Positions 1 to 64,000 of a stretch of DNA of 64,000 bases are shown here, piece after piece (position 1 is the first letter of the stretch; every line of letters starts with the position of its first letter). Made by a program: the position numbers and the translations under genes. Source of the stretch: an uncultured Bacteroidota bacterium (GTDB lineage Bacteria; Bacteroidota; Bacteroidia; Bacteroidales; SZUA-534); assembly GCA_946404125.1 (NCBI GenBank), contig CAMJCK010000017.1, positions 349 through 64,348 of the forward strand, read 5' to 3'. Under the pieces are notes generated by a model that saw only the letters and a list, made by a program, of their open reading frames with translations, did no database searches and was not told the origin of the DNA.

Positions 1-789
1 AAATTGTAATTTTTCGGCGCGGAAACAGGAAAAAATTAAAAATATTGAAAATATAAATGGTTGTGAATTGCTTTCAAAATTGTAATTTTTCGGCGCGGAA
101 ACAGGCTTCTCTTCGTCGAATCCCTCGACGTTCAGGTTGTGAATTGCTTTCAAAATTGTAATTTTTCGGCGCGGAAACAGGTATGCCGCAACGTAGGGCG
201 GGGAAAATATGGTTGTGAATTGCTTTCAAAATTGTAATTTTTCGGCGCGGAAACAGGATGACCATCGACAGCGGCTCAAGCCTGTCGGTTGTGAATTGCT
301 TTCAAAATTGTAATTTTTCGGCGCGGAAACAGGTTGCAGATTCTCAACTACCGCCCGCAGGTCGTTGTGAATTGCTTTCAAAATTGTAATTTTTCGGCGC
401 GGAAACAGGCAACCCCGCAGTGTTGTTGATTACCGCTTTGTTGTGAATTGCTTTCAAAATTGTAATTTTTCGGCGCGGAAACAGGTTGGCAAAGTTGATG
501 GTGCTGACAAAGCCGGTTGTGAATTGCTTTCAAAATTGTAATTTTTCGGCGCGGAAACAGGCAGCCGATACGTCGCGCCCCTCGGGGGTTGGTTGTGAAT
601 TGCTTTCAAAATTGTAATTTTTCGGCGCGGAAACAGGTCAGGGCAAAGAAACAAAGGTTGTGAAATTGTTGTGAATTGCTTTCAAAATTGTAATTTTTCG
701 GCGCGGAAACAGGAAGAAATCCAATGCTCCGTACTCCGATGCAGTTGTGAATTGCTTTCAAAATTGTAATTTTTCGGCGCGGAAACAGG
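1..789 (+). CRISPR. Type II-C CRISPR array (cas-proximal end; continues beyond the left window edge)
   Basis: 46-nt repeat GTTGTGAATTGCTTTCAAAATTGTAATTTTTCGGCGCGGAAACAGG starts at 60,136,212,288,364,440,516,592,668,744 (exact 76-nt period), plus a partial repeat at 1-29. Ten unique 30-nt spacers. Strand assigned from complementarity of the repeat 5' half to the tracrRNA anti-repeat at 6661-6686. Confidence 0.97.
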
Positions 790-843
790 AGATTATCCAA
801 ATCGCGCTGATTCACAACAAAATGAACCCTGTTTTAGAAACAG

Positions 844-874
844 AAAATCCGACCCTTTTGAGTCGGATTTTTTG
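844..874. terminator. Hairpin terminator between last CRISPR repeat and cas2, usable from both strands
   Basis: AAAATCCGAC / loop CCTTTTGA / GTCGGATTTT with a T-run after it on the + strand and an A-run before it (a T-run on the - strand). Confidence 0.6.
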
Positions 875-897
875 CTTTATGCGGCCGTTTTTTCGGT

Positions 898-2165
<1,268 letters not shown>

Positions 2166-2178
2166 ATTGATTGACAAT

Positions 2179-5100
2179 TTAATATTCTCCTACGGAAACA
2201 ATTTCGCCTATATGATTCACTCTAACTTTTACAATTAAATCTAATCCTTTTGAACTTCTAAAATCATTCCAAGTTACCCCACGTAATTTATAATCACTTA
2301 AATCAATTGTAGTTTCTAAGTGATGTCTAAAAACATAATTTTTATATGTGAATTTTTGCACCCTGAACAAATTTGGACTTATTGCAGCATAGTTTTCAGG
2401 ATTCTTGAACCAATCTTCATCGTACGCTTTCGGATTGAAAATCATATTGCCATCAGCATCATAACGCGGGAATACAAAATATTCGTTCTGCTTCATAGTA
2501 AACAGGAACTGCCAACCTTCTTCTTGTTTGTATGTCTTGTCAATTATCGGCAAATGCTGCATAGCGCGCGAAGTGGCTTCATAGAACGAAACTATCTTCT
2601 CTTCCAATTCATACTGAATGTTGCCGTTTTCGTCAAGAACAGGTTGGTTGTCTTTGTCAAGTTTTGGTTTGCGGTAGATTGCCACGTGGTGGTTATTGCC
2701 CGTATTCACAAAATCGACAGGTTGTTTGTTCCCTTTCTCGTTGAGAATCAGATTGCCGTCCTTGTCGCGCTTGTCGTGCAAGGCTTCGGCATTACTGATA
2801 CCTGTAATTGTAACTCGTTTTATTGCAATACCCTTTTCTTTGTTGAGCCAAATCGGGTTTTCGGCAAGATTCGAGAACGCCTTCTTCGCATCACCGCCAA
2901 ACTCATTCAGCCTGTCTTCTAGAATTTTACGAATGTTCGCATCAACAACCTTGTCTAATTTCAAATCGGGCGATACTTCTTTGCGAATAGTGTAAATGGT
3001 TTCAAATCCGACCATTTTGACTTTGTCTGGTACTTTGTCGGCGTGTTGTGTATCAAGCCATATCGGGTTCTTATCCAAAGCGTTTTTCCCTGTAAATGCC
3101 TTCTTCGCATCGCCGCCGAACTGGTTCAAGCGAGCCAACAATGCTTCACGGTAAAGTTTGCTTGCAACATTCTGTATTTTCTCCACATCGAAAGAAGCGT
3201 TTACCTTTTCTTCTTTAGTTACATAACGCTTGCTGCTGCCATACACTGTTTCCAAATGCAACTGTCCGCGCGGTGTGAGTTGCACTTTCTTGTTTGCGCC
3301 CGACTTCTTTTTCGAAGTGTTGATATTCTTTGTAACTACCTTATTCTTCGCTTTGTTCGAAATCAGTATGTTTTCCAACTGGCGTTTTGCTTCTGCACGG
3401 AATTCGTCGAGCGGCATCGGCGAGTTAAAACGAAGTTTGCCGTGATTATCACGATACAATTCTTTTTTCTCAATAGCATAAACTGCCGATTTACGTTGCT
3501 CTTTGTCCAAAGCGCTTATCTCCACCATATCCAAATCAATCCACTCATCGGCACCTTTCTGAACACGGGCATTTAAATTATTCAAATACTGGATAAAACT
3601 TCGTTTTGTAAAGGCTATTGTGAGCGCATCCATAGCGTGATGGCGGTGGTCGTTGCGCTTTGTCCAATCTTTGATTCGGCGTATGCGTTGTCCATCACGA
3701 CCTTCGATTATTTCGGTCATTCCCAATTTGTCGTACTTATCCCAATTGAGTTCCTGCATCACATCAACAAGTTGCCAATCCTCACGCAAACGGTCTGTTA
3801 TGCTGCCTGTTGTTGGCACAACAAAACGTACCAAGCCTTCCAAAATTTCACGTGCTTTCTTAGCAATATATTGAGAATCACGCAAATCACGATTAATGAA
3901 ACCGCTTGGAATATCGGCTTCCTTCATTAACAACTTGTCGCGCTTGGTTTTGCTGATTTTGCCGTCTTTCCACAAATTATCAATGCGATTTTTATACTCA
4001 CCATCGGCATAGGCTTCGCCATACTTTGTTACCACAAAATCGTATGCCGTTGCATTTGATTTTTCAAGGTTTGCCTGCCTTGCCTCCAATGTTTTATTCG
4101 AGAACGAGTCGTCGAAGAGTTTTGCCTGTGGTATAATATGCTCAATATCAAACTCTTTACTAAACACTTTTTCGTGTGGAATATAAGTATTGGTATATAA
4201 GGTTTTGAATCCGTTGTTTTCCAATTCCATATATAACTTGTACCGAATAATGTCGTTGCGGCTCACGTGCGACAATCCAAACTCATTTTGCAGTTTTTTT
4301 ACCAATTCTTCGTGAAGACGCGTTGTTTCATTGATTGATTTTGAAAGTTCTTCGCGTTCCTTGGCCGATTTTTTCAGTTCACGAGCCAATTCTATGCGGA
4401 TTTCGTCGGGTTTGCCATAAGCATCAACCACGCCATTGACCACGTTAACCATCTGATTGAGAATCTTCTCAACCACTGGATTGCGCAGACTGTTGCGTGG
4501 AAGTAAATCCAACTTGTCTTTCAGTGTTTTATTTTGAATTTCATCTTTCGTAAGCGAATTTTTTGAGTGCCTGTAACCCGCGTATTCACAGGCCACACTA
4601 TAATCCAATCCATCTTTTAAATGTGGCAGAATTTTGCGGATAGCCTTTGCGCTCAAACTGCTATATTCCCCCGCATCCTTGAACACAATATTTGCAAGGA
4701 TTATGGCATATTCCTTGTCAAAACCAAACGTATTCTTCAGTTTCTCAATCAGTTTTTCGTTACCCAACGCAGAATTGTCGCCTTCAAACGAATATAGCAA
4801 ATGCCAAAGTTTGTACATTGGTTGTTGCTCAAAGGCTTTCCCTTCAAGGCTTGAGTCAAATGTCAAAACCCTTGTGTCTATGCCTAAAGTGCTGAAAATA
4901 CTTGTTATAGTATCAACAGCATCGGCAGAAGATTTTTTTACTAAATCGCTCACATCGTGTCCGCTTCTTTCGGCAATGTTTTGATATGCCTTGAACAATT
5001 CCGACTGAGTGCGGTTGCCATCTAACTCTTTGAAATTCAAATCCACATCTTTTTGTTTCGGGAATAACAATTTCAAGACTTCGGCTTTAGACATTTTTTC

Positions 5101-6594
5101 TTTATAATTCAACTCTGCAAACAGCAAATCTTTTTCTTCTTGTTGCAACCGCCGTTTACCATAGTTGAACTCTGTTGCAAATCCAAACAGGTCTGTCTGC
5201 TGGTTAGGTATTATCATTCCTGATACTTCAACATCGTTCAGCCTTTGCCAAATCTTAAACTCTTGGAATAGTGGTGACGATTTCGGGCAGACTCGGCAAC
5301 CAATGGTTATTGTCTTCTTTTTGCCATCAATTTCTTTTTCAATCTGCTTGCTTTCAAATTCACAGAATGAAATCAAACCTTTCTGCGATTTGAGCGGTCG
5401 CTGGTAGAAAATCACCACATCGCGAATTTCTTTTTTGAGTTCTGGCGAGAGTTCTTTGTGAAATTTTGCCTGTGTTTCCCAAATGGTTTCAAACTCGTTC
5501 AAATAATCCTGCCGATAGAAAACTTGGTTTTTCAGGCTGTAATTCGGATTCTTGTCCAATTCAGCCATTTGATACTGCCCGACAGTCTGGTGGTTGAAGT
5601 ACAACTCTTTGCTTCGGTCGCTTATGTCGCCGAGATAGCCACTGGCATTGTTGATTTGCCCGTTGATTTTTTGGAAAACAACAATCAGTTGTTCGGGCGG
5701 CAGTTTTTCCGTCAGAGCCTTGCTGCGCCATACGTAATTTTCAAGTTTTTGCTCGGCAGTTGTTCCTGTGCGCTTTTCGCCAACCAATGTCTTCTCAACT
5801 TCAACTGTCTCATTCGTAGCCGTTTTATCATTCCATTTTATTTCTGTCTCTTTCCAATGCCAAACAAACTGACTGTTTCCAGCATTTTTATCTTTCGCTG
5901 GTGCACAAATTGCCCACGTGGCTTTCTCGTTTTTACCTGTCAATTCTTCTTTTAATTCATCTGTCAAGAATGGATAAAATTGTCTTTGAAAGGCATAAAT
6001 TTTATCAAACTCTGCCTGTAAATCAGAACGATAAAAATCAGGCAGATACTTTTTGCCACTCATCAGAAGTTCCAACGACAATTGACCTGGCGTTAGGTTT
6101 TCGTCATATAGGCGTTTTGCGACTTCCATTCCGTCAATCAACTGCCCTTCTTCCGTGTTTTTTGCCTTGCGGCTGCTTTTGTAACCACGTTTCTTGTTGA
6201 TTTGAAGAAGAACTCGCGCAAATTCCGCCAATGAAATTTCTTCGGTGGCGGCCTTCGCTCTCAATCTGTATGTTTCAAATGTTGTGCGGTTGCCATTTTC
6301 TGATAAAATAGTATCATCCGAAATAAAACCATTAGTTTTCAGTATCTCAATCAAGTTTTCACGTCGCAATTTGTAGCGTTGCAAGTTGCGGCGCATACTG
6401 CGTTTGAGTGTTCGGTCGGCATTGGTCGTTATACTTTTACCCTTCTCGAAATTCGTCAATTCGTCAACGGTGAGCGGATTTACTCTTACTCCTAATTTTA
6501 CAATAGATGATTTTTCTTCAGCGTTTTCCGCTTCATTCACCACCGCCCAACCAATACTGTTAGTGCCCAAATCGAGACCTAATATTTTCTTCAT
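2179..6594 (-). CDS. cas9: Cas9, type II-C, 1471 aa
   Basis: RuvC-I MKKILGLDLGTNSIGWAVV, HNH DIEHIIPQAKLFDDSFSNKTL, RuvC-III HRHHAMDALTIAF. Followed only by cas1 and cas2 (no csn2 or cas4), which is the II-C layout. Confidence 0.97.
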   Translation of the reverse strand: MKKILGLDLGTNSIGWAVVNEAENAEEKSSIVKLGVRVNPLTVDELTNFEKGKSITTNADRTLKRSMRRNLQRYKLRRENLIEILKTNGFISDDTILSENGNRTTFETYRLRAKAATEEISLAEFARVLLQINKKRGYKSSRKAKNTEEGQLIDGMEVAKRLYDENLTPGQLSLELLMSGKKYLPDFYRSDLQAEFDKIYAFQRQFYPFLTDELKEELTGKNEKATWAICAPAKDKNAGNSQFVWHWKETEIKWNDKTATNETVEVEKTLVGEKRTGTTAEQKLENYVWRSKALTEKLPPEQLIVVFQKINGQINNASGYLGDISDRSKELYFNHQTVGQYQMAELDKNPNYSLKNQVFYRQDYLNEFETIWETQAKFHKELSPELKKEIRDVVIFYQRPLKSQKGLISFCEFESKQIEKEIDGKKKTITIGCRVCPKSSPLFQEFKIWQRLNDVEVSGMIIPNQQTDLFGFATEFNYGKRRLQQEEKDLLFAELNYKEKMSKAEVLKLLFPKQKDVDLNFKELDGNRTQSELFKAYQNIAERSGHDVSDLVKKSSADAVDTITSIFSTLGIDTRVLTFDSSLEGKAFEQQPMYKLWHLLYSFEGDNSALGNEKLIEKLKNTFGFDKEYAIILANIVFKDAGEYSSLSAKAIRKILPHLKDGLDYSVACEYAGYRHSKNSLTKDEIQNKTLKDKLDLLPRNSLRNPVVEKILNQMVNVVNGVVDAYGKPDEIRIELARELKKSAKEREELSKSINETTRLHEELVKKLQNEFGLSHVSRNDIIRYKLYMELENNGFKTLYTNTYIPHEKVFSKEFDIEHIIPQAKLFDDSFSNKTLEARQANLEKSNATAYDFVVTKYGEAYADGEYKNRIDNLWKDGKISKTKRDKLLMKEADIPSGFINRDLRDSQYIAKKAREILEGLVRFVVPTTGSITDRLREDWQLVDVMQELNWDKYDKLGMTEIIEGRDGQRIRRIKDWTKRNDHRHHAMDALTIAFTKRSFIQYLNNLNARVQKGADEWIDLDMVEISALDKEQRKSAVYAIEKKELYRDNHGKLRFNSPMPLDEFRAEAKRQLENILISNKAKNKVVTKNINTSKKKSGANKKVQLTPRGQLHLETVYGSSKRYVTKEEKVNASFDVEKIQNVASKLYREALLARLNQFGGDAKKAFTGKNALDKNPIWLDTQHADKVPDKVKMVGFETIYTIRKEVSPDLKLDKVVDANIRKILEDRLNEFGGDAKKAFSNLAENPIWLNKEKGIAIKRVTITGISNAEALHDKRDKDGNLILNEKGNKQPVDFVNTGNNHHVAIYRKPKLDKDNQPVLDENGNIQYELEEKIVSFYEATSRAMQHLPIIDKTYKQEEGWQFLFTMKQNEYFVFPRYDADGNMIFNPKAYDEDWFKNPENYAAISPNLFRVQKFTYKNYVFRHHLETTIDLSDYKLRGVTWNDFRSSKGLDLIVKVRVNHIGEIVSVGEY

Positions 6595-6650
6595 AAAATT
6601 GCTTTATTAAATTTCCCCTTAAAATTAAGATATTTTTTAAGCAGGAATCA

Positions 6651-6658
6651 TATATTTG
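6651..6658 (+). promoter_or_regulatory. Candidate -7 promoter box for the tracrRNA
   Basis: TATATTTG matches the Bacteroidetes -7 consensus TAnnTTTG and ends 3 nt before the anti-repeat. Motif match only. Confidence 0.4.
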
Positions 6659-6660
6659 CA

Positions 6661-6742
6661 ATTACAATTTTGAAGCAATTCACAATAAGGATTATTCCGT
6701 TGTGAAAACATTAGGCTGCCTCGTCCTCAACGGGGCTTTTTT
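6661..6742 (+). ncRNA. tracrRNA
   Basis: ATTACAATTTTGAAGCAATTCACAAT (6661-6686) is complementary to repeat positions 1-27 with one bulged base and a terminal G-U. It is followed by a small GG-ATTATT-CC hairpin, a CCGTTG...CAACGG long-range stem and a T-run at 6737-6742. Divergent from cas9. Confidence 0.8.
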
Positions 6743-6784
6743 ATTGTGCCGCAAAAGAGCCTGACATTTGCGCCGGGCGGGCAC

Positions 6785-6815
6785 AAAAAAAGCCGCCCGC
6801 GCAAAGCAGACGGCT
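6785..6815 (-). terminator. Rho-independent terminator after the OmpH-like gene
   Basis: On the - strand: AGCCGTC-TGCTTTGCGC-GGGCGGCT followed by TTTTTTT. Confidence 0.55.
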
Positions 6816-6839
6816 TATAAAATCAAATCAATCAAGCGT

Positions 6840-7442
6840 TTACTTCTTCTTGTTTGCTTCGTACTCGTCGTTCAGACCTTTGATAATGTCGTTGGTAATG
6901 TTGTACGACTCGTTGGCATACCACATACTGCCGCCAATGGTGCGGGTGAGAATGAACTTGTAGCGCTCGGGTGTGTTGTACTTCTTAACATATTCCGAAA
7001 TCTTCTCGAACAGTTGGTTGTTCATATTCTGCTGTTCAACAGCCAGTTGGTTCGAGTACTCGTCCTGAAGGCGTTGGAATTCCTGCTGACGTACAACCAG
7101 GCGCTGCTGCTCTTCTTCGGCGCGTTGGGTGGTCAGGAAAATGCCTTTCTGAACCTTGTCTTGGAAGGTCTCAATGTCCTTCTGCAGCGATTTGGCGTCG
7201 CGCTCGAGTTTGCTCTGCATATTGGCGTACTTCTTCATAATGGCGTCGTTCAACTCAATCGAGAGTTTGTAGTTCACAAGGATCGAATCGACATCGATAA
7301 AGGCAATGTCGCACGCGCCAACGCAGGTTGAATCGTTTGCCACGGCTGCGGCCGAAGTTTGAGTCTGATTTGCACAACTTGTTGCAAGAAAGCCCATTGC
7401 AACCACTGCGACTGCACAGGCGATAATTGAATTTGTCTTCAT
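6840..7442 (-). CDS. OmpH/Skp-like periplasmic chaperone (lipoprotein)
   Basis: Signal/lipobox MKTNSIIACAVAVVAMGFLATSC, then a Q/E-rich coiled-coil region (QQRLVVRQQEFQRLQDEYSNQLAVEQQNM) typical of the OmpH family. ATG 7442 preferred over the upstream ATG 7481. Confidence 0.75.
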   Translation of the reverse strand: MKTNSIIACAVAVVAMGFLATSCANQTQTSAAAVANDSTCVGACDIAFIDVDSILVNYKLSIELNDAIMKKYANMQSKLERDAKSLQKDIETFQDKVQKGIFLTTQRAEEEQQRLVVRQQEFQRLQDEYSNQLAVEQQNMNNQLFEKISEYVKKYNTPERYKFILTRTIGGSMWYANESYNITNDIIKGLNDEYEANKKK

Positions 7443-7530
7443 ATAAATCTGTTTAATTACTTTAAATTTATGTTGCGCCAAATGTATTACAAATAGTGTG
7501 ATTTGGCAGTTTTTGTCGATATTTTTTTCG

Positions 7531-7721
7531 GGGAATCGGTGAATTGGTGAATCGGTGAATCGTTTAATTGTTTAACGGGTTTAACAAGTTGAACAGGTTT
7601 AAATCCCCAACACCTAACACCCAACACCCAATACCTTACTCCTTTACACTTTACTCCTTACTTCTTTACTCTTTACTCCTTACTCCTTTACTCTTTACAC
7701 CTTACACTTTACACCTTCTTC
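7531..7721. repeat. Low-complexity intergenic tract: GGTGAAT(C/T)G tandem units, then a 124-nt run with no G on the + strand
   Basis: 7531-7562 GGTGAAT repeats. 7598-7721 contains only A, C and T (CCAACACC and CTTTACTCC word families). Confidence 0.9.
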
Positions 7722-9145
7722 GTTATATACCTAATCGCCACCACCGACAGCACCGCCGTGAACACCAGGCCGATTGAGTATCCCCAGACGGGCGGCAGGC
7801 TGAGTCCTTCGGGCGCCAATAATATATAGGTGCTGCAGACCGACGTCATAAAAATGGCAGGAATGAGCGTGATAATATAGCGGCGGCCGTGGCGGTAGAG
7901 ATAGGCCGTGATTGCCCACAGGGTGAAGATTGACAGCGTTTGGTTGAACCAGCCGAAATAGCGCCAGAGCACGGCGAAATCGACAAGCATCAGCACGGCC
8001 GAAATGGCGAAGATTGGCACCGAAACGGCAAGACGCTTGGGCACGGTGTTCTGCGGAAAGTGCAGAAAATCAGCGGTTATGAGTCGAGCCGAGCGCAGAG
8101 CGGTGTCGCCCGAAGTGATTGGGGCGGCCACAACACCCAGAATGGCCAGAACGGCGCCTATGCGGCCCATCCAGTCGTTGCAAATGAAGTTGACAATGTT
8201 GGCGGGGTTGCCGTTCATCTTCAGCGCCAGCCCTTCCGACGTTCCGCCTGCGTACTTGATTGCGGCGGCGGCCCAAATCAGAGCCACAAAGCCTTCGGTA
8301 ATCATCGCACCGTAGAAGGCAATGCGGCCGTAGCGCTCGTTTTTCAGGCAGCGGGCCATCATCGGGCTCTGCGTGGCGTGGAATCCGCTTATGGCGCCAC
8401 AGGCAATGGTTATGAACAGGAACGGAAAGATACTCAGTCCTTTAGGGTGGTGAGTATGGAAGGCTTCGGTGATTTCGGGCATCGGGCCGCTATGGCTGAA
8501 AATGCCAATGAAAACGCCTGCGGCCATAATGAGCAGCGCCAGTCCGAACACGGGGTAAATCTTACCAATGAGCGTGTCGATTGGCAGCAGCGTGGCCATC
8601 ATATAATAGCAGAAAATGATAATGCACCAGAACGTCTTGCCGCCAATGAATCCCGACGTCGGCGTAAGCCCTTCGAGCAGGCCTGCGGGCGTGGTTACGA
8701 ACACAGCACCCACCATCACCATCAGCAACAATGAGAAGACGCGCATCACCTGACGCACGCCCAAGCCCAGTTCGTCGCCCACAATCTCGGGCAGCGACGC
8801 GCCGTCTTTGCGCAGCGAAATCATTCCCGACATAAAATCGTGGACCGCGCCGCCGAAAATGCAGCCCAGCACAATCCAAAGGTAGGCCGCGGGGCCGAAC
8901 AGAATGCCGCCAATGGCGCCGAAAATAGGGCCCGTGCCCGCAATGTTAAGAAACTGAATCAGAAACACTTTCCAAAGCGGCATCGGAATGTAATCCACTC
9001 CGTCCTGACGCGTATAGGCAGGCGTCTGACGGTTGCTGTCAACCCCGAACACCCGCTCAACAAAGGCACCGTAGAACACATATCCGAGCACGAGTGCCAA
9101 AACTGATACAATGAAAGTTATCATAATTGGATATTTTTTAAACAA
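7709..9145 (-). CDS. cstA: Carbon starvation protein CstA family transporter
   Basis: 478-aa polytopic membrane protein. N-terminal region YIPMPLWKVFLIQFLNIAGTGPIFGAIGG matches the CstA signature as I know it. Confidence 0.88.
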   Translation of the reverse strand: MFKKYPIMITFIVSVLALVLGYVFYGAFVERVFGVDSNRQTPAYTRQDGVDYIPMPLWKVFLIQFLNIAGTGPIFGAIGGILFGPAAYLWIVLGCIFGGAVHDFMSGMISLRKDGASLPEIVGDELGLGVRQVMRVFSLLLMVMVGAVFVTTPAGLLEGLTPTSGFIGGKTFWCIIIFCYYMMATLLPIDTLIGKIYPVFGLALLIMAAGVFIGIFSHSGPMPEITEAFHTHHPKGLSIFPFLFITIACGAISGFHATQSPMMARCLKNERYGRIAFYGAMITEGFVALIWAAAAIKYAGGTSEGLALKMNGNPANIVNFICNDWMGRIGAVLAILGVVAAPITSGDTALRSARLITADFLHFPQNTVPKRLAVSVPIFAISAVLMLVDFAVLWRYFGWFNQTLSIFTLWAITAYLYRHGRRYIITLIPAIFMTSVCSTYILLAPEGLSLPPVWGYSIGLVFTAVLSVVAIRYITKKV

Positions 9146-9159
9146 TGTGCGAAGGTAGG

Positions 9160-9430
9160 GATTTTGGTGAATTGGTGTATTAAAAGTTTAGGGGGAAAGT
9201 TTTTTGGACGACGGACTTCAGACTACAGACGACGGACAAATTCGAGTAAGGTGTAAAGAGTAAAGTTTAAAGTTTAAAGTTTGAAGAGTAATGTGTAATG
9301 ATTCGGAATTCATAATTCATAATTCATAATTAACCGTCACCCAACACCCAATACCTAATGCCTAGTGCCTAGTGCCTAATTCCTAATTCCTAATTCCTAA
9401 ATCCTAAATCCTAAATTCTAAATCAACTTT
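9160..9430. repeat. Mosaic low-complexity intergenic tract (C-free, then G-free segments)
   Basis: GGTGAATTGGTG; GACGACGGAC x2; C-free run 9244-9303 (GAGTAAGGTGTAAAGAGTAAAG, GTTTAAA x3); CATAATT x3; CCTAGTG x2; G-free run 9375-9430 (CCTAATT x3, CCTAAAT x3). Confidence 0.9.
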
Positions 9431-9525
9431 GTGAATAAATTGTTTGTAGGTTTTTTCGTATCGCTTTGACGATAAAAATATATTTAAGCCCCGAAAACAG
9501 GCATCCTGCCTAAAATGACAACAGT

Positions 9526-10434
9526 ATGAAATACAAAAGTTTAGTTGCGATAGACGATTACTCGAAAGACGACTATCTTGAGATTATGGACCTTGCGGCC
9601 TATTTCGAGAAGAATCCGGTTCAGAAACTGCTCGACGGCAAAGTGGCTGCCACACTGTTCTTCGAGCCATCGACACGCACGCGGTTGAGTTTTGAGAGCG
9701 CCGTCAACCGGTTGGGCGGCAAGGTTTTAGGCTTTTCTGACAGTTCGCAAACAAGCGTTTCGAAGGGCGAGACTCTGAAAGACACCATTTTAATGGTGGG
9801 CTGCTACGTCGACCTTATCATTATGCGCCACCCGCTCGAAGGCGCGGCACGTTACGCATCCGAGATTTCGAAGGTGCCAATCATCAACGCAGGCGACGGC
9901 GCCAACCAGCACCCGTCGCAATGCCTGCTCGACCTGTACTCGATAACCAAAACGCAGGGAACGCTTGAGAATCTGAAGATTACAATGGTTGGCGACCTAA
10001 AATACGGTCGCACGGTGCACTCGCTCATTATGGCGCTGTCGCACTTCAACCCAACGTTCAGCTTCATTGCGCCCGAAGAGTTGCGGTTGCCCGAAGAGTA
10101 TCGCACCTTCCTGCAACAGCGCAACATACCGTTTGAAGAGCACACCGAGTTGGCGCCCAACATCAACGACTGCGACATTCTGTATATGACCCGCGTTCAG
10201 CGTGAGCGTTTCGCCGACCCGCTTGAGTATGAGAAGGTTAAGAACGTTTACATTCTGAAAAACAGTATGCTCGACCACACCAAGCCGAATATGAAGATTC
10301 TGCACCCGCTGCCGCGCGTGAACGAAATCAGCACCGACGTTGACGACAACCCGAAGGCCTACTACTTTGAGCAGGCGCAGAACGGCGTCTACACCCGTCA
10401 GGCGATAATTTGTAAAGTACTGCAACTCAAATAA
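9526..10434 (+). CDS. pyrB: Aspartate carbamoyltransferase catalytic subunit
   Basis: 302 aa with STRTRLSFE and HPLPR motifs, immediately followed by pyrI. Confidence 0.95.
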
Positions 10435-10442
10435 ATCAGACT

Positions 10443-10907
10443 ATGAAGAACACAAAAACCCTGAGCGTTTCGGCCATCGAGAACGGAACCGTAATCGACC
10501 ATATTCCGGCACAGAACCTGTTCAACGTCATATCAATTTTAGGTCTCGACCAACTGACTGAAAGTCAGATAACTTTCGGCTACAATCTGCCCAGCGAGAA
10601 GTTGGGCCGCAAAGCCATCATCAAAATCGCCGACAAGTTTTTCGAAGACATTGAAGTGGACAAAATCGCACTCGTCGCGCCGCACGCAAAACTCAATATA
10701 ATAAGGAATTATGAAGTTGTTGAGAAACGTCAGGTGAACGTTCCTGAGCAGATTTTCAACATCGCACGCTGTATGAACCCGAAGTGCATCACCAACCACG
10801 AGAACATCCCAACAAAATTCCGCGTGATAAACGACGGCAAAGTCAAACTCAAATGCTGCTACTGCGAAAAAGACACCGACATTGAGCATATGAAGCTGAT
10901 TAGGTAG
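10443..10907 (+). CDS. pyrI: Aspartate carbamoyltransferase regulatory subunit
   Basis: 154 aa with C-terminal zinc cysteines CMNPKC...CCYCEK and the pyrB-pyrI gene order. Confidence 0.92.
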   Translation: MKNTKTLSVSAIENGTVIDHIPAQNLFNVISILGLDQLTESQITFGYNLPSEKLGRKAIIKIADKFFEDIEVDKIALVAPHAKLNIIRNYEVVEKRQVNVPEQIFNIARCMNPKCITNHENIPTKFRVINDGKVKLKCCYCEKDTDIEHMKLIR

Positions 10908-11069
10908 CATTCGACTTTTCAGCACCTACAACACAGACCAACAAGACTTCAGCCTTGATTGAGTCTGTGTTTTTTTGTGCATAACTTTTTAAAAAGTTGA
11001 AAAGCCGACGTTTTCGGGCGCTTTCCATTTTGCATAATTTGCCGCAAAATCAGAAAAGCTCGACTCGAA

Positions 11070-12380
11070 ATGAGTGTCAATAAATTCCAAATTAACGGCA
11101 GTTGCAAACTCTGCGGCTCAATCACGCCGCAGGGTGCAAAAAACGAGGCGCTGCAAGTGTTGTGCGCCGTTCTGCTCACCGACCAGGAAGTCATTATCCG
11201 CAACATTCCCTGCATACGCGACGTGAACACGCTCATCGACATCATTGCCGATATGGGCGTCACGGTTGAGCACATCGACAAGCACACGTGCCGATTCAAG
11301 GCCGACAACATCCAGCCCGAATATCTGCAATCGCGCGAGTTTGCCGAAAAAACAGCCAAAATCCGCGGCTCGGTAATGCTTGTGGGCCCGCTGTTGGCAA
11401 GGTTCGGCAAGGCGTACATTCCCAAACCAGGCGGCGACAAAATCGGTCGGCGCCGATTGGACACGCACTTCATCGGCCTGCAGAATTTGGGCGCGAAATT
11501 CGAGTACAACGCCGACGGAAAATTCTACAACGTTGAAGGTAAAAACCTGAAAGGCACATATATGCTGCTCGACGAAGCGTCGGTGACGGGCACGGCCAAC
11601 ATTATTCTGACGGCCGTAATGGCGCAAGGCACAACCACCATCTACAACGCCGCGTGCGAGCCTTATATTCAGCAACTTTGCAAAATGCTGAACAAAATGG
11701 GCGCGCGCATTTCGGGCATCGGGTCGAACCTGCTCACCATTGAGGGCGTGACGTCGCTCAACGGCTGCGACCACACCATCCTGCCCGATATGATTGAGAT
11801 TGGCAGTTTCATCGGCTTGGCCGCAATGACGCGTTCAGCGCTGACAATCAATAATGTATCGTATCAGAATTTGGGCATCATTCCGCGCGCGTTCCAGCGG
11901 TTGGGCATACAAATGGAACTGCGGGGCGACGACCTGTTCATCCCCGCGCAGGAACATTATGAAATTGAGACATTTATCGACGGCTCGATACTCACCATCG
12001 ACGACGCGCCGTGGCCAGGGCTCACCCCCGACCTTTTGAGCGTGCTTTTGGTGGTGGCCACGCAGGCCAACGGCAGCGTGCTTTTCCATCAGAAAATGTT
12101 CGAGAGCCGATTGTTTTTTGTTGATAAACTGATAGATATGGGCGCGCAGATAATCCTTTGCGACCCGCACCGCGCCACCGTCATCGGACTGAACAACAAG
12201 CACCGCCTGAAGGGCATCAATATGACCAGCCCCGACATCCGCGCAGGTATGGCAATGCTCATTGCGGCGCTCTCGGCCAAGGGCACGTCGGTCATTGACA
12301 ACATCGACCAAATTGACCGCGGATATGAGGACATCGACCTGCGAATCAACGCTTTAGGCGGAAACATCATCAGATTGTAA
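11070..12380 (+). CDS. murA: UDP-N-acetylglucosamine 1-carboxyvinyltransferase
   Basis: 436 aa with GAKNEALQVLCAVLL and the active-site loop KPGGDKIGRRRLDTH (Asp where E. coli has Cys115). Confidence 0.93.
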   Translation: MSVNKFQINGSCKLCGSITPQGAKNEALQVLCAVLLTDQEVIIRNIPCIRDVNTLIDIIADMGVTVEHIDKHTCRFKADNIQPEYLQSREFAEKTAKIRGSVMLVGPLLARFGKAYIPKPGGDKIGRRRLDTHFIGLQNLGAKFEYNADGKFYNVEGKNLKGTYMLLDEASVTGTANIILTAVMAQGTTTIYNAACEPYIQQLCKMLNKMGARISGIGSNLLTIEGVTSLNGCDHTILPDMIEIGSFIGLAAMTRSALTINNVSYQNLGIIPRAFQRLGIQMELRGDDLFIPAQEHYEIETFIDGSILTIDDAPWPGLTPDLLSVLLVVATQANGSVLFHQKMFESRLFFVDKLIDMGAQIILCDPHRATVIGLNNKHRLKGINMTSPDIRAGMAMLIAALSAKGTSVIDNIDQIDRGYEDIDLRINALGGNIIRL

Positions 12381-12398
12381 AACTCAAAAACAATTGTT

Positions 12399-13424
12399 TT
12401 GGAAAAATACATTAGCAACGATTTTGTGAATGATGTCAACCGACTGATTGACAGCACGAACCGAATTGTAATCACATCGCACAAAAACCCCGACGGCGAC
12501 GCTGTGGGGTCGGGATTGGCGCTATATAACTATCTGAAAAACAAAGGTAAAGACGTGCGTTTCATTCTGCCCGACCTTATGCCGCAGAACCTGAAATGGC
12601 TGCCAGGCGTGGACGAAATAGTGACCTACAAGACGCAGACCGAAGAGGCCGACCGCATTATCGCCGACGCCGAACTGCTGATTATGGCCGACTTCAACAG
12701 CCCCACACGAATGGGCGACGCGGTGAAGAGTTTCGACGCCAGCGAGGCCAAACGCGTGCTGATTGACCACCATCCGTTTCCCGAAATCCGCACCGACGTG
12801 GCCTACAGCCGCCCCGAGGCAAGCAGCACGTCGGAACTTGTGTATGAACTACTTACAGAACTCGAAGGCACCGACGTGCTCGACACCACGGTGGCCACCT
12901 GCATCTTCACGGGCATAATGACCGACACGGGCTGCTTCAACTACAACTCGTCGTCGCCGAACGTGTTCCGAATCATTGCCTGCCTGCTCGAGTCGAAAAT
13001 CGAGAAGGACCAGATTATCGACCACGTTTTCAACCACTTCTCTGAAACACGGCTGCGGCTTTTGGGCTTCAGTCTGTACAAAAAAATGAAGGTGATTCCG
13101 AAATATCAGACGGCCTACATTTGGCTCACAAAGAAAGAACTCGAAGATTTCAACAATCAGCAGGGCGACACCGAAGGGCTTGTAAATTACCCACTTACGA
13201 TTGACGGAATCAACTTTTCGGCGCTTTTCACCGAAAAAGACGGCCTGACCAAATGCTCGTTCCGCTCGCGCGGCTCGTTCCCAGCAAACAAAGTGGCGGC
13301 CGAGCGATTCAGCGGCGGCGGCCACCTGAACGCGGCAGGCGGCGAGTTCCACAAAACCATCGGCAAAACCATCTACTATTTTGAGAAGGTTCTGCCTGAA
13401 TATGAGCAATATTTGGAAAAATGA
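12399..13424 (+). CDS. DHH/DHHA1 family phosphoesterase (NrnA-like)
   Basis: HKNPDGDAVGS, LIDHHP and C-terminal GGGHLNAAGG motifs. TTG start as in the track; stop overlaps the next ATG (ATGA). Confidence 0.8.
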   Translation: MEKYISNDFVNDVNRLIDSTNRIVITSHKNPDGDAVGSGLALYNYLKNKGKDVRFILPDLMPQNLKWLPGVDEIVTYKTQTEEADRIIADAELLIMADFNSPTRMGDAVKSFDASEAKRVLIDHHPFPEIRTDVAYSRPEASSTSELVYELLTELEGTDVLDTTVATCIFTGIMTDTGCFNYNSSSPNVFRIIACLLESKIEKDQIIDHVFNHFSETRLRLLGFSLYKKMKVIPKYQTAYIWLTKKELEDFNNQQGDTEGLVNYPLTIDGINFSALFTEKDGLTKCSFRSRGSFPANKVAAERFSGGGHLNAAGGEFHKTIGKTIYYFEKVLPEYEQYLEK

Positions 13425-13936
13425 GAGCCGCGTGCGCCATATTGATTGCTTTGGCGGCCGCTGCGGCGGGCTGCAACAAAACCGACCAGAAGGGCGTGCC
13501 AATGAGCAAAGAGAGCCTGATTCGGGCCAACAAGGGGCTTGTGACCATCGACAAGGAACGGATTGAGGCTTTCGCCGAACGCCACCAATGGGAAATGAGC
13601 ACCACCGAAACGGGACTTTGGTATCAGATTTACGAGCACGGCACAGGCGACAGCGCACGCAACGGATTGATTGCCAGCCTGAAATACACCGTATCGCTGC
13701 TCGACGGAACGTTCTGCTACACATCGGACAGCACGGGCGAAAAGACATTCCTGATTGGCCAGGGCGGCGTTGAATCGGGGCTCGAAGAGGGAATTTTGCT
13801 AATGCGCTGCGGCGACAAGGCGCGGTTCATAATGCCGCCACACCTTGCCCACGGCCTTCCAGGCGACAATGATAAAATTCCACCCCGCTCGACTATCGTT
13901 TATCAAGTAGAATTGCTTAACTTAACCAACCACTAA
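13421..13936 (+). CDS. FKBP-type peptidyl-prolyl isomerase (lipoprotein)
   Basis: Lipobox LAAAAAGC; FKBP_C-like region GQGGVESGLEEGILLMRCGDKARFIMPPHLAHG. Confidence 0.8.
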   Translation: MRAACAILIALAAAAAGCNKTDQKGVPMSKESLIRANKGLVTIDKERIEAFAERHQWEMSTTETGLWYQIYEHGTGDSARNGLIASLKYTVSLLDGTFCYTSDSTGEKTFLIGQGGVESGLEEGILLMRCGDKARFIMPPHLAHGLPGDNDKIPPRSTIVYQVELLNLTNH

Positions 13937-13952
13937 CTGAAAACATATTGCA

Positions 13953-14891
13953 ATGTTTAAGAAATTGAAAATCAAATCGGTATGGATTGCCGCAATGGCT
14001 GTTGGGCTTGCGTTTGCCGCTTGTTCGGGCGGCCACGACGGCTACTCGCGCAAAAATGGCGTGCTCTACAAGTTGATTGTGATTGGCGACACCGTGTGCC
14101 CACCCAATGCAGGCGACTACGTGACCTGCCAACTCTGCTACTCGACAATGAGCGACTCGACGTTCTTTGTCGGCAATCGCACGTTCCAACTCACTGAACC
14201 AGAGTTCGATGGCTCGATTGACGTCTGCTTTCTGATGATGTCGGCAGGCGACAGCGCATCGTTCATTATCGATGCCGAGAACTTCTTCCAAAAAACATTG
14301 CAATGCCAGATGCCTTCATTCATAAAGAAAGGCGACAAAATGAAAATTGACATCCGAATGGATGACATCCGCACCGAAGACCAATACCGCCGCGACAAAG
14401 AGGAATTCCTGAAATGGATTGAGGATTTCGGTGAATATGAGAAACTTGTACTTCACAATTTCATCGAAAAAGAGAAAATCGAAGTTGAGCCGACCGAGTC
14501 GGGAATGTACTTCATCAGCCTTGTCAACGGTTCGGGAAAGCCTGTTGAATATGGTGATATTGTGACAGTTAACTACGAAGGCCGTTTCCTGAATGGCCGT
14601 TTCTTCGACTCGACAGTGAAACGCAACCAGCCGTTCGAGTTTGTCTATGGCACTGAACTTCAGGTAATTCCAGGACTTGAAGACGCCATTGGCCGTATGC
14701 GCGAAGGACAGCGTGCGTTGGTGATTCTGCCGTCGGACTTGGCGTGGGGCGAGAAAGGCTCATCAACGGGCATTGTGCCGCCGTTCACCACCGTGATTTA
14801 CGAAGTTGAACTGCTTAAGGCCGTTCCGCAATCGTCTGATTCTGAAGATTCTGAAGATATTGAAAAGCAATCTGACAGCACCGAAGAGTAG
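13953..14891 (+). CDS. FKBP-type peptidyl-prolyl isomerase (lipoprotein, two-domain)
   Basis: Lipobox LAFAACS; C-terminal VIPGLEDAIGRMREGQRALVILPSDLAWGEKG; acidic Ser/Asp/Glu tail. Confidence 0.8.
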   Translation: MFKKLKIKSVWIAAMAVGLAFAACSGGHDGYSRKNGVLYKLIVIGDTVCPPNAGDYVTCQLCYSTMSDSTFFVGNRTFQLTEPEFDGSIDVCFLMMSAGDSASFIIDAENFFQKTLQCQMPSFIKKGDKMKIDIRMDDIRTEDQYRRDKEEFLKWIEDFGEYEKLVLHNFIEKEKIEVEPTESGMYFISLVNGSGKPVEYGDIVTVNYEGRFLNGRFFDSTVKRNQPFEFVYGTELQVIPGLEDAIGRMREGQRALVILPSDLAWGEKGSSTGIVPPFTTVIYEVELLKAVPQSSDSEDSEDIEKQSDSTEE

Positions 14892-15771
14892 CGGCGGAAC
14901 AAATTGGCTGAAAAAATACAGCGTTCCGATTGCCACCTACGCCATCTTCACGCTTATCGGTTTGATTGTGTGGGCAATACGCGATGTGCGCTACTTCGCC
15001 CTATTCAACGGCATCGGCACCACCGAACTTGTAACCCGCATTTTGGTTATCAACAACCCGCGCCTGCGCCAGCCGATGCGCCGCCTTGTGCAAATTATTG
15101 TAGGCGGTATGTTGCTGATAATGTTGGGCTTTGTGTTTGGCGTCAACTTCCAGTTCGAGCAGATTTTCTTCGATTTTCAGGCAGGTGTGGTCACGGGCGC
15201 GCTCATCCAACTAATCATTGCGCGGCTGATAATTCCGTTTGTGTTTGGCAATGCTTTCTGCTCGCGCGCCTGTTGGGACGGCGCCATTTTTGAGATTACC
15301 AACCGCAAAAACGGCCGAAACATCAAGCGCAAACCGTGGTTGGCGTGGGCTTATCTTATTCTGCTTGTGGCTGTTGCTTTTGCGGTGGCGCACTATTTCA
15401 CCAATCCCGCCGGCGACGAGAACGAACTTCTGCGCAAGAAGTGGATTGTAGGGCAAAACCTGTTCATCATTGGTGGCGGCTATCTGCTTACAATGCTCTG
15501 CGGAAGCCGCGCCTACTGCCGCCTTCTCTGCCCGTTTATGACAATTTCGAGTCTGCTCTACCGCTTCTCTATTTTCAAGATAACACCCGTAAAATCAGCC
15601 GACTGCACTCAATGCGGCGCCTGCTCGCAAGCCTGCCCGATGCTAATCGATGTGAAAGAGTCAGTGCAGAATGTAGAGAAGGTGAAAAACGCGCAATGCA
15701 TCTTGTGCGAACGCTGCGTCAGCGCTTGCAAACAGAACGTGCTGAAAGTGAGTGCGAAAAAGGCGGAATAA
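14806..15771 (+). CDS. 4Fe-4S ferredoxin-domain membrane protein (start unresolved)
   Basis: Several hydrophobic helices, then CTQCGACSQACP and CILCERCVSAC cluster motifs. The track start is a TTG that overlaps the upstream gene by 86 nt, and there is no nearby in-frame ATG after the upstream stop. Confidence 0.65.
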   Translation: MNCLRPFRNRLILKILKILKSNLTAPKSSGGTNWLKKYSVPIATYAIFTLIGLIVWAIRDVRYFALFNGIGTTELVTRILVINNPRLRQPMRRLVQIIVGGMLLIMLGFVFGVNFQFEQIFFDFQAGVVTGALIQLIIARLIIPFVFGNAFCSRACWDGAIFEITNRKNGRNIKRKPWLAWAYLILLVAVAFAVAHYFTNPAGDENELLRKKWIVGQNLFIIGGGYLLTMLCGSRAYCRLLCPFMTISSLLYRFSIFKITPVKSADCTQCGACSQACPMLIDVKESVQNVEKVKNAQCILCERCVSACKQNVLKVSAKKAE

Positions 15772-15847
15772 AGGTTATTTAGGAGTTAGGAGTTAGAGAG
15801 TTAGGTATTTGTTTATTTTTGTTTATCTTCACTAATAATTTAATATT

Positions 15848-16939
15848 ATGAAGCACTGCTTTTTATTTCTTGCTTTAGTCACATTGCTGACGGCTTGCAA
15901 CACCAAACAATCAAATTCCGACAAAGTTACATATCTCACGAAAGAAGACCTGCCCCCGTTGCAACAACTTGAATATGAAAAGATTGACTTACCAGAAGAA
16001 GAGTGCTGGGGGTATCTTTCATATCATGTATATCACGACTCGCTGCTGATTATCAAACACAATATGCCCAAACTTCACTTTTTGACAGCCATCAATTTGA
16101 ATACCAAAGAGATAATCGGGCGGTTTATTACAAAAGGCAACGGACCTGGTGAAGTAAATTATTTATCCACTCAAAATTTAAGGAAGAACCTGCTTTATAG
16201 TTATGACCCAAATTCATACAGTTTTATAGTGTTCAATATGGACTCACTGTGGCTACATAAGCAAGCCTACAAACCACAAATAATTCGTCTGTCTAAACAA
16301 ATCACCACTCCTTACCCGAATTTCGACTTATTGTCAGATACTTCCATTGTCTATTACAATGAGTGGTATTTAGAGAACTGCGAAAACCCAGCAAACGCGA
16401 ATGCGCCTGAATTACTGAAGTTCGGACTCGACGGCAAAATCACATACGAAATACCCGATGACGTTTGGAATGTATCGGCTTTAAACTCCTCTTCGTTAGC
16501 AACAGATTTGGAGCGAAAGCGAATTTTCATTGCTTACAATCAAAAACCCGAATTCAAACTGCTTAATTTGAATTTCGACACCATTCAAATAATCAAAGGA
16601 ACAGACCCTGTTGAGAAGCCAGTATATAAATTATTTGGAGTCAAAGGCATACCACAAATTATGATGCCTGATTTTTATAGTTTTTATGGTCAGATTGTGT
16701 TAAGCACGGAGAATTATGTCTTTATCAGTATGAGTAAAATCAGAAACATCGCAAGATTGGAATTGGAAAAAGCAAATAGGACCTATGAGTTATACAAATT
16801 TGATTGGGACGGCAATTTGCTCGCACGTTACCAGTTTGACCAGAACAGCGTTGCTGGTTACTCAGAATCGTCTAACACTCTGTATGTTAAAATCGAAAAC
16901 GAAGACGGTGAATTTGACCTTTTCAAGGCAAAATTGTAG
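15848..16939 (+). CDS. Lipoprotein of unknown function (possibly the Bacteroides 6-bladed beta-propeller lipoprotein type)
   Basis: Lipobox LVTLLTAC; 363 aa; AT-rich relative to its neighbours. Family assignment is from memory only. Confidence 0.6.
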   Translation: MKHCFLFLALVTLLTACNTKQSNSDKVTYLTKEDLPPLQQLEYEKIDLPEEECWGYLSYHVYHDSLLIIKHNMPKLHFLTAINLNTKEIIGRFITKGNGPGEVNYLSTQNLRKNLLYSYDPNSYSFIVFNMDSLWLHKQAYKPQIIRLSKQITTPYPNFDLLSDTSIVYYNEWYLENCENPANANAPELLKFGLDGKITYEIPDDVWNVSALNSSSLATDLERKRIFIAYNQKPEFKLLNLNFDTIQIIKGTDPVEKPVYKLFGVKGIPQIMMPDFYSFYGQIVLSTENYVFISMSKIRNIARLELEKANRTYELYKFDWDGNLLARYQFDQNSVAGYSESSNTLYVKIENEDGEFDLFKAKL

Positions 16940-17027
16940 GCGGGCTCCTCTCCTACAAATCAAGTTTCAACTCTCCCGATTCGTAGGCACGGAACTTTTC
17001 TGATAACTCGTTGAACCACACCACTAA

Positions 17028-17094
17028 TTGTGAGATGACGGTGCGTCTGCAAACGGAACATACTGAAAGTAAGTGCAAAAAAGGCAGAATAAGG
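17028..17094 (+). pseudogene. Decayed duplicate of the 3' end of the 4Fe-4S gene
   Basis: 17048-17094 TGCAAACGGAACATACTGAAAGTAAGTGCAAAAAAGGCAGAATAAGGG aligns to 15727-15774 TGCAAACAGAACGTGCTGAAAGTGAGTGCGAAAAAGGCGGAATAAAGG (about 40 of 47 identical). In-frame stops are present. Confidence 0.55.
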
Positions 17095-17212
17095 GCGCCT
17101 CTCTCCCACCTTAAACCATATATATAATAGGTATGGTTCACGGCCCGAAAATAAATTTCGTTTTTTGCGCGCCCGTGTTGTGCGGAATTAACTTTTTTCT
17201 ACTTTTGTCGCC

Positions 17213-17297
17213 GGAGAGATGGCAGAGTGGTCGATTGCACCGGTCTTGAAAACCGGCGTGCTGAGAGGCACCGGGGGTTCGAATCCCTCTCTCTCCG
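17213..17297 (+). tRNA. tRNA-Ser (anticodon UGA)
   Basis: GGAGAGA acceptor stem pairs with TCTCTCC. Anticodon arm CCGGT-CTTGAAA-ACCGG, long variable arm (GTGC...GCAC), T-loop GGTTCGAATCC. No encoded CCA. Confidence 0.93.
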
Positions 17298-17299
17298 CA
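17282..17299 (+). repeat. attL core (direct repeat, part of the intact tRNA-Ser 3' end)
   Basis: AATCCCTCTCTCTCCGCA, identical to 54785-54802. Confidence 0.9.
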
Positions 17300-17333
17300 T
17301 ACTTAGACTGATAATCAGTTAGTTAAAAGCAAG

Positions 17334-17353
17334 TGCTTACATTTTTGATTACA
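17334..17353 (+). repeat. End-proximal repeat shared by both island ends
   Basis: TGCTTACATTTTTGATTACA here versus TGCTTACATTTTGATTACA at 54651-54669, same orientation. Confidence 0.8.
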
Positions 17354-17402
17354 AAATTGTAGGCACTTTTTTCTTTTTGCCACTTCATTATTTTACAATT
17401 TT

Positions 17403-17665
17403 GGTTTACAGCACATTCGTACATAAAATACCGAATATCAGGAAATTACCATCTATTTGAGCCTAAAACTGTAAACCTTGGCAATAACGGTAATAATGTA
17501 CGTAATTATTTGAATATCAACAAGAAACAAGGGTGTATAAACGGCAAAGGTTTACAAGATTTACAGGGTATTCAACTGTGAATCAGCTTGTTGCGCAATT
17601 TTGTAAACCGTAAACCTTTCGGTCCAATTGTTTTCAACTTAACTATTTGTAAACATGGTTTACAA
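17403..17665. repeat. Cluster of GGTTTACA / TGTAAACC 8-mers (left end of island)
   Basis: Copies at 17403, 17469 (rc), 17549, 17558 (GATTTACA), 17602 (rc), 17610 (rc), and the palindrome TTGTAAACATGGTTTACAA at 17647-17665. Confidence 0.85.
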
Positions 17666-17820
17666 CTTAATTGGCTTATATATAGCTATTTGATAGTGCT
17701 GTAAAGTTGTAAATAAAAGTGTTTACTGAAGATGAAAATAGAACTTATATGCTATTTTACAATGATTTAATTTAAACCCTATTCCATTTAAAAATAAATG
17801 TAACTTGATGGAAAGAATTA

Positions 17821-18573
17821 TTATTTCTGATTGTTCTCTGATTTCAGCAATGTGATTTGCCGCTTTAGTTCTGAGATCTCTTCGTCCTTCCTCTTGAGTT
17901 CCAGCTCAAGGTTGTATTTTTCCTCCGATACCTTCATATACATCTTTGATAGCATTGAGGGTTCACTCATGGGGGAATTCGACGAAAAACCATCTTCTAT
18001 TTTATTAAGTGAGAATTTGCCATTTATGGCCATTGCTTCTTCATTGAAATATTTAGTGATTGAAAAGTGTACATTGTACAATTCACAGTACTTATCAGCA
18101 AAATTGTCTGATAATGTTCTTGATGTATAGATTGAAAGGCCTACTTTTGAATATTTTAGTTTTTTGGCAACAGTTTTCCTTGTGATGCCCTTATCTTTCA
18201 GGTCATTTAGTTCCATCGCCAACCATGCCTTTTTAAAATCGGAGAAACAAAAATATTTAGACTCTTCGTTCATGGGGCGGCAACCGGGATAATTAATGGC
18301 ACTTAGCGCATTCCCTCTTTCAACGTAAAAAATACCATAACCTTCATAAGATTTATTCACCACGAAAGCTAGTTGGTACGCCTTTGAAAACCTATCAAGA
18401 AAAGCATCAGATGGCATTCTACTAAGTGCATTGGATAATGCGGCCGCAGTCATCCCTAAAGCAGATGCTATTTCTGCTTTTTTTATTCCCTTGTGTAACA
18501 ACCAATCAATTTCAAATTCAAACCATGTTTTTTTGAATTCTGAGAAGTTGTTGACTGTTCTTGACACTTCCAT
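17821..18573 (-). CDS. Hypothetical DNA-binding protein with an internally duplicated HTH-like module and a C-terminal coiled coil
   Basis: Two about 90-aa copies: FSEFKKTWFEFEIDWLLHKGIKKAEIASALGMT... and FSDFKKAWLAMELNDLKDKGITRKTVAKKLKYS.... C-terminus LELELKRKDEEISELKRQITLLKSEN. Confidence 0.5.
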   Translation of the reverse strand: MEVSRTVNNFSEFKKTWFEFEIDWLLHKGIKKAEIASALGMTAAALSNALSRMPSDAFLDRFSKAYQLAFVVNKSYEGYGIFYVERGNALSAINYPGCRPMNEESKYFCFSDFKKAWLAMELNDLKDKGITRKTVAKKLKYSKVGLSIYTSRTLSDNFADKYCELYNVHFSITKYFNEEAMAINGKFSLNKIEDGFSSNSPMSEPSMLSKMYMKVSEEKYNLELELKRKDEEISELKRQITLLKSENNQK

Positions 18574-18703
18574 AATAATGCAATAAATCTTTCGATTTGC
18601 TGCAAAATTAATAGAATATGCTTGAATTTGTTCAAATCTTCAAAATTTGTTCAAATCTTAAGAATTTGTTCAAATAGTTCAATTTGTCTAATACTCTTAA
18701 TAT

Positions 18704-19627
18704 TTAGTCATTTTGATTGATCACAATGTTGACTCCGGTGTGAGATAGAGCTATACCCTTCTTTTTCAGGAGTTTGCTTATTTCTCTTGTCGATTTCCCT
18801 TCTTTATGCAGTTTACTAATCAGTTTATCCCGTTGCTCATTATCTTTTCGAATTCTATTTTGTTCGGTAAATAGATGCTCAGCCTCTCTACTGGTACCTA
18901 ACTCGTTAAATATCAAATTATTTTCCTTTTTAACCAACTTATATTCGAGGACATTATCTTCATTGTATAGGCATTCCCCATTTCGAGTCTTAGTCTGTTT
19001 TACGTAGACTATATTTTTTCCTTTCACGCTGGGTACGATAGCGAATGCAGATTTACAAAAGTTTGATAAAGCCTTAGACCCCGCCAAAGTATCTGACGAC
19101 ACAGGAACGCTCTTATCTCGCTTTGGTGTGTGACCCACTAACATAATAGACATGTCTGAGTACTTGTCCACCAGGCATTTAAACATTAAAACAAACCGCT
19201 TAGCCTTATCGAAATTTGTAGGGTCATCCAGAATGATAGATATGTTGTCTACAATAAAAAATCTGATTTTGTTTTTTACGTATATGTTTTCAATACATTC
19301 AACCATCCGTGTGCCATCCAGCGTCATCATCTCCTCGGATGTTGGTTCGGCGCGGCAGAAGAATTCGCCTAAAAAATCCTTGGAGAAACGAGACATGAAC
19401 TCACGTTCTGTGAGTTCAAAATCCACATACAATACTTTTTCTTGCCGTTTTTTAGAAACTTCAACGCCCAATCCAACTGCAAAAATAGATTTTCCTGTGC
19501 CGGCTGGTCCGTACAAAATACATAAATCGTTTTCAAGCCAAAACGATTTGGCATCCAATGCCTGGATTCTTTCTTCTTCACGCAGATTTTCCATGTTTTT
19601 AGCAAGTTTAAAATTTAGAATACTCAT
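18704..19627 (-). CDS. RecA/DnaB-like P-loop ATPase (AAA_25 type) with C-terminal resolvase-type HTH
   Basis: Walker A ILYGPAGTGKS, Walker B FFIVDN, IMLVGHTPKRD; C-terminal KSTREISKLLKKKGIALSHTGV. Confidence 0.65.
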   Translation of the reverse strand: MSILNFKLAKNMENLREEERIQALDAKSFWLENDLCILYGPAGTGKSIFAVGLGVEVSKKRQEKVLYVDFELTEREFMSRFSKDFLGEFFCRAEPTSEEMMTLDGTRMVECIENIYVKNKIRFFIVDNISIILDDPTNFDKAKRFVLMFKCLVDKYSDMSIMLVGHTPKRDKSVPVSSDTLAGSKALSNFCKSAFAIVPSVKGKNIVYVKQTKTRNGECLYNEDNVLEYKLVKKENNLIFNELGTSREAEHLFTEQNRIRKDNEQRDKLISKLHKEGKSTREISKLLKKKGIALSHTGVNIVINQND

Positions 19628-19659
19628 ATTTTTTAATTTAATGTCTTTAATGAATCCTT

Positions 19660-19953
19660 TTATTTTTTGTTTTTCGATAAAGAATCGCCGCCACTATCGG
19701 GAATCACTTTGAGGGTCTGCAAAACTATATCTGAGTCAAACGCCACCTTACGCCCTATCTGATACAACGCGACATCTATAATGCCTGAGTTTTTTAAAGA
19801 TTGAGCCTTAGGGATGCTGATATTCAACAGTTTTGCCAACCCTTTGATTCCATAAACAAGATTGGGCGTTTTTGATTTTTGAATCGAGTCGAGACGCTCA
19901 AGAATTTTGATCAGCAGTGATCTTTCATCTGAATTAAAATTTATTTCTTCCAT
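19660..19953 (-). CDS. Excisionase-family / MerR-like HTH protein
   Basis: 97 aa from ATG 19953. GIKGLAKLLNISIPKAQSLKNSGIIDVALYQIGRKVAFD resembles HTH_17 excisionase-type proteins. Confidence 0.6.
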   Translation of the reverse strand: MEEINFNSDERSLLIKILERLDSIQKSKTPNLVYGIKGLAKLLNISIPKAQSLKNSGIIDVALYQIGRKVAFDSDIVLQTLKVIPDSGGDSLSKNKK

Positions 19954-20400
19954 AATAATAAAATTAACGATTAGACTTTGCAAATATGCACATAATTTAA
20001 ATATATGCACTATTTGCACGAAATATTTTTAACGTTTAATCATTTTGATGTAATAAACAATTATCCTTGCTTCCTTTACAACGCAAAGAAGCGACAGCAA
20101 CATGATAAGCGACAACGAATGCTGTTACGCTTGATTGGCTCTTTCTCTATGAGTTTTTTTTCGTGGAGAGGAGGCATACCTATAATAAACAAAGGAATGT
20201 CTAAACGTTGTATTCATCATTTCACAAAACCGCGAGTTCATAGGCAATTATTCTTCTATAGGTTCAATGTCTTCCTCTTCGATATAGCCCGTTCCGTCAC
20301 ACAGTACGCATCTGCAGAATTCTCCGCTACGCATATAAGGCCTTCGCCAAGGCGCCTGCTACAAGTCACGAAGGCAATTCTGGCTTCTAATGTAGAAAAA

Positions 20401-20649
20401 TCAAATACTTGTGCTTTTGTGCCAATGCCAGTGGCATTTGTAACACAATGTTTCAACCAATTCTTGCGGATGATCCCAGGGGGCATTTCCTTTAATATAC
20501 TTTTTGTGGTGCACATATAGTTCATTCTCCGATTTCTTCTGGTGGCAGTTTTGACAGGTGTAATTGTCCCGCTCTAAAATGGTTTTTCTGTACTCTTTCC
20601 ACTCAGGCCTTTTCAGTAATTTTTCGTAGTTATAATGCTTATTTTCCAT
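20401..20649 (-). CDS. Small HNH endonuclease
   Basis: 82 aa from ATG 20649. The CQNC...HHKKY...CYKCHWHWH pattern is an HNH/zinc-finger nuclease motif. Confidence 0.7.
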   Translation of the reverse strand: MENKHYNYEKLLKRPEWKEYRKTILERDNYTCQNCHQKKSENELYVHHKKYIKGNAPWDHPQELVETLCYKCHWHWHKSTSI

Positions 20650-21404
20650 TTTTAGATAATTTTTTTCCGCCCCTGATAACGCAGCCTGCATTTAAGCGAG
20701 CATTAAGGTTTTATTTGGTCGGTTATGGGCTCGCGGTTGTCAAGACGCGGATACCGCCGTCTTGACAATAAATGCACGCGGAGTTAGATTGGGAAAAAGA
20801 ATTATCCGGGCTAAACAGAGATGTAGGATTGTAATACAGTGATTTTGTTTGTTGGATTGTTTGTTTGTTGGATTGTTTGTTTGTTAAAATTTTGTTGGAT
20901 TGTAATATTGTTTGCTATTAAATGGCATTGGGGAAACAAATAAGAAGAAGCGTGAAACCATTCACTTTTTCCATTTCCATCATCTCAAAAATCCCCTAAA
21001 AAACCTACCTTTACACCGCTGTTGCAACATATTTTGCTGCAGCGCTACATACATAAGGCGTCAGACTGATGCTTGTTTTTGGCTTTCTGAAAACTTAGGA
21101 ACTTTCATAAAAGTGTATCAAAAACAATGCAAAAGATGATGCCACGGGTGTGATATACATTCCGGGGTGTGCATTGGGGCGTTATGTCCCTGCACGCTTT
21201 CTCGGACTATATACACGCAACGTGGGTATCTCTTTGCTTGTCCATACACAATGGTTTCCTAAGGCCACAGAAAGCGGATGAGTTAAGATTCAGATACTCA
21301 CGTTTTTTGTTTGTAGCCAGTAACATTTGAGTAGCAATGTTTCCGAATCAATAGTTTGGAAGTAGTTGAAAATAATATAGACCGATTGTTTAATATCAAG
21401 GGGA

Positions 21405-23627
21405 ATGCAAATGTCCAATACACACAAAATTATGAAAACACCAGAAGAAAGATTTGAGTATTACAAAGCACTCGCGTATCAATTCGGGAAAGATGGAAAT
21501 GAAGATGGTAAGCAGGCTAAATATAGCAATCTATGGTTTTTTGCAAAGACTAAATACGAAGACCTGAATCCTTTAACGAAGTGTTTTTTAGGGGATAAAT
21601 CTTGTATCCTTAAAACAAGCACATCCGAAGGTTACGAGCAATACATAATAGATAAAGATTTAAATGAAGAGCAGAAAAAAGCAATAAAGACTTCATTAGA
21701 AAATCCAATTACAATCATTCAAGGCCCTCCTGGAACTGGTAAAACTAAAACTATTTTCAATCTTTTAGCATGCATAAAAAGTTTAGGGAGGACCGTAGCA
21801 ATGGTTTCTTCAAACAATCTTGCGATTATGGATGTTGAAGAAAAAATTGATGAACACGATGATTTGAGAAATTCAACTGCTTTTTTGGGGAATAATACGA
21901 AGAAAAGTGAATTCAACAATATCAATAAAAGTGGGCCTAAAAAAGGTTGTCCGATATATCGTTTTACAACAGAAAATAATGGGAAGAAGCAAATTGAATA
22001 TGAATATGAAAACACAAAATATGTGCATCCAATTGAGCCACAAATTAAGATGGTATTTTTTCTGAAAGATTTTCCAATAATTACAAGCACTATACAATCA
22101 CTCAAATCAAATTTTGAAGATAGTATAGACCAGTTTTTTGATTATGTGGTTATTGATGAAGCTTCGTTAATAACCATTGATTTGGGAATTCTTGCAATGA
22201 CTTCCGCAAAGCAACTTATTGTTGTTGGCGATGATAACCAATTACCGCCGGTGGTAAATGGTGAAGATTTGAAGAAAATTGATAAAAAATTCAAAATCGA
22301 TGATAAGGATATTTACAAGCAAACAGAAATAACAAGTTTCATGAGAATTTGTGAAGTCATGTTCAATATAAAACCAATATGTCTAAAACAGCATTATCGC
22401 TGTCATCCTGCAATTATTGGTTTTTGTAATGAATACGTATATACAAAGGCTAATGAAAAATTAGATTTAAATCCCGTTAGAAACAATACAAAGATAGCCA
22501 CTATTAATGTGAAATGCCCCATTCGATTGGTTTATTATGAAGGGGACTATTGTGAATCGTTAAACGGGGGGAGCAAAGTCAATCGGAAACAAATCAATGT
22601 CTTTCTCAACGAGGAATGGGACAGTTTTATCGAGAAAGTCAATTCAGGAAAAAAGGTTTGTATCATGTCGGGATTTAAAGGACAATTAGAAGAACTGAAA
22701 AAAGGGTTGAAAGATAAATTGACAAATGACAATGACATAAAAATGGAATTGCTGGAGGGATTAAGTGGGGTAGAAATTTTAACAATACATAAATCGCAAG
22801 GTTCAGAATTTGATGTTGTATATCTGTTGCCCGTAGAAGACAACGAATGGAGTTTGTGGAGCCAACAAAAGCGGTTGATAAACGTGGCTGTTTCAAGAGC
22901 AAAAGAAGAACTGGTCGTTATTACCTCAACGCATTTAATGAATCCAGATTTGCAACAAGAATTAGGAGTTGAAATATATTGTTCTTTATCTGATACTATA
23001 CAGCATTATGGTAGAACGAGACATTATGGAAAGGATTGGGATAAAGAAGAAAGGTTCGTTCAGAAACTAACTGATTATGCATATGAACAATTTAAAGAAA
23101 ATAATGAATTTAAAGATGGCTATTATGGATTTCACAAGTCTGGTTTAACTTCAATTTTTGATACAGCAAAACGAACTTCAGAAAAAGATTTTGATTCTGG
23201 AGAGCCTTCAGGCTACGAAAATAAATGTGCAGAAGTGTTGAAAGATATTGTGAAGGAATATGAAGGCCGGATAGAAATAATACTGGAAATGAAATGGGAA
23301 GATTGTGAAGAATTGAAACATAAGAAATGGCTTGAAGAAATCAAGCAAGAATTATATGGTACAGGATTTACTTCAGACGAACTTGATTACTATAAGCACA
23401 ATAGGCGTTTCGATTTTATGCTAGTTATAGATGGGAAAAATAAACTTGTTATTGAAGTAGACGGGGAATTTCATAGGAAAGATGAAAACAAAAAAGAAGT
23501 AGATATAATTAGAGATAGTATATGTCAAAAAGCGGGAATAGAAGTTTTACGTTTGCCAACAGATGGCTCTAATAAGGAATATGAAGTAGATACAATAAAA
23601 AGAAAAATAGAAGAATTAATGGATTGA
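21405..23627 (+). CDS. SF1 (Upf1/Dna2-like) helicase fused to a C-terminal DUF559/Vsr-like endonuclease domain
   Basis: IIQGPPGTGKTKTI, VVIDEASLI, LIVVGDDNQLPP, HYRCHPAIIGF, TIHKSQGSEFDVVYL, INVAVSRAKEELVVI. C-terminus FDFMLV...LVIEVDGEFHRKDENKKEVDIIRDSICQKAGIEVLRLP. Confidence 0.8.
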   Translation: MQMSNTHKIMKTPEERFEYYKALAYQFGKDGNEDGKQAKYSNLWFFAKTKYEDLNPLTKCFLGDKSCILKTSTSEGYEQYIIDKDLNEEQKKAIKTSLENPITIIQGPPGTGKTKTIFNLLACIKSLGRTVAMVSSNNLAIMDVEEKIDEHDDLRNSTAFLGNNTKKSEFNNINKSGPKKGCPIYRFTTENNGKKQIEYEYENTKYVHPIEPQIKMVFFLKDFPIITSTIQSLKSNFEDSIDQFFDYVVIDEASLITIDLGILAMTSAKQLIVVGDDNQLPPVVNGEDLKKIDKKFKIDDKDIYKQTEITSFMRICEVMFNIKPICLKQHYRCHPAIIGFCNEYVYTKANEKLDLNPVRNNTKIATINVKCPIRLVYYEGDYCESLNGGSKVNRKQINVFLNEEWDSFIEKVNSGKKVCIMSGFKGQLEELKKGLKDKLTNDNDIKMELLEGLSGVEILTIHKSQGSEFDVVYLLPVEDNEWSLWSQQKRLINVAVSRAKEELVVITSTHLMNPDLQQELGVEIYCSLSDTIQHYGRTRHYGKDWDKEERFVQKLTDYAYEQFKENNEFKDGYYGFHKSGLTSIFDTAKRTSEKDFDSGEPSGYENKCAEVLKDIVKEYEGRIEIILEMKWEDCEELKHKKWLEEIKQELYGTGFTSDELDYYKHNRRFDFMLVIDGKNKLVIEVDGEFHRKDENKKEVDIIRDSICQKAGIEVLRLPTDGSNKEYEVDTIKRKIEELMD

Positions 23628-23652
23628 TTAAAGCAACACGTGTGGTATTATT

Positions 23653-23877
23653 TCATGTTTCAATCATAATAACCATATTGATAGCTATGACCCAGCATAC
23701 AATTCCGTCATTTTTCGTGCTTCTTCGGTAAACTCGTTGCATTGTGCTGCCTTTTTGAACGGGATATACTTCCAAACCAATAGAATCAATGCTGGATATT
23801 ATTCTCTCAACATCCTGAATGGGATATGTGCTTAAATCCAACCGGCTTATTTGTTCTTCTAAAGTCATAATCACCAC
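23653..23877 (-). CDS. Hypothetical small protein (weak call)
   Basis: 74-aa ORF convergent with the helicase gene. No recognisable motif. Confidence 0.3.
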   Translation of the reverse strand: MVIMTLEEQISRLDLSTYPIQDVERIISSIDSIGLEVYPVQKGSTMQRVYRRSTKNDGIVCWVIAINMVIMIET

Positions 23878-24041
23878 TTATGATATGACAAACATACTTT
23901 TAATCGACAAATTTGTTGCATCCACATTAATCAGATTATGCACGAATATCTCGTTTGTGCTGTTTTGAGAAATGTTGACGTTTAATTCCTATATTGGAGC
24001 AAAAAAAACAGGTATTCGTTTAATCTTTAATTATTTAAATT

Positions 24042-24335
24042 ATGTTGTCAGAAACACAAGTATTAGTGGTCTTGCCAGAAAATGAATGGTTGGATATTAA
24101 AAAGAAGTTGGAAGAAATCTCTGAGTTGATAACTAATCGGAACGCCGAAGAACGTAATTCGGAATGGATTGATTCAGCAACGGCAAGAAAAATGCTGTGG
24201 GTGTCAAATTCCACTTGGCAAAACTATCGAAACCAACGAAGAATTCCTTTTTCGCAGTTTGGTCGGAGAATTTATGTTAAAAGGGCCGATTTAGAGGCTT
24301 TTATGAAAGAACATTATATATACAAACACAGTTAA
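24042..24335 (+). CDS. Helix-turn-helix (excisionase-family type) DNA-binding protein
   Basis: 97 aa. SATARKMLWVSNSTWQNYRNQRRIPFSQFGRRIYVKRADLEAFMKE is an HTH_17-like pattern. Confidence 0.65.
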   Translation: MLSETQVLVVLPENEWLDIKKKLEEISELITNRNAEERNSEWIDSATARKMLWVSNSTWQNYRNQRRIPFSQFGRRIYVKRADLEAFMKEHYIYKHS

Positions 24336-24439
24336 CTAACAGAGAGTAATCAAATAATAGAACAAATATTATTTTTGTACAAAATCACCATAATTAAGAA
24401 TATTTGTGGTATGTTCGTACCGAATTATGACGATTCATT

Positions 24440-25018
24440 ATGTACGAACAGAATACATATCTATCATCCGCTAGTGTAAAGAAGCAAGGAAGAACGGCTT
24501 ACTACAAGATGCTTGGAAGCGCTCGTCAGGGAGACCTGATTCGAGTGCGCCGTGGCGTTTATGCCAATATCGACCAACTTGGCGGCAATATGATAGACAT
24601 TGAAACTGTTGTGCCAGACGGGATTCTTTGTCTTTGGTCAGCCTGGAGCGTTCATCGACTTACCACATCAATGCCACAAGCCTTTCATATCGCCATTAAG
24701 AGAGACAGAAAGATAAAAGTTCCTTCCTTTCCAAAGATTGAGGTTCATCATTATACCGTTGCTATTCTCAACATTGGGGCGGTTTCAATGAATATTGATG
24801 GCTACAACATCCGCATATACGATGTGGAACGTTGCGTATGCGATGCTGTGAAGTTCCGTAACAAGATAGGAATGGATGTCTGCTCTGAAATAATCAATAA
24901 TTATTTGGAACGACCAGACAGGAACCTGACTAAATTGATGGATTACGCCCGTCTGCTTCGTGTCGGAAACATTCTAGAACTATATCTACAGGTAAACCTA
25001 TTAGCAAAGAAGATATAA
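24440..25018 (+). CDS. AbiEi-family antitoxin-like transcriptional regulator (no AbiEii partner)
   Basis: N-terminal ARQGDLIRVRRGVYAN motif typical of the AbiEi N-terminal domain; 192 aa. Confidence 0.6.
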   Translation: MYEQNTYLSSASVKKQGRTAYYKMLGSARQGDLIRVRRGVYANIDQLGGNMIDIETVVPDGILCLWSAWSVHRLTTSMPQAFHIAIKRDRKIKVPSFPKIEVHHYTVAILNIGAVSMNIDGYNIRIYDVERCVCDAVKFRNKIGMDVCSEIINNYLERPDRNLTKLMDYARLLRVGNILELYLQVNLLAKKI

Positions 25019-25084
25019 AGTACTATGGTTTCATCGAAAAACAGACTTGCTCTTTCTATTGTTGTATGGCCATTATAGCCGTCA

Positions 25085-28012
25085 TTAATAATACATTTCA
25101 ATATAACTGTACGCTTTCTCAAAGACATCGTTGTCCTTAATCTGGTATTTCAGCCAAAGGATTGAACGCAGTTTCTTCTTTATCTCGCGGCGTGCGGTTA
25201 CACTTTGGAATGCATCGTTGAACTGACGGATAATGTTTACCACCTCATTGTCGATGTCGTTGACAACTTGCTCTACTATGATTGGTGTCTCCTCTGATTT
25301 TATGCTCTGGAAAAGGTCGGTAAGTGCGGCCCTTGCTTGTGCACGTTTGTCGGCAGGTTTTTCAATTTTCTTTTCTTCTTCAAGTATCTCACGAGCCATC
25401 TGCAACAACTGCTTCAAGAAGTCGATGCTCGAAATCAGGCTCTGTTCCATACGCTCGCGCAGTTCATCAAGTTTCTCCGCAAACTTCTTGAACTTCGGGT
25501 CGCCCTTGTGCTCACCGAGACGAATCTTCAGCATTTTCTCTACCTCAACAATCTTCTTCTGACGCTTCTTCTCATCCTCCAACACCGAGTCGATAATGCC
25601 AGCGTCAACCACCAAATCTTCGAGCGGGGTGCCAATGTCGATTGTATCGATGTTGTTGTGGATAATCTCAATGGTTTTGGCACCGAGCAATGTCCAAATA
25701 AGGTTTCCTCCGCTCAACGGGCGGACACTCTGGTACACTTGTGCCATCCAGGTGTAATCACTTGAATACGGCCCCAGGAATTCGTCTGGTGAGACAATTT
25801 CCCACGCTTTAGCCAGTCGTGCAAAGTGCCGTGCAAAGTTGGTTTTTACGCCTTCATCCTTCAGACATTGCTGGGCGGCAGTCAGGCCTTCCCATCCGCC
25901 AACCGTGCGGTCAACACCAGGGAAGAATTGCAGACAATCATTCATATATGTTGGAATGAGTGCCTTTATCTCATCCATATTTTTGATTATGGTCTTAACG
26001 CTCTCCTCGTCGAAGGCAAGGCTCTTGGCAACATCTTCGAACACTCCGACAAAGTCAACAATCAAACCGCACTTTTTGTTTTCGTTGTAGGTACGGTTGG
26101 TGCGGCAGATTGCCTGAAGCAATGTGTGATTCTTCATTGGCTTGTCGAGGTACATACACTGCAGAATAGGTGCGTCGAAGCCCGTGAGTAGTTTGCTGGT
26201 GACAATCACGAATTTCAGCGGCGACAGCGGGTCGCGGAACTGGTCGAGTAGTTTTTTCTCCTCATCGCGGGTGCGCTTGAAGGCTTTATAATCGTCGGCC
26301 TTATCGCCCGAAGTATGCATCACAATGGTTGTCTGGTCGTCGGTGCCGAGCAAGGCGTCGATAGCCTTTTTGTATTTGACACAGCAAGCACGGTTATAAA
26401 CCACCACTTGTGCCTTCATTCCTGTCGGCTCAATGAACTCGCGGAAATGGCTGACAATGTATTTGCAAACATCGTTGATACGTTTGTCGGCTGTAAAGAA
26501 TGCTTCGACTGAAGTGCGCCGAACAAGTTCCTGCTTGTCTTCCTCGCTTATTTGGTCGGTGAGTGCGTCAAATTCTGCCTGCAGTTTTTCTTCGTCGAGG
26601 TGCATTTCCACAGGAACGGTTTTGAAGTTGAGTTCCAGCGTGGCACCATCGTCAACAGAGTTCTGGAAGGTGTATTTTGAGATATAACCATACTCATCCT
26701 CCTCGCTGCCGAAACAAGCAAAGGTGTTGTGGTCGTTGCGGTTGATAGGTGTACCTGTCAATCCGAAGAAGAACGCATTGGGCAATGCAGTACGCATTTT
26801 CTTGCCAAGGTCGCCTTCCTGGGTTCGGTGTGCCTCGTCCATCAACAGAATAATGTTGTCGCGGTCGTCAATCACTTCGCCATCGTTCAGGTCGCCGAAC
26901 TTGAAAATGGTTGTGATTAGAATCTTACGCTGGTGTATCTTGGTTTCCAACTCTTCTTTCGAAGTAATGTTGTCCACGTTGGGTATCTCGGCGCGGGTGA
27001 AGTCGCCAGTTATCTGGTCTTCCAAATCGATACGGTCGTCGACAATGACCACAGTGGGTGCCTTCAAATCGTTCTGGCGGCGCAGTTTCTGTGCGGCGAA
27101 CACCATAAGCCACGACTTGCCCGAACCCTGGAAATGCCAGATAAGGCCTTTGCGCGGTCCTTTTCCTGCTCTGTAGGTGCCAAGCACACGCTGAACAATG
27201 GCTTCGCCACCGAGGTATTGCTGATAGCGGCAGACAATCTTAATCTTACGTCCGCCTGTGGTGCCTGTGAACACTGTGTAGTAGCGGTAAATGTCGAGCA
27301 CTCGCTCGGGTGTGAGCAACGACAGATAGTTGTGCTCCACATCCTCAAGTGTGCCGTGGCGACGCTCCTCATCGGCATACCACGGGCCCCATTTGTCGAC
27401 GGGGCAGCCCACACTGGCATATTGCAGTTCGCGCCCTTCGCTGGCGAATGTGAATATGTTCGGCACAAACATTTCGGGTATGCTTTTCTGGTAGTGCATT
27501 ATGTCGGTTGCGCCATCGGCCCAGGTGACCGACGATTTGACGGGCGTTTTGGCCTCGCCCACAATCATTGGTATGCCATTGATTATGTAAACCAAATCGA
27601 GACGTTTACCGCCTTCCTTGCTTGGACGCGGGAATTCCCATTGGTTGGTAACCACACAGCGGTTTTCGGAAGGGTTATCGCTGAAGAAGCGAATGTTGAT
27701 ATTCTCGCCATCATCGCCGAAAGGATATGAGTTCTCATCGAACAGAAGGCTGCGGAAGCGGTCGTTGGCGTTTATGAGTTCCTCGTGGTTGTTGCCTATG
27801 ATGCAAGCCGCGCGCAGTTTGAATATCACTTGCGACGCCTGTTCGTCGGTAATGTTGTTGAATTTCTTCAAGGCTGTCAGAAGCCAATCGGTTACCAGCA
27901 CCTCATCGGGCAGACGAGGTATGTTTTGCGGTTCAACATATATCCAGCCACATTTGCCAGCGGCGTTAATGAGCATCTGCTCTACAGTGTTTTCTTCGTT
28001 AAAATATGCCAT
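25085..28012 (-). CDS. hsdR: Type I restriction enzyme R subunit
   Basis: 975 aa. Walker A WHFQGSGKSW, DEAH box LLMDEAHRTQ, helicase motif VI-like ICRTNR. Last gene of the hsdM-hsdM-hsdS...hsdR string. Confidence 0.92.
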   Translation of the reverse strand: MAYFNEENTVEQMLINAAGKCGWIYVEPQNIPRLPDEVLVTDWLLTALKKFNNITDEQASQVIFKLRAACIIGNNHEELINANDRFRSLLFDENSYPFGDDGENINIRFFSDNPSENRCVVTNQWEFPRPSKEGGKRLDLVYIINGIPMIVGEAKTPVKSSVTWADGATDIMHYQKSIPEMFVPNIFTFASEGRELQYASVGCPVDKWGPWYADEERRHGTLEDVEHNYLSLLTPERVLDIYRYYTVFTGTTGGRKIKIVCRYQQYLGGEAIVQRVLGTYRAGKGPRKGLIWHFQGSGKSWLMVFAAQKLRRQNDLKAPTVVIVDDRIDLEDQITGDFTRAEIPNVDNITSKEELETKIHQRKILITTIFKFGDLNDGEVIDDRDNIILLMDEAHRTQEGDLGKKMRTALPNAFFFGLTGTPINRNDHNTFACFGSEEDEYGYISKYTFQNSVDDGATLELNFKTVPVEMHLDEEKLQAEFDALTDQISEEDKQELVRRTSVEAFFTADKRINDVCKYIVSHFREFIEPTGMKAQVVVYNRACCVKYKKAIDALLGTDDQTTIVMHTSGDKADDYKAFKRTRDEEKKLLDQFRDPLSPLKFVIVTSKLLTGFDAPILQCMYLDKPMKNHTLLQAICRTNRTYNENKKCGLIVDFVGVFEDVAKSLAFDEESVKTIIKNMDEIKALIPTYMNDCLQFFPGVDRTVGGWEGLTAAQQCLKDEGVKTNFARHFARLAKAWEIVSPDEFLGPYSSDYTWMAQVYQSVRPLSGGNLIWTLLGAKTIEIIHNNIDTIDIGTPLEDLVVDAGIIDSVLEDEKKRQKKIVEVEKMLKIRLGEHKGDPKFKKFAEKLDELRERMEQSLISSIDFLKQLLQMAREILEEEKKIEKPADKRAQARAALTDLFQSIKSEETPIIVEQVVNDIDNEVVNIIRQFNDAFQSVTARREIKKKLRSILWLKYQIKDNDVFEKAYSYIEMYY

Positions 28013-28017
28013 AATTA

Positions 28018-28170
28018 TGTGCGAATTATACTCGAATTACGTGCGAATTATAACCAAATTATAACCGAAATATGCAATCTAAATAACTAATATTCAATAC
28101 ATTTAATGATTGTGCTCGAAATTTTACGTGCGAATTATAACCGAATTACGTGCGAATTACGTGCGAAATT
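28018..28170. promoter_or_regulatory. Array of five (A/T)(C/G)GTGCGAA(T/A)T motifs between the AlbA_2 gene and hsdR
   Basis: TGTGCGAATTATA 28018; CGAATTACGTGCGAATTATAACC 28033-28055; TACGTGCGAATTATAACCGAATTACGTGCGAATTACGTGCGAAATT 28125-28170, which overlaps the last codons of the upstream ORF. Confidence 0.4.
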
Positions 28171-29839
28171 CAGTAACGCCCTTCTCGGTTAAGCGCCATC
28201 TCCTACCATCGCGTGTCAATAATCCTTCTTTATGTAAACTAACAAGAATGCGCGTTATGTAGTACTGTTTTGACTTGTAATCTTTGAGTGAAGGTAGTGC
28301 GTGCTCCAATCCCTCATACGCTTCAGCCCTTTTAAAACCATCTTCTCCAGCATTGTATGCCATCTGAAGTATGAGTTTCTTCAATGCTTCATAAGCAAGC
28401 CCCTTGTTCTTTGTGTATTGCGCAACTTGGTGCGTCAATCTTGCAACATCCAAAGAAATAGAAAGATTTGTCCCTCTGCCTTCTATCAACTTACGTGCTT
28501 TCAGGTGTTTTATCGCATTTGGTGTTATCGGATGGTGCTTCTGCACGGCATCGAGCCAAATACATTCCTTTAGCGAGAGCTGGTCGCTGCTTTTCAGCAA
28601 TGTTGAGTATTTCTCGTCAATCATTTTGCCATATATCGTAACGCCAACCGTACGGTTTACATTATCTATTTCGTAGTCGGGCATTGGAAAGAAACGGTTT
28701 CTCTGCTCTGTAAATATTTTCTTGATACCGCGTCCTACTGTATCAATCATATTGAAATGCACCATTCCTTTGCAAAGGCATTCATTGCGGTAATGCAATT
28801 GCGGTCCCTTATGTTCAAGAGCCTTTTCTATGGTGCCAGGAATAAAGGTGCCTCCGTTGCCATAATACAGTTTCCCTGGGCTTTCCACAAAAACAATTCG
28901 CTGTTGCAGGGTATAATCCTGGTGTGCAATGGCATTATGCAGAGCCTCACGAATGGTATAGTCGTCGTACTGCTTCATAGTGTCGGGGAACAACGTTCCG
29001 CCAGGCAGTTCCCGCATAGTTTTATTTCGAATTTTGGCTAACACATTATCGACTGTCAGTATGAATGGAATGGTGAAATGCTCATAATCCTCAACAATTT
29101 CGTCTTCGTTTTGCAGAGTCCAAGTGATTTGAGCCACGGCTGGGTGTATTTTATTGAGCGTTAATGGTTTGCCAAGCAAAAGTATGGCAGCACGGGTGAT
29201 TTGTCCGTCGCGCATCATATTGCTGTTACTCAAAAACTCCTCCATATTCCAATTGTCCACTTCTTCGCCCGATATGTTTGAAGCGTGCACCTTCTTGTAC
29301 ATCACTCGTGCTTTGGCAAGCGCCAGTTCGTCAAGGTCGGCTATGGTTGCATTGGGAACCAATTGCGCGGTCCAGTCGGGAATTGGCGGCTGATTGCGTA
29401 TTTCATCGCGTTTGGTCTGATTCAATGGTTTCAGACTCTCGCCATCGCGGCCGTATGGAATTCCTTTCCAGTGCATTACAATATTGCGTGGCGAGGCGGG
29501 GACTTTGAAAAGCAACACTCGTTTACCATCGACTGTCAACGGAACAATATCGCGGAAGATAAGATTGTCGGTGGTGTGTTGCGACATATCTTGCTTCAAC
29601 TTGTTCAGGGCAGTCTCGCTGTCTTTAAATGTGGTGCCAGTTATCTGGTGTGTGTTATTGTCCACACCAAACACTATCCAGGCAAAGTCGCGTTCGCGCA
29701 GGTTTGCCTCGTTACTCAATGCAGAAAAGTACTTACCCAGTTCGTCAACATCAAAGTTGTTTTTGGCCGCTTTGAACTCAACCACTTCGTTTTCCGAATG
29801 GCTTAGCAAATGGTTTAATATGTCGTAATAGTTTTCCAT
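28157..29839 (-). CDS. AlbA_2 (Schlafen-type) domain + HATPase_c_4 + wHTH protein ('RecG-like' putative DNA-binding protein)
   Basis: N-terminal EVVEFKAAKNNFDVDELGKYFSALSNEANL...AWIVFGVDN; central IREALHNAIAHQDY; 560 aa. Confidence 0.75.
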   Translation of the reverse strand: MENYYDILNHLLSHSENEVVEFKAAKNNFDVDELGKYFSALSNEANLRERDFAWIVFGVDNNTHQITGTTFKDSETALNKLKQDMSQHTTDNLIFRDIVPLTVDGKRVLLFKVPASPRNIVMHWKGIPYGRDGESLKPLNQTKRDEIRNQPPIPDWTAQLVPNATIADLDELALAKARVMYKKVHASNISGEEVDNWNMEEFLSNSNMMRDGQITRAAILLLGKPLTLNKIHPAVAQITWTLQNEDEIVEDYEHFTIPFILTVDNVLAKIRNKTMRELPGGTLFPDTMKQYDDYTIREALHNAIAHQDYTLQQRIVFVESPGKLYYGNGGTFIPGTIEKALEHKGPQLHYRNECLCKGMVHFNMIDTVGRGIKKIFTEQRNRFFPMPDYEIDNVNRTVGVTIYGKMIDEKYSTLLKSSDQLSLKECIWLDAVQKHHPITPNAIKHLKARKLIEGRGTNLSISLDVARLTHQVAQYTKNKGLAYEALKKLILQMAYNAGEDGFKRAEAYEGLEHALPSLKDYKSKQYYITRILVSLHKEGLLTRDGRRWRLTEKGVTEFRT

Positions 29840-29954
29840 ACTATTTCTGTTTCTTTTATATGATATGGTCTAATTCTCAATTATTTATCAAACTCTTTAT
29901 AAGCGTACATATGGTATCTATCAATTTTCAAAGTTTAATTTCTGATTCGTTATC

Positions 29955-31040
29955 CTATATTAAATCAGGGAAATCAGGGCAACATCTTTTCGCATTAGTT
30001 TGAGCTAACGCATAACCAACGCTGGTAATTCTAAACCAAAGTGGAATATCTTCGAACCATTCTCTAACCTTTTTAAGGCTCTTATAAGAGTCCCATTTTT
30101 TCATAAAATTTGTCTTTGCCTCTTCCAACAAATGACCATCTTTTGAATAAAGATCAAGTATTGGATTTAGCTCTGATACTAGATCTTCTTTTTGAGCACA
30201 TCTAATACGTAAGTAACCAGGTAAGCATTCGTTAGGAACTAGACTATTTTGGTCATAATTATATTTTGCTAATATCTCTTTTGCTTTTTCGTGTTCCTCT
30301 GATCCTTCCTTAATACCGACACAAACATAACCATCATAATTCGCTGAGAGTATCTTCTTAAGTTCATAAAATTTACCCGTACGTATTCCAATGGCACCAA
30401 GGACATCTAAATGATCTATCCACCTATCTCCTTTTGGCAGTTCAGTAAATAATAGTTTAGAATAGAGTTCATCCATCGTATGCAAGCCGGCATTAACATC
30501 TGGATCTGTTGGATTAATATGAAGTATAGTTGCTACACATGTCAATCCACACAATGAATCATAATCTACTTCATTAACTATTTGAATGGCTCTGTTTATT
30601 CCTGTATCAATTATCAAGTCTTTACCTTTCTCAATATGACAAACTAATAACTGAGTAAGCATATCCAAATCCTCGTCCCGGGAACTCTTTACAGCTGATA
30701 TTTTTGCATCTCTAAGCATAAACTGGAACTTTGGCTCCACTAGTTCATTGACAACATTCTCAATAGTCGTAATTCTTGGAATCCATACTGACTCAAATTT
30801 ATCAATCTTTTGTCTACAAATATCTTCAGAAACCTGAGTACAGAGATTTAATGCTTGTGTAGTCACCTGTGTTGATACTGTTGTTGTAAAAGTAACCACA
30901 TCGGGCAATCCCGGATTGGTTATTGTAATGTTGTTTGTCTGACTCCCGATTATAGTTTGATTGGAATTGTCGCCAATTTGCTGATACTGTGATGAATTAT
31001 CACCAGCCTTTTGCTCTTGATTTGTCTTTGAGATATCCAT
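29955..31040 (-). CDS. Hypothetical protein with N-terminal Q/N/S-rich repeats
   Basis: 361 aa. QKAGDNSSQ, QIGDNSNQ and IGSQTNN repeats, then about 300 aa with no motif I can assign. Confidence 0.5.
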   Translation of the reverse strand: MDISKTNQEQKAGDNSSQYQQIGDNSNQTIIGSQTNNITITNPGLPDVVTFTTTVSTQVTTQALNLCTQVSEDICRQKIDKFESVWIPRITTIENVVNELVEPKFQFMLRDAKISAVKSSRDEDLDMLTQLLVCHIEKGKDLIIDTGINRAIQIVNEVDYDSLCGLTCVATILHINPTDPDVNAGLHTMDELYSKLLFTELPKGDRWIDHLDVLGAIGIRTGKFYELKKILSANYDGYVCVGIKEGSEEHEKAKEILAKYNYDQNSLVPNECLPGYLRIRCAQKEDLVSELNPILDLYSKDGHLLEEAKTNFMKKWDSYKSLKKVREWFEDIPLWFRITSVGYALAQTNAKRCCPDFPDLI

Positions 31041-31042
31041 AA

Positions 31043-31300
31043 CTACATTGTCTGTTTCTGTGTAGAGTTATTGCCAGCTTTTTGTGACTGAGAAATGGTA
31101 TTTTCGTCTTTTATCGATGTTGAGCGAACAGACTGCTCTTGATTAGAACTAAAACCCGCTCTCTGTTTTTGCGAGAGTTTACTTTTAGTTTTATACTTAT
31201 AAACTCCAATTCCTACGCAACAAGATAGGATGAAAACAATAATTGCTATAGCCCATCCATCGAATGCTATTTCCGGATTCAAAATGTTTAAATACATCAT
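31043..31300 (-). CDS. Small single-pass membrane protein with a Q/S-rich tail
   Basis: 85 aa. TM helix WAIAIIVFILSCCVGIGVY, then SQKQRAGFSSNQEQ and SQSQKAGNNSTQKQ repeats of the same kind as the start of the next ORF. Confidence 0.5.
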   Translation of the reverse strand: MMYLNILNPEIAFDGWAIAIIVFILSCCVGIGVYKYKTKSKLSQKQRAGFSSNQEQSVRSTSIKDENTISQSQKAGNNSTQKQTM

Positions 31301-31306
31301 ACATTA

Positions 31307-32434
31307 TCAAGTTTTGTTAATTAGTGATTTAATGACTTTATCTATCGCTTCTATCGCTTTCCGCAACTCCGCTTTGCTTTGCTCGGATTGATTATAAATG
31401 GCAATATATTCGTCTTGCTGTTCAATAGAAGGTACAATCACTGGCATTGAATCGTATTGGGTAGCACTTATATTGGGTTGAGCACCAATTTTTTGTGTTT
31501 TGGACACCCAATTATAGTAAGTACCAGAATGCGTGAATGCTTTCAAAAATTTTGGTCTTATGTCATTCTCTTTCAACTTATATTTAATGAGGTACCCTGC
31601 ATAAATAGCATCACCATATTCGTGAAGATATGTTTTCCCAACAGTGGCGCCTGTTCTGGCAAATAAAATATCATTGATTTCCAATGTGTATTTGTCGTCG
31701 TATGTTTCAGCACTTTTAATGTCATCGTTTAGGGTTCCATCTTCGTTTATGTCTGTAATGCGAATGTAACGTGGTGTTTGTTTTACATAATCAATTGCAG
31801 AAGTGTTAGAACCATATTGCCCAGAAGAAACGGCAACATCAAGTAATTTGCGCACTTTGGTTTTGGGTTTTTCCAATGTCCCAAACATCTCCACAAACTG
31901 CGCCCTCACCATTTCGTCAGTGGCGGCAAGAAGTTTCTTGTACGACTCCTTCAGGCGGTAGGCGGCCCAGAGTTTGTCGGCAAGGGCTTTCTGCTCGGGA
32001 AGTGGGGGTAGTGAGAATTCGTAGTCGGCAAGTGTACTCCAGTTAAGAAAAAAATTTACTCCACCACTCTTGTTTTCTTCGCAATAATTCCAAAAATCAT
32101 CGGTTTGCATAACCAATGCTAAATATTCTTGAAGTAGGACGTTTCGGTCTTTTGTCTCTATAACAAATGTTTTTTCCGAACATATACCATCAAATTCGGC
32201 AACTCCACATTTTTTCAAGTGAGGATTCCGAGTAACAAACAAAATTTGACCTGATTTAAAGCCACAATAAAACATTGGACCAATAGTTGAACCCTTAATC
32301 AGTCCCTTGTCGTGAATTATCAGTTCCTCGGATTCAATATGTTCACCGCCAGCATAATATATTTTGTCGGTATTGAATCTATCTTCTTTTGTATTTGCTC
32401 TATGCGCTACTTCTGAAAATTTAACAATACTCAT
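31307..32434 (-). CDS. hsdS: Type I R-M specificity subunit
   Basis: Two variable halves separated by conserved helices LPPLPEQKALADKLWAAYRLKESYKKLL and VPSIEQQDEYIAIYNQSEQSKAELRKAIEAIDKVI. ATG 32434 overlaps the hsdM stop (ATGA). Confidence 0.88.
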   Translation of the reverse strand: MSIVKFSEVAHRANTKEDRFNTDKIYYAGGEHIESEELIIHDKGLIKGSTIGPMFYCGFKSGQILFVTRNPHLKKCGVAEFDGICSEKTFVIETKDRNVLLQEYLALVMQTDDFWNYCEENKSGGVNFFLNWSTLADYEFSLPPLPEQKALADKLWAAYRLKESYKKLLAATDEMVRAQFVEMFGTLEKPKTKVRKLLDVAVSSGQYGSNTSAIDYVKQTPRYIRITDINEDGTLNDDIKSAETYDDKYTLEINDILFARTGATVGKTYLHEYGDAIYAGYLIKYKLKENDIRPKFLKAFTHSGTYYNWVSKTQKIGAQPNISATQYDSMPVIVPSIEQQDEYIAIYNQSEQSKAELRKAIEAIDKVIKSLINKT

Positions 32435-33963
32435 ACAATGCATTCAATTAATGTTTTATAACAATTATGCACGGCTTGTGATTCTTTTTCCCAATTTTGG
32501 ATAAGTACATTTATATCTTCTGATTCTTTCGTATCACTTGATTTTACATAGTACTTGGGGGAAATTGTATAATTCTTATCAGGAATGCTGTTTGCATCTA
32601 TTACACAGGTGCGACCATCTATTGTACTATAACTGTTGTAAAGCGACAAAATCATATTTATATGATTTTCCGAAAGATAACTCTCCGTGTTTTTGCGCTC
32701 GACAAAATCTGTTGCTTTAATTAGCAAAATCTTTCCTTTTTTCTTTTCTTCTTTATGCTTGCGACAAATAAGAATGCACGCTTCCATTGGTGAATTGAAG
32801 AATAAGTTTTTGCCAATGCTTATTACAGCATCAATTAAATCAGCCTCAATAAGATTCTTCCTAATATCTTTTTCTATTAGCCTATTCAGTATCCCGTGTG
32901 GTAAAAGAATGGCACATCTTCCATTAGTATCATTCATAGAAGCCAAAATATGCTGTATAAATGCATAATCGGCTTTTGATTGCGGTGGTGTGCCAAGGAA
33001 ATTGCGTCCCCATCGGTCGTTCTGGAAGGCATCGCGGTTCCAAGTCTTAATGCTGTAGGGCGGATTGGCGAGCACAATGTCGAACTTGCGCAGGTGGCTG
33101 CCATCGACAAAGGCGGGGTGGGCAAGCGTGTCCTCGCGCACAATGCTGAAGTCTTCAACGCCATTCAGATAAAGGTTCATACGGGCAATGGAAGCGGTGA
33201 GCGCGTTAATCTCCTGCCCAAAAACCTTCACGCCCTGCCAGGGCTGGCCTTTCTGGCGCAGATAGTCGAGACACTTCACAAGCATTCCGCCACTGCCACA
33301 GGTGGGGTCGTAAATGCTCTCGTCGGGCTGTGGCTGCAGAATCTCGGCCATCAGCGTTACCACGGTGCGGTTGGTGTAGAACTCCTGCGCGGTGTTGCCT
33401 GCATCGTCGGCAAACTTGCCAATAAGGTATTCGTAGGCTTGCCCCATCTCATCGGCTGGGCACGAGGCAAGGCTCAGGTTGTAGCGCGAGAAATCCTCAA
33501 TGAGCGAAGTGATTATGTGGTCGGGCATTTTGGCTTTGTTGGTCCAGCCGTCTTTGGGTCCGAAAATGCCTTCCAGTCCGCCAATCACGCGTCCGTCGGC
33601 CTCCTCGCCAGGGTTGGCCTGCTCAATGGCGATAAATGCCTCGACAAGGCGCTGCCCAACGTTTTCGGTCACTTCGCGCACATCGCGCCAGTGGGCTCCG
33701 TCGGGAATACGGATTGCCAGTTCCTCGGCCTGCATACCTGCGTATTCGGCACCTCCCTCGCGCACAAAACCTTCGAACTGCTCGTCGTACACATCGCTTA
33801 TGCGCTTGAAGAAGAGCAGCGGAAAAATGTACTCCTTGTATCCTGCGGCGTCAATCTGTCCGCGCAGACGTGTGGCGGCTCCCCACAGGAACGATTTGAG
33901 TTCGTCGAGCGAAATGGGCGCGTCAGCCTGGCGGTAATTATGTGTTTTGTCTTCTTCTTTCAT
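32431..33963 (-). CDS. hsdM: Type I R-M N6-adenine DNA methyltransferase subunit (paralogue B)
   Basis: HsdM N-terminal region YKEYIFPLLFFKRISDVYDEQ, motif I DPTCGSGGML, motif IV VLANPPYS. ATG 33963 lies 2 nt after the upstream stop. Confidence 0.9.
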   Translation of the reverse strand: MKEEDKTHNYRQADAPISLDELKSFLWGAATRLRGQIDAAGYKEYIFPLLFFKRISDVYDEQFEGFVREGGAEYAGMQAEELAIRIPDGAHWRDVREVTENVGQRLVEAFIAIEQANPGEEADGRVIGGLEGIFGPKDGWTNKAKMPDHIITSLIEDFSRYNLSLASCPADEMGQAYEYLIGKFADDAGNTAQEFYTNRTVVTLMAEILQPQPDESIYDPTCGSGGMLVKCLDYLRQKGQPWQGVKVFGQEINALTASIARMNLYLNGVEDFSIVREDTLAHPAFVDGSHLRKFDIVLANPPYSIKTWNRDAFQNDRWGRNFLGTPPQSKADYAFIQHILASMNDTNGRCAILLPHGILNRLIEKDIRKNLIEADLIDAVISIGKNLFFNSPMEACILICRKHKEEKKKGKILLIKATDFVERKNTESYLSENHINMILSLYNSYSTIDGRTCVIDANSIPDKNYTISPKYYVKSSDTKESEDINVLIQNWEKESQAVHNCYKTLIECIV

Positions 33964-33965
33964 AC

Positions 33966-35495
33966 TCAAATGTTTATCACATTCCTGAACTCCGCCTCAC
34001 GCATTTTCACTTCCTCGTAAGCCGCCTTGAATTCGGCAAGCACTTCGGCATAGGGGCGAGTTTCCTCTTTGTGGTACTGCACATATTTGTTTGGCGACAG
34101 GTCGTAATTCTTTGCGGCAATCTCGTCGAGCATAACCACTTGCGAATAGTCCTCAACATTCTCGTAGTTGGCATAGAGTTCGTAGAGGCGGTCAACATCT
34201 TTTGGTTCGAGAATGTTCTGTGCGCGTTTCTGGGTGAGGATTTTTGTGCCGTCAATCATCAGAATGCGTGCACTGTGGGCAGCGGGTTTCAACTTGCGCA
34301 GAATGAGGAAGCAAGGCGAGAGTCCTGTGCCGTAGAAGAGTTTGTCGCCAAGCGTGACAACGGCTTCAACCAGGTCGCTCTTTACCAGTTTCTCACGTAT
34401 GCGGCCTTCCTCGTTGCCACGGAAAAGAACTCCCTGCGGCATCACCACCGCCATACGACCGTTGCCAGGCGCCATCGACACTATCATATGCTGAATCCAG
34501 GCATAGTCGCCGCACGAGTCGCTGGGCGTGCCCCAAATGTTGCGCCCGAACTTATCCGACGACCATTCAACCGAGCCCCATTTCTCAAGCGAGAAGGGCG
34601 GATTGGCAATCACGCAGTCGAACTTGGCCACTTCGCCGCCTTGCAGAATCTTCGGGTTTCGAAGGGTGTCGCCCTGCATAATGTTGAAGTCGCTGGCACC
34701 GTGCAGAAAGAGGTTCATCTTGGCAATGGCCGAGTTAACCACATTCTTTTCCTGTCCGAAGATACTGCCGCAGCACAGGCTGCTGTGGTGCATATGGTGG
34801 ACAGCCTCAATAAGCATACCGCCACTGCCGCAGGCGGGGTCGTAGACGGTTTCACCTGGTTGGGGGTCAAGAATACGAACCAAGAGTTGCACCACGGGGC
34901 GCGGTGTGTAAAACTCGCCAGCCTGGGCTTTTGAGTCGTCAGCAAATTTTTTGAGCAAAATCTCGTAGGCGTCGCCCATCAAATCGGAAGGGTAATCGTT
35001 GTTGCCCAGATTCTTTGTACTCAAATGCTCAATCAGGTCACGAATCTTTCCGTCGGAAAGGTTTTTCTTGTCGGTCCATTTTTGCGCGCCGAACATACTC
35101 AACACGCCAAAAAGGGTATCGGGGTTGGCCAATTCTATTCCGCGCATAGCACCCACAATGGCGGCACCGAGGTTCTCGGTACGCTCGCGCACATCTTTCC
35201 AGTGGCAACCATCGGGAATGACAAATCGGTGCTGCTCGGGCAGGGCGGCGTATTCCTCATCGCCGCCGCTGTCGGCCAAGGCTATCTGTGTCTCCTCGTC
35301 ATAGACGTCCGAAATGCGCTTATAGTAGAGAATTGGGGTGATATAATCTTTGAAGTTGTCCTGGCTGACAGGGCCCCGCAGAATGTTGCACGCCTCGAAC
35401 AGGAAGTTATACAGGTTCTGCACTCCTTCGAGCCGTAATTCTTGCGGTGTCTTGGCAACATCAGCCGAATCCTTTTTATTGTTTTTCTTCGCCAT
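33966..35495 (-). CDS. hsdM: Type I R-M N6-adenine DNA methyltransferase subunit (paralogue A)
   Basis: FKDYITPILYYKRISDVYDEE, motif I DPACGSGGML, motif IV VIANPPFS; 509 aa. Confidence 0.9.
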   Translation of the reverse strand: MAKKNNKKDSADVAKTPQELRLEGVQNLYNFLFEACNILRGPVSQDNFKDYITPILYYKRISDVYDEETQIALADSGGDEEYAALPEQHRFVIPDGCHWKDVRERTENLGAAIVGAMRGIELANPDTLFGVLSMFGAQKWTDKKNLSDGKIRDLIEHLSTKNLGNNDYPSDLMGDAYEILLKKFADDSKAQAGEFYTPRPVVQLLVRILDPQPGETVYDPACGSGGMLIEAVHHMHHSSLCCGSIFGQEKNVVNSAIAKMNLFLHGASDFNIMQGDTLRNPKILQGGEVAKFDCVIANPPFSLEKWGSVEWSSDKFGRNIWGTPSDSCGDYAWIQHMIVSMAPGNGRMAVVMPQGVLFRGNEEGRIREKLVKSDLVEAVVTLGDKLFYGTGLSPCFLILRKLKPAAHSARILMIDGTKILTQKRAQNILEPKDVDRLYELYANYENVEDYSQVVMLDEIAAKNYDLSPNKYVQYHKEETRPYAEVLAEFKAAYEEVKMREAEFRNVINI

Positions 35496-35635
35496 TATTG
35501 TTCAACTACGCAGTGATATGCTTATCAGTCAGCACTTTTTATTCGCTCTTTTTATCCTTACAATGATAAGGAAAAAAGGAACAATATAATCATTTTTGGT
35601 GGTTGCGCTTGGTTTGTTTATAAGTATTGCTGATG

Positions 35636-37450
35636 TCATTGGACTTTTCCCGCAATATACTCTCTCAAATACTTAAACGGGAACGGAACCACAGTCAGTT
35701 GACCGTTTCGCACGAAAGTGACAGCCATTAGTTTTAACATTTCGGTGAAAAACAAATCGCTGTATCTGTAAGCGTCAACCATTCTGATATTTGCTGCTGT
35801 AGGAATCACTCTTCGCATACCTGCACCTATTATTCCTGAAAAATAGCACAACGAATGGTCATTGTCAGAAAAGCACTTGATATCTGTTATTGCAGGGAAC
35901 AATTCTTCACGGCTTTCAATGTTTCGGAGTTTATTGTCACCGCTTTCTAATCGGCTCTTTATAAGTTCAATTTCGGGAATTGTTCTCAATTTGGTGTCAT
36001 AGATAACATTAATATCATTCCCCTTTTTAACAACGCCCACCACATCTTCATTTCCAAATATATCAACACATTCCTGATACTCATTCTGCTCAAACAGAGT
36101 GTTTTCTTGTTTCGCTATCGAGAAATCGCCATCGTGTGAGATTGTCATAAAGTAGAAATCCTTTTTCTCGTCATCGTCTTTATGGCACACCCCGAATATT
36201 AGGTTGTCTGGATAATTGTAATCTTGCCAATTAACCATTGATATGCGCTTTGACACAAGGTCTTCTTTGATGAGTGCTTCTTGCATTATGTTATCTAACA
36301 ATGAATTCAATTCTGTTTTTTTGCTATCATCATCAGAGTTCATCAAGTGCGCTATGGTTTCAATTGTGACGTGTTGTAAGGCGCAGCCTTTGTACACCAA
36401 GTCGTGCGGGTCTGCCTTATTTTCGTATTCTTCCTCTTTGTGAATAAGAATAATGTTGATTGCATCTTTTTTGGGGCTTTTTAGAACCGACACATCGCAA
36501 TTAAAATGTTCTAATAGTTCTTCCTTTAGAAATTCAATATTTAATGATGATGTCGAATCCTGCACTTTGTCAACCAATACTATTCTGCGCAAAGAAGCCA
36601 TTTCTTCAAATCGTTTCTCCATTTCTTTGACCATTTTGGTAGAAACAGATAACTCTTGATATTCGTCAAAGAAGTCGAATTCAATGTGAGCCATCTTGCC
36701 AAATGCCGCGTTGAATTTGTCGATGCAGTCACATACGACTCCCATTTTTGTTTTTTGGAAGTTCTCCAACGAGTCGATTTCGAGGAATTTGATGTTGGAT
36801 TTCTTATTAGCGGTTTGTCGCATAATATAGGCGTCAGGGTCAGCACCTTTCTCGATTCTCTTCAAGATATTGTCTTTGCCGAGAACATATTCAGGATATT
36901 CGTTGAATTTCTTCTTGCCGAATTTGATATCGTTTTTCTTTGTGACGGACGTGAATGTTCTTACACTCCAGTCCAAAAGCAATTCCTTTGTTACTTTTAA
37001 TTCCAAAGTGATTAGTTGTTTGCCTTTCGATTTAGTCCAAGATGGATGATTAATATAGAAATGCCCAGTAACGTTGTGGAATCCAAGAATTTTGCCTTCG
37101 TATGTTCCCAATGAATTGAGCAATAACTGAACAACAATATTTTGTGGTACCGTGCTTATTGCGACATTTTCAAAAGATATTTTCTCTGTTCCAGGCAGTC
37201 TGTCTATGGCCTTACCAAGGTTTATTCTGTTTTCGGCAGACTTCTTAAGCATCATATAAAACGAATTGCCACGCTCGTAAACAACCGATAATACAAATTT
37301 TTCATTAGTCAAATCGTCCACCAATTTGGCTGCGTTGTTTCCTTTCCCGAAATGCGTGTCGGAAGTCTTAACGTTAAAAAACTCGTATGTATCAGACAAC
37401 AAACCTAATTCAAGATTCGCAATCAATTTGTTAGTTTGTATTCTGCTCAT
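35636..37450 (-). CDS. Argonaute-like (MID-PIWI-like) protein, predicted catalytically inactive; DdmE-like partner of the upstream helicase-nuclease
   Basis: 604 aa. The ORF itself is solid (20-nt overlap with the upstream gene). Ago-like cues: INIILIHKEEEY...DLVYKGCALQHVT (MID-like Y-K...Q), LIFGVCHKDD where PIWI proteins have GxDV, and the C-terminal VVPFPFKYLREYI resembling the P-x-P-x-x-Y-A tail motif. Fold assignment unverified. Confidence 0.4.
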   Translation of the reverse strand: MSRIQTNKLIANLELGLLSDTYEFFNVKTSDTHFGKGNNAAKLVDDLTNEKFVLSVVYERGNSFYMMLKKSAENRINLGKAIDRLPGTEKISFENVAISTVPQNIVVQLLLNSLGTYEGKILGFHNVTGHFYINHPSWTKSKGKQLITLELKVTKELLLDWSVRTFTSVTKKNDIKFGKKKFNEYPEYVLGKDNILKRIEKGADPDAYIMRQTANKKSNIKFLEIDSLENFQKTKMGVVCDCIDKFNAAFGKMAHIEFDFFDEYQELSVSTKMVKEMEKRFEEMASLRRIVLVDKVQDSTSSLNIEFLKEELLEHFNCDVSVLKSPKKDAINIILIHKEEEYENKADPHDLVYKGCALQHVTIETIAHLMNSDDDSKKTELNSLLDNIMQEALIKEDLVSKRISMVNWQDYNYPDNLIFGVCHKDDDEKKDFYFMTISHDGDFSIAKQENTLFEQNEYQECVDIFGNEDVVGVVKKGNDINVIYDTKLRTIPEIELIKSRLESGDNKLRNIESREELFPAITDIKCFSDNDHSLCYFSGIIGAGMRRVIPTAANIRMVDAYRYSDLFFTEMLKLMAVTFVRNGQLTVVPFPFKYLREYIAGKVQ

Positions 37451-40400
37451 TTTTAAATTCTTGTATTTTGGTTAAAGCATTATGTGATATTTGGGAATTG
37501 CATATTAACGACAACTCAATGATTTCAAAACCATTTTCTGGCGTTGTTGTTATTGCGTCATTCTTTGTATCTCTAACATTTGCAATTATCACAGTCCTTA
37601 CTTCCTTGCACCTTTTGGCTTTTTCAACGACTTTCTTGTGATATTCTTTAGCATCGAAGCGTGTTGTATCTTTCCAATACTTGAAATCGACATATATGGG
37701 TTCCCCTGTTACCTTAAAATCAAATAATTCGTGTTCTTCATTGTTTAATTCTTCCAATGGGATGCCAAAACCTTCGAAAAGGAACTTCCCGATTGCTTCG
37801 CCAAGTGCCCCTTTATAGACATTCTGATAAAGTGGTGGCGACATAATATAATCGCCTTCTCTAAATTCTGTTGCATATCCATTATCAAGAAAGAACGATT
37901 TTAAATTGGGTATACTCTCCAAAAGATTGTAAAGATTAACGTCTTCCTGCGAAACAGATGTCGAATCTTTAAATCTTTCTTCTGCTATATTCTCAATTTT
38001 GTCAAAATCCTCACTTTGTTTGTAGAAGTATTTGCTGATTGGTTTGCCAAATGTGATATAGTGCCCCTTGAATGGGCTGTCTTTCCATTCTTCTATTGTC
38101 AAAGTTGGATGTTTTAAAACATATTCACGTAACCCACTCCATTTTTTAATTTCCTCGTTATTCCAAGTGTTTTCAAAACATCTTGTGAGAAACTTAGAAA
38201 TGCGTTTGTTCGACAATAACGAATCGCTAATAGCAATTTCGATAACCCTGCTTTGTGAAGGCTCTTCTGAGAATTTTAGTTTTTCCGCCAGTTCCACCAT
38301 CTCGTGATTTAACAATCTGCCTTCTTCCAATAGAGTGGTTCTGTCTAATGCATCACCAAGTTCAGAGTCTGCCAAAACATAAACATTCTTACTGCGATAA
38401 TTGGTTCGGCATTTTCTACCCATTGCCTGAACAATGATTTTAGTTGCATATATTTTTACATCGCGCAAATTCGATAGTTTTTTCATGGTACCAGTTGTTC
38501 TCTCTTTGTCGATGTTTATATATGTTCTCTTTATTTCAGACATTTTTTCATTTGGAGTTATTTCTCTTTTATGACCAAGATATTCCAATTGGAATATTCT
38601 GTTTATCGCAGATTCTTCATTGCCACCGCACAGATTAACAAGAGAAGTCGGTTTGTCCAAATAAATGCCTTCAATATCCATTTCTTCTTTTTTCCTGTCA
38701 TTGTTGATTTTTATGACTTCACTCTTCTTGCAGTCAGGTATGGGGTATTGTAGATTTTGACCTGCGCCGATTGTAGCATAAGTCGAGATAATGAATCTTC
38801 GCTCGCCTTTGCTCAAGTCACCGATTAGTTCTTTTTTCTTTTGTTCAAAATTGTCAGAATCCAAAACCACACACATTTTGTCTTCAAAACGGACACATTT
38901 TTCCTGAGATAGATATTTAAAAAGTTTAAAAAGTTTGTCCTGGTCAAATTCCCAATCACCTTTTCTCAAGCCTCTTGAAAACAAGGCCAAATACGATTGA
39001 ATGTTGTTGTCTAAAAATTGCTTGAACGCTAATACGGCTTTGTAGTATCTTACTTCTTTATATGTATCACCATTACAATGCGTGGTTAGATGCGCATTAT
39101 TTGCTATTTCTGCATCAGAGTATATGTTTGCCCAATCTGGTGCGTTATTTGCAGATGTCTCAGTAAATTCCACAATTGTATTTACATTCTCAAATCCTGT
39201 TGTTTGGCTTTCAATGAACTTTTTTATCCTTTCTTTATCTTCAGCTGTCGGTTTCACAAACCTATCGCCCAATTTCCATTCCAGATAGTCAATGTCATAA
39301 TTGCCCAATACGGTTTTAAATGTTGCTGTGGCAGATATTCCGATTACTTTTGAAAGAGAACAAATCGAATACATTATACTTTCAGGAGTGTCCTCAAAAA
39401 CATATTTTTTTATAACCGTTGTGTTATCGTGCGAATAATCGTCACAGAAATCGTAATGGCTGAATCCGCTTGAGTAAAAGCCGAAATCATCTTTTATTTC
39501 AGCATTGTTTGACTGTATCTTCAACGTGTTGTTATATGACAAAGCCATATTTCTAATAACCCTGTAACTCTCTCCTTGCAGGTGTAATGAGTCAAGTATC
39601 GTATCAAGAGCGTGTAATTCTGTAAATTCACCATAAGACTTGCCTGGCTCTTTCTTTTGGTTTTTGTTTTGATAGTAACTATAAGCCAATATGCAAACAA
39701 ATCGTGTGAAATGAGAAATCGCACCCTTTATTTTGTCTAACGCTTCATATAGAGTCGTGTCCGATTCACCTTTCGAAATGAGTTCCAGGGTATTGATATT
39801 TTCATTTTTGATAAATCTTGTTGTTACATTCTCTTCGCTGGTTGTATAATTATTGTGAGTTAAATCGGAAAACAAAACAATGCGTTTTTCTTCAAAGCCG
39901 ACAGATTTATGGTGTTGTAGCAAGTGATATTTGTCGGAGATTTCATTAAAGATTCTAATGTTTTTTTCGAGAGCGCGTTTATGAGACGGCTTGTTTTTGA
40001 CGTTATCCCATATATTCGATGGTATTGATTCCTGATTGTCAAGGCATATTTTGATATTCCTAAAAAGGTCAATATAGTCTATACCATTGTTCAGACCATT
40101 TTGAACAATCACATCTTGAATCTCTTTTTTCGTCGCATCAAACTCGTCAATGAACACTATGGAATTTTTGAAAAAGGAAGTTTCATAAAGTCTGACACCT
40201 TTTTCAATGATTGTGTCGAAAGGAAGAACTAATTTCTTCATCGTCACGAAAAAAACACTTTTCTCTTCGGAGAAAACGGCAGGGTACAAATCTCCCACCC
40301 ATTGCCAACTTTTGTCATTCTTGATGGCATTTATTTTTTCTGTTTTCTTCTTGAATTTTCGAGAAAGAGTTTTGCTTATCAATCCTCTGAAATCCCGTTC

Positions 40401-40796
40401 AATATCAACGTATGCTTCAGGATTCTTAACACCTGCCATTATTAAGGCTTCAAACTTTTTATACTCTTCCGAGTACCGTATGTCTTTGTCTTTAATGTTT
40501 TCCTTGACTTTCTCAAAGTTTTCAATGGCAGAATCTTTATTGGAAAGTGCCCTAAAAACTAAATCCCGCAATTCGTCATCTTTATCCAAATCGTCCAATA
40601 GTTCCTCGTATGGGTCATCCACGTTTTTTATTAATGATGTAACGAAGAATATCTTTTTGCCTTGATTCTTTTTAAGATATTGTTTGATGAATTGTAAAAC
40701 ATTAAAGGTTTTTCCCGTTCCTGTTGGCATATCTAACAGTAACAATCCAGTATTCTTTGTTTTATCCAGACAATATTTGCTAATTAATTCCAACAT
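37431..40796 (-). CDS. SF2 helicase fused to a C-terminal PD-(D/E)xK nuclease; DdmD-like
   Basis: 1121 aa. Motif I LLDMPTGTGKTF, motif II VFIDEFDATK, motif III GISATATF, motif V STYATIGAGQNLQ, motif VI IVQAMGRKCR. C-terminus GALGEAIGK...ELFDFKV...IYVDFKYWK (E, D, D-x-K). Confidence 0.7.
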   Translation of the reverse strand: MLELISKYCLDKTKNTGLLLLDMPTGTGKTFNVLQFIKQYLKKNQGKKIFFVTSLIKNVDDPYEELLDDLDKDDELRDLVFRALSNKDSAIENFEKVKENIKDKDIRYSEEYKKFEALIMAGVKNPEAYVDIERDFRGLISKTLSRKFKKKTEKINAIKNDKSWQWVGDLYPAVFSEEKSVFFVTMKKLVLPFDTIIEKGVRLYETSFFKNSIVFIDEFDATKKEIQDVIVQNGLNNGIDYIDLFRNIKICLDNQESIPSNIWDNVKNKPSHKRALEKNIRIFNEISDKYHLLQHHKSVGFEEKRIVLFSDLTHNNYTTSEENVTTRFIKNENINTLELISKGESDTTLYEALDKIKGAISHFTRFVCILAYSYYQNKNQKKEPGKSYGEFTELHALDTILDSLHLQGESYRVIRNMALSYNNTLKIQSNNAEIKDDFGFYSSGFSHYDFCDDYSHDNTTVIKKYVFEDTPESIMYSICSLSKVIGISATATFKTVLGNYDIDYLEWKLGDRFVKPTAEDKERIKKFIESQTTGFENVNTIVEFTETSANNAPDWANIYSDAEIANNAHLTTHCNGDTYKEVRYYKAVLAFKQFLDNNIQSYLALFSRGLRKGDWEFDQDKLFKLFKYLSQEKCVRFEDKMCVVLDSDNFEQKKKELIGDLSKGERRFIISTYATIGAGQNLQYPIPDCKKSEVIKINNDRKKEEMDIEGIYLDKPTSLVNLCGGNEESAINRIFQLEYLGHKREITPNEKMSEIKRTYINIDKERTTGTMKKLSNLRDVKIYATKIIVQAMGRKCRTNYRSKNVYVLADSELGDALDRTTLLEEGRLLNHEMVELAEKLKFSEEPSQSRVIEIAISDSLLSNKRISKFLTRCFENTWNNEEIKKWSGLREYVLKHPTLTIEEWKDSPFKGHYITFGKPISKYFYKQSEDFDKIENIAEERFKDSTSVSQEDVNLYNLLESIPNLKSFFLDNGYATEFREGDYIMSPPLYQNVYKGALGEAIGKFLFEGFGIPLEELNNEEHELFDFKVTGEPIYVDFKYWKDTTRFDAKEYHKKVVEKAKRCKEVRTVIIANVRDTKNDAITTTPENGFEIIELSLICNSQISHNALTKIQEFKNEQNTN

Positions 40797-41074
40797 AAAA
40801 TAACGCTTCTTTTAATCAAATTAAATCACAAAGATATTGGAACTGCAAAAAGTGTTGGCACGATTTGACACAAAACATTTGGCTGATTTATAGAAGGGAA
40901 GGTATTCCACAGCATGCTGTTGTTGGGCGTTGCTAAGTGGGGAAAAAATACCAAACTATAATGCGTGATATTTCCGCACTCGTTGAGACGGGCATATTGT
41001 TCGTCAAGGTGGGCGAAAAGAAAGTCGGCAGTTTTTGCCAAAAAAGTTATAGGTTATTTTGGGTCACCGAGATT

Positions 41075-41290
41075 TCAATTTATCATATCCCGATATAAGT
41101 CGGCAGGACCGAGGTGCCACAGTTTTGTCTCTTCCTGCTCCATATGTTTGTAGGTGTCTGACAGATACACTGCTTTGATAGCATCGACAAGGCTGACATT
41201 GTTGTGTTCCTGCACGAAACCAGCCATTCGGCTCACCTTCGATGGCAGCAACAAGTACAAGTTCTGCTGGGTTATTTCTCCAATCATCAT
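41075..41290 (-). CDS. Small DUF3791-like protein
   Basis: 71 aa, with a 4-nt overlap to the upstream gene. Family call from memory of the DUF3791-DUF3990 gene neighbourhood. Confidence 0.4.
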   Translation of the reverse strand: MMIGEITQQNLYLLLPSKVSRMAGFVQEHNNVSLVDAIKAVYLSDTYKHMEQEETKLWHLGPADLYRDMIN

Positions 41291-41778
41291 ATCCTTATCT
41301 CCTTTGCTTCAGCAAATATAATGCTTTTGAGCGAACGCGCAGTATGAAACAGATATTGGTCGATGAGGGAATATGTGCGCAGTTCTGCAATTAGCGCCTG
41401 TTTACCTATCACGCCACCCTCGTACAATGCGAAAGCCGCATACACACGGTCGTTGGCCACAGGTCCATACACTATATCATAATCGTGAGTAAATCCTTCC
41501 TGCATACGATTTGCCATCACAAAATCAACCCATTCTTCGGTGGGAGCCTGAAACGATATTGTTTTTAGTGATTGCATTGCATCAGTATCAAACTCATACA
41601 CATTTACATAGCCAGTGTCCAATTTGTTTTCTTTCATACGTCGCTGCACCCACCGCAACGCTTGGTCGTACGATGTGGTTGTATAGAATCCGTTTCCATA
41701 ATCGAGTGTGCGCTTTGCCACTTTTATCTCTGGATTCTCAACCTTCTCTATGCTTCCGTGGTATAGTTTGATTTTCAT
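41287..41778 (-). CDS. DUF3990-like protein
   Basis: 163 aa. N-terminus MKIKLYHGSIEKVENPEI...LDYGNGFYTTTSYDQALRW as in DUF3990 proteins. 4-nt overlaps on both sides. Confidence 0.5.
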   Translation of the reverse strand: MKIKLYHGSIEKVENPEIKVAKRTLDYGNGFYTTTSYDQALRWVQRRMKENKLDTGYVNVYEFDTDAMQSLKTISFQAPTEEWVDFVMANRMQEGFTHDYDIVYGPVANDRVYAAFALYEGGVIGKQALIAELRTYSLIDQYLFHTARSLKSIIFAEAKEIRI

Positions 41779-41999
41779 TTATTTTTCTTTTCTCTGATGC
41801 CAATATACTCATCAATATCTTCAAGTATCCACTGACAACTCTGTGTATGCAGTACATCGTAGTTGTCTTCCAGATAACCGAGCACGCCAAATTTGTCGAG
41901 TTTCAGCATAGCCTGCTCGCCAGTCAGTTTTTTGGCATTCTTGTATTGCTCAATGCAGAACGATACAAAATAGGCAATGTCTTGCTCTCTGCTGCTCAT
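41775..41999 (-). CDS. DUF3791-like protein
   Basis: 74 aa. IAYFVSFCIEQYKNAKKLTGEQAMLKLDKFGVLGYLEDNYDVLHTQSCQWILEDIDEYI. Confidence 0.5.
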   Translation of the reverse strand: MSSREQDIAYFVSFCIEQYKNAKKLTGEQAMLKLDKFGVLGYLEDNYDVLHTQSCQWILEDIDEYIGIREKKNK

Positions 42000-42107
42000 A
42001 GTTGGTGTATTATCCGAACACTATTTGTTTTTGCAATTATAGCGATTTTTCATTTTTGATGTTGCATGTCAACTATTGGCCGAGTCCAATTACTCAATGC
42101 ACATAAG

Positions 42108-42194
42108 TCACTCAAACAACAGTGACTGCTCAAGTGCAGTGTCAGATTCGCCAAGCAGTTCGTACATATTATTGAATTGTGCAGAAACATTCAT
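42108..42194 (-). CDS. 28-codon mini-ORF translationally coupled to the 622-aa gene
   Basis: MNVSAQFNNMYELLGESDTALEQSLLFE. Its ATG overlaps the TGA of the upstream gene (ATGA). A homologous truncated copy lies at 44656-44722. Confidence 0.35.
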   Translation of the reverse strand: MNVSAQFNNMYELLGESDTALEQSLLFE

Positions 42195-44059
42195 AATGCG
42201 CAGCCATTTTTATTCCAATTTTCATTCACGTCAGCCCAACAACGGCTTTTAGCAAGAACATTCCATAATTCAGCATTGCCCGACATCAAGAGTGACTTGT
42301 TTGAGATGCGAGTCTTTCCAAGTAGACAGTCTAATGTGTCTAAAATAGTTATGAACGAGAGCACCGATTGGTATTTAAACTCACACCCGCCTTTCCCTTC
42401 CTCATAAATGTCAGCATTCCACTTTTTTATGTAATTGTTGTACATGTCAGCCAAATCGATTGAATCTGCTGATTGAACATTTTTCAGATAATCGGAAATT
42501 ATTAGAGCCTGCATGGCATTATGGCTGTCAACATCTTGAAACTCACGGCTTATACCGAGTTTGCTCTTGTAAGCAACAAACGGTAACGATTCTACCATAT
42601 CATTCACATATTGACGGTAAAAACCTTCTAAATGCTTGAAATCGTCAGCTGAAATCCAATAGCACATCTGGTCGCTACGATTGCAAGTGGCTATTTTTGC
42701 CGCAAAATTGTTCTTCGCATTTTCGAGCATATATCGCAGAGAGTCCATGAAAATTGTTTGAATATCAGAGCGTTTGATATAGGCATATACTTTAATGTTT
42801 TTTGGGCGATTTGGCAAAATCTTTTCGTTGTCCTCTTTCCGAATGTAATATACTTGAACCCAGTATCCCGAATTTACGTTCGCGAGTGATTCCGTCCAAT
42901 AGGAATTACCTTCCGATAGTTTTTTAAGAGACTTGGCAAATTCGTTGCAATCTCGCACAATGCGATTATTCTCGTCAATTTTTTGAAAATACCTGTAAAC
43001 ATCGTAGTGGTCAAAACTAGGCAAAAACCGATTGTATAACATTTTGAGCAAATCGGTTAGCTCCGAGTATTTTCTTGAAGCCTTGTCAAAAGTTTTTCCC
43101 CTGATTCCAAAATTGGGCGATAGTTTTGGAATTTGGTCAGACAAATCGATGGCGTACCTTCTTTTTTCTTCTTCGACGCTTTTGCGGTGTAGTTGCTCTT
43201 TTTTGAATTCCTGCCGTTCAATTTCTTTTCGGCCTTTTGCTATAATATTAGTCCAATCTTTTGAGTCATGTACCAAAGGCGTATAATTGAACTTATATTG
43301 TTTTCCCGCATCAACAATTATATCGCCAAAATCGCCTTTCAAATCGTGTATCTGCGCGGAAAAATATGTATAAGTAATTCTTTTTGAATAATATTCTGTC
43401 TCTTCTGATTCATCGCCGATTTGCAGGAAATAGTCGCAATATTTGTAAATGTCTTCGACCGCAAATTGTCCTAAAAAATCATCCATCTTCTCTGAATAAC
43501 CATTTTGTTGAGCGACAATTTCCAATTGCACAAGATTGTCTATTAAGACAGCAAGTCGGGCGTTTCTGTTGTGGTTCAATATGTTAAGCAGAAGATGCAA
43601 CGAATTAGCCAAATCGTCATTATTGGCAGTTTCCGCAATAATGTCAAGTACCTTCCTATATCTATAATCATCTACGTCAACGCAATCATAGATATATTTA
43701 TAAATATCAGACATTTTGTGTGTTACATATTCCAAAGTCTTTTCATAACCATTAGCATCGAAATCGGAAAAGTCGAGATACAAGACTTGATACCTGTTGA
43801 TTTCTCGCTCAAAAAAGTCCAATCCCGAAACTTGTAGTTTCCCGAAGACACCTTTCGTATCAATATTCTTGTCAAGAAAGCACGCTAATGTCTTCAGGAA
43901 AAACGATGAGCCTGTTCCCGCACAATTGCATAATGTATGATATCCAGGATAGAACAAATACCCGAAACACATGGTCTTGTCAATGTATTTGTCCGTTTTT
44001 AAAAATTCGATTATCTGCGTGTAATTAAGCATAGTAGGCTTTAATTTAGGAAGTTCCAT
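42191..44059 (-). CDS. AAA-ATPase-like (PF09820-type) N-terminal domain protein with a degenerate P-loop and an unassigned C-terminal half
   Basis: 622 aa. KTDKYIDKTMCF matches the YVDKT box of the family. NCAGTGSSFFLKTL sits where the family has RPRRFGKS, and VLYLDFSDF follows. The C-terminal about 350 aa are unassigned. Confidence 0.5.
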   Translation of the reverse strand: MELPKLKPTMLNYTQIIEFLKTDKYIDKTMCFGYLFYPGYHTLCNCAGTGSSFFLKTLACFLDKNIDTKGVFGKLQVSGLDFFEREINRYQVLYLDFSDFDANGYEKTLEYVTHKMSDIYKYIYDCVDVDDYRYRKVLDIIAETANNDDLANSLHLLLNILNHNRNARLAVLIDNLVQLEIVAQQNGYSEKMDDFLGQFAVEDIYKYCDYFLQIGDESEETEYYSKRITYTYFSAQIHDLKGDFGDIIVDAGKQYKFNYTPLVHDSKDWTNIIAKGRKEIERQEFKKEQLHRKSVEEEKRRYAIDLSDQIPKLSPNFGIRGKTFDKASRKYSELTDLLKMLYNRFLPSFDHYDVYRYFQKIDENNRIVRDCNEFAKSLKKLSEGNSYWTESLANVNSGYWVQVYYIRKEDNEKILPNRPKNIKVYAYIKRSDIQTIFMDSLRYMLENAKNNFAAKIATCNRSDQMCYWISADDFKHLEGFYRQYVNDMVESLPFVAYKSKLGISREFQDVDSHNAMQALIISDYLKNVQSADSIDLADMYNNYIKKWNADIYEEGKGGCEFKYQSVLSFITILDTLDCLLGKTRISNKSLLMSGNAELWNVLAKSRCWADVNENWNKNGCAL

Positions 44060-44123
44060 TTCAAAAATGGAAAAGACTTTATTAATATTCTATTAAGAGT
44101 GTGACGAATGAAAAACAGATCAT

Positions 44124-44513
44124 TTACTTGTTTGTTTTAGCTTCGCACCAGTCTACTATTTTATTTGCCGTTTCTGTTCCGATTTTGACTATGACATAAG
44201 ACTTTTCGCCGTCGTAGCTCATTGATAAATGCATTACATTATATCCACTGGTAAGCAATGTAGTCAGTTTTTTGCCTTTTCGCGAAGCTGCCATTTGGTA
44301 GTCTTTGATATCTAACCGACCTTTTTTTGTTTTTTTTATATTTAGTGCGTAATCAAGTGCTATTAAACATCCTGTCCATAATGTATGACCTGCAATCTTT
44401 ATGTATTTTGAATCAATATAATAGTCACCATCTCTGATTGCTCTTTCTTTTAATATTTCATTAGCATCAGATATATGCCTACGTGCTTCTTCTATTGGAT
44501 TTCTCTTTTCCAT
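44124..44513 (-). CDS. DUF5618-like small protein
   Basis: 129 aa from ATG 44513. NPIEEARRHISDANEILKERAIRDGDYYIDSKYIKIAGHTLWTGCLIALDYAL resembles Bacteroides DUF5618 proteins (from memory). Confidence 0.4.
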   Translation of the reverse strand: MEKRNPIEEARRHISDANEILKERAIRDGDYYIDSKYIKIAGHTLWTGCLIALDYALNIKKTKKGRLDIKDYQMAASRKGKKLTTLLTSGYNVMHLSMSYDGEKSYVIVKIGTETANKIVDWCEAKTNK

Positions 44514-44655
44514 TTTTTCAAATTTTGAATATTGAATTTGTTCAGTAGGAAAGACATTCAACCACACAATGATCGGAACTATTTTGAAGTAGCCGTTTTA
44601 TTGCCCACGAGAATAGTTACAATTCCATAAGTGTTTTTTTAATAATTATAATGAG

Positions 44656-44722
44656 TTACTCGAACAATTTTGATTTCTCAAGCGGTAAATCTGATTCGCC
44701 AAGTAGTTTGTTAAAGGCAGAG
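44656..44722 (-). other. Truncated copy of the mini-ORF element, in the +1 frame at the end of the 159-aa ORF
   Basis: Encodes YSAFNKLLGESDLPLEKSKLFE-stop with no start codon. Over the aligned 17 residues, 12 are identical to the 42108-42194 ORF. Confidence 0.45.
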
Positions 44723-45190
44723 TATGTATAGAGCCGAGAGAGCCAGCATTACATTTTTCAGGTTGGCGCGCTGATAGTTCGGAATGCTATTCTCAGGTTC
44801 GTCGATCCTATAATGTTTGACAAGATTGTATTCCTGCCACCACCCAGCGGCAGACTCACTATCGAATCCAGCAAACGGAACCAAATTGATTTTTTCATAG
44901 GGGTATCTTGTGGATACTTTCTGGTTCTTAATCGAAGGTTCATTGTCAACAATTATGGCCATCTTTTGTAATATGTTCTTTGCTTTGGGCGAAGTTTTGA
45001 CAATCTTGCAGTATTCCTCGGCAATAGAATCGACCTCGCTGCAAATATTCAAAAACAAATAAATGTAGCGATGGGAAAATGTCTTGTAGTTGCTTTTGTC
45101 AATAGCAACATATTCTTCCGTTTCAAGAAAATCTTTTTCAAGCAAAAGATACTGTTTCCAGAAGATTTTGGTAAATAATTGTGGTGTCAT
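44711..45190 (-). CDS. Hypothetical protein, possibly HEPN-like
   Basis: 159 aa, all-helical looking. C-terminal GWWQEYNLVKHYR...ANLKNVMLALSALYIL resembles the motif helix region of Abi-type HEPN proteins. Weak assignment. Confidence 0.35.
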   Translation of the reverse strand: MTPQLFTKIFWKQYLLLEKDFLETEEYVAIDKSNYKTFSHRYIYLFLNICSEVDSIAEEYCKIVKTSPKAKNILQKMAIIVDNEPSIKNQKVSTRYPYEKINLVPFAGFDSESAAGWWQEYNLVKHYRIDEPENSIPNYQRANLKNVMLALSALYILCL

Positions 45191-45225
45191 GATTCTGTGT
45201 TTTAGGTTTGTTATTCTGTATTGAA

Positions 45226-45330
45226 CTATACTCTATTAAAATCGCCCGTTACGTTGAGTGGATTTTCGACAAGAAACTGCTCGTTCTGCGAGAATTCCAA
45301 ATGTAAATCGCTGACAAATTGAATGCGCAT
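45226..45330 (-). pseudogene. 5' fragment of a metallophosphoesterase gene (34 codons, then stop)
   Basis: MRIQFVSDLHLEFSQNEQFLVENPLNVTGDFNRV-stop. It carries MPE motif I (D-x-H: SDLHLE) and motif II (GD), then ends. Confidence 0.55.
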
Positions 45331-45432
45331 TGTTTTGTATTGGATTTATGACGGATTATGCTCTGTAATTTAAGTTATTACTACATCATGTATATTGTTC
45401 TTAAAGTCAAATGTGCAACTTGACATTTAATC

Positions 45433-46017
45433 TTAAAAATATCGGAAATACTTGCTGAACAACTTGAAAAACTCACTTTTGCATTTTTCGCGGTAACGCT
45501 CTATTTCCTTTTCGCACTTGCGATACGAATTCCATACTTTGCTGTATTCCTTCCCGTTAACAGGGTCATCTATGGGTGTGTACATCCGAATGCCATCGCT
45601 TTTTTTATCTTCTTCCGTTTGCAACTTCTCACCTAAAAAACCATATTTCTTTTCAAAGATTCTCTCTATTCGGTTCCACTCTTTGTCGTATGGATTTTTC
45701 ATAGAACATTTGTTTTCGTTCATCTCGTCGGCGAGAAAGACCAAATGCTGAATCATATCTAACCAGCGTTTTAAATACATGTAATTTTCTTCGGTACTAA
45801 GAGGTTTGTCAAAACTGATAATATTCCCTTTCTCGTCCAACAAGAAGAATCCTGGAGTCTTTTTTGCCAACTGCTTCAGCATCGGACTGATTGTGTTACA
45901 AAACCAATAATCTATCGATAATACATCGCTGTCGCTGAACCCGCGTTTTGCCCTTTGTTTTGACATTCGCTCTTCATATTCAAAGTCTATTATTTCTCGT
46001 GTGTGCTTTTTCGCCAT
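45433..46017 (-). CDS. Hypothetical protein
   Basis: 194-aa ORF, K/E-rich, with no motif I can assign. Confidence 0.5.
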   Translation of the reverse strand: MAKKHTREIIDFEYEERMSKQRAKRGFSDSDVLSIDYWFCNTISPMLKQLAKKTPGFFLLDEKGNIISFDKPLSTEENYMYLKRWLDMIQHLVFLADEMNENKCSMKNPYDKEWNRIERIFEKKYGFLGEKLQTEEDKKSDGIRMYTPIDDPVNGKEYSKVWNSYRKCEKEIERYREKCKSEFFKLFSKYFRYF

Positions 46018-46073
46018 AGTTGCTAGTATTAAATTGATACTCGGTTAATGCGTTTAAATATAATTCTTTTTAA

Positions 46074-46155
46074 AAAATCGCCCATTAGTGAGTGGTCGGG
46101 TGCGGTCGCAGGTACAACTTCAACTAATGGACTTAATCAGAAAGGCAATGCGCAC
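46074..46155 (-). pseudogene. Second, more decayed copy of the metallophosphoesterase 5' fragment
   Basis: GTGCGCATT... start (versus ATGCGCATT) and ...CCACTCACTAATGGGCGATTTT end (versus CCACTCAACGTAACGGGCGATTTT). The middle has diverged and a stop follows 11 codons in. Confidence 0.3.
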
Positions 46156-46200
46156 CTAAACCATTGGTCATTAACGCATTCTGATTCATTGGTGATTTTA

Positions 46201-46890
46201 TCACAGTTTTTCGTTTTCTTCCATCAGACTTTCGTCGGCAATCATATTAACGGCATTCTCGAGTGAGCCGTAATCGCCAGCCACTACTGCTTGTTTTGTT
46301 TCATAGTTCATTTCGAATTTCAACCGCACACAGCCGTCGTCATAATATTCCGTAAATCCCCAAATTGGGTGGGCGTGCGTAACACCGCCATCGGGATAAA
46401 CATAAAATGCACGGCCATCTTGAAGATAGCACATCTTGCTATTGGCAGGGTTGAAAAACAAAATCAAATCCTTTCCCCACGCCGATTGCCAATCTCTGCC
46501 GTATTTCTTGATAGAGAAAGGAATACCTTGTGCAGTACTATCAATGGCATATATATTGCTTGTCCAAATGACTTTGCCAGTTTTCCCAAAATAATCACCA
46601 CTGCCAGTCAATTTGCCATCGCGGAATGAGAGTTTCACTCCGCCTCCTTTTGAACACAAATCTGCAAAATACTCGTAACAATAATCCAATACTGTGCCAT
46701 CTTCCTCAAATTCAAGATAATCAGCATCAATTAAATGGGAATATTCGGTGGAATAGTGCTTCCAAAGCCTGACCATATCATCGAAACCTTCGCGGGTGGG
46801 TGCGACATCGTAAGTGATTAACCGCAAAGGGTATTCGGTGCGGTTGAGCATTGTCGGAAGGTTGTCGGGGTTGAATTCTTGTGTGCTCAT
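46201..46890 (-). CDS. Hypothetical protein
   Basis: 229-aa ORF, 44 nt downstream of the third phosphoesterase gene. No motif recognised. Confidence 0.55.
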   Translation of the reverse strand: MSTQEFNPDNLPTMLNRTEYPLRLITYDVAPTREGFDDMVRLWKHYSTEYSHLIDADYLEFEEDGTVLDYCYEYFADLCSKGGGVKLSFRDGKLTGSGDYFGKTGKVIWTSNIYAIDSTAQGIPFSIKKYGRDWQSAWGKDLILFFNPANSKMCYLQDGRAFYVYPDGGVTHAHPIWGFTEYYDDGCVRLKFEMNYETKQAVVAGDYGSLENAVNMIADESLMEENEKL

Positions 46891-46935
46891 AGTTATTTGG
46901 TTTTAAGGGTTATACAATGTATTAGCAATTCTCTA

Positions 46936-47811
46936 TTATTTTAAAAAGGCCTCCAACCATTCGTCTATATTTTGGGGCTTTTTCCGACCACGGTGGGTCA
47001 CTTCTTTCCATGGGATTTCGTCGATTAGGGTTGTGTCAAGTAAAGCACCTTTTCTTTCCTTATCATCATTGCTATCGACAACGATAAGGCGGCGGCTGCC
47101 TGATTTAAAAGCGCCCAAACCAATTCGCGTATGTCCGACAACCTGACATTTTATTCGCGGTGGCCAGTTTTTGGCTTCAAACAATGCCCACGGCCTTACC
47201 CATACACAAGACGCATCGTTGCTGCTACCATATACGTCGTCCCCTATAAGGTCGAAATAGGAAATGCCATTCTTTCTGGAATCAAAATCATAATGCATTA
47301 CGAAATTCAAAGATTCAGGATTGAATGAGTTGACGTTTAAAGATTCCCATTTCCGTTCGTTATTAGGCGAAAAACTTTTCTTGCTATTTAATTTAGAAAA
47401 CTGCCCAACCACTCTTTTGTAGAAATCCATTGTCACCCCCGCATGTGAGAACAAACAACCATCAATCAGATAGACAACGTTCAAAATATCGAGATTATCC
47501 CTGAACATTTCCCTGTAATAATTCGCCATGTCGCCGTGGTGCCGCGAGCAATATATAGCATCTCTGCCGCTTGAAATGTAACTCATGTCATGATTGCCAA
47601 GGCAAAGACAGAATTTATCGGGCTCTTTGCGGGCCATCTCGCACAGCATCCAGAAATCATTAACCAGACTGTCGTTATCCAGTCCTTGCTCGTACCCGTC
47701 AGCATAACCACCCAAAACAACCACCTTGTCAACGTGGTCTTTGTGCTCGTTGATTACGCTAAAGGCATCATCAAATTTTCCGTGAATGTCAGGTATTACA
47801 AGAATTTTCAT
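46936..47811 (-). CDS. Calcineurin-like metallophosphoesterase (PPP-like, divergent motif II)
   Basis: LVIPDIHGKFD, VVLGGYADG (where GDxxDRG is expected), CLGNHDMS, VVGHT; 291 aa. Confidence 0.75.
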   Translation of the reverse strand: MKILVIPDIHGKFDDAFSVINEHKDHVDKVVVLGGYADGYEQGLDNDSLVNDFWMLCEMARKEPDKFCLCLGNHDMSYISSGRDAIYCSRHHGDMANYYREMFRDNLDILNVVYLIDGCLFSHAGVTMDFYKRVVGQFSKLNSKKSFSPNNERKWESLNVNSFNPESLNFVMHYDFDSRKNGISYFDLIGDDVYGSSNDASCVWVRPWALFEAKNWPPRIKCQVVGHTRIGLGAFKSGSRRLIVVDSNDDKERKGALLDTTLIDEIPWKEVTHRGRKKPQNIDEWLEAFLK

Positions 47812-48401
47812 CGGTTTTCAGTTTTGCATTGCTTAATAACATTATCTATCTCGGTGAACGATATTGGCTTATAGTCATTATTATCTACCCCGACATCGTA
47901 TTGTGTGGGGAACAGGTGCGCCAAGCGTGGAATATCCTTGCCATACGAGAAATCAGAAGTATGGACGTGCCCGAAGAATTGGTATGTCTTGAACGTGTTG
48001 TAAGTTCCAGCGTAGCAAAGGAACGGGTAATGGTTTAGAATGATTTTCCGATTATCTACAATAATCGACATTTGTTCGGCAACGTTGATAAGATTTTTGT
48101 ATTGGTGGCGACGGTCGAAATACTTGCGGTCGTGGTTTCCCAATACAAGGTGTATGCGGCCGTTGAGTTGGGATAGAATGCCGTCCCACATTTTCACATT
48201 GCCAAAACAGAAGTCGCCCAAATGGAACACAACATCGTCTTTGCCGACGCGGGCATTCCAATTGTCAATCAGCGCCTGGTTCATTGCTTCAACACTGTCG
48301 AACGGGCGGCCATTCATGCGTATTATGGCTTCGTGACAAAAGTGAGTGTCGCTGGTGAACCATACGGGCTGGCCGCTTATTATCATATCGTAGTTCTTCA
48401 T
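47808..48401 (-). CDS. Calcineurin-like metallophosphoesterase (small, Metallophos_2-like)
   Basis: FTSDTHFCH, FHLGDFCFG, VLGNHDR, FFGHVH; 197 aa; 4-nt overlaps with both neighbours. Confidence 0.8.
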   Translation of the reverse strand: MKNYDMIISGQPVWFTSDTHFCHEAIIRMNGRPFDSVEAMNQALIDNWNARVGKDDVVFHLGDFCFGNVKMWDGILSQLNGRIHLVLGNHDRKYFDRRHQYKNLINVAEQMSIIVDNRKIILNHYPFLCYAGTYNTFKTYQFFGHVHTSDFSYGKDIPRLAHLFPTQYDVGVDNNDYKPISFTEIDNVIKQCKTENR

Positions 48402-49204
48402 AGGGCTTTTACGTTTCTGATTTGCATTATGTCGAGCGCGGTGAAATCAATGCTGTCAATAGTGGCTTCGTTGTGCAGGTGAAAGTGCCCATAGAACCAC
48501 TGACGCAGCGGGTGTTTGTCGGCAAGCAAACGCTCGTGTATCTTGTCGATTGTGGTGCGTTCCATCTCGCAGTCGATAAAAAGCGCATTGTCGCGAGCCA
48601 GCCATGACTCTATGCCGTTCTTGTTGGTCGGCACACAGAACGAAGGCGCAGTGTGGGTGACCACAGTGTCAATCGGGATTTGCTGTTGTTGCAGTTCGTC
48701 GAGCAATGCAGGCGAATAGAATGGCGGCTCATCTGGCCAGTAGTAGGTATGGCCATCGGCTGCCTGCCAGTTCTTGCGAACGCGGCGGTCAATGCTGATT
48801 GCACCACCAACGCACAGCACATTATGCCCACAACAGCGGACAACGGTGTAATCGGGTATTATCAGGAATCCGTCAGCCGCTTGCCGTTGCTCTGTAAACC
48901 ATGCAGGGTCGTCGTGGTTGCCGCGCAGCATCACCACCGTTACGTTATGCTTGCGAAGTTGCTGGCCGCAATGTTTCAGTTCGTTTTCATAGTATTTGGG
49001 CGAGTGGAACCCAAACCCACAATCGCCTGCAACAATCACTACGGCGTTGTTAAGGTTGTATTTGCTGCATATAGTGAACACCAACGTGCGGAACTCACCG
49101 TGAATGTCGCCGCAAACAAGTAAGTGTTCGGCGTTCGGGAAGTCTGCCGTTTCTAGGTGACGGTTATCGGGATTGTTCAGATAGTATTCGGTCATAATAT
49201 TCAA
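48398..49204 (-). CDS. Calcineurin-like metallophosphoesterase (PPP-like)
   Basis: LLVCGDIHGEF, VIVAGDCGFG, LRGNHDDP, VVTHTAP, YGHFH; 268 aa. Confidence 0.8.
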   Translation of the reverse strand: MNIMTEYYLNNPDNRHLETADFPNAEHLLVCGDIHGEFRTLVFTICSKYNLNNAVVIVAGDCGFGFHSPKYYENELKHCGQQLRKHNVTVVMLRGNHDDPAWFTEQRQAADGFLIIPDYTVVRCCGHNVLCVGGAISIDRRVRKNWQAADGHTYYWPDEPPFYSPALLDELQQQQIPIDTVVTHTAPSFCVPTNKNGIESWLARDNALFIDCEMERTTIDKIHERLLADKHPLRQWFYGHFHLHNEATIDSIDFTALDIMQIRNVKAL

Positions 49205-49225
49205 ACATTTGAAATGGTGGAAAAT

Positions 49226-50680
49226 TCAGAAGTTATACTCAATATTGTTGATATATTCCAATAATCGGCTGTTACGTTTTTCTTTGTAATCATCACCTGT
49301 ATATCCACCATTGATTATGATGTCGAGCATTGAAGTTAGGTTACTATATTTAGTGTTGCATTTGTATTTGCCTTGAAAAACCAAACTTCGTGTGTACTTG
49401 AATATGTTGAACGAATAATAGTCATCAATTGTAATGCAAATAATTCCATCGAATACGATGCCTGAAACTTGCATGACGTATGCCGGAGTTTTAATCGCGT
49501 AACCAGGTCCTTCAAATTCAGCCTTTGCTATGAGGAAGGTGCGTTCAATGTTCCATCTCTTATTCCAATCATTTCCCTCACCATAAATACATTTATCAAT
49601 GTCTTGGTATGTATTATTCAATTCTGCTTCATATATATCAGTTTCATAACTCAAACCAACATGGAAAATCCTACGTATATCATAATCAGCATCGAATATC
49701 TCATCGCATAATTCAGGTGTCATTCTCCCAATTCGCTTCGATATGTCTTCAGCCAACTCAAAAGTTCTTGGTATGTAACCATAATTTCTTTTTATGTATT
49801 GGTTTACAAGCTCTTTTACGGCCAACAACAATTCCGTTTCATATTTTGGTTTGCAGATATTAGCACAATAATCCCAATCATGACCTATGGTGAGCACATA
49901 TTCCGCTTTTAAACCAATTCTAGCCGAATTCGGGGTGTTGTTTCCGTTTTTCTCCGATTTGAATAAAAACTTAATATCATTTTCATCAATCTTTTTCATT
50001 AATTCCACATTTACATCTATGTTTTGCCCATCAACACTAAACGTCAACACAAGACCGAATGTCTCGTAAGTATTATTGTAATAGTTCAAACTAACCTTTT
50101 TAAGGCCCCACAGAGACAAGGCATCAACACTCAAAACCTCAACTATACTTTTCCATTTTTTGCAAAATTTTTTTATTACAGATTGCGACAGTTTGGTCGG
50201 CTTGATTGTACCATAAAACGTTTTTAGCACATTGGGATAGAAATATGTCCAATCAACTTTTCTGTCGCAGGATGAGTCGAGCAAAATATATTTGCCATCA
50301 ATCGAAAATCGTAATTTAGTTTTCAGTTCGTTGTAAATAGATGTTATCCGAAATGTGGCTATCCCAAATTTTGAAAGAGATGCGTCATCAAAAACTCTTA
50401 AATTAATCGGTCTGCCATCATCCTCATAACGGATAGTGATTTCGTAGCATTTGAGTTCGTTAATTGTTGTGGCAAATTTTTCAAAATCAGCATCAGCCAT
50501 TCCAACTTCTTCTTTCAAAAGATTGATGGCGGAAATGTTATATTTCATATTTTGGACTAACACTCGCTTCACTATTCTTTCGCGCAAAGTGTCTTCAGGC
50601 AGATGATTCACCCAGTCGGTGTTGTCGTGCTCTGCGAATTCAATTGCTTCTGGCATCTCTTCATAATCGGTGTTGCTCAT
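49226..50680 (-). CDS. Hypothetical protein, first gene of the phosphoesterase operon
   Basis: About 484 aa from ATG 50680 (the track start 50725 is also possible). No motif recognised. 21 nt upstream of the first phosphoesterase gene. Confidence 0.55.
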   Translation of the reverse strand: MSNTDYEEMPEAIEFAEHDNTDWVNHLPEDTLRERIVKRVLVQNMKYNISAINLLKEEVGMADADFEKFATTINELKCYEITIRYEDDGRPINLRVFDDASLSKFGIATFRITSIYNELKTKLRFSIDGKYILLDSSCDRKVDWTYFYPNVLKTFYGTIKPTKLSQSVIKKFCKKWKSIVEVLSVDALSLWGLKKVSLNYYNNTYETFGLVLTFSVDGQNIDVNVELMKKIDENDIKFLFKSEKNGNNTPNSARIGLKAEYVLTIGHDWDYCANICKPKYETELLLAVKELVNQYIKRNYGYIPRTFELAEDISKRIGRMTPELCDEIFDADYDIRRIFHVGLSYETDIYEAELNNTYQDIDKCIYGEGNDWNKRWNIERTFLIAKAEFEGPGYAIKTPAYVMQVSGIVFDGIICITIDDYYSFNIFKYTRSLVFQGKYKCNTKYSNLTSMLDIIINGGYTGDDYKEKRNSRLLEYINNIEYNF

Positions 50681-50956
50681 AGTTGTTTTTTTATTGGTTT
50701 CGTGCTGACAAAAATAACAAATCAAGCCTCAAAAAACAAATAAAAATAGAGTTTAATTTATTGATATTTAATGAGTTAACTATGGGTATGGTCAGATTTC
50801 TCCTGCAGCAAATATATTGGCAGAAACAAGTTTGGTTTTACATTTTTTTAAGTGTGGTCAGTCATCAGGTTAATTGTCAGGTTAATAGGCGTTGAAAAAA
50901 GTCTTTAACATTGTAATTATAGTGGATATTGTTAACTATATTTGCCATGAAATTGA

Positions 50957-52099
50957 ATGATAATGAAAGACGAAAGATTTTGGGAACAAGATGTTAATTG
51001 GGATAATATTTTCGGCCACGGGATACCAGACTTTGATTTTTATGATATAGACTGGTCGTTTAAAAAGCCCTTTAAATCAAGTTCGTGGTTGGAAGGATAT
51101 TATTATGAACTATCATATTGTATTATAGGCAATAATTATGATGAATCAGATGATTTTTGTGATTTTGTCAATGATTTTACAGAAGGGATAGTCAAAGAAA
51201 TAAAAGTCTTTTTGGACGCTTTCATTCAGTCAAACATAAACAAAGGCAATAGTACCAGTACAATTTTCACGAAATTTATTGATATATCCAGTTTCTTGCC
51301 ACAGATTGTTGAGTGCAGCGAACCATTCCCTTACATAGAAAACGACTTGTCAAAAGCACTTCATCGTTGGGAAGATTTTATGTTAAATGATTCTCCGAAA
51401 CCATCACGAAAGTGGGAACTATCAAAAAGACAATTACATAAACAGTGGCTGCCGCCTGAATTTCCATTAAAGCCATCGTCAATCCGCCGCAAGGCGCAGT
51501 CAGTCAAAGCATTTTGCGGATTTCTTTGCCAATATTATGGATTTCATTTTGGAGATTATCAATCATTCCCAGACTACAGCCGGCCGGTTTACAAACAGTC
51601 GCGCAATAACCGTCAGATTACATATGATATCGAAGAGATAGTTAAGAAAATCCCTGTCGGCAGGGAACCTTCCAAAGCATTCATTGGTTACCGTGACAAG
51701 GCGATAATTCTGGCCATAGGCAATATTGGGCTTTCTGTTTCTGAACTGATTGATTTAAACACATCAGATATTGATTGGGACAAATCACTCATTATAGGCA
51801 CAAAACGAGCCCACCCAATCATTGACGAAGATACCCGCCAGGCTATGCGGAAATACTTTGGCATTTGCAGAGAAAAATATGCCAATCACGAAAAATTCTT
51901 TCTGACATCCAAAGGCGAACCGATTTCAAGGGTGAGCGTTTTCAAAATCGTGAAAGAACGTTCAAAACAGGCTGGTTACAATCACATTAATCCACAGATG
52001 CTGCGTGAAACTTTTAAAAAACGCTTGATAAAACGATATCAGAAATCAGAGGCGGCAAAAAGGTTGGGAATAAAAAGGTTGTATAACAGGGATTTGTGA
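50957..52099 (+). CDS. Divergent tyrosine-recombinase-like protein
   Basis: The C-terminal half resembles a phage-integrase catalytic domain (GLSVSELIDLNTSDI, PQMLRETFKKRL, LGIKRLYNRD), but the box-I Arg appears replaced (GLSVSE versus GLRxSE). Confidence 0.5.
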   Translation: MIMKDERFWEQDVNWDNIFGHGIPDFDFYDIDWSFKKPFKSSSWLEGYYYELSYCIIGNNYDESDDFCDFVNDFTEGIVKEIKVFLDAFIQSNINKGNSTSTIFTKFIDISSFLPQIVECSEPFPYIENDLSKALHRWEDFMLNDSPKPSRKWELSKRQLHKQWLPPEFPLKPSSIRRKAQSVKAFCGFLCQYYGFHFGDYQSFPDYSRPVYKQSRNNRQITYDIEEIVKKIPVGREPSKAFIGYRDKAIILAIGNIGLSVSELIDLNTSDIDWDKSLIIGTKRAHPIIDEDTRQAMRKYFGICREKYANHEKFFLTSKGEPISRVSVFKIVKERSKQAGYNHINPQMLRETFKKRLIKRYQKSEAAKRLGIKRLYNRDL

Positions 52100-52142
52100 A
52101 GAATCTGATTATTGTTCGCACTTTTCCGTTGAAATAGTATTG

Positions 52143-52772
52143 TTATTGCATTCTTTTCCCTTTTTCACTTCTTAAAGAAAGATTGACATCCACTAATGCT
52201 GATTCTATATTTTTCAGAATTTGTATTTGCTCATTATTTAAAGTTGGATTCTCTTCTTTGTTAATGTTTAAATAATGTGCTATTTGATTTATGTTATTAC
52301 CGATTTTTGCTAATTGAAATATTAATTCGCCCAGATTTTTGTCCTCAGTCAGTATAGTAATTTTTTTATCCAGAATTCTTGCTCGTAAATATGCATTGAA
52401 GTCTCTACTCCTTGTTTTTTCCGCTTCTGTCTTTAATTTCTCATATTCTCTTTCTGTAAAACATATTGTTTTTTTCTTGTTCCTTTTCTCTTCCTCTTCA
52501 ATCGGAGGTCTTCCTCCTAATCGTTTTACATACAACTGAAACTGCAGGAGCAACTTTTTCTTATTCTCAACAGACCACTTTACTCTTTCTTTTGTTGACC
52601 AGTTGAGTCCGTAGTAATAATCTATTTCTCCCGTTCCTGTTATCTCAGTAATATCACTTACGAATGTCTTTGGCAGGACACAGTCTTCATCAATTTTGGA
52701 AATCTTGAATCCGTAATCATTGTACGCAATATCATCAGATTTGATTTTGCCAATATGCTTTACTTTTCCCAT
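52143..52772 (-). CDS. MobC-family mobilisation (relaxosome accessory) protein with an N-terminal extension
   Basis: GGRPP...ICFTEREYEKLKTEAEKTRSRDFNAYLRARIL and LAKIGNNINQIAHYLN (MobC signature); 209 aa. Confidence 0.7.
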   Translation of the reverse strand: MGKVKHIGKIKSDDIAYNDYGFKISKIDEDCVLPKTFVSDITEITGTGEIDYYYGLNWSTKERVKWSVENKKKLLLQFQLYVKRLGGRPPIEEEEKRNKKKTICFTEREYEKLKTEAEKTRSRDFNAYLRARILDKKITILTEDKNLGELIFQLAKIGNNINQIAHYLNINKEENPTLNNEQIQILKNIESALVDVNLSLRSEKGKRMQ

Positions 52773-53222
52773 AACCTTATAATTAAAAAAAACGACGGAA
52801 CGGAGTTCTTTTTCTTTTTTTTATTCCTTGCCACCAGCAGTAACAAAGATAATCAAATTTCTGTGGAACGGAAATTTCAAGGGAAGTTTTGGTTGTACCA
52901 AAACACACCTTGCTATCCGAAAAGATTGTTATTTTATTTATTCGAAAATGCATACAAAAACAGTGTAAAAATTTGGAATGGAAGGGAAGAAATTCGGTAG
53001 TTATTTAATCAATATTCCAAGGATTCACAATTGCCAATCGTTTAATGCCTATCTTCCCAATGAGTACTTTACTCCCTTCCATATAGTTACAAATGAAAGG
53101 GAGAAAAAATCTTATCCCGCTCTGGCTCTTTCCCTACTGTCTATCGTAGTTTTGGCGCCTTGAGCAAATAAGTATCGGTGGGGGACAGCGCCACAATTAA
53201 TCTTGCCTGGTTTCCACCCTTA

Positions 53223-53350
53223 GTTTACATATTATATTATATATTTATATATCAATATGTTATATATGTAAACGTGGTTTACAGGGTTTACAGTTTATCA
53301 TTGTATATTGCTAATACACAATAATATACGGTTGTAAACCTACTTTACAG
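53223..53350. repeat. Cluster of GGTTTACA / TGTAAACC 8-mers (right part of island, at the integrase 3' end)
   Basis: GTTTACA 53223, TGTAAAC 53267, GGTTTACA 53276 and 53285, TGTAAACC 53333, CTTTACAG 53343. Confidence 0.85.
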
Positions 53351-54620
53351 AGAGGAACCCGTTGTAGCATTGCATACTCTTTTCGCGAGCATTATCTAAT
53401 ATATCGATATACGGTTTCATCGCTTTATACGAGCTATGCCCGGTCCAATCCATTATCACCTGTGGTTGAATGCCCATGGAAAGGCCTAGAATAACAAAAG
53501 TTCGGCGTGCAGCGTGAGTTCCAATCAACTCGTATTTGGGTGGGTAAGAATCAATGCGCTGATGCCCAATAATTTGCGTTCTAGGCACGGGTGCAGTTAT
53601 GCCCGCCATTTTCGCTATTATTTTTAAATCAACATTCATTTTTTGATTCGAAATAACGGGAAGTGCTTTATTATTTTTTGTTGGATAATCTTTGTATTTG
53701 TTTAGTATAAAAGATGTTATATCGTTTAATGGAATTGTTATTTGGTCCGTTGTTTTAATTGTGGTTAAATCAATTTGCCCATTCCATATGTTTTCCCTTC
53801 TCAAATTTCGCGCGTCGCTGTATCGGATTCCACTGAAACAGCAAAAAACGAATACATCACGTACTTGCTCGAGATGCTTTTGCGTGCGGTCAAATTCCAA
53901 ATTCCACAGGGCTTTTAACTCTTCGGGTTCCAAAAACACTGGTTTATTGTGAGGCGATTCAAGTTTGGGGTCAAACGTTTCAAAATCAGTGATATTATGG
54001 TATCCTTTCTTGTTTGCCCACCTTAAGAACCATTTAAGGAAACCTAAATTCTTTTTTATTGTTGAATTTTTCATTTTGACATCATCCATAAGATACTTTA
54101 CATATTTGCCAAGTCCATATTCGTTGAAATCTTCGAATGTTGGTTTGGTTTTATAATTGATTATGTGCTTTCCTAATGCGGCAAACTTTTCATGAGTTGC
54201 GGGAGTCCAGTTCCGCTCGAAGCCTTTTTTTTCGATGAATTCATCATAAATAGACAGCAGAGAGCGTGGCATCGAGAGTTTTGTAGAGTTATTGCCATTA
54301 GGATTACGCAATGCGTAATAATCATTGCGCAAATTTTCTGGGCGCGGGATGCTGCCTTTTTTCTCCCACTTGAGCAAAATAGATTCGATGTCTTTCTTCA
54401 TTTTCGCGAGGCGAGTGTTTACTTCGTGTGCTTGGCGGGCTTCATCAACACTGTTGCCGGACTTAAGAATCATCGTTTTTGTGTTCCACCGTTTTGTGGG
54501 AACGTTTATTCCTGTTGAGAATAATACTCTGTTTCCTGCATAAGTGACTACCATGTTAAGACGTGCGTTTTCTGCATCTTTGTACTTGGGATCTAACAAA
54601 AATCTAATGTTTTCTTTCAT
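53340..54620 (-). CDS. Tyrosine site-specific integrase (Bacteroides type)
   Basis: 426 aa. FSGIRYSDARNL (Arg I), GTHAARRTF (H-x-x-R), WTGHSSYKAMKPYIDI (His/Tyr). 165 nt from the right att repeat. Confidence 0.9.
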   Translation of the reverse strand: MKENIRFLLDPKYKDAENARLNMVVTYAGNRVLFSTGINVPTKRWNTKTMILKSGNSVDEARQAHEVNTRLAKMKKDIESILLKWEKKGSIPRPENLRNDYYALRNPNGNNSTKLSMPRSLLSIYDEFIEKKGFERNWTPATHEKFAALGKHIINYKTKPTFEDFNEYGLGKYVKYLMDDVKMKNSTIKKNLGFLKWFLRWANKKGYHNITDFETFDPKLESPHNKPVFLEPEELKALWNLEFDRTQKHLEQVRDVFVFCCFSGIRYSDARNLRRENIWNGQIDLTTIKTTDQITIPLNDITSFILNKYKDYPTKNNKALPVISNQKMNVDLKIIAKMAGITAPVPRTQIIGHQRIDSYPPKYELIGTHAARRTFVILGLSMGIQPQVIMDWTGHSSYKAMKPYIDILDNAREKSMQCYNGFLSVK

Positions 54621-54650
54621 AATTCTGAATTTTTTAAAAAGTTGATAATT

Positions 54651-54669
54651 TGCTTACATTTTGATTACA
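54651..54669 (+). repeat. End-proximal repeat (right copy)
   Basis: TGCTTACATTTTGATTACA, matching 17334-17353 apart from one T. Confidence 0.8.
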
Positions 54670-54784
54670 TTTTTTTTTAATCATTTTAAATGCAAAATAA
54701 CAACCTCGAATCAGAAAAGACAAGTAAAATATTGATTTATAGTAATTTAATAGTTAAATTAAACGTAGTTAAATGAAACCAAGT

Positions 54785-54802
54785 AATCCCTCTCTCTCCG
54801 CA
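54785..54802 (+). repeat. attR core (duplicated 3' end of tRNA-Ser)
   Basis: AATCCCTCTCTCTCCGCA, identical to 17282-17299. Confidence 0.9.
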
Positions 54803-54827
54803 GCGACTACAAAACTAAAAATCAAAA

Positions 54828-54855
54828 CCCTAACTTTTAGCGAGTTAGGGTTTTT
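54828..54855 (+). terminator. Rho-independent terminator, probably the original tRNA-Ser terminator
   Basis: CCCTAACT-TTTAGCG-AGTTAGGG followed by TTTTT. Confidence 0.7.
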
Positions 54856-54940
54856 CATTTCTCCAAAAACAACTTAAAAAAGCCTTATTCCGTTCCAAAT
54901 TTGCGACTGACAAAATTCAGAAAGTGCGACTGCTCATTTT

Positions 54941-55660
54941 TTAGAACCTAAAACCAGCCGACAGACGTGTTTCCGTCACATTGGTGTCGTCAGTGAGGTC
55001 GTTGAACGTTGTGCCATAGGTAACACCCACCATAAACGCGCCAAAGTAGGCCTTCACGCCGATGTTGCCGCCGAGTTCAAAACGGTTCCAAGGATTATCG
55101 TTCTGATTGGACTCGGTGAAAAGCGAAAAGTCAGTTTTCGCCTGATAAATCTGACGCTTCTCCATATCAACTGAAGGGTATTCCAAATAGCATTTTCCAC
55201 CTATGTGAGCACGAGCGTAAGCTCCCACGTATGGGAAGAAAGCAATCGTGGTGTTGGGTATTTGGATGAGGTATCCGACATTGACCTTGTATATTCCCGA
55301 AAAATACAAATACTCGGTTGAGGTTTTCATATTAGGATGAACCTTGCCACTTGGGTCTGGAAAATCCACTTTCTCCTCGTGCTTGTAATTCGACAAAACA
55401 AATCCCACACCATAGTTCAGATAGAGGTGTATGGTCTTCGACAGCGGTTTGTTTATCGAAATTCCCAGACCAGTCTGCTTGAAGGGTTCCTCATCCTTAA
55501 CGGTGAGGTCGGACCCGTTGTAAATATACTGCGACGGAGCGTAGTACATCTCAAGCGAATAGAATTCTTGTGGCTCAGTTGTCGATTGTGCCTCACCAAC
55601 TTGCGGACAAGCCACCATTGCGAAAACGCAAAATGCCATAAATACAGTTACTTTCTTCAT
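54941..55660 (-). CDS. Outer-membrane beta-barrel protein
   Basis: Signal peptide MKKVTVFMAFCVFAMVA, alternating beta-strand pattern, C-terminal ...RLSAGFRF. Confidence 0.7.
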   Translation of the reverse strand: MKKVTVFMAFCVFAMVACPQVGEAQSTTEPQEFYSLEMYYAPSQYIYNGSDLTVKDEEPFKQTGLGISINKPLSKTIHLYLNYGVGFVLSNYKHEEKVDFPDPSGKVHPNMKTSTEYLYFSGIYKVNVGYLIQIPNTTIAFFPYVGAYARAHIGGKCYLEYPSVDMEKRQIYQAKTDFSLFTESNQNDNPWNRFELGGNIGVKAYFGAFMVGVTYGTTFNDLTDDTNVTETRLSAGFRF

Positions 55661-56098
55661 CTTTACATAGTTTTTTGCCAGACATTTATTCCGGCTTGTT
55701 ACCTCGGACTTCTTGTTTCAACAAGCATTGCAGCTGCCGGAGTCCGATTAAAACAGCATCACAATACAAACCCTTATATTACATTTTTTATCAAATAGTT
55801 ATGCTTATTGCAGAAAAAGTTTTCAAAATATTTCATTATTCCCGATTTGCACAGATTCTTGCCCATTCTCCACTCCCATCGCCACCAATCATCGGCAAAT
55901 AAGCGCCAAACCGCTGATTAATCGGCTCCGTTATATAATACGGCTGTGCAGGCGGCAAAAAAAGTGCTTCCGGCAACATTTTTTCACTTAAAAAAACGTT
56001 ATTTGCAACGGAATTGGATTTGCGATTTCCGCCATTGTCGCTTGGCGCGATGATTTGCGAAATCAACAGCAATCCAAATAAATGATATTAAACGTGTT

Positions 56099-56515
56099 AT
56101 GAAGAAAATAATTCTTTTGTTGGCAATGATGGCCGGTGCGGCCGGAATAGCAGGCGCACAGGACCAACCGGCGCAGAAAATCAACAAGAAAAACCTTGTA
56201 ATCAAAGAGTGGAACACCGATGTGAAGACCAACGCGCAGATTCTGGACCACACAACCACCTACAACTCTGAAGGCAGAAAGATTGAAGAAATTGAGTACA
56301 GCCCGTCGGGGGTGAAATGGCGCAAACGCTTCGAGTACAACGCCGCAGGAAAGGTTACAAAGGAACTTGTTTACGACAATCACAACCGCTTGCAGACCTA
56401 TAAAACATACGAATACAACGAGTTCGGGCGCAAGAAGACACAATGCACCTACGACGCCAAAGGCAAGCTGCTGGTGACAAAAATCTTTGAATACATCGCC
56501 GAAGATGCCAACTAA
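56099..56515 (+). CDS. Secreted hypothetical protein with YD-like short repeats
   Basis: Signal peptide MKKIILLLAMMAGAAGIAGAQ, then repeated Y-x-Y/N-x-x-G-K patterns (EYSPSGV, EYNAAGK, EYNEFGR, TYDAKGK). Confidence 0.55.
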   Translation: MKKIILLLAMMAGAAGIAGAQDQPAQKINKKNLVIKEWNTDVKTNAQILDHTTTYNSEGRKIEEIEYSPSGVKWRKRFEYNAAGKVTKELVYDNHNRLQTYKTYEYNEFGRKKTQCTYDAKGKLLVTKIFEYIAEDAN

Positions 56516-57311
56516 CCAACATATCGACTTGGAATCGACCGACGAAGTGCGCGCTATCGAGCCCATCACTCTGCCAGAGATGGACTCGATTAAGCTGATG
56601 AACCGCATCGACTCGAAATATCTGACCAACGAAGATGTGTTGCTGGCCATTCTGCGCGACGCACACGCCGAAGGCTACCGCGCGCTTGTGGTTGAAGGCA
56701 AGAAGGTAAGTCCTTATAACAGTATGTATTACGACACGCCTGAGTTGCGGATGTTTCTCGACCACCACAACCGCCGGATGGTGCGGCAGAAGGTGCGCAC
56801 GCGAGTGTATGTTGCTTCAGGTCAGACATTTCTGGAAATCAAGCACAAGAATAACAAGAAGCGCACCAAGAAGAAGCGCACCGAAATCGATAATAGCCTG
56901 TTCTTCGATTTCCGCAGCAACGCGGCCGCAGCCGATTTTCTGGCAAACAACTCGTCCTTCACCGTCAACGACATTGTGCCGCAGATGGAAACCATCTTCA
57001 ACCGCATCACGCTGGTGAACGCCGCCAAAACCGAGCGCCTGACCATCGACACCAATCTGCGGTTTGTGAACCACACCACGGGGCTGAAGTCGTCGCTGAA
57101 GAACGCCGTCATCATTGAGTTGAAGCAGGACGGTCGCGCCGATTCGCAGATGAAACGCATCTTGCTGAACCACAGAGTGAAACCGACGCGTATGAGCAAA
57201 TACTGCATCGGCACCACCATCACCAATCCGAACGTGAAATCGAACCGATTCAAAAAGAAAATACGACGAATTGAAAAAGTAATAAACTCAAAAATAGAAT
57301 GTTATGATTAG
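56505..57311 (+). CDS. VTC-domain (polyphosphate polymerase-like, CYTH-type) protein
   Basis: MDSIKLMNRIDSKYL and the following pattern are typical of bacterial VTC-domain proteins. ATG 56505 chosen over the TTG 56487 in the track. Confidence 0.6.
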   Translation: MPTNQHIDLESTDEVRAIEPITLPEMDSIKLMNRIDSKYLTNEDVLLAILRDAHAEGYRALVVEGKKVSPYNSMYYDTPELRMFLDHHNRRMVRQKVRTRVYVASGQTFLEIKHKNNKKRTKKKRTEIDNSLFFDFRSNAAAADFLANNSSFTVNDIVPQMETIFNRITLVNAAKTERLTIDTNLRFVNHTTGLKSSLKNAVIIELKQDGRADSQMKRILLNHRVKPTRMSKYCIGTTITNPNVKSNRFKKKIRRIEKVINSKIECYD

Positions 57312-58143
57312 AATTTTTGTTTTCCTGATGTCGCTCGCGCTGGCGTTCCCAACCGTGAGCACCTTTGCACAAGACGCAACCGATGTTGCCGCTCTCGCCG
57401 ACTTCGGCAACCCCGATCCCGACGACGAACTATTTGACGTGCAGACAATTACCGACGCGATGATGACCACACAGCAGAAACTTGGCGAACTGGGAATCCG
57501 CTTCCTGCTCAACCTTGTTGTGTGCTGGATTCTGGTGCAGTTCTTCTACTACCGCAAGAGCCGCCGCCGCGACTACTACTTCACTTTTATGATTTTCTCG
57601 TCGGCGATGCTGGCGCTGCTCTACGTGATGGGAAGCGTGTCGGTGGGTGTGGGAATGACACTCGGCCTGTTCGCCATCTTCGGTGTCATCCGCTACCGCA
57701 CCGAGACCGTGCCAATCCGCGAAATGACCTATCTGTTTATCATTATTGCACTTGCGGCTGTCAACGGCCTTGCGTCGCTCTATCAGGTTGTCGATGTGGC
57801 CACCAAACCGCACTACGCGCTTGAGCTGGGAAATGTTGCCGTTCTAGCGATTGTCAACTTGCTGATTGTGATACTGATAGCCATTCTCGAAACCGCCGTG
57901 TCGGCCAACCACACCACCACCAAACTGGTGCTCTACGACCGCATTGATATGATTGTGCCCGAGAAACGCGACGAGCTGATTGCCGACCTTGAGAAACGTA
58001 TCGGCATCAAAATCAACTCGATAGAGATTGGTCACGTTGATTTTCTGAAAGACGCCGCCTTCATCAAAGTCACCTACGACCTTCAGGAAGGCGAGACTAA
58101 CACCATTAACACGCTGACAAAGGCAAACAAGTATGCAGAATAA
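57304..58143 (+). CDS. DUF4956-like membrane protein
   Basis: Signal peptide plus several TM helices. Overlaps the VTC gene by 8 nt. The VTC-DUF4956 pairing is from memory. Confidence 0.5.
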   Translation: MIRIFVFLMSLALAFPTVSTFAQDATDVAALADFGNPDPDDELFDVQTITDAMMTTQQKLGELGIRFLLNLVVCWILVQFFYYRKSRRRDYYFTFMIFSSAMLALLYVMGSVSVGVGMTLGLFAIFGVIRYRTETVPIREMTYLFIIIALAAVNGLASLYQVVDVATKPHYALELGNVAVLAIVNLLIVILIAILETAVSANHTTTKLVLYDRIDMIVPEKRDELIADLEKRIGIKINSIEIGHVDFLKDAAFIKVTYDLQEGETNTINTLTKANKYAE

Positions 58144-58161
58144 ACAATAAACCTATTGAGT

Positions 58162-59025
58162 ATGAAAAAGTTAATTATTTTTTCGCTTGCCGCGATGCTG
58201 GCTGTGCCGACACTTGCCGAAGAACAATTGAGAGAAGACGCCGGCACAGATTTCGGCGGACGCGTTTCGGCCGAGGTTGACAAAAAACTGATGAAAGGCC
58301 TGCACGCCTTTGTCAATGGCGAAGCCCGCCTTAACGATAACTTTGGTAATTTCTACCGCTATCAGGGAACCGTCGGCGCAAGCTACAAAGTGAACGATTA
58401 CCTGAAAACAGCGGTAAGCTACACTTTCATCGAGACAAAAAAAACAAAAGACTCAACAGATATTTGGAAGTTGCGCCACCGCTTCACTTTTGATGTAACT
58501 GGCTCATACAGAATGGGTGATTTCAAATTCTCGTTGCGTGAACGGTTCCAAGTTACGCGCCGGACTGATGATGTTAACGAATATCAAGATAACAAGAATG
58601 CCTGTGTGCTTCGCAGCCGTTTTATGGCTCAGTACAAAGGGTTAAGCGACTGGACGCCATACGCTTACGTTGATGTCCGCAACACGCTTAATGCACCAAA
58701 ATGGTCATATAAGTATGAAAATGGTCTTTTTCATAGTGTAGCAGACAGTATGCATATTGATTCCACAAATTTCCAAGGGAATAAAGATGTGTATATTAAT
58801 CGTGTACGCTTAGGGTTGGGTGCAGAATGGGAACTGAACAAACAGCACTCTTTCGATTTTTTCATCCTTTACGATTTCTGCTTTGATAGGGAAATAGACG
58901 TTAAAAAGAATCAAAAATTCAGCAAAAAGGGGAATCTAAAACATAACAAAAATGATTTAGAGTCTGTCATTTACAGAAAAAGTCGCAATGTAAGCATTGG
59001 CATTGGCTATAAATTCTCGTTCTAA
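58162..59025 (+). CDS. Predicted outer-membrane beta-barrel protein (DUF2490-like)
   Basis: Signal peptide MKKLIIFSLAAMLAVPTLA, beta-strand-rich, C-terminal ...GIGYKFSF. Confidence 0.5.
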   Translation: MKKLIIFSLAAMLAVPTLAEEQLREDAGTDFGGRVSAEVDKKLMKGLHAFVNGEARLNDNFGNFYRYQGTVGASYKVNDYLKTAVSYTFIETKKTKDSTDIWKLRHRFTFDVTGSYRMGDFKFSLRERFQVTRRTDDVNEYQDNKNACVLRSRFMAQYKGLSDWTPYAYVDVRNTLNAPKWSYKYENGLFHSVADSMHIDSTNFQGNKDVYINRVRLGLGAEWELNKQHSFDFFILYDFCFDREIDVKKNQKFSKKGNLKHNKNDLESVIYRKSRNVSIGIGYKFSF

Positions 59026-59049
59026 AGGAATACTCATCTACTTACATAA

Positions 59050-59080
59050 AAAAGAGGCTGCCATTGGGTAGCCTCTTTTG
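59050..59080. terminator. Bidirectional terminator between convergent genes
   Basis: AAAAAGAGGCTGCC-ATT-GGGTAGCCTCTTTTG. Confidence 0.7.
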
Positions 59081-59103
59081 GTATAATCAGCTGAAAATCA
59101 GAA

Positions 59104-60141
59104 TCAGAACGCTGTCGATTTCAGTTTCAGTCCCGCCTTCTCGTCAATGCCGAACATAATGTTCATATTCTGAACTGCCTGTCCCACAGCGCCTTTCAGC
59201 AGGTTGTCAATCATTGATGTGATGACGGCCTTGTTGCCGAACTTGCTGATGTGGACGAGCGCCTTATTGGTGTTCACTACTTGCTTCAGGTCGATGTCGC
59301 TATCGCTGTAGTGCGTGAAAGCCGCGTCTTTGTAAAACTCTTTGTATAAAGCCGACAACTGTTCCGATGTCGGATTGGTGGCAGAGCCTTCCTCGCCGTC
59401 GAATTTCACAACCTCTGTGCAGAAAATGCCGCGCGCAAAATCGCCGCGATAAGGAATGAAATCGATGGTAATCTCGTCTGCCTTTGGCTGTGCCACAAGC
59501 GTGTCGGCAAATGTGGGCGCGTTGGTCGGGCGCAACTCGTTCAGGCTTTGGCAAATCTCGTGAAGATGCTGATGCTCAAACACTTTATAGATGCTCATAT
59601 TGTTGTTGCGCCACGAGAAATGTGTGGTTGCCGACGGTTTCTGTCCAGCACCCGTCGAGCCAGTGATGGCGTTCACTGCCACGTCGTAACGCAGCAGCCC
59701 CGCCTTGGCCAACGGCAGCAAACCCAACTGAATGCAGGTTGCAAAGCAGCCAGGATTGGCCAAATGCTGACACGACTTGATTTGTGCTTTGTGGATTTCG
59801 GGCAGACCGTAAACATAATCGTGAGTTGGTGCGGCAATGCGGAAATCCTGTGCCATATCAATGATTTTCACATTGTTAGGTATAGAGTGCTCTTTCAGGA
59901 AGGCCTCGCTCTTGCCGTGCCCGAAGCAGAAGAACACCACGTCAACCTTGTCGAACGGCATTTCAGCAGTAAATCGCAAGTCGGTTTCGCCCAGCAGACC
60001 CTCGTGCACGTCGCACACAAGGTTTCCCGCATTCGACTCGCTGTTGGCGAACACAATCTCGGCCTCGGGATGGTTTATCAGCAGTCTAATCAACTCGCCG
60101 CCTGTATATCCAGCAGCGCCCAAAATTCCTATCTTTATCAT
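59104..60141 (-). CDS. argC: N-acetyl-gamma-glutamyl-phosphate reductase
   Basis: MIKIGILGAAGYTGGELIRLL, active-site region LANPGCFAT; 345 aa; arg gene cluster context. Confidence 0.9.
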   Translation of the reverse strand: MIKIGILGAAGYTGGELIRLLINHPEAEIVFANSESNAGNLVCDVHEGLLGETDLRFTAEMPFDKVDVVFFCFGHGKSEAFLKEHSIPNNVKIIDMAQDFRIAAPTHDYVYGLPEIHKAQIKSCQHLANPGCFATCIQLGLLPLAKAGLLRYDVAVNAITGSTGAGQKPSATTHFSWRNNNMSIYKVFEHQHLHEICQSLNELRPTNAPTFADTLVAQPKADEITIDFIPYRGDFARGIFCTEVVKFDGEEGSATNPTSEQLSALYKEFYKDAAFTHYSDSDIDLKQVVNTNKALVHISKFGNKAVITSMIDNLLKGAVGQAVQNMNIMFGIDEKAGLKLKSTAF

Positions 60142-60144
60142 AAT

Positions 60145-60333
60145 CTATTCGTTAGGCATTACAAGTGCAAAAATCAAGTAGAGCAATAAGCCGCAACCGC
60201 CAAACACGGCCAGCAGTATCCAAATGATGCGCATTACCGTCGGGTCAAGGTCGAGATACTCGGCCAGCCCGCCGCATACACCGCAGATAGTGCGGTTCTT
60301 TTGTGACTTTACCAATCGTTTTACCTCTGCCAT
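60145..60333 (-). CDS. PspC-domain small membrane protein
   Basis: RTICGVCGGLAEYLDLDPTVMRIIWILLAVFGG. Confidence 0.75.
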   Translation of the reverse strand: MAEVKRLVKSQKNRTICGVCGGLAEYLDLDPTVMRIIWILLAVFGGCGLLLYLIFALVMPNE

Positions 60334-60338
60334 TTTAT

Positions 60339-61544
60339 TTATTGTCTTTCATTAGGATGCGCCAGATAGTACGCTCTCAGCGCCGTCGATGTCACCTTGA
60401 TGAAGCCTTTGGCGTCGTCTGATGTCCAGGCTTTGGCAGTCTCACCGTACTCACCCAATTTATTCTTAACCAAATCGTTAGGCGAATCAACACCGACTGT
60501 TTGGAAGCATAATGGACGCAGTTCCAGAGTAACCTCGCCCGTAACGTTGCGTTGGCTGCTTGTCAGCATTGCCTCGATGTCGGGCATAACAGGCTCAAGA
60601 TACTGACTCTCGTGCAGGAACATTCCGTACCAGTTCGACACTTGGTCCTTCCAGTACTGCTGCCACTTCGAGAGCGTGAATTTCTCAAGGAAACGGTGCG
60701 CGCCGATAATCAGCATTGGTGCTGCGGCCTCGAAACCAACGCGGCCCTTGATACCGATGATGGTGTCGCCCACGTGGCAGTCGCGGCCGATGCCGTAAGC
60801 GGCGCCAATCTCTTCAACTGCCTGAATAGCAGCAATTTTATCAGTAAATTTCTTTCCGTTCACGCTGCACAATTCGCCCTTTTCAAAGCCAAGTTTCAGC
60901 ATTTCAGGACCTTCTTTGGTTGGGTGTTTCAAGTAGGCCGATTCGGGCAGACCTTGCTTTGAATCAAGTATTTCGCCGCCGCAGATTGACGTGCCCCAAA
61001 TGCCCACATTGTACGAATATTTGAGTTTTGTGAAATCGGCAAAAAATCCGTTTTTGTTCAGATAATCAACCTCTTCCTGACGACTAAGGTTGCCGTCGCG
61101 CGTCAGCGTAATAATCTCAACGCCAGGGCACATAACCAGGAAAGTCATATCGAAGCGGATTTGGTCGTTGCCAGCGCCCGTTGAGCCGTGGGCAATGGCC
61201 GACGCTCCTATCTCTTTGGCATAGCGCGCAATGGCGATGGCTTGGAAGATGCGTTCCGACGAAACTGAAATCGGGTAGCAGTTGTTGCGCAGCACGTTGC
61301 CATAGACCATATATTTCAAACTCTTCTCGTAGTATTCCTTTGTCACGTCGAGAGTTACGTATTTTGTCGCGCCCAGTTTGTAGGCGTTTTCCTCGTTTGT
61401 TTTGAGTTGCTCAGCGCTGAAACCGCCCGTGTTGGCGCAAGCCGCGTGAACCTCGTAGCCCTTTTCCTTGGCCAGATACATAACGGTGTACGATGTGTCC
61501 AAACCGCCACTGAAGGCCACTACCACTTTCTTTTTCTGTTCCAT
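60339..61544 (-). CDS. argG: Argininosuccinate synthase
   Basis: VVVAFSGGLDTS PP-loop motif; 401 aa. Confidence 0.93.
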   Translation of the reverse strand: MEQKKKVVVAFSGGLDTSYTVMYLAKEKGYEVHAACANTGGFSAEQLKTNEENAYKLGATKYVTLDVTKEYYEKSLKYMVYGNVLRNNCYPISVSSERIFQAIAIARYAKEIGASAIAHGSTGAGNDQIRFDMTFLVMCPGVEIITLTRDGNLSRQEEVDYLNKNGFFADFTKLKYSYNVGIWGTSICGGEILDSKQGLPESAYLKHPTKEGPEMLKLGFEKGELCSVNGKKFTDKIAAIQAVEEIGAAYGIGRDCHVGDTIIGIKGRVGFEAAAPMLIIGAHRFLEKFTLSKWQQYWKDQVSNWYGMFLHESQYLEPVMPDIEAMLTSSQRNVTGEVTLELRPLCFQTVGVDSPNDLVKNKLGEYGETAKAWTSDDAKGFIKVTSTALRAYYLAHPNERQ

Positions 61545-61655
61545 ATCTTTATAGTTATAAGTTTTTGAGTTATAAGTTTTTAACTTTGAGTAAGGTGTAA
61601 AGATTAATGTGTAAAGTTCGCATTTTTAAATCCTAATTCCTAACTCCTAAATGAA
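61545..61655. repeat. Low-complexity intergenic tract reusing the word families seen at 9244-9430
   Basis: GTTATAAGTTTTT x2; GAGTAAGGTGTAAAGA (61588-61603, identical to 9244-9259); AATGTGTAA; AAATCCTAATTCCTAACTCCTAAAT. Confidence 0.9.
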
Positions 61656-61657
61656 AT

Positions 61658-62299
61658 TTAGTCTTCAGGAAAACCGTCGGGGAAGCGTGCGTGGATGATG
61701 TCCTCAACGCCAGGGTCGTGCGATAGTTCCTCGTCGGCGTCGCGGACGCTGCGCGGGCGCTCAGGGTCGTAGAGCATACCGGTGCAAACGCAGTAGCGAC
61801 GGTCTGTGCGCTTCAGAATATCTTGGTTGATGCAGCCCTCGCAACCTTTCCAGAATGTCTCGTCGTCAGTGAGTTGGGCGAAAGTTACAGGCACATATCC
61901 GTGGTCGGTGTTGAGTTTCATAACTGCGGCACCCGATGTCAGGCTGAAGATTTTTGCCTGCGGCCAGCGCATACGCGCAAGCGTGAACGTCACGTGCTTG
62001 ATGCGGCGTGCAAGGCCGTGTCCGCGGTACTCTTCGGGCACAATCAAACCCGATGTGGTTACGTAGTGCTTGCCGCCCCACGTCTCAATGTAACTGAAAC
62101 CAGCGAATTTGTCGCCGTCGAGCGCGATGACAGCCTTGCCCTCGCTCATTTTTTGTTTCACATAGCCCGGATTACGTTTTGCAATGCCCGTGCCACGCAC
62201 TTTTGCGGCAGCCGCAATGGTTGCCAAAATCTCGTCAACATAAGAGTAGTGCTCCTTGTCGGCCACTAAAATTTTAATGTTGTCGTTGTACTGTTCCAT
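61658..62299 (-). CDS. GNAT-family N-acetyltransferase (arg cluster)
   Basis: 213 aa from ATG 62299. EEYRGHGLARRIKH acetyl-CoA-binding-type motif. Sits upstream of argG. Confidence 0.7.
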   Translation of the reverse strand: MEQYNDNIKILVADKEHYSYVDEILATIAAAAKVRGTGIAKRNPGYVKQKMSEGKAVIALDGDKFAGFSYIETWGGKHYVTTSGLIVPEEYRGHGLARRIKHVTFTLARMRWPQAKIFSLTSGAAVMKLNTDHGYVPVTFAQLTDDETFWKGCEGCINQDILKRTDRRYCVCTGMLYDPERPRSVRDADEELSHDPGVEDIIHARFPDGFPED

Positions 62300-62699
62300 T
62301 TTTATGCTTCTAAGTGTATTTTTATGCAAGACCACTGAATATTCTTGCGGCCGCAAAAGTACATCGTAGTTTGAATATTGCAAAGCTTTTTTTGAGAGAA
62401 AAATTTGAGGAAATTTCAGCAATAGCTAGCAGGAGGTGAACCGAATTTAAAGTGTTTTTTACTCAAAAAAAACGCCTCCTTATCATTAAGGAAAGATTAA
62501 GGGAAGATTAAGGGAACATATAGCAAACATATAGGGAACTGGCATAAAGGGAGGAGAGAATGGTGTAAAGATGATGATTTTGGGGATTTTAGCAAGAAAA
62601 GTGTTGCAAACTCATATATAATAGTATATCTTTGTGAGACTTTGAAAAAATGGGTGTAGCGTCCCATTTCAACTAGTTAACTACTTCATACATAATAAG

Positions 62700-64000
62700 A
62701 TGAAAAAACTATTTACCAAGTTTTTTGCGGTTATGGCTATGGCCATAGGCACTGCTGTGTCAGTATTCGGACAGAACGGTTTCTCGTACCAGGCGGTCGT
62801 TCGCGACGCGGAAGGCGTACTGGTGACCAACAAGCAGGTTGAGGTCAGGTTCAGCCTGAAGCACGACGGCACTGTTTACTATTCTGAGAAACAGGAAGTT
62901 AGAACCAACGAGTACGGCAACATACAGGTTGTTGTGGGCGGCGGCGAGCGTCTGGACGGCGATTTCGCCAGCGTGCCCTGGAGCACTATGGACATCAGGA
63001 TGGAGGTGGCCGTGGACATTGACGGCAAGGGCGAGGTGCTGCTCGGCGAGGTGCCGGTGCAGGGAGCGCCGTACGCGATGTACGCGCAGAAAGCCGGCGG
63101 CCTCACATCGAAGAACGCCAACACCAAGGACGGTGAGGCGCTGTTCTCGGTGAACGACGCCAGCGGCAACCCGGTGTTCGCGGTCTTCGCCGACGGCATT
63201 GTGGTGTATGTTGACGACACCGACACCAAGGCCAAGCGGAGCGGATTCGTGGTAACCGGACGCTCGGCCACCAAGGGAGAGAGCGCGACAGACTACTTCT
63301 CGGTGACAGCCGAGGGCACACAGATATACGTTGATGACGTGGCCGAGAGCCAGGCCGACAAGGCCAAGCGGAGCGGCTTCGTGGTGACAGGCCGCTCGGC
63401 CACCAAAGACGGTGCGGCCGACTATCTGACCATCGACGGCAAGGGCACCACGGTGTACATCGAGGACGACTCGTCGAAAGCCAAACGCAGCGGCTTTGTG
63501 GTGACAGGCCGCTCGGCCACCAAGGACGGCCTGGAGCCGCAGTACTTCGCGGCCGGCGCCGACGGAACGACAGTGTATGTTGACGACACCTCGTCAGACA
63601 AGGCCAAACGGAGCGGCTTTGTGGTTACCGGCCGCACGGCCACCAAGGGCGGCGACGCCGACGGTTATCTGGCCGTTGACGGCAGCGGCACGCAGGTCTA
63701 TGTTGACGGCGCCGACGCCGAAGACAAGGCCAGACGCAGCGGCTTTGTGGTGACAGGGCGCTCGGCGAGCAAGGCCGAGGAGGACACGCTGTTCGCCATT
63801 GCGGGCGGCTACACCCGCGTGTATGTGGACGAGGACGAGGCCGGCAAGGCCAAACGCAGCGGCTTTGTGGTTACGGGCCGCACTGCTAGCAAGGATAACA
63901 CCGACCTTTTCAATGTCAGCGGCGGTGGCAGTGTTGAAATCACCACCAACGAGTTCGCGGTGAACGACGGAGCCGATGACACACAGGAGACCGACACATC
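62700..64000 (+). CDS. Secreted tandem-repeat protein, 5' partial (runs off the right edge)
   Basis: ATG 62700; signal peptide MKKLFTKFFAVMAMAIGTAVSVFGQ; no in-frame stop to the window end (checked by manual translation). Six about 40-aa repeats KAKRSGFVVTGRSATK...VYVDD from about 63228. Confidence 0.8.
   Translation, partial: MKKLFTKFFAVMAMAIGTAVSVFGQNGFSYQAVVRDAEGVLVTNKQVEVRFSLKHDGTVYYSEKQEVRTNEYGNIQVVVGGGERLDGDFASVPWSTMDIRMEVAVDIDGKGEVLLGEVPVQGAPYAMYAQKAGGLTSKNANTKDGEALFSVNDASGNPVFAVFADGIVVYVDDTDTKAKRSGFVVTGRSATKGESATDYFSVTAEGTQIYVDDVAESQADKAKRSGFVVTGRSATKDGAADYLTIDGKGTTVYIEDDSSKAKRSGFVVTGRSATKDGLEPQYFAAGADGTTVYVDDTSSDKAKRSGFVVTGRTATKGGDADGYLAVDGSGTQVYVDGADAEDKARRSGFVVTGRSASKAEEDTLFAIAGGYTRVYVDEDEAGKAKRSGFVVTGRTASKDNTDLFNVSGGGSVEITTNEFAVNDGADDTQETDT

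Follow-up and report, generated by a model that had tools for sequence, protein, structure and literature searches.

The window analysed here is a 64,000-nucleotide stretch of DNA from a rumen member of the Bacteroidales, in which 37.5 kb of foreign DNA, carrying several predicted systems against plasmids and phages, is inserted at a serine tRNA gene. The ends of this insertion carry the following features:

17213-17298, plus strand: intact tRNA-Ser(TGA) (ARAGORN), its 3' end regenerated by the left repeat of the island
17282-17299, plus strand: attL core, AATCCCTCTCTCTCCGCA, exact 18-bp repeat
17300-17820, unstranded: left arm, non-coding, in which GGTTTACA occurs five times (motif count)
53340-54620, minus strand: island integrase, 426 aa, with Arm-DNA-bind_5, Phage_int_SAM_5 and Phage_integrase domains
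54785-54802, plus strand: attR core, copy of the tRNA 3' end, exact 18-bp repeat
54824-54854, plus strand: hairpin followed by a T-run, the original tRNA terminator (directly 3' of the tRNA in the congener G003), displaced 37.5 kb by the insertion

A preliminary description of this DNA had recognised an island from the direct repeat over the tRNA 3' end, an integrase near the right repeat, a tRNA-type terminator outside it and a drop in GC, and all four signs hold. The 18-mer AATCCCTCTCTCTCCGCA has two exact matches in the window and gains none when three mismatches are allowed, the start of the tyrosine integrase gene is 164 nt inwards from the right copy, and the GC content of the island is 39.4% compared with 48.6% for the genome (flanks, 46.5% and 49.3%). 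The comparison with relatives proposed there located an empty site in G003, where tRNA and terminator are uninterrupted: the joined flanks align unbroken over the junction with 93% identity, and on either side of the island G003 and the window are collinear. The tRNA match of another eight congeners continues beyond the junction into terminator-type sequence. The chance expectation of 0.01 for the repeat, the exact empty site and the same att geometry in related islands all speak against a coincidental repeat or an assembly artefact, whose probability we regard as negligible. The insertion at tRNA-Ser is real, and the segment from 17300 to 54784 is very probably an integrative genomic island that its own tyrosine integrase inserted at the tRNA-Ser(TGA) 3' end. 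We propose that site-specific recombination by this integrase would place the element there; because the 18-bp island core is identical to the tRNA end, insertion would regenerate the tRNA, with the other core copy left at the opposite end. The integrase is probably still active. Against this reading, the predicted attP junction and attR pattern gave zero exact matches in the metagenome contigs. The GGTTTACA motif occurs 13 times in the window versus 2.1 expected, with five copies grouped at 17403-17664, and may represent candidate arm-type or regulator binding sites. A tRNA-Ser-type core ending in CTCTCCGCA accompanies about 30 of the 80 related integrase loci from Bacteroidota and lies approximately 173 nt upstream of where the integrase starts, a spacing close to that in the window.

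The genes assigned to the backbone and to mobility or regulation are:

17821-18573, minus strand: backbone HTH_3-type regulator of 250 aa (G011 island: 65% identity)
18704-19627, minus strand: AAA_25 / RepA-DnaB-like ATPase, 307 aa, backbone (Pfam 4.8e-10; PHROG primase/helicase 1.6e-13)
19660-20019, minus strand: DUF3853 protein (Pfam 2e-16)
20284-20649, minus strand: Cys-rich 142-aa gene, broken here (intact in G007; the tblastn alignment to that copy has two stop codons)
21405-23627, plus strand: Upf1-like SF1 helicase of 740 aa, fused to a nuclease-like DUF2726/DUF559 domain (G011 and G007 islands: 52-53% identity)
24042-24335, plus strand: HTH_17 protein, 97 aa (Pfam 4.7e-10), a candidate excisionase or regulator
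46936-49204, minus strand: three calcineurin-like phosphoesterase genes (291, 197 and 268 aa; Pfam Metallophos)
49226-50725, minus strand: orphan protein, 499-aa ORF, first gene of the operon (homologues begin at Met16, giving 484 aa)
50957-52099, plus strand: second tyrosine recombinase, 380 aa, backbone
52143-52772, minus strand: MobC/NikA-like relaxosome accessory protein, 209 aa, with no relaxase after it (NikA-like 8.8e-13, MobC 2.4e-8)

The helicase and the unit of recombinase, 484-aa protein and phosphoesterases were found in every related island, and since they are conserved despite changing neighbours they look like backbone rather than cargo. The backbone nature of the second recombinase had been overlooked before; the gene is divergent from the orphan/phosphoesterase operon in all islands that are readable on its side of the operon. 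Helicases of the same domain type are also present in the island variants L113 and L117. Assignment of the helicase to Hhe- or Mokosh-type defence was rejected, as the matches span only the helicase core of much longer models. DUF3853 is a hallmark neighbour of this integrase family (56 of 80 related loci). We propose that the family backbone would comprise the integrase, the MobC-like gene and the second recombinase divergent from the orphan/phosphoesterase operon, together with the convergent SF1 helicase-nuclease, DUF3853, the AAA_25 ATPase and the HTH regulator. The broken Cys-rich gene, which is split by a frameshift in G011, represents the loss of one backbone gene and counts against an intact mobile element.

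Profile scans agree with the earlier failure to recognise relaxase, type IV secretion or phage structural genes, and they add the MobC/NikA-like gene, which had been missed. No PF03432 relaxase was matched in the island ORFs or in the 99%-complete genome, and the relaxase of G007 used as a tblastn query gave no match. Type IV secretion or CTnDOT-type transfer genes were not found among the island ORFs scanned against Pfam, and CTnDOT-type TraJ (PF07863) is absent from the genome. A degraded prophage or phage satellite would share the tRNA attachment site, the integrase, the small HTH_17 protein and the HTH repressor-like gene; however, no capsid, tail, terminase or portal gene was matched in the island by Pfam or PHROGs, whose only matches are one regulator and one helicase ATPase, making such an origin highly improbable. 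As the island lacks relaxase, transfer and phage genes, a helper would be needed for transfer between cells, in line with the earlier statement on helper functions, and transfer now probably depends on one that supplies relaxase and mating apparatus. That the island is a still working mobilisable element, using its MobC-like protein and an unrecognised oriT with relaxase and mating pore provided in trans, is in our view rather unlikely. The MobC/NikA-like gene is intact, and the integrase-MobC-recombinase layout without relaxase recurs in the variants L119 and L120, which suggests that this state is being maintained and is not one of fresh decay; in addition, recent horizontal movement is evident from near-identical cargo in different species. 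On the other hand, the genome lacks both relaxase and TraJ, the G007 relative keeps a PF03432 relaxase beside its MobC-like gene whereas the island does not, and the oriT is a candidate location only, the 568-bp non-coding stretch 52773-53339. With no relaxase in island or genome, the element may be a fixed remnant.

The central part of the island is occupied by a type I restriction-modification (R-M) operon adjoining a DdmDE pair:

25085-28012, minus strand: hsdR, 975 aa (PADLOC REase_I 1.9e-121, Pfam)
28157-31300, minus strand: embedded genes between hsdS and hsdR, namely AlbA_2/HATPase_c_4 (560 aa), LPO_1073-family (361 aa) and an 85-aa ORF
31307-32443, minus strand: hsdS, 378 aa (DNA match to G007 limited to the N-terminal part, 31861-32443)
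32431-35495, minus strand: two hsdM genes in tandem, paralogues of 512 and 509 aa that share about 41% identity
35636-37450, minus strand: ddmE-like gene, Argonaute-like sensor, 604 aa (PADLOC DdmE 1.2e-10; PDB DdmE 9iw3 9.9e-15)
37431-40796, minus strand: ddmD-like gene, SF2 helicase with PD-(D/E)xK nuclease, 1121 aa (PADLOC DdmD 8e-42; PDB 9ix4 6.6e-53)

The R-M genes hsdR, hsdM and hsdS are full-length (PADLOC and Pfam, E 1e-65 to 1e-170). What had been described as a helicase-nuclease with an Ago-like partner corresponds to DdmD and DdmE by both PADLOC and solved structures. The match of DdmD to PDB 9ix4 spans residues 54-1076, and its nuclease motif VDFKYWK aligns with LDSKYWK of the solved DdmD chain. 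As in the systems with solved structures (9ix4/9iw3, 8u0u, 8u3k and others), the two genes form an overlapping operon (20 nt), with ddmE immediately downstream of ddmD. The island proteins have low identity to the solved ones, and DdmE is about 80-110 residues shorter than solved DdmE proteins; plasmid elimination is their predicted activity.

[quoted passage not shown] In both, a type I R-M operon with embedded foreign genes lies directly beside DdmDE. The gene order ddmD-ddmE-hsdM-hsdS-embedded-hsdR matches that of VPI-2 in locus-tag order, with a direction of transcription in VPI-2 that we take to be the same. The embedded slot in G007 holds a GmrSD gene, resembling TgvAB of VPI-2. In contrast, the island belongs to another phylum, has two hsdM genes and different embedded genes, and does not contain the Zorya system, sialic-acid genes or phage-like region of VPI-2. 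The linkage of R-M and DdmDE is not general, since in four other Bacteroidales DdmDE loci and in the island variant L113 no R-M system is adjacent.

The remaining cargo consists of:

24440-25018, plus strand: orphan AbiEi antitoxin-type protein, 192 aa (PADLOC AbiEi 2.4e-52)
41075-41999, minus strand: DUF3791/DUF3990/DUF3791 trio, PADLOC candidate PDC-M13 (A, B and C profiles: 8e-34, 2.6e-62 and 5.2e-30)
42173-44657, minus strand: 2.5-kb indel between diverged repeats of about 65 nt, holding the 622-aa gene and DUF5618
42191-44059, minus strand: 622-aa AAA-ATPase_like protein, within the indel
44124-44567, minus strand: DUF5618, within the indel
44711-46890, minus strand: variable cassettes orf159, orf194 and orf229, and a scar

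Three complete conflict modules are confirmed by homology of the predicted proteins, namely the type I R-M system, the adjacent DdmDE pair and the PDC-M13 trio, and the proposed defence character of the cargo is supported. The proposed count of at least seven modules is only partly borne out; four of the seven lack homology to known defence proteins. AbiEi is not followed by its toxin partner AbiEii (the end of hsdR lies only 67 nt downstream), while complete AbiE pairs occur in the relatives L117 and L119. The helicase-DUF559 protein matches defence models by its core only, no PADLOC match was obtained for the 622-aa protein, DUF5618 or the three phosphoesterases, and the helicase and the phosphoesterase unit are backbone-like. 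The 'HEPN-like ORF' had been grouped with the phosphoesterase operon; this DUF5618 protein instead shares its indel with the 622-aa gene. A HEPN assignment was rejected, as no Rx4-6H motif is present in the sequence or in conserved columns; the structure model (pLDDT 84.5) gave weak Foldseek matches to HEPN toxins (TM 0.5-0.6, E 0.03-0.8). The cargo would comprise, besides the DdmDE plasmid-elimination pair and the R-M operon with its embedded genes, the PDC-M13 trio (two small partners of a toxin-like protein from the ADP-ribosyltransferase clan, together with that protein; PMC7955679, PMC4524185), the orphan AbiEi and several unknowns. The island systems probably defend the cell.

Together with related islands, this one forms a family that occurs in an uncultured genus of rumen Bacteroidales; a relative carries the NCBI label 'Salinivirgaceae bacterium'. 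The G011 island (22.4 kb) lies in tRNA-Ser(GCT), with an integrase 57% identical and orphan/phosphoesterase genes 91-97% identical to those in the window, and the G007 island (38.2 kb) lies, as here, in tRNA-Ser(TGA) with an integrase of 42% identity. The 15.8-kb R-M/DdmDE block is inverted in G007 at 96% DNA identity (hsdR, 99.3% at the amino acid level), with a different C-terminal half of hsdS. L113, a fourth variant, carries DdmDE at 96.9% identity, and in other variants AbiE, HicB-like, HipA, KAP NTPase or DO-GTPase/GAP1 genes surround the same core. Because modules in congeneric islands are near-identical (93-99%) while the integrases have diverged (42-57%), the cargo is a shuffled mosaic. 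We propose that cargo between and around the conserved backbone genes would change fast, blocks being swapped by recombination among family members of different species and leaving truncated-gene scars, such as that at 45242-45330, where a fourth phosphoesterase gene is reduced to its first ~30 codons.

Alternatively, the island may be a composite, with an older NBU-like mobilisable transposon in which mobile units became nested or accreted; the R-M/DdmDE block would be one such self-moving unit, and the second recombinase plus the orphan/phosphoesterase operon another. The inverted block in G007 despite diverged integrases, the recurrence of the recombinase unit with differing neighbours on both sides, the heterogeneous GC (hsdR 49%, the two hsdM 50%, ddmDE 36%) and the precedent from Bacteroides fragilis of a composite, two-integrase mobilisable transposon at tRNA-Ser (PMC13597742) favour this possibility, to which we give tentative credence, short of an even chance. 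However, the att core has no internal copy even at three mismatches, terminal inverted repeats were not seen at the block edges, and the module boundaries are truncated genes, which speaks for illegitimate or homologous recombination and against site-specific insertion. Such a composite is compatible with insertion of the island by its own integrase and would change the definition of 'the element'.

The segment is genuine but fairly ordinary among mobile defence islands. It shares with NBU1, NBU2 and the composite MTnBf8 (PMC13597742) a tyrosine integrase of Bacteroidota type with an N-terminal arm-binding domain, a tRNA gene target (tRNA-Ser for MTnBf8 and the island), flanking direct repeats, a second integrase-type gene inside and mobilisation-type genes. 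In contrast to these Bacteroides mobilisable transposons, which are smaller than 15 kb and carry resistance genes, it measures 37.5 kb, carries defence systems and encodes only the MobC/NikA-like accessory protein without a relaxase. Its conserved backbone with quickly swapped defence and toxin-antitoxin cargo is also found in other defence islands on integrative elements with variable-cargo hotspots, from which it differs in that the backbone here includes a genus-restricted unit of recombinase, orphan protein and phosphoesterases.

The 37.5-kb island at 17300-54784 is a real, well-bounded insertion in a tRNA-Ser(TGA) gene and offers a clean, bounded example of rumen Bacteroidales acquiring and reshuffling immunity genes. 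This tRNA is the sole one that ARAGORN finds in the window, and the 18-mer AATCCCTCTCTCTCCGCA, made up of its final 17 bases and one further base, has an exact second copy at the right end of the island; a further copy was not found in the window at up to three mismatches, and shuffled sequence averages 0.01 matches. The integrase starts 164 nt inward of the right repeat, a hairpin with a T-run lies immediately outside it, and the GC content of the island is 39.4%, compared with 48.6% for the whole genome. The repeat over the tRNA 3' end, the nearby integrase, the terminator and the GC drop claimed in the preliminary description are thus all borne out. Composition within the island is patchy (hsdR 49%, the hsdM pair 50%, ddmDE 36%, left backbone 35%). 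The main features are as follows.

17213-17298 (+), tRNA-Ser(TGA)
17282-17299, left copy of the 18-mer (attL)
left end, HTH_3 regulator, AAA_25 RepA/DnaB-like ATPase and DUF3853 gene
20284-20649, Cys-rich 142-aa gene, broken, with two stop codons in the alignment to the intact copy of congener G007 (split by a frameshift in congener G011)
left end, Upf1-like SF1 helicase fused to a DUF2726/DUF559 nuclease-like domain (helicase-nuclease)
after the helicase-nuclease, HTH_17 protein, then AbiEi (PADLOC 2.4e-52)
type I restriction-modification (R-M) operon, in the order two hsdM, hsdS, three embedded genes (85-aa ORF; LPO_1073-family protein; AlbA_2/HATPase_c_4 protein), hsdR
49226-50725 (-), 499-aa orphan ORF heading the phosphoesterase operon; homologues begin at Met16, giving 484 aa
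right end, 50957-52099 (+), second tyrosine recombinase (380 aa), followed by a MobC/NikA-like protein and the integrase
53340-54620 (-), integrase (426 aa) with Arm-DNA-bind_5, Phage_int_SAM_5 and Phage_integrase domains
54785-54802, right copy of the 18-mer (attR)
54824-54854, hairpin and T-run

The empty site was sought with a 1198-nt query, in which the flanks 16700-17299 and 54803-55400 were joined, in 40 related genomes. In the congener G003, positions 344-1198 of the 1198 were matched as one piece at 93% identity, unbroken over the junction, and the terminator sequence found in the window beyond the right end of the island comes directly after the tRNA there; over a 20-kb stretch, this genome and the window are collinear on either side of the site, and 17300-54784 is missing from G003. 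The tRNA match continues beyond the junction in eight more congeners (G001, G002, G004, G009, G010, G011, G012 and G014), with a terminator-type sequence after the tRNA in the three aligned there (G001, G004 and G010). The comparison of strains at this tRNA, which had been suggested earlier, yielded both states: empty in G003, and occupied by a related island in G007 and G008, as is probably also the case in G013. One tRNA-Ser site in one genus is empty in some species, and in others holds islands with differing integrases but near-identical defence blocks. A second, small indel lies beside the island: the 1.27-kb segment just left of the tRNA (15775-17042), carrying a 363-aa gene with a weak TolB-like beta-propeller match, is missing from G003, where its flanks abut. 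The right edge of the window (63200-64000) is coding, GC-rich (64%) and internally repetitive, with multiple staggered matches to G003.

Used alone as a protein query, the integrase matched nothing in named genomes. Using an alignment of four integrases as the query, 80 loci across Bacteroidota were matched at 41-57% identity, the closest named genome being a sheep-rumen MAG with the NCBI label 'Salinivirgaceae bacterium'. About 30 of the 80 carry a tRNA-Ser-type core (...CTCTCCGCA) approximately 173 nt upstream of the integrase start, near the spacing in the window, which identifies the island repeat as the attachment core normally used by this family of integrases; a DUF3853 gene neighbours the integrase in 56. 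The integrase, searched for as an exact match, had no record among public assemblies, and the predicted attP had no exact match among metagenome contigs. The motif GGTTTACA is enriched in the window (13 matches, 2.1 expected) and clusters in the left non-coding arm (17403-17664) and just past the integrase stop (53276-53340); conservation of these clusters does not extend to the islands of G011 and G007.

In agreement with the earlier claim that relaxase and phage structural genes are absent, no relaxase was found among the island ORFs scanned against Pfam, the G007 relaxase gave no tblastn match in the genome, PF03432 and the CTnDOT TraJ family were not found in the 99%-complete assembly, and no phage structural genes were found in the island. 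The island works like the NBU-type mobilisable transposons that Bacteroides carries at tRNA genes, but differs from them in having no relaxase. One such element, MTnBf8, is reported as a composite at tRNA-Ser with two integrases (PMC13597742). The G007 island has the full set of DUF3853, DUF6291, a MobC-like gene and a PF03432 relaxase. The relaxase-less integrase-MobC-recombinase layout recurs in two other members, which suggests a stable variant rather than fresh decay.

As judged by homology, the island holds three confirmed conflict systems (type I R-M, DdmDE and PDC-M13) alongside apparent remnants and uncharacterised genes. At least seven conflict modules had been proposed; these three stand, while AbiEi has no AbiEii partner in the island, and PADLOC matches are absent for the 622-aa protein, DUF5618, orf159, orf194, orf229, the three Metallophos proteins and the orphan ORF. 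The supposed helicase-nuclease plus Ago-like module proved to be DdmD and DdmE: the 1121-aa protein matches PADLOC DdmD (8e-42) and solved DdmD over residues 54-1076 (6.6e-53), with its VDFKYWK aligned to LDSKYWK in the nuclease domain of the solved chains, and the 604-aa protein matches PADLOC DdmE (1.2e-10) and solved DdmE (9.9e-15). The DUF3791/DUF3990/DUF3791 trio matches all three profiles of the PADLOC candidate system PDC-M13; DUF3990 belongs to the ADP-ribosyltransferase clan in Pfam and is found as an Rhs toxin tip (PMC7955679, PMC4524185). The 622-aa protein has a weak Pfam match to AAA-ATPase_like (1.6e-7). The DUF5618 protein, for which the predicted model is of good quality (pLDDT 84.5), had been described as HEPN-like, a label that does not hold up well: it resembles HEPN toxins weakly and is without the Rx4-6H motif. 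In the R-M operon, the two hsdM genes are about 41% identical to one another. An 11-nt repeat array at 28004-28170 (CGAATTAT and CGAATTACGTG are examples of its units) separates the AlbA_2 gene from the start of hsdR and may have a regulatory role or vary in length.

DdmDE adjoins the R-M operon directly upstream on the same strand, and this block mirrors the defence region of Vibrio cholerae VPI-2, a tRNA-Ser island of low GC with two integrase genes, in which GmrSD-like genes are embedded in a type I R-M operon beside DdmDE (PMC11411939, PMC12409362). The VPI-2 arrangement, including a slot for embedded genes, is here seen in another phylum. Linkage of DdmDE and R-M as a general rule was considered and rejected: four other Bacteroidales DdmDE loci stand alone, without an adjacent R-M system, and the VPI-2 parallel is therefore a resemblance.

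The related islands form a mosaic family. The G007 island (locus L025, 38.2 kb, same tRNA-Ser(TGA)) has an integrase 42% identical to that of the window and contains the 15.8-kb block 25056-40869, from hsdR to ddmD, in inverted orientation at 96% DNA identity; the block differs only in half of hsdS and in the embedded slot between hsdS and hsdR, where a 703-aa GmrSD type IV restriction gene (L025 15896-18007) has the same arrangement as TgvAB of VPI-2. The G011 island (22.4 kb) occupies tRNA-Ser(GCT) instead and has a 15-bp core repeat of its own; its backbone proteins are 50-65% identical to those of the window, and orf194, the three phosphoesterases and the orphan protein 91-97%, and it is without the R-M system, DdmDE, PDC-M13, the 622-aa/DUF5618 pair, AbiEi and MobC. 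In a fourth variant, locus L113, DdmDE is 96.9% identical to that of the window and homology ends at 35630, the exact start of the R-M operon in the window; compared with L113, the window thus has the R-M system, AbiEi and HTH_17 as inserted DNA.

The module boundaries are scars. Of a phosphoesterase gene that G011 carries intact, 45242-45330 retains no more than the opening ~30 codons and is thus a deletion scar; an integron-like reading, in which the fragments recurring between cassettes would be recombination sites, was rejected for this fragment on that ground. Two diverged 65-nt repeats bracket a 2.5-kb indel that comprises the 622-aa/DUF5618 pair. The 70 bp right after ddmE (35626-35695) are 90% identical to a stretch by the helicase gene in G011, which is without ddmDE, and this counterpart may be a scar of ddmDE loss there. 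Upstream of the helicase-nuclease gene, TTTGTTGGATTGTTTGTTTGTT occurs three times at 20848-20912, in a region that the G011 island shares at 90% identity.

The helicase-nuclease and the recombinase/orphan/phosphoesterase unit are present in every variant readable there, while their neighbours vary. Both the helicase-DUF559 gene and the phosphoesterase operon had been counted as defence modules; given this conservation, they are better read as putative core genes of the family than as cargo. The unit is flanked in other variants by complete AbiE pairs, HicB-like, HipA, KAP NTPase or DO-GTPase/GAP1 genes, and in every variant with a readable operon, G007 excepted, the orphan gene leads into three phosphoesterase genes. 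We regard this small conserved unit beside the second recombinase as the island's most interesting residue and set it apart as a candidate new system. The orphan protein has 7 matches among 1.84 billion representative proteins, is confined to this genus among 401 sampled Bacteroidales genomes (236 genera), has no match in Pfam, NCBIfam, PADLOC or PHROG, and gives an AlphaFold model with a pLDDT of 47; against PDB sequences, the three phosphoesterases matched one uncharacterised homologue only. A promoter that inverts in the interval from the second recombinase to the operon was considered and set aside, as convincing inverted repeats were not found. It is conceivable, if doubtful, that the unit is an undescribed functional module, perhaps a new defence or counter-defence system travelling with its own recombinase, or perhaps the driver by which the defence cargo around it is recruited and shuffled. 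In one island variant, at locus L121 (944-6917), DO-GTPase1/2 and GAP1-N1 genes and a 448-aa Metallophos protein lie beside the unit.

What the first reader, a model, noticed from the sequence alone, without database searches (positions are those of the whole stretch)
45433..50725. Tightly packed operon with three different calcineurin-like phosphoesterases and unknown proteins
Seen, order on the minus strand:
- an unknown protein of about 484-499 aa
- 21-nt gap, then MPE 268 aa (GDIHG, GD, GNHD, GHFH)
- 4-nt overlap, then MPE 197 aa (DTHFCH, GDF, GNHD, GHVH)
- 4-nt overlap, then MPE 291 aa (PDIHG, degenerate GGYADG, GNHD)
- 44-nt gap, then an unknown 229-aa protein, and further downstream an unknown 194-aa protein

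The three MPEs are not recent duplicates; their motif contexts differ.

Established: this superfamily includes protein phosphatases, class III cyclic-nucleotide phosphodiesterases and nucleases.

Inference: a multi-enzyme module either degrades nucleotide second messengers (defence or counter-defence signalling) or acts on phosphorylated targets. I know of no described system with this composition.
Basis: partly seen in the sequence, partly recalled or inferred. Interest (0 to 1): 0.65.

Follow-up and report, generated by a model that had tools for sequence, protein, structure and literature searches.

The report
Orphan gene plus three phosphoesterases
A rare, conserved operon on a mobile island of a rumen or gut Bacteroidales bacterium pairs a protein of unknown kind with up to three different metal-dependent phosphoesterases. 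Their relatives sit next to tRNA-poisoning toxins in bacteria and among RNA-repair genes in phages, so the operon more likely undoes phosphate-linked damage than destroys signalling nucleotides.

Summary
Six tightly packed minus-strand genes include three intact-length Metallophos genes from three different branches.

- **Setting:** the operon lies in a 37.5-kb island inserted in tRNA-Ser, next to an integrase, a MobC-like gene and a second tyrosine recombinase.
- **Conserved unit:** recombinase (divergent), a 484-aa orphan (U484) and MPE-A. MPE-B and MPE-C are an optional pair. The 229-aa gene is swappable cargo, and the 194-aa gene is a separate, promiscuous mobile-element gene.
- **U484:** four clades in billions of proteins, with no detectable fold or family.
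- **MPE-A:** Dbr1/Mre11/GpdQ-like. In 34 of 72 Bacteroidales loci it is translationally coupled behind an AbiEii-type nucleotidyltransferase toxin; elsewhere it follows HipA or Fic. In phages it lies among RNA ligases, a kinase-phosphatase and a CCA-adding enzyme.
- **MPE-C:** PP1-like. The window copy has lost the metal-bridging Asp (D35G), unlike 19 relatives checked.
- **Best reading (about 0.4):** a phosphoester-reversal or RNA-end-healing battery in the toxin/abortive-infection conflict.
second-messenger degradation is not excluded but gained no support.
- **Status:** no function was shown here, and I found no description of this system.

The parts
49226..50680 (-). U484: orphan 484-aa protein, first gene of the operon and the invariant partner of MPE-A
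   Evidence: - Only 7 homolog clusters in 5.8e9 proteins.
- Three full-length clades among 1.84e9 representatives, and a fourth clade at 26% identity in L183.
- No Pfam, PADLOC, PHROG, NCBIfam or PDB hit, even with a profile.
- AF2 model pLDDT 45, with no significant fold match.
- No profile similarity to AbiEii, HipA, Fic or the other MPE-A partners.
- The first ~47 aa are nearly identical between clades that share 31% identity overall. The DNA homology breakpoint is at about 50540.
- dN/dS 0.29-0.36.
48398..49195 (-). MPE-A: 265-aa metallophosphoesterase with all five motifs intact (GDIHG, GD, GNHD, H, GHFH); Dbr1/Mre11/GpdQ-like
   Evidence: - Pfam Metallophos 4e-12; phrog_1649 4e-22.
- AF2 pLDDT 88.
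- Foldseek PDB top hits: Dbr1 at E 1e-9 and TM 0.53, then GpdQ, Rv0805, LpxH and Mre11.
- BFVD top hit: a phage protein auto-named 'RNA lariat debranching enzyme', TM 0.71-0.76.
- Present in every locus that has U484.
- The family has at least 2360 clusters.
47808..48401 (-). MPE-B: 197-aa small metallophosphoesterase (DTHFCH, GD, GNHD, H, GHVH); optional member
   Evidence: - Metallophos_2 9e-8; phrog_547 7.5e-48.
- Its only PDB relative is Aquifex aq_1665 (1xm7), 5e-13, of unknown function.
- More than 526 relatives in IMG/VR.
- Reduced to a 65-aa in-frame deletion remnant in L343 and L345.
- Absent in L004, L020/L182 and L183.
46936..47811 (-). MPE-C: 291-aa PPP(PP1)-like phosphoesterase; this copy carries D35G and V37A in motif II and is probably catalytically dead
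   Evidence: - Metallophos 1e-11.
- The family profile hits PP1 and PP2A catalytic subunits at 2e-7 and weaker, over motifs I-IV.
- GAT>GGT and GTT>GCT substitutions are seen only in the window. All 7 orthologous loci and 12 cluster members keep GDYVDG.
46201..46890 (-). U229: last gene of the transcription unit; exchangeable cargo, not a core member
   Evidence: - No family or PDB hit.
- Its 90% cluster has 3 members.
- It sits in a slot bounded by conserved DNA at about 46874 and 46190.
- In relatives that slot holds a 346-aa gene with or without others (137, 221, 186 aa, or 102 and 66 aa). In L343-L346, U229 follows the 346-aa gene.
46071..46130 (-). Terminator-like hairpin (CCATTAGT...ACTAATGG) followed by a T-run, ending the operon
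   Evidence: Read directly from the sequence. The generic terminator scan did not list it, because its loop is long. This is an inference.
50681..50956 (.). Divergent promoter region between the recombinase and U484, with a Bacteroidetes -7 box TAttTTTG at 50716-50709
   Evidence: - Sequence.
- The region is conserved at 83-94% in relatives even where the U484 body is replaced.
- No convincing invertible-promoter repeats or iterons.
50957..52099 (+). Tyrosine recombinase (380 aa), always divergently adjacent to U484
   Evidence: - Phage_integrase 9e-13.
- A 38-91% identical recombinase sits in the same position in every locus that reaches that far.
45433..46017 (-). U194: separate downstream gene, not part of the module
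   Evidence: - 183-nt gap and hairpin upstream.
- The family of 73 clusters occurs alone between ATPase genes, in an FtsK/DnaB element, and in a RecA/SecY element, all without MPEs.
17282..54802 (.). The host element: a 37.5-kb island in tRNA-Ser bounded by an 18-bp direct repeat (17282-17299 and 54785-54802)
   Evidence: - tRNA-Ser(tga) at 17213-17298.
- The repeat AATCCCTCTCTCTCCGCA.
- Integrase at 53340-54620 and MobC/NikA at 52143-52772.
- Cargo: type I RM, Schlafen/AlbA_2, DUF3990 (PDC-M13B) and helicases.

Best explanation
The operon is accessory cargo of a tRNA-Ser-integrated, mobilizable Bacteroidales island.

**Core and optional members.** The core is an orphan, fast-evolving protein (U484) obligately paired with MPE-A, a Dbr1/Mre11-like phosphodiesterase. 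Two further esterases can be added: the small aq_1665-type MPE-B and the PP1-type MPE-C.

**Proposed function.** I propose that the enzymes hydrolyse the phosphoester products of translation-targeting toxins and RNases. Candidate substrates are:
- nucleotides added to tRNA 3' ends by AbiEii/MenT-type nucleotidyltransferases;
- 2',3'-cyclic or 3'-phosphate RNA ends;
- possibly phospho- or nucleotidyl-groups on proteins.

The proposed division of labour is diesterases (MPE-A, MPE-B) followed by a monoesterase (MPE-C). In other genomes the monoesterase slot is filled by a SAK-HAD phosphatase. The module would then reset or heal the translation apparatus during toxin-antitoxin and abortive-infection conflict.

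**Shown here:** gene content, conservation, mosaicism, the fold class of MPE-A, the family class of MPE-C, and the genomic associations.

**Inferred:** every substrate, the direction of the effect (protective), and any role for U484. My guess for U484 is a specificity or targeting subunit whose conserved N-terminus docks onto the conserved enzymes.
For: 1. **Coupling to toxins.** MPE-A relatives are the last, translationally coupled gene behind AbiEi/AbiEii-like pairs in 34 of 72 evaluable GTDB loci. The junctions are -4 or -1 overlaps or 2-4-nt gaps, across four divergent nucleotidyltransferase clusters. Others follow HipB-HipA (gap -1) or RhuM-Fic/DOC (gap -4).

2. **Same island as AbiE.** The same AbiE allele (DUF6577 + AbiEii, 88-100% identical) lies in the same island in every U484 locus that has MPE-B/C, except the window and L180/181. 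It is never present where MPE-B/C are missing. In L344 the order is U484-A-B-C-346-229-AbiEi-AbiEii, all on one strand.

3. **Phage RNA-repair clusters.** In phages L109-L145, MPE-A and MPE-B relatives lie within a cluster of two RNA ligases, an HD+P-loop kinase, a CCA-adding enzyme, a 3'-5' exoribonuclease and YqeY. MPE-C-like genes lie within 8 kb of an RNA ligase in 26 of 79 phage loci.

4. **Interchangeable third enzyme.** L080 and L094 carry an MPE-A, HAD_SAK_2, MPE-B operon. HAD_SAK_2 (PF18143, 5e-26) is the stand-alone RNA-repair 3'-phosphatase family (PMC7824862).

5. **Fold and family.** The MPE-A fold is nearest to enzymes that cut phosphodiesters in RNA, DNA or nucleotides, not to PPP protein phosphatases. 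MPE-C is PPP-like. In my recollection, that branch also includes the phosphatase domain of bacterial Pnkp.

6. **Literature.** AbiEii/MenT toxins extend tRNA 3' ends (PMC10435456, PMC11541572).
Against: - The operon has no RNA ligase or polynucleotide kinase, so it cannot be a complete break-repair pathway.
- The window's island has no AbiE at all, and its MPE-C has lost a catalytic Asp.
- All associations rest on gene proximity. Many phage loci come from related phages in one sample, so the counts are not independent.
- The AbiE versus MPE-B/C correlation covers 11 configurations, with one-sided Fisher p = 0.06.
- TM-scores to Dbr1 and Mre11 are modest (about 0.5), and the MPE fold is generic.
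- HipA and Fic partners modify proteins, not RNA.
- U484 remains entirely uncharacterised.
- The island otherwise carries defence systems, which fits a defence role as well as a protective one.
Confidence: 0.4

Rival explanations
1. A new toxin/abortive-infection-type defence module in which the esterases switch an effector on rather than repair damage. U484 would be the sensor or effector. Alternatively, the co-resident AbiEii would be the effector, kept inert by phosphorylation. MPE-C (PP1-like) and/or MPE-A would remove the inhibitory phosphate when a phage or plasmid is sensed.
For: - AbiEii and MenT toxins are neutralised by antitoxin-induced autophosphorylation. They are reactivated in vitro by a Ser/Thr phosphatase, and the in vivo phosphatase is unknown (bioRxiv 10.64898/2026.01.19.700257; PMC11375011).
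- From my own knowledge, not checked here: HipA is likewise autophosphorylated.
- MPE-A relatives are coupled to exactly these toxins.
- The module sits in a defence island with type I RM, DUF3990/PDC-M13B and Schlafen.
- U484 shows allele replacement and a higher dN/dS than the enzymes, as sensors often do.
Against: - The MPE-A fold is closer to phosphodiesterases than to protein phosphatases.
- Phages carry relatives of all three MPEs in RNA-repair neighbourhoods. That is hard to reconcile with an enzyme whose job is to arm a host toxin.
- There is no kinase or nucleotidyltransferase in the window's island.
- No PADLOC hit.
Confidence: 0.2
2. One reading: a battery of phosphodiesterases that degrades nucleotide second messengers (cyclic mono-, di- or oligonucleotides, or ADP-ribose-derived signals), as counter-defence for the mobile element.
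For: - MPE-A structural neighbours include the cyclic-nucleotide phosphodiesterase Rv0805 and the promiscuous diesterase GpdQ.
- Dbr1-like chemistry (2'-5' bonds) could in principle fit 2'-5'-linked signals.
- Calcineurin-like phosphodiesterases of jumbo phages have been predicted to counter signalling nucleotides (PMC7824862).
- One phage locus has NAMPT next to an MPE-A relative.
- The operon lies close to the MobC/integrase end of a transferable element.
Against: - No cyclase-based system or effector is linked to any of the three families in about 340 loci inspected.
- The recurrent partners are tRNA- and translation-directed toxins and RNA-repair enzymes.
- U484 is absent from phages.
- MPE-C is PP1-like, not phosphodiesterase-like.
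Confidence: 0.15
3. MPE-A is a nuclease effector (Mre11/SbcD-like) that degrades invading DNA or RNA. U484 would be its targeting partner, and MPE-B and MPE-C would be auxiliary.
For: - Weak sequence matches to SbcD and Mre11 around motifs II-III, with Mre11 among the Foldseek hits.
- Defence-island setting.
- U484 diversification.
Against: - U484 has no detectable ATPase or SMC-like domain in any family or profile search.
- The SbcD similarity is confined to generic motifs.
- MPE-A relatives are widespread in phages, and they sit behind toxins that already supply an effector.
Confidence: 0.1
4. Element housekeeping: U484 is a replication or transfer protein of the island, and the esterases are unrelated passengers.
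For: - Position next to the recombinase, MobC and integrase.
- The best (non-significant) fold matches of the poor U484 model are VirB8/NTF2-like conjugation proteins and RepE-type initiators.
Against: - The model is unreliable (pLDDT 45), and the matches have E > 0.04 and TM <= 0.15.
- There are no iterons or repeats near the gene.
- The 4-nt overlaps and the invariant U484/MPE-A pairing argue for a functional unit.
Confidence: 0.05

Closest known systems
AbiE / MenAT nucleotidyltransferase toxin-antitoxin systems (type IV, recently reclassified type VII)
   Same: - MPE-A's closest relatives are the third, translationally coupled gene of AbiEi-AbiEii-like operons in Bacteroidales.
- The same island family usually carries an AbiE pair within a few kb of the MPE operon.
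- Phosphoester chemistry (tRNA nucleotidylation, toxin phosphorylation) is central to these systems.
   Different: - The window's island has no AbiEi or AbiEii.
- U484 is unrelated to them (hhalign probability < 4%).
- Described AbiE/MenAT systems have two genes and no dedicated esterase.
Phage and bacterial RNA-repair cassettes (T4 Pnkp + Rnl; bacterial Pnkp/Hen1; SAK-HAD-containing cassettes of Burroughs and Aravind)
   Same: - Several phosphoesterases with complementary specificity sit in one operon.
- Relatives of MPE-A, MPE-B and MPE-C lie beside RNA ligases, a kinase-HD protein, a CCA-adding enzyme and SAK-HAD.
- A PPP-like esterase as the end-healing enzyme recalls the phosphatase domain of bacterial Pnkp (my recollection, not tested).
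   Different: - There is no ligase, kinase or methyltransferase in this operon or island.
- There is an extra orphan protein.
- It is carried on an integrative island rather than a phage.
Lambda NinI / PP-lambda and bacterial PPP-family phosphatases (PrpA/B, ApaH)
   Same: MPE-C shares the GDxHG / GDxxDxG / GNH[DE] / HxG / GHT motif pattern, and its profile hits PP1.
   Different: - Only a weak, partial hit of MPE-A (not MPE-C) to the NinI phrog (9e-5).
- No prophage context.
- The window copy lacks the motif-II Asp.
Counter-defence nucleotide phosphodiesterases (Acb1, Apyc1, predicted T5 A1-like calcineurin-type enzymes)
   Same: They are mobile-element-borne hydrolases of phosphodiester bonds with a presumed role in conflict.
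   Different: - Acb1 (2H fold) and Apyc1 (metallo-beta-lactamase fold) are different folds, by my own knowledge.
- No signalling-system partner was seen for these MPE families.
- No sequence relation was tested or found.
Dbr1 RNA lariat debranching enzyme / Mre11-SbcD nucleases
   Same: They are the best structural neighbours of MPE-A: the same binuclear MPE core, acting on nucleic-acid phosphodiesters.
   Different: - TM is only about 0.4-0.55 and identity 10-15%.
- MPE-A lacks the Dbr1 C-terminal domain and any SbcC/Rad50 partner.

Membership tests
Calcineurin-like metallophosphoesterase superfamily (Pfam Metallophos / Metallophos_2) | Profile match above the gathering score | tested here: met
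   MPE-A scores 47.4 bits, MPE-B 32.7 and 30.8 bits, and MPE-C 45.8 bits, against cut-offs of 21.5 and 27.
Calcineurin-like metallophosphoesterase superfamily | Five metal-binding motifs: DxH, GD, GNH[DE], H, GHxH or GH | tested here: inconclusive
   MPE-A and MPE-B have all five motifs. The window's MPE-C lacks the motif-II Asp (GGYADG), whereas 19 relatives have GDYVDG.
PPP-type Ser/Thr phosphatases (PP1 / PP-lambda / NinI) | Sequence-profile relation to PPP catalytic cores over motifs I-IV | tested here: met
   The MPE-C family profile hits PP1 at 2e-7 to 5e-6 and PP2A at 3e-3, over residues 3-130. This holds for MPE-C only; MPE-A and MPE-B do not hit. No protein-phosphatase activity was tested.
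Prophage NinI-like phosphatase | Full-length match to the NinI family (phrog_246) and a prophage nin-region context | tested here: not met
   Only MPE-A residues 10-99 match, at 9e-5. The host element is an integrative island without phage structural genes.
Class III cyclic-nucleotide phosphodiesterase (CpdA / Rv0805) | Specific sequence or structure relation to CpdA/Rv0805 beyond the generic MPE core | tested here: inconclusive
   Rv0805 is among the Foldseek hits (E 6e-6, TM 0.45-0.52) but ranks below Dbr1. There is no sequence-level hit.
SbcCD / Mre11-Rad50 nuclease | An MPE nuclease subunit with an SMC-like ATPase partner encoded alongside | tested here: not met
   SbcD hits reach 19 bits against cut-offs of 77-450. 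There is no ATPase gene in the operon, and U484 has no detectable domain.
Known anti-phage defence systems (PADLOC-DB v2) | A match of any operon protein to a system model | tested here: not met
   No hit for U484, MPE-A, MPE-B, MPE-C or U194. U229 gave only a 0.01 chance-level hit.
RNA-repair cassette (Pnkp/Hen1, Pnkp+Rnl, RtcAB) | An RNA ligase and/or polynucleotide kinase in the same operon | tested here: not met
   None is present in the window's operon or island. They occur only beside phage relatives.
AbiE/MenAT toxin-antitoxin system | An AbiEi-type antitoxin and a DUF1814/AbiEii nucleotidyltransferase | tested here: not met
   No AbiEii or DUF6577 homolog was found anywhere in the 64-kb window by tblastn. 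Both are present in the sister islands.

The most novel reading that the evidence does not exclude
The MPE-A family would be the missing dedicated esterase of AbiE/MenT-type (and HipA- or Fic-type) toxin systems in Bacteroidales. It would either trim toxin-added nucleotides from tRNA 3' ends or strip the inhibitory phosphate from the toxin. The U484-MPE operon would be a free-standing, mobile version of that function, paired with a new, rapidly diversifying specificity protein. In effect this would be a previously unrecognised three-or-more-component layer of toxin control that phages have also captured for counter-defence.
Probability: 0.25. Interest if true: 0.75.

Novelty: new variant of a known kind. 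Interest (0 to 1): 0.55.

Why it matters
Three reasons, in decreasing order of weight.

1. **An open question becomes testable.** Recent work shows that AbiEii/MenT tRNA-nucleotidyltransferase toxins are silenced by phosphorylation. That work asks which phosphatase re-arms them, and how cells recover from tRNA 3'-end damage. A phosphoesterase family that is translationally coupled to these toxins in dozens of Bacteroidales species, and that phages place among tRNA and RNA repair genes, is an obvious and testable candidate for either role.

2. **A new kind of operon.** The operon in this window would be the first case in which that enzyme is teamed with two further esterases and an orphan partner on a transferable island.

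3. **A mobile function.** This would suggest that phosphoester reversal is a mobile, selectable function in gut and rumen Bacteroidales.

If instead the enzymes turn out to degrade signalling nucleotides, the module would be a new multi-enzyme counter-defence set.

Tried and rejected
- **Invertible promoter.** I looked for one between the recombinase and U484, as in Bacteroides phase variation. Only short A/T-rich inverted repeats turned up. Rejected.
- **Integron-like cassette sites.** No repeated attC-like sequence flanks the variable slot.
- **U484 as a replication initiator.** There are no iterons, and the fold matches are not significant.
- **U484 as a cryptic AbiEii, HipA, Fic, AAA, ligase or kinase protein.** hhalign probabilities are all below 4%.
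- **Structure of U484.** The alignment is too shallow (8 sequences), giving pLDDT 45.
- **DNA similarity of the operon to phage and plasmid records.** No match.
- **U484 in IMG/VR.** None found.
- **Rfam search of 44000-55200.** Nothing.
- **U194 as a module member.** Rejected, because its family occurs in unrelated contexts.
- **Literature.** No paper links AbiE, or any defence system, with this MPE arrangement.
- As a result the 346-aa gene, U229 and U159 have no deep search.

Full report
**1. The observation**

Three corrections apply.

- The first gene starts at the ATG at 50680 (484 aa), not the TTG at 50725. Every homolog begins MSNTDYEE/MxNT. A Bacteroidetes-type -7 box, TAttTTTG at 50716-50709, lies inside the supposed extension.
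- MPE-A is 265 aa in database copies, starting from the ATG at 49195.
- The gaps are: 30 nt (or 21 nt from the TTG); a 4-nt overlap; a 4-nt overlap; 45 nt; then 183 nt containing a hairpin plus T-run.

All three MPEs pass Pfam Metallophos thresholds. All genes are under purifying selection, with dN/dS of 0.07-0.14 for MPE-A and MPE-B, 0.11 for MPE-C in the deep comparison, and 0.29-0.36 for U484.

**2. The setting**

- An 18-bp direct repeat, AATCCCTCTCTCTCCGCA, lies at 17282-17299 (the 3' end of tRNA-Ser) and again at 54785-54802. It delimits a 37.5-kb island.
- At the attR end lie a Bacteroidetes-type integrase (53340-54620), a MobC/NikA-like protein (52143-52772) and a second tyrosine recombinase (50957-52099, + strand). 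The recombinase is divergent from the operon.
- The rest of the island is defence-type cargo:
  - an AAA-ATPase_like protein;
  - DUF5618;
  - DUF3990 (PADLOC candidate PDC-M13B, 3e-62);
  - a 1121-aa ResIII helicase with a 604-aa partner;
  - a type I RM system with two HsdM genes;
  - a Schlafen/AlbA_2 protein;
  - a helicase with DUF2726.
- Identical or near-identical proteins are recorded from Salinivirgaceae (Bacteroidales) MAGs of rumen and gut origin. There they are annotated only as 'hypothetical protein' and 'metallophosphoesterase'.

**3. What is conserved**

U484 has seven homolog clusters in 5.8 billion proteins. It has three full-length clades among 1.84 billion representatives. 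A fourth clade, at 26% identity, appears in one metagenome contig. It is absent from IMG/VR, and it occurs in only 2 of the species representatives scanned in GTDB.

Across about 20 contigs, or about 11 distinct configurations:

- The invariant unit is recombinase (divergent), U484 and MPE-A.
- MPE-B and MPE-C come together, in the window, L001, L016-19, L021, L180/181 and L344.
- They are missing from L004, L020/182 and L183.
- They also decay: MPE-B is a 65-aa in-frame deletion remnant in L343/345.
- One cluster member has D8G in MPE-C motif I.
- The window's MPE-C has D35G and V37A in motif II, whereas 19 relatives keep GDYVDG.

The DNA comparison shows mosaic blocks with breakpoints at about 50540, 49197, 46874 and 46190:

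- The body of U484 is replaced wholesale between islands, while its promoter and first ~47 codons stay conserved.
- The slot after MPE-C holds different genes. U229 fills it here. Most relatives carry a 346-aa gene, with or without 137-, 221-, 186- or 229-aa genes. One clade carries 102- and 66-aa genes.

U194 belongs to a 73-cluster family that also occurs alone or in unrelated elements. It is therefore not part of the module.

**4. What the enzymes are**

| Enzyme | Motifs | Nearest relatives |
|---|---|---|
| MPE-A | All five intact | AF2 pLDDT 88. Foldseek PDB: Dbr1 (E 1e-9, TM 0.53), then GpdQ, Rv0805, LpxH, Mre11; PPP phosphatases are not near the top. BFVD: phage proteins auto-named 'RNA lariat debranching enzyme' (TM 0.71-0.76). 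|
| MPE-B | All five intact | phrog_547 (7.5e-48) and Aquifex aq_1665 (1xm7), both of unknown function |
| MPE-C | Motif-II Asp lost in this copy | Family profile hits PP1/PP2A catalytic cores (2e-7) |

The operon therefore combines two diesterase-like enzymes and one PPP-like enzyme.

U484 gave nothing in Pfam, PADLOC, PHROGs or NCBIfam, or in PDB sequence searches with a profile. AlphaFold2 gave a poor model, and fold search and hhalign against the other MPE-A partners found nothing.

**5. What the relatives keep company with**

This is the main new evidence.

(a) *MPE-A in bacterial genomes.* MPE-A has at least 2360 homolog clusters.
- GTDB species representatives gave 365 confirmed hits, almost all in Bacteroidales.
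- Of 72 evaluable loci, 34 have an AbiEii-type nucleotidyltransferase immediately upstream on the same strand, usually preceded by an AbiEi-like gene.
- These nucleotidyltransferases fall in four divergent clusters. One hits Pfam AbiEii at 2e-48; three hit it weakly.
- The junctions are -4 or -1 overlaps or 2-4-nt gaps.
- Other upstream partners are HipB-HipA (gap -1), RhuM-Fic/DOC (gap -4), an AAA ATPase, and a helicase with DUF2726. A few copies sit beside housekeeping genes.

(b) *A parallel three-esterase operon.* L080 and L094 carry MPE-A, HAD_SAK_2 and MPE-B. The middle gene is the 'Swiss-army-knife' RNA-repair HAD phosphatase (5e-26). This parallels the window's MPE-A, MPE-B, MPE-C with a different monoesterase. 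L048 combines MPE-C-like, MPE-A-like and a SAK-HAD-like gene.

(c) *MPE-A and MPE-B in phages.* In one group of large phages (L109, L112, L114, L120, L124, L126, L145), their relatives sit in a cluster with two RNA ligases, an HD+AAA_33 kinase, a CCA-adding enzyme, an Rv2179c-like 3'-5' exoribonuclease and YqeY.

(d) *Wider phage counts.*
- MPE-B has more than 526 relatives in IMG/VR. Of 80 loci examined, 35 have YqeY nearby and 13 have SAK-HAD.
- MPE-C-like genes have 108 relatives. Of 79 loci examined, 26 lie within 8 kb of an RNA ligase.
- Many of these phages are related to one another, so the counts overstate independence.

(e) *AbiE within the U484 island family.* The same AbiE pair (DUF6577 + AbiEii) is present in every configuration that has MPE-B/C, except the window and L180/181. 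It is present in none that lack them (6/2/0/3; one-sided Fisher p = 0.06). In L344 it follows directly on the same strand.

**6. Literature**

- MenT and AbiEii toxins add nucleotides to tRNA 3' ends (PMC10435456, PMC11541572).
- They are neutralised by antitoxin-induced autophosphorylation and can be re-armed in vitro by a Ser/Thr phosphatase. The in vivo phosphatase is explicitly stated to be unknown (PMC11375011; bioRxiv 10.64898/2026.01.19.700257).
- Jumbo-phage comparative genomics predicts calcineurin-like esterases either as counter-nucleotide enzymes or as RNA-repair phosphatases. It describes SAK-HAD as a stand-alone RNA-repair phosphatase (PMC7824862).
- I found no paper linking AbiE, or any defence or anti-defence system, with this MPE family or with a triple-MPE operon.

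**7. Interpretation**

The best-supported reading is that these esterases work on the phosphoester chemistry of the translation-directed toxin conflict. They would trim or heal RNA (tRNA) ends, and perhaps remove phosphate or nucleotide groups from proteins. U484 would be a diversifying partner of MPE-A.

I put this at about 0.4, because every step from gene neighbourhood to substrate is inference. In addition, the operon has no ligase or kinase, the window's island has lost AbiE, and its MPE-C is probably dead.

The rivals are:

- **Toxin switch (0.2).** The esterases arm a toxin or effector as part of a defence system. This uses the same associations.
- **Second-messenger degradation (0.15).** It remains possible but found no specific support.
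- **Nuclease-effector model (0.1).**
- **Element-housekeeping model (0.05).**

**8. Verdict**

- The finding is real and the module is conserved but rare.
- Its composition is undescribed, its function unknown, and its orphan protein opaque.
- It is best filed as a new variant within conflict-associated phosphoesterase and RNA-repair-like modules.
- The more general by-product may be of wider interest than the window's own, partly decayed, copy: a phosphoesterase family translationally coupled to AbiEii, HipA and Fic toxins across Bacteroidales.

Noticed in passing
L022-L099 (e.g. L024:6602-8800, L056, L084): Three-gene operons of AbiEi-like, AbiEii-like nucleotidyltransferase and an MPE-A-family phosphoesterase occur in 34 of 72 Bacteroidales species loci. 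The junctions are -4/-1 overlaps or 2-4-nt gaps, across four divergent nucleotidyltransferase clusters. I found no description of these operons in the literature I could search. The esterase is a candidate for the unknown enzyme that re-arms or reverses AbiEii/MenT toxins.
   Followed up: partly
L031:587-2958; L098:747-2599; L089: The same MPE-A family also follows HipB-HipA (gap -1) and RhuM-Fic/DOC (gap -4). These are toxins that phosphorylate or AMPylate translation factors.
   Followed up: partly
L080:447-2543; L094:1446-3533: An operon of MPE-A-like, HAD_SAK_2 (RNA-repair 'Swiss-army-knife' phosphatase) and MPE-B-like genes. It is a second kind of three-esterase operon, without U484.
   Followed up: partly
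L109, L112, L114, L120, L124, L126, L145 (IMG/VR contigs of 100-350 kb): A phage RNA/tRNA-repair cluster holds two RNA ligases, an HD+P-loop kinase, a CCA-adding enzyme, an Rv2179c-like exoribonuclease, YqeY and a radical-SAM protein, plus MPE-A and MPE-B relatives and a conserved unknown protein of about 260 aa (cluster c14).
   Followed up: partly
window 17282-17299 and 54785-54802: An 18-bp direct repeat at the 3' end of tRNA-Ser(tga) and beside the integrase defines a 37.5-kb integrative island. No relaxase gene was recognised in it, only a MobC/NikA-like accessory protein.
   Followed up: yes
window 53223-53345: Several copies of GTTTACA/TGTAAAC, including a perfect 10-nt inverted repeat (53223-53232 and 53264-53273), lie in the 567-nt non-coding stretch between the integrase and MobC. 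They may be integrase arm sites or an oriT.
   Followed up: no
window 35636-40796 (also L004, L020, L182, L001): A 1121-aa ResIII-type helicase-like protein overlaps a 604-aa protein with no domain hit. The pair is conserved at 94-100% in sister islands and lies directly upstream of two tandem hsdM genes (33966-35495 and 32431-33969), hsdS and, further on, hsdR. It may be a separate defence module.
   Followed up: no
window 41287-41778: A DUF3990 protein matches the PADLOC candidate PDC-M13B (3e-62). Sister islands carry DUF3791 and a HicB-like gene nearby (L343), which are absent here.
   Followed up: no
L180:10001-11452; L343:6503-6700; P0229: There are signs of decay in sister copies. One has an in-frame TGA in U484 (L180). 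MPE-B is reduced to a 65-aa in-frame deletion product in L343/L345. One MPE-C copy has D8G in motif I (P0229).
   Followed up: yes
L007/L008:1699-12160: U194 homologs sit in a tandemly duplicated cassette (a 146-aa gene, an 826-aa LRR_5 protein, the 197-aa U194 homolog and an FtsK-like ATPase) in a Salinivirgaceae element that also carries RtcB and a DnaB_C protein.
   Followed up: no
L010-L012: A distant U194 homolog (286 aa) lies in a long same-strand gene array that includes RecA, SecY, SecE, SecG, a microbial PARG and a signal peptidase. This may be a very large phage or an unusual mobile element.
   Followed up: no
window vs L021: Synonymous divergence differs about eight-fold between adjacent genes of the operon in the same pair of islands: dS is 0.05 for MPE-C, 0.12 for U484, and 0.38-0.44 for MPE-A and MPE-B. 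This shows recombination inside the operon.
   Followed up: partly
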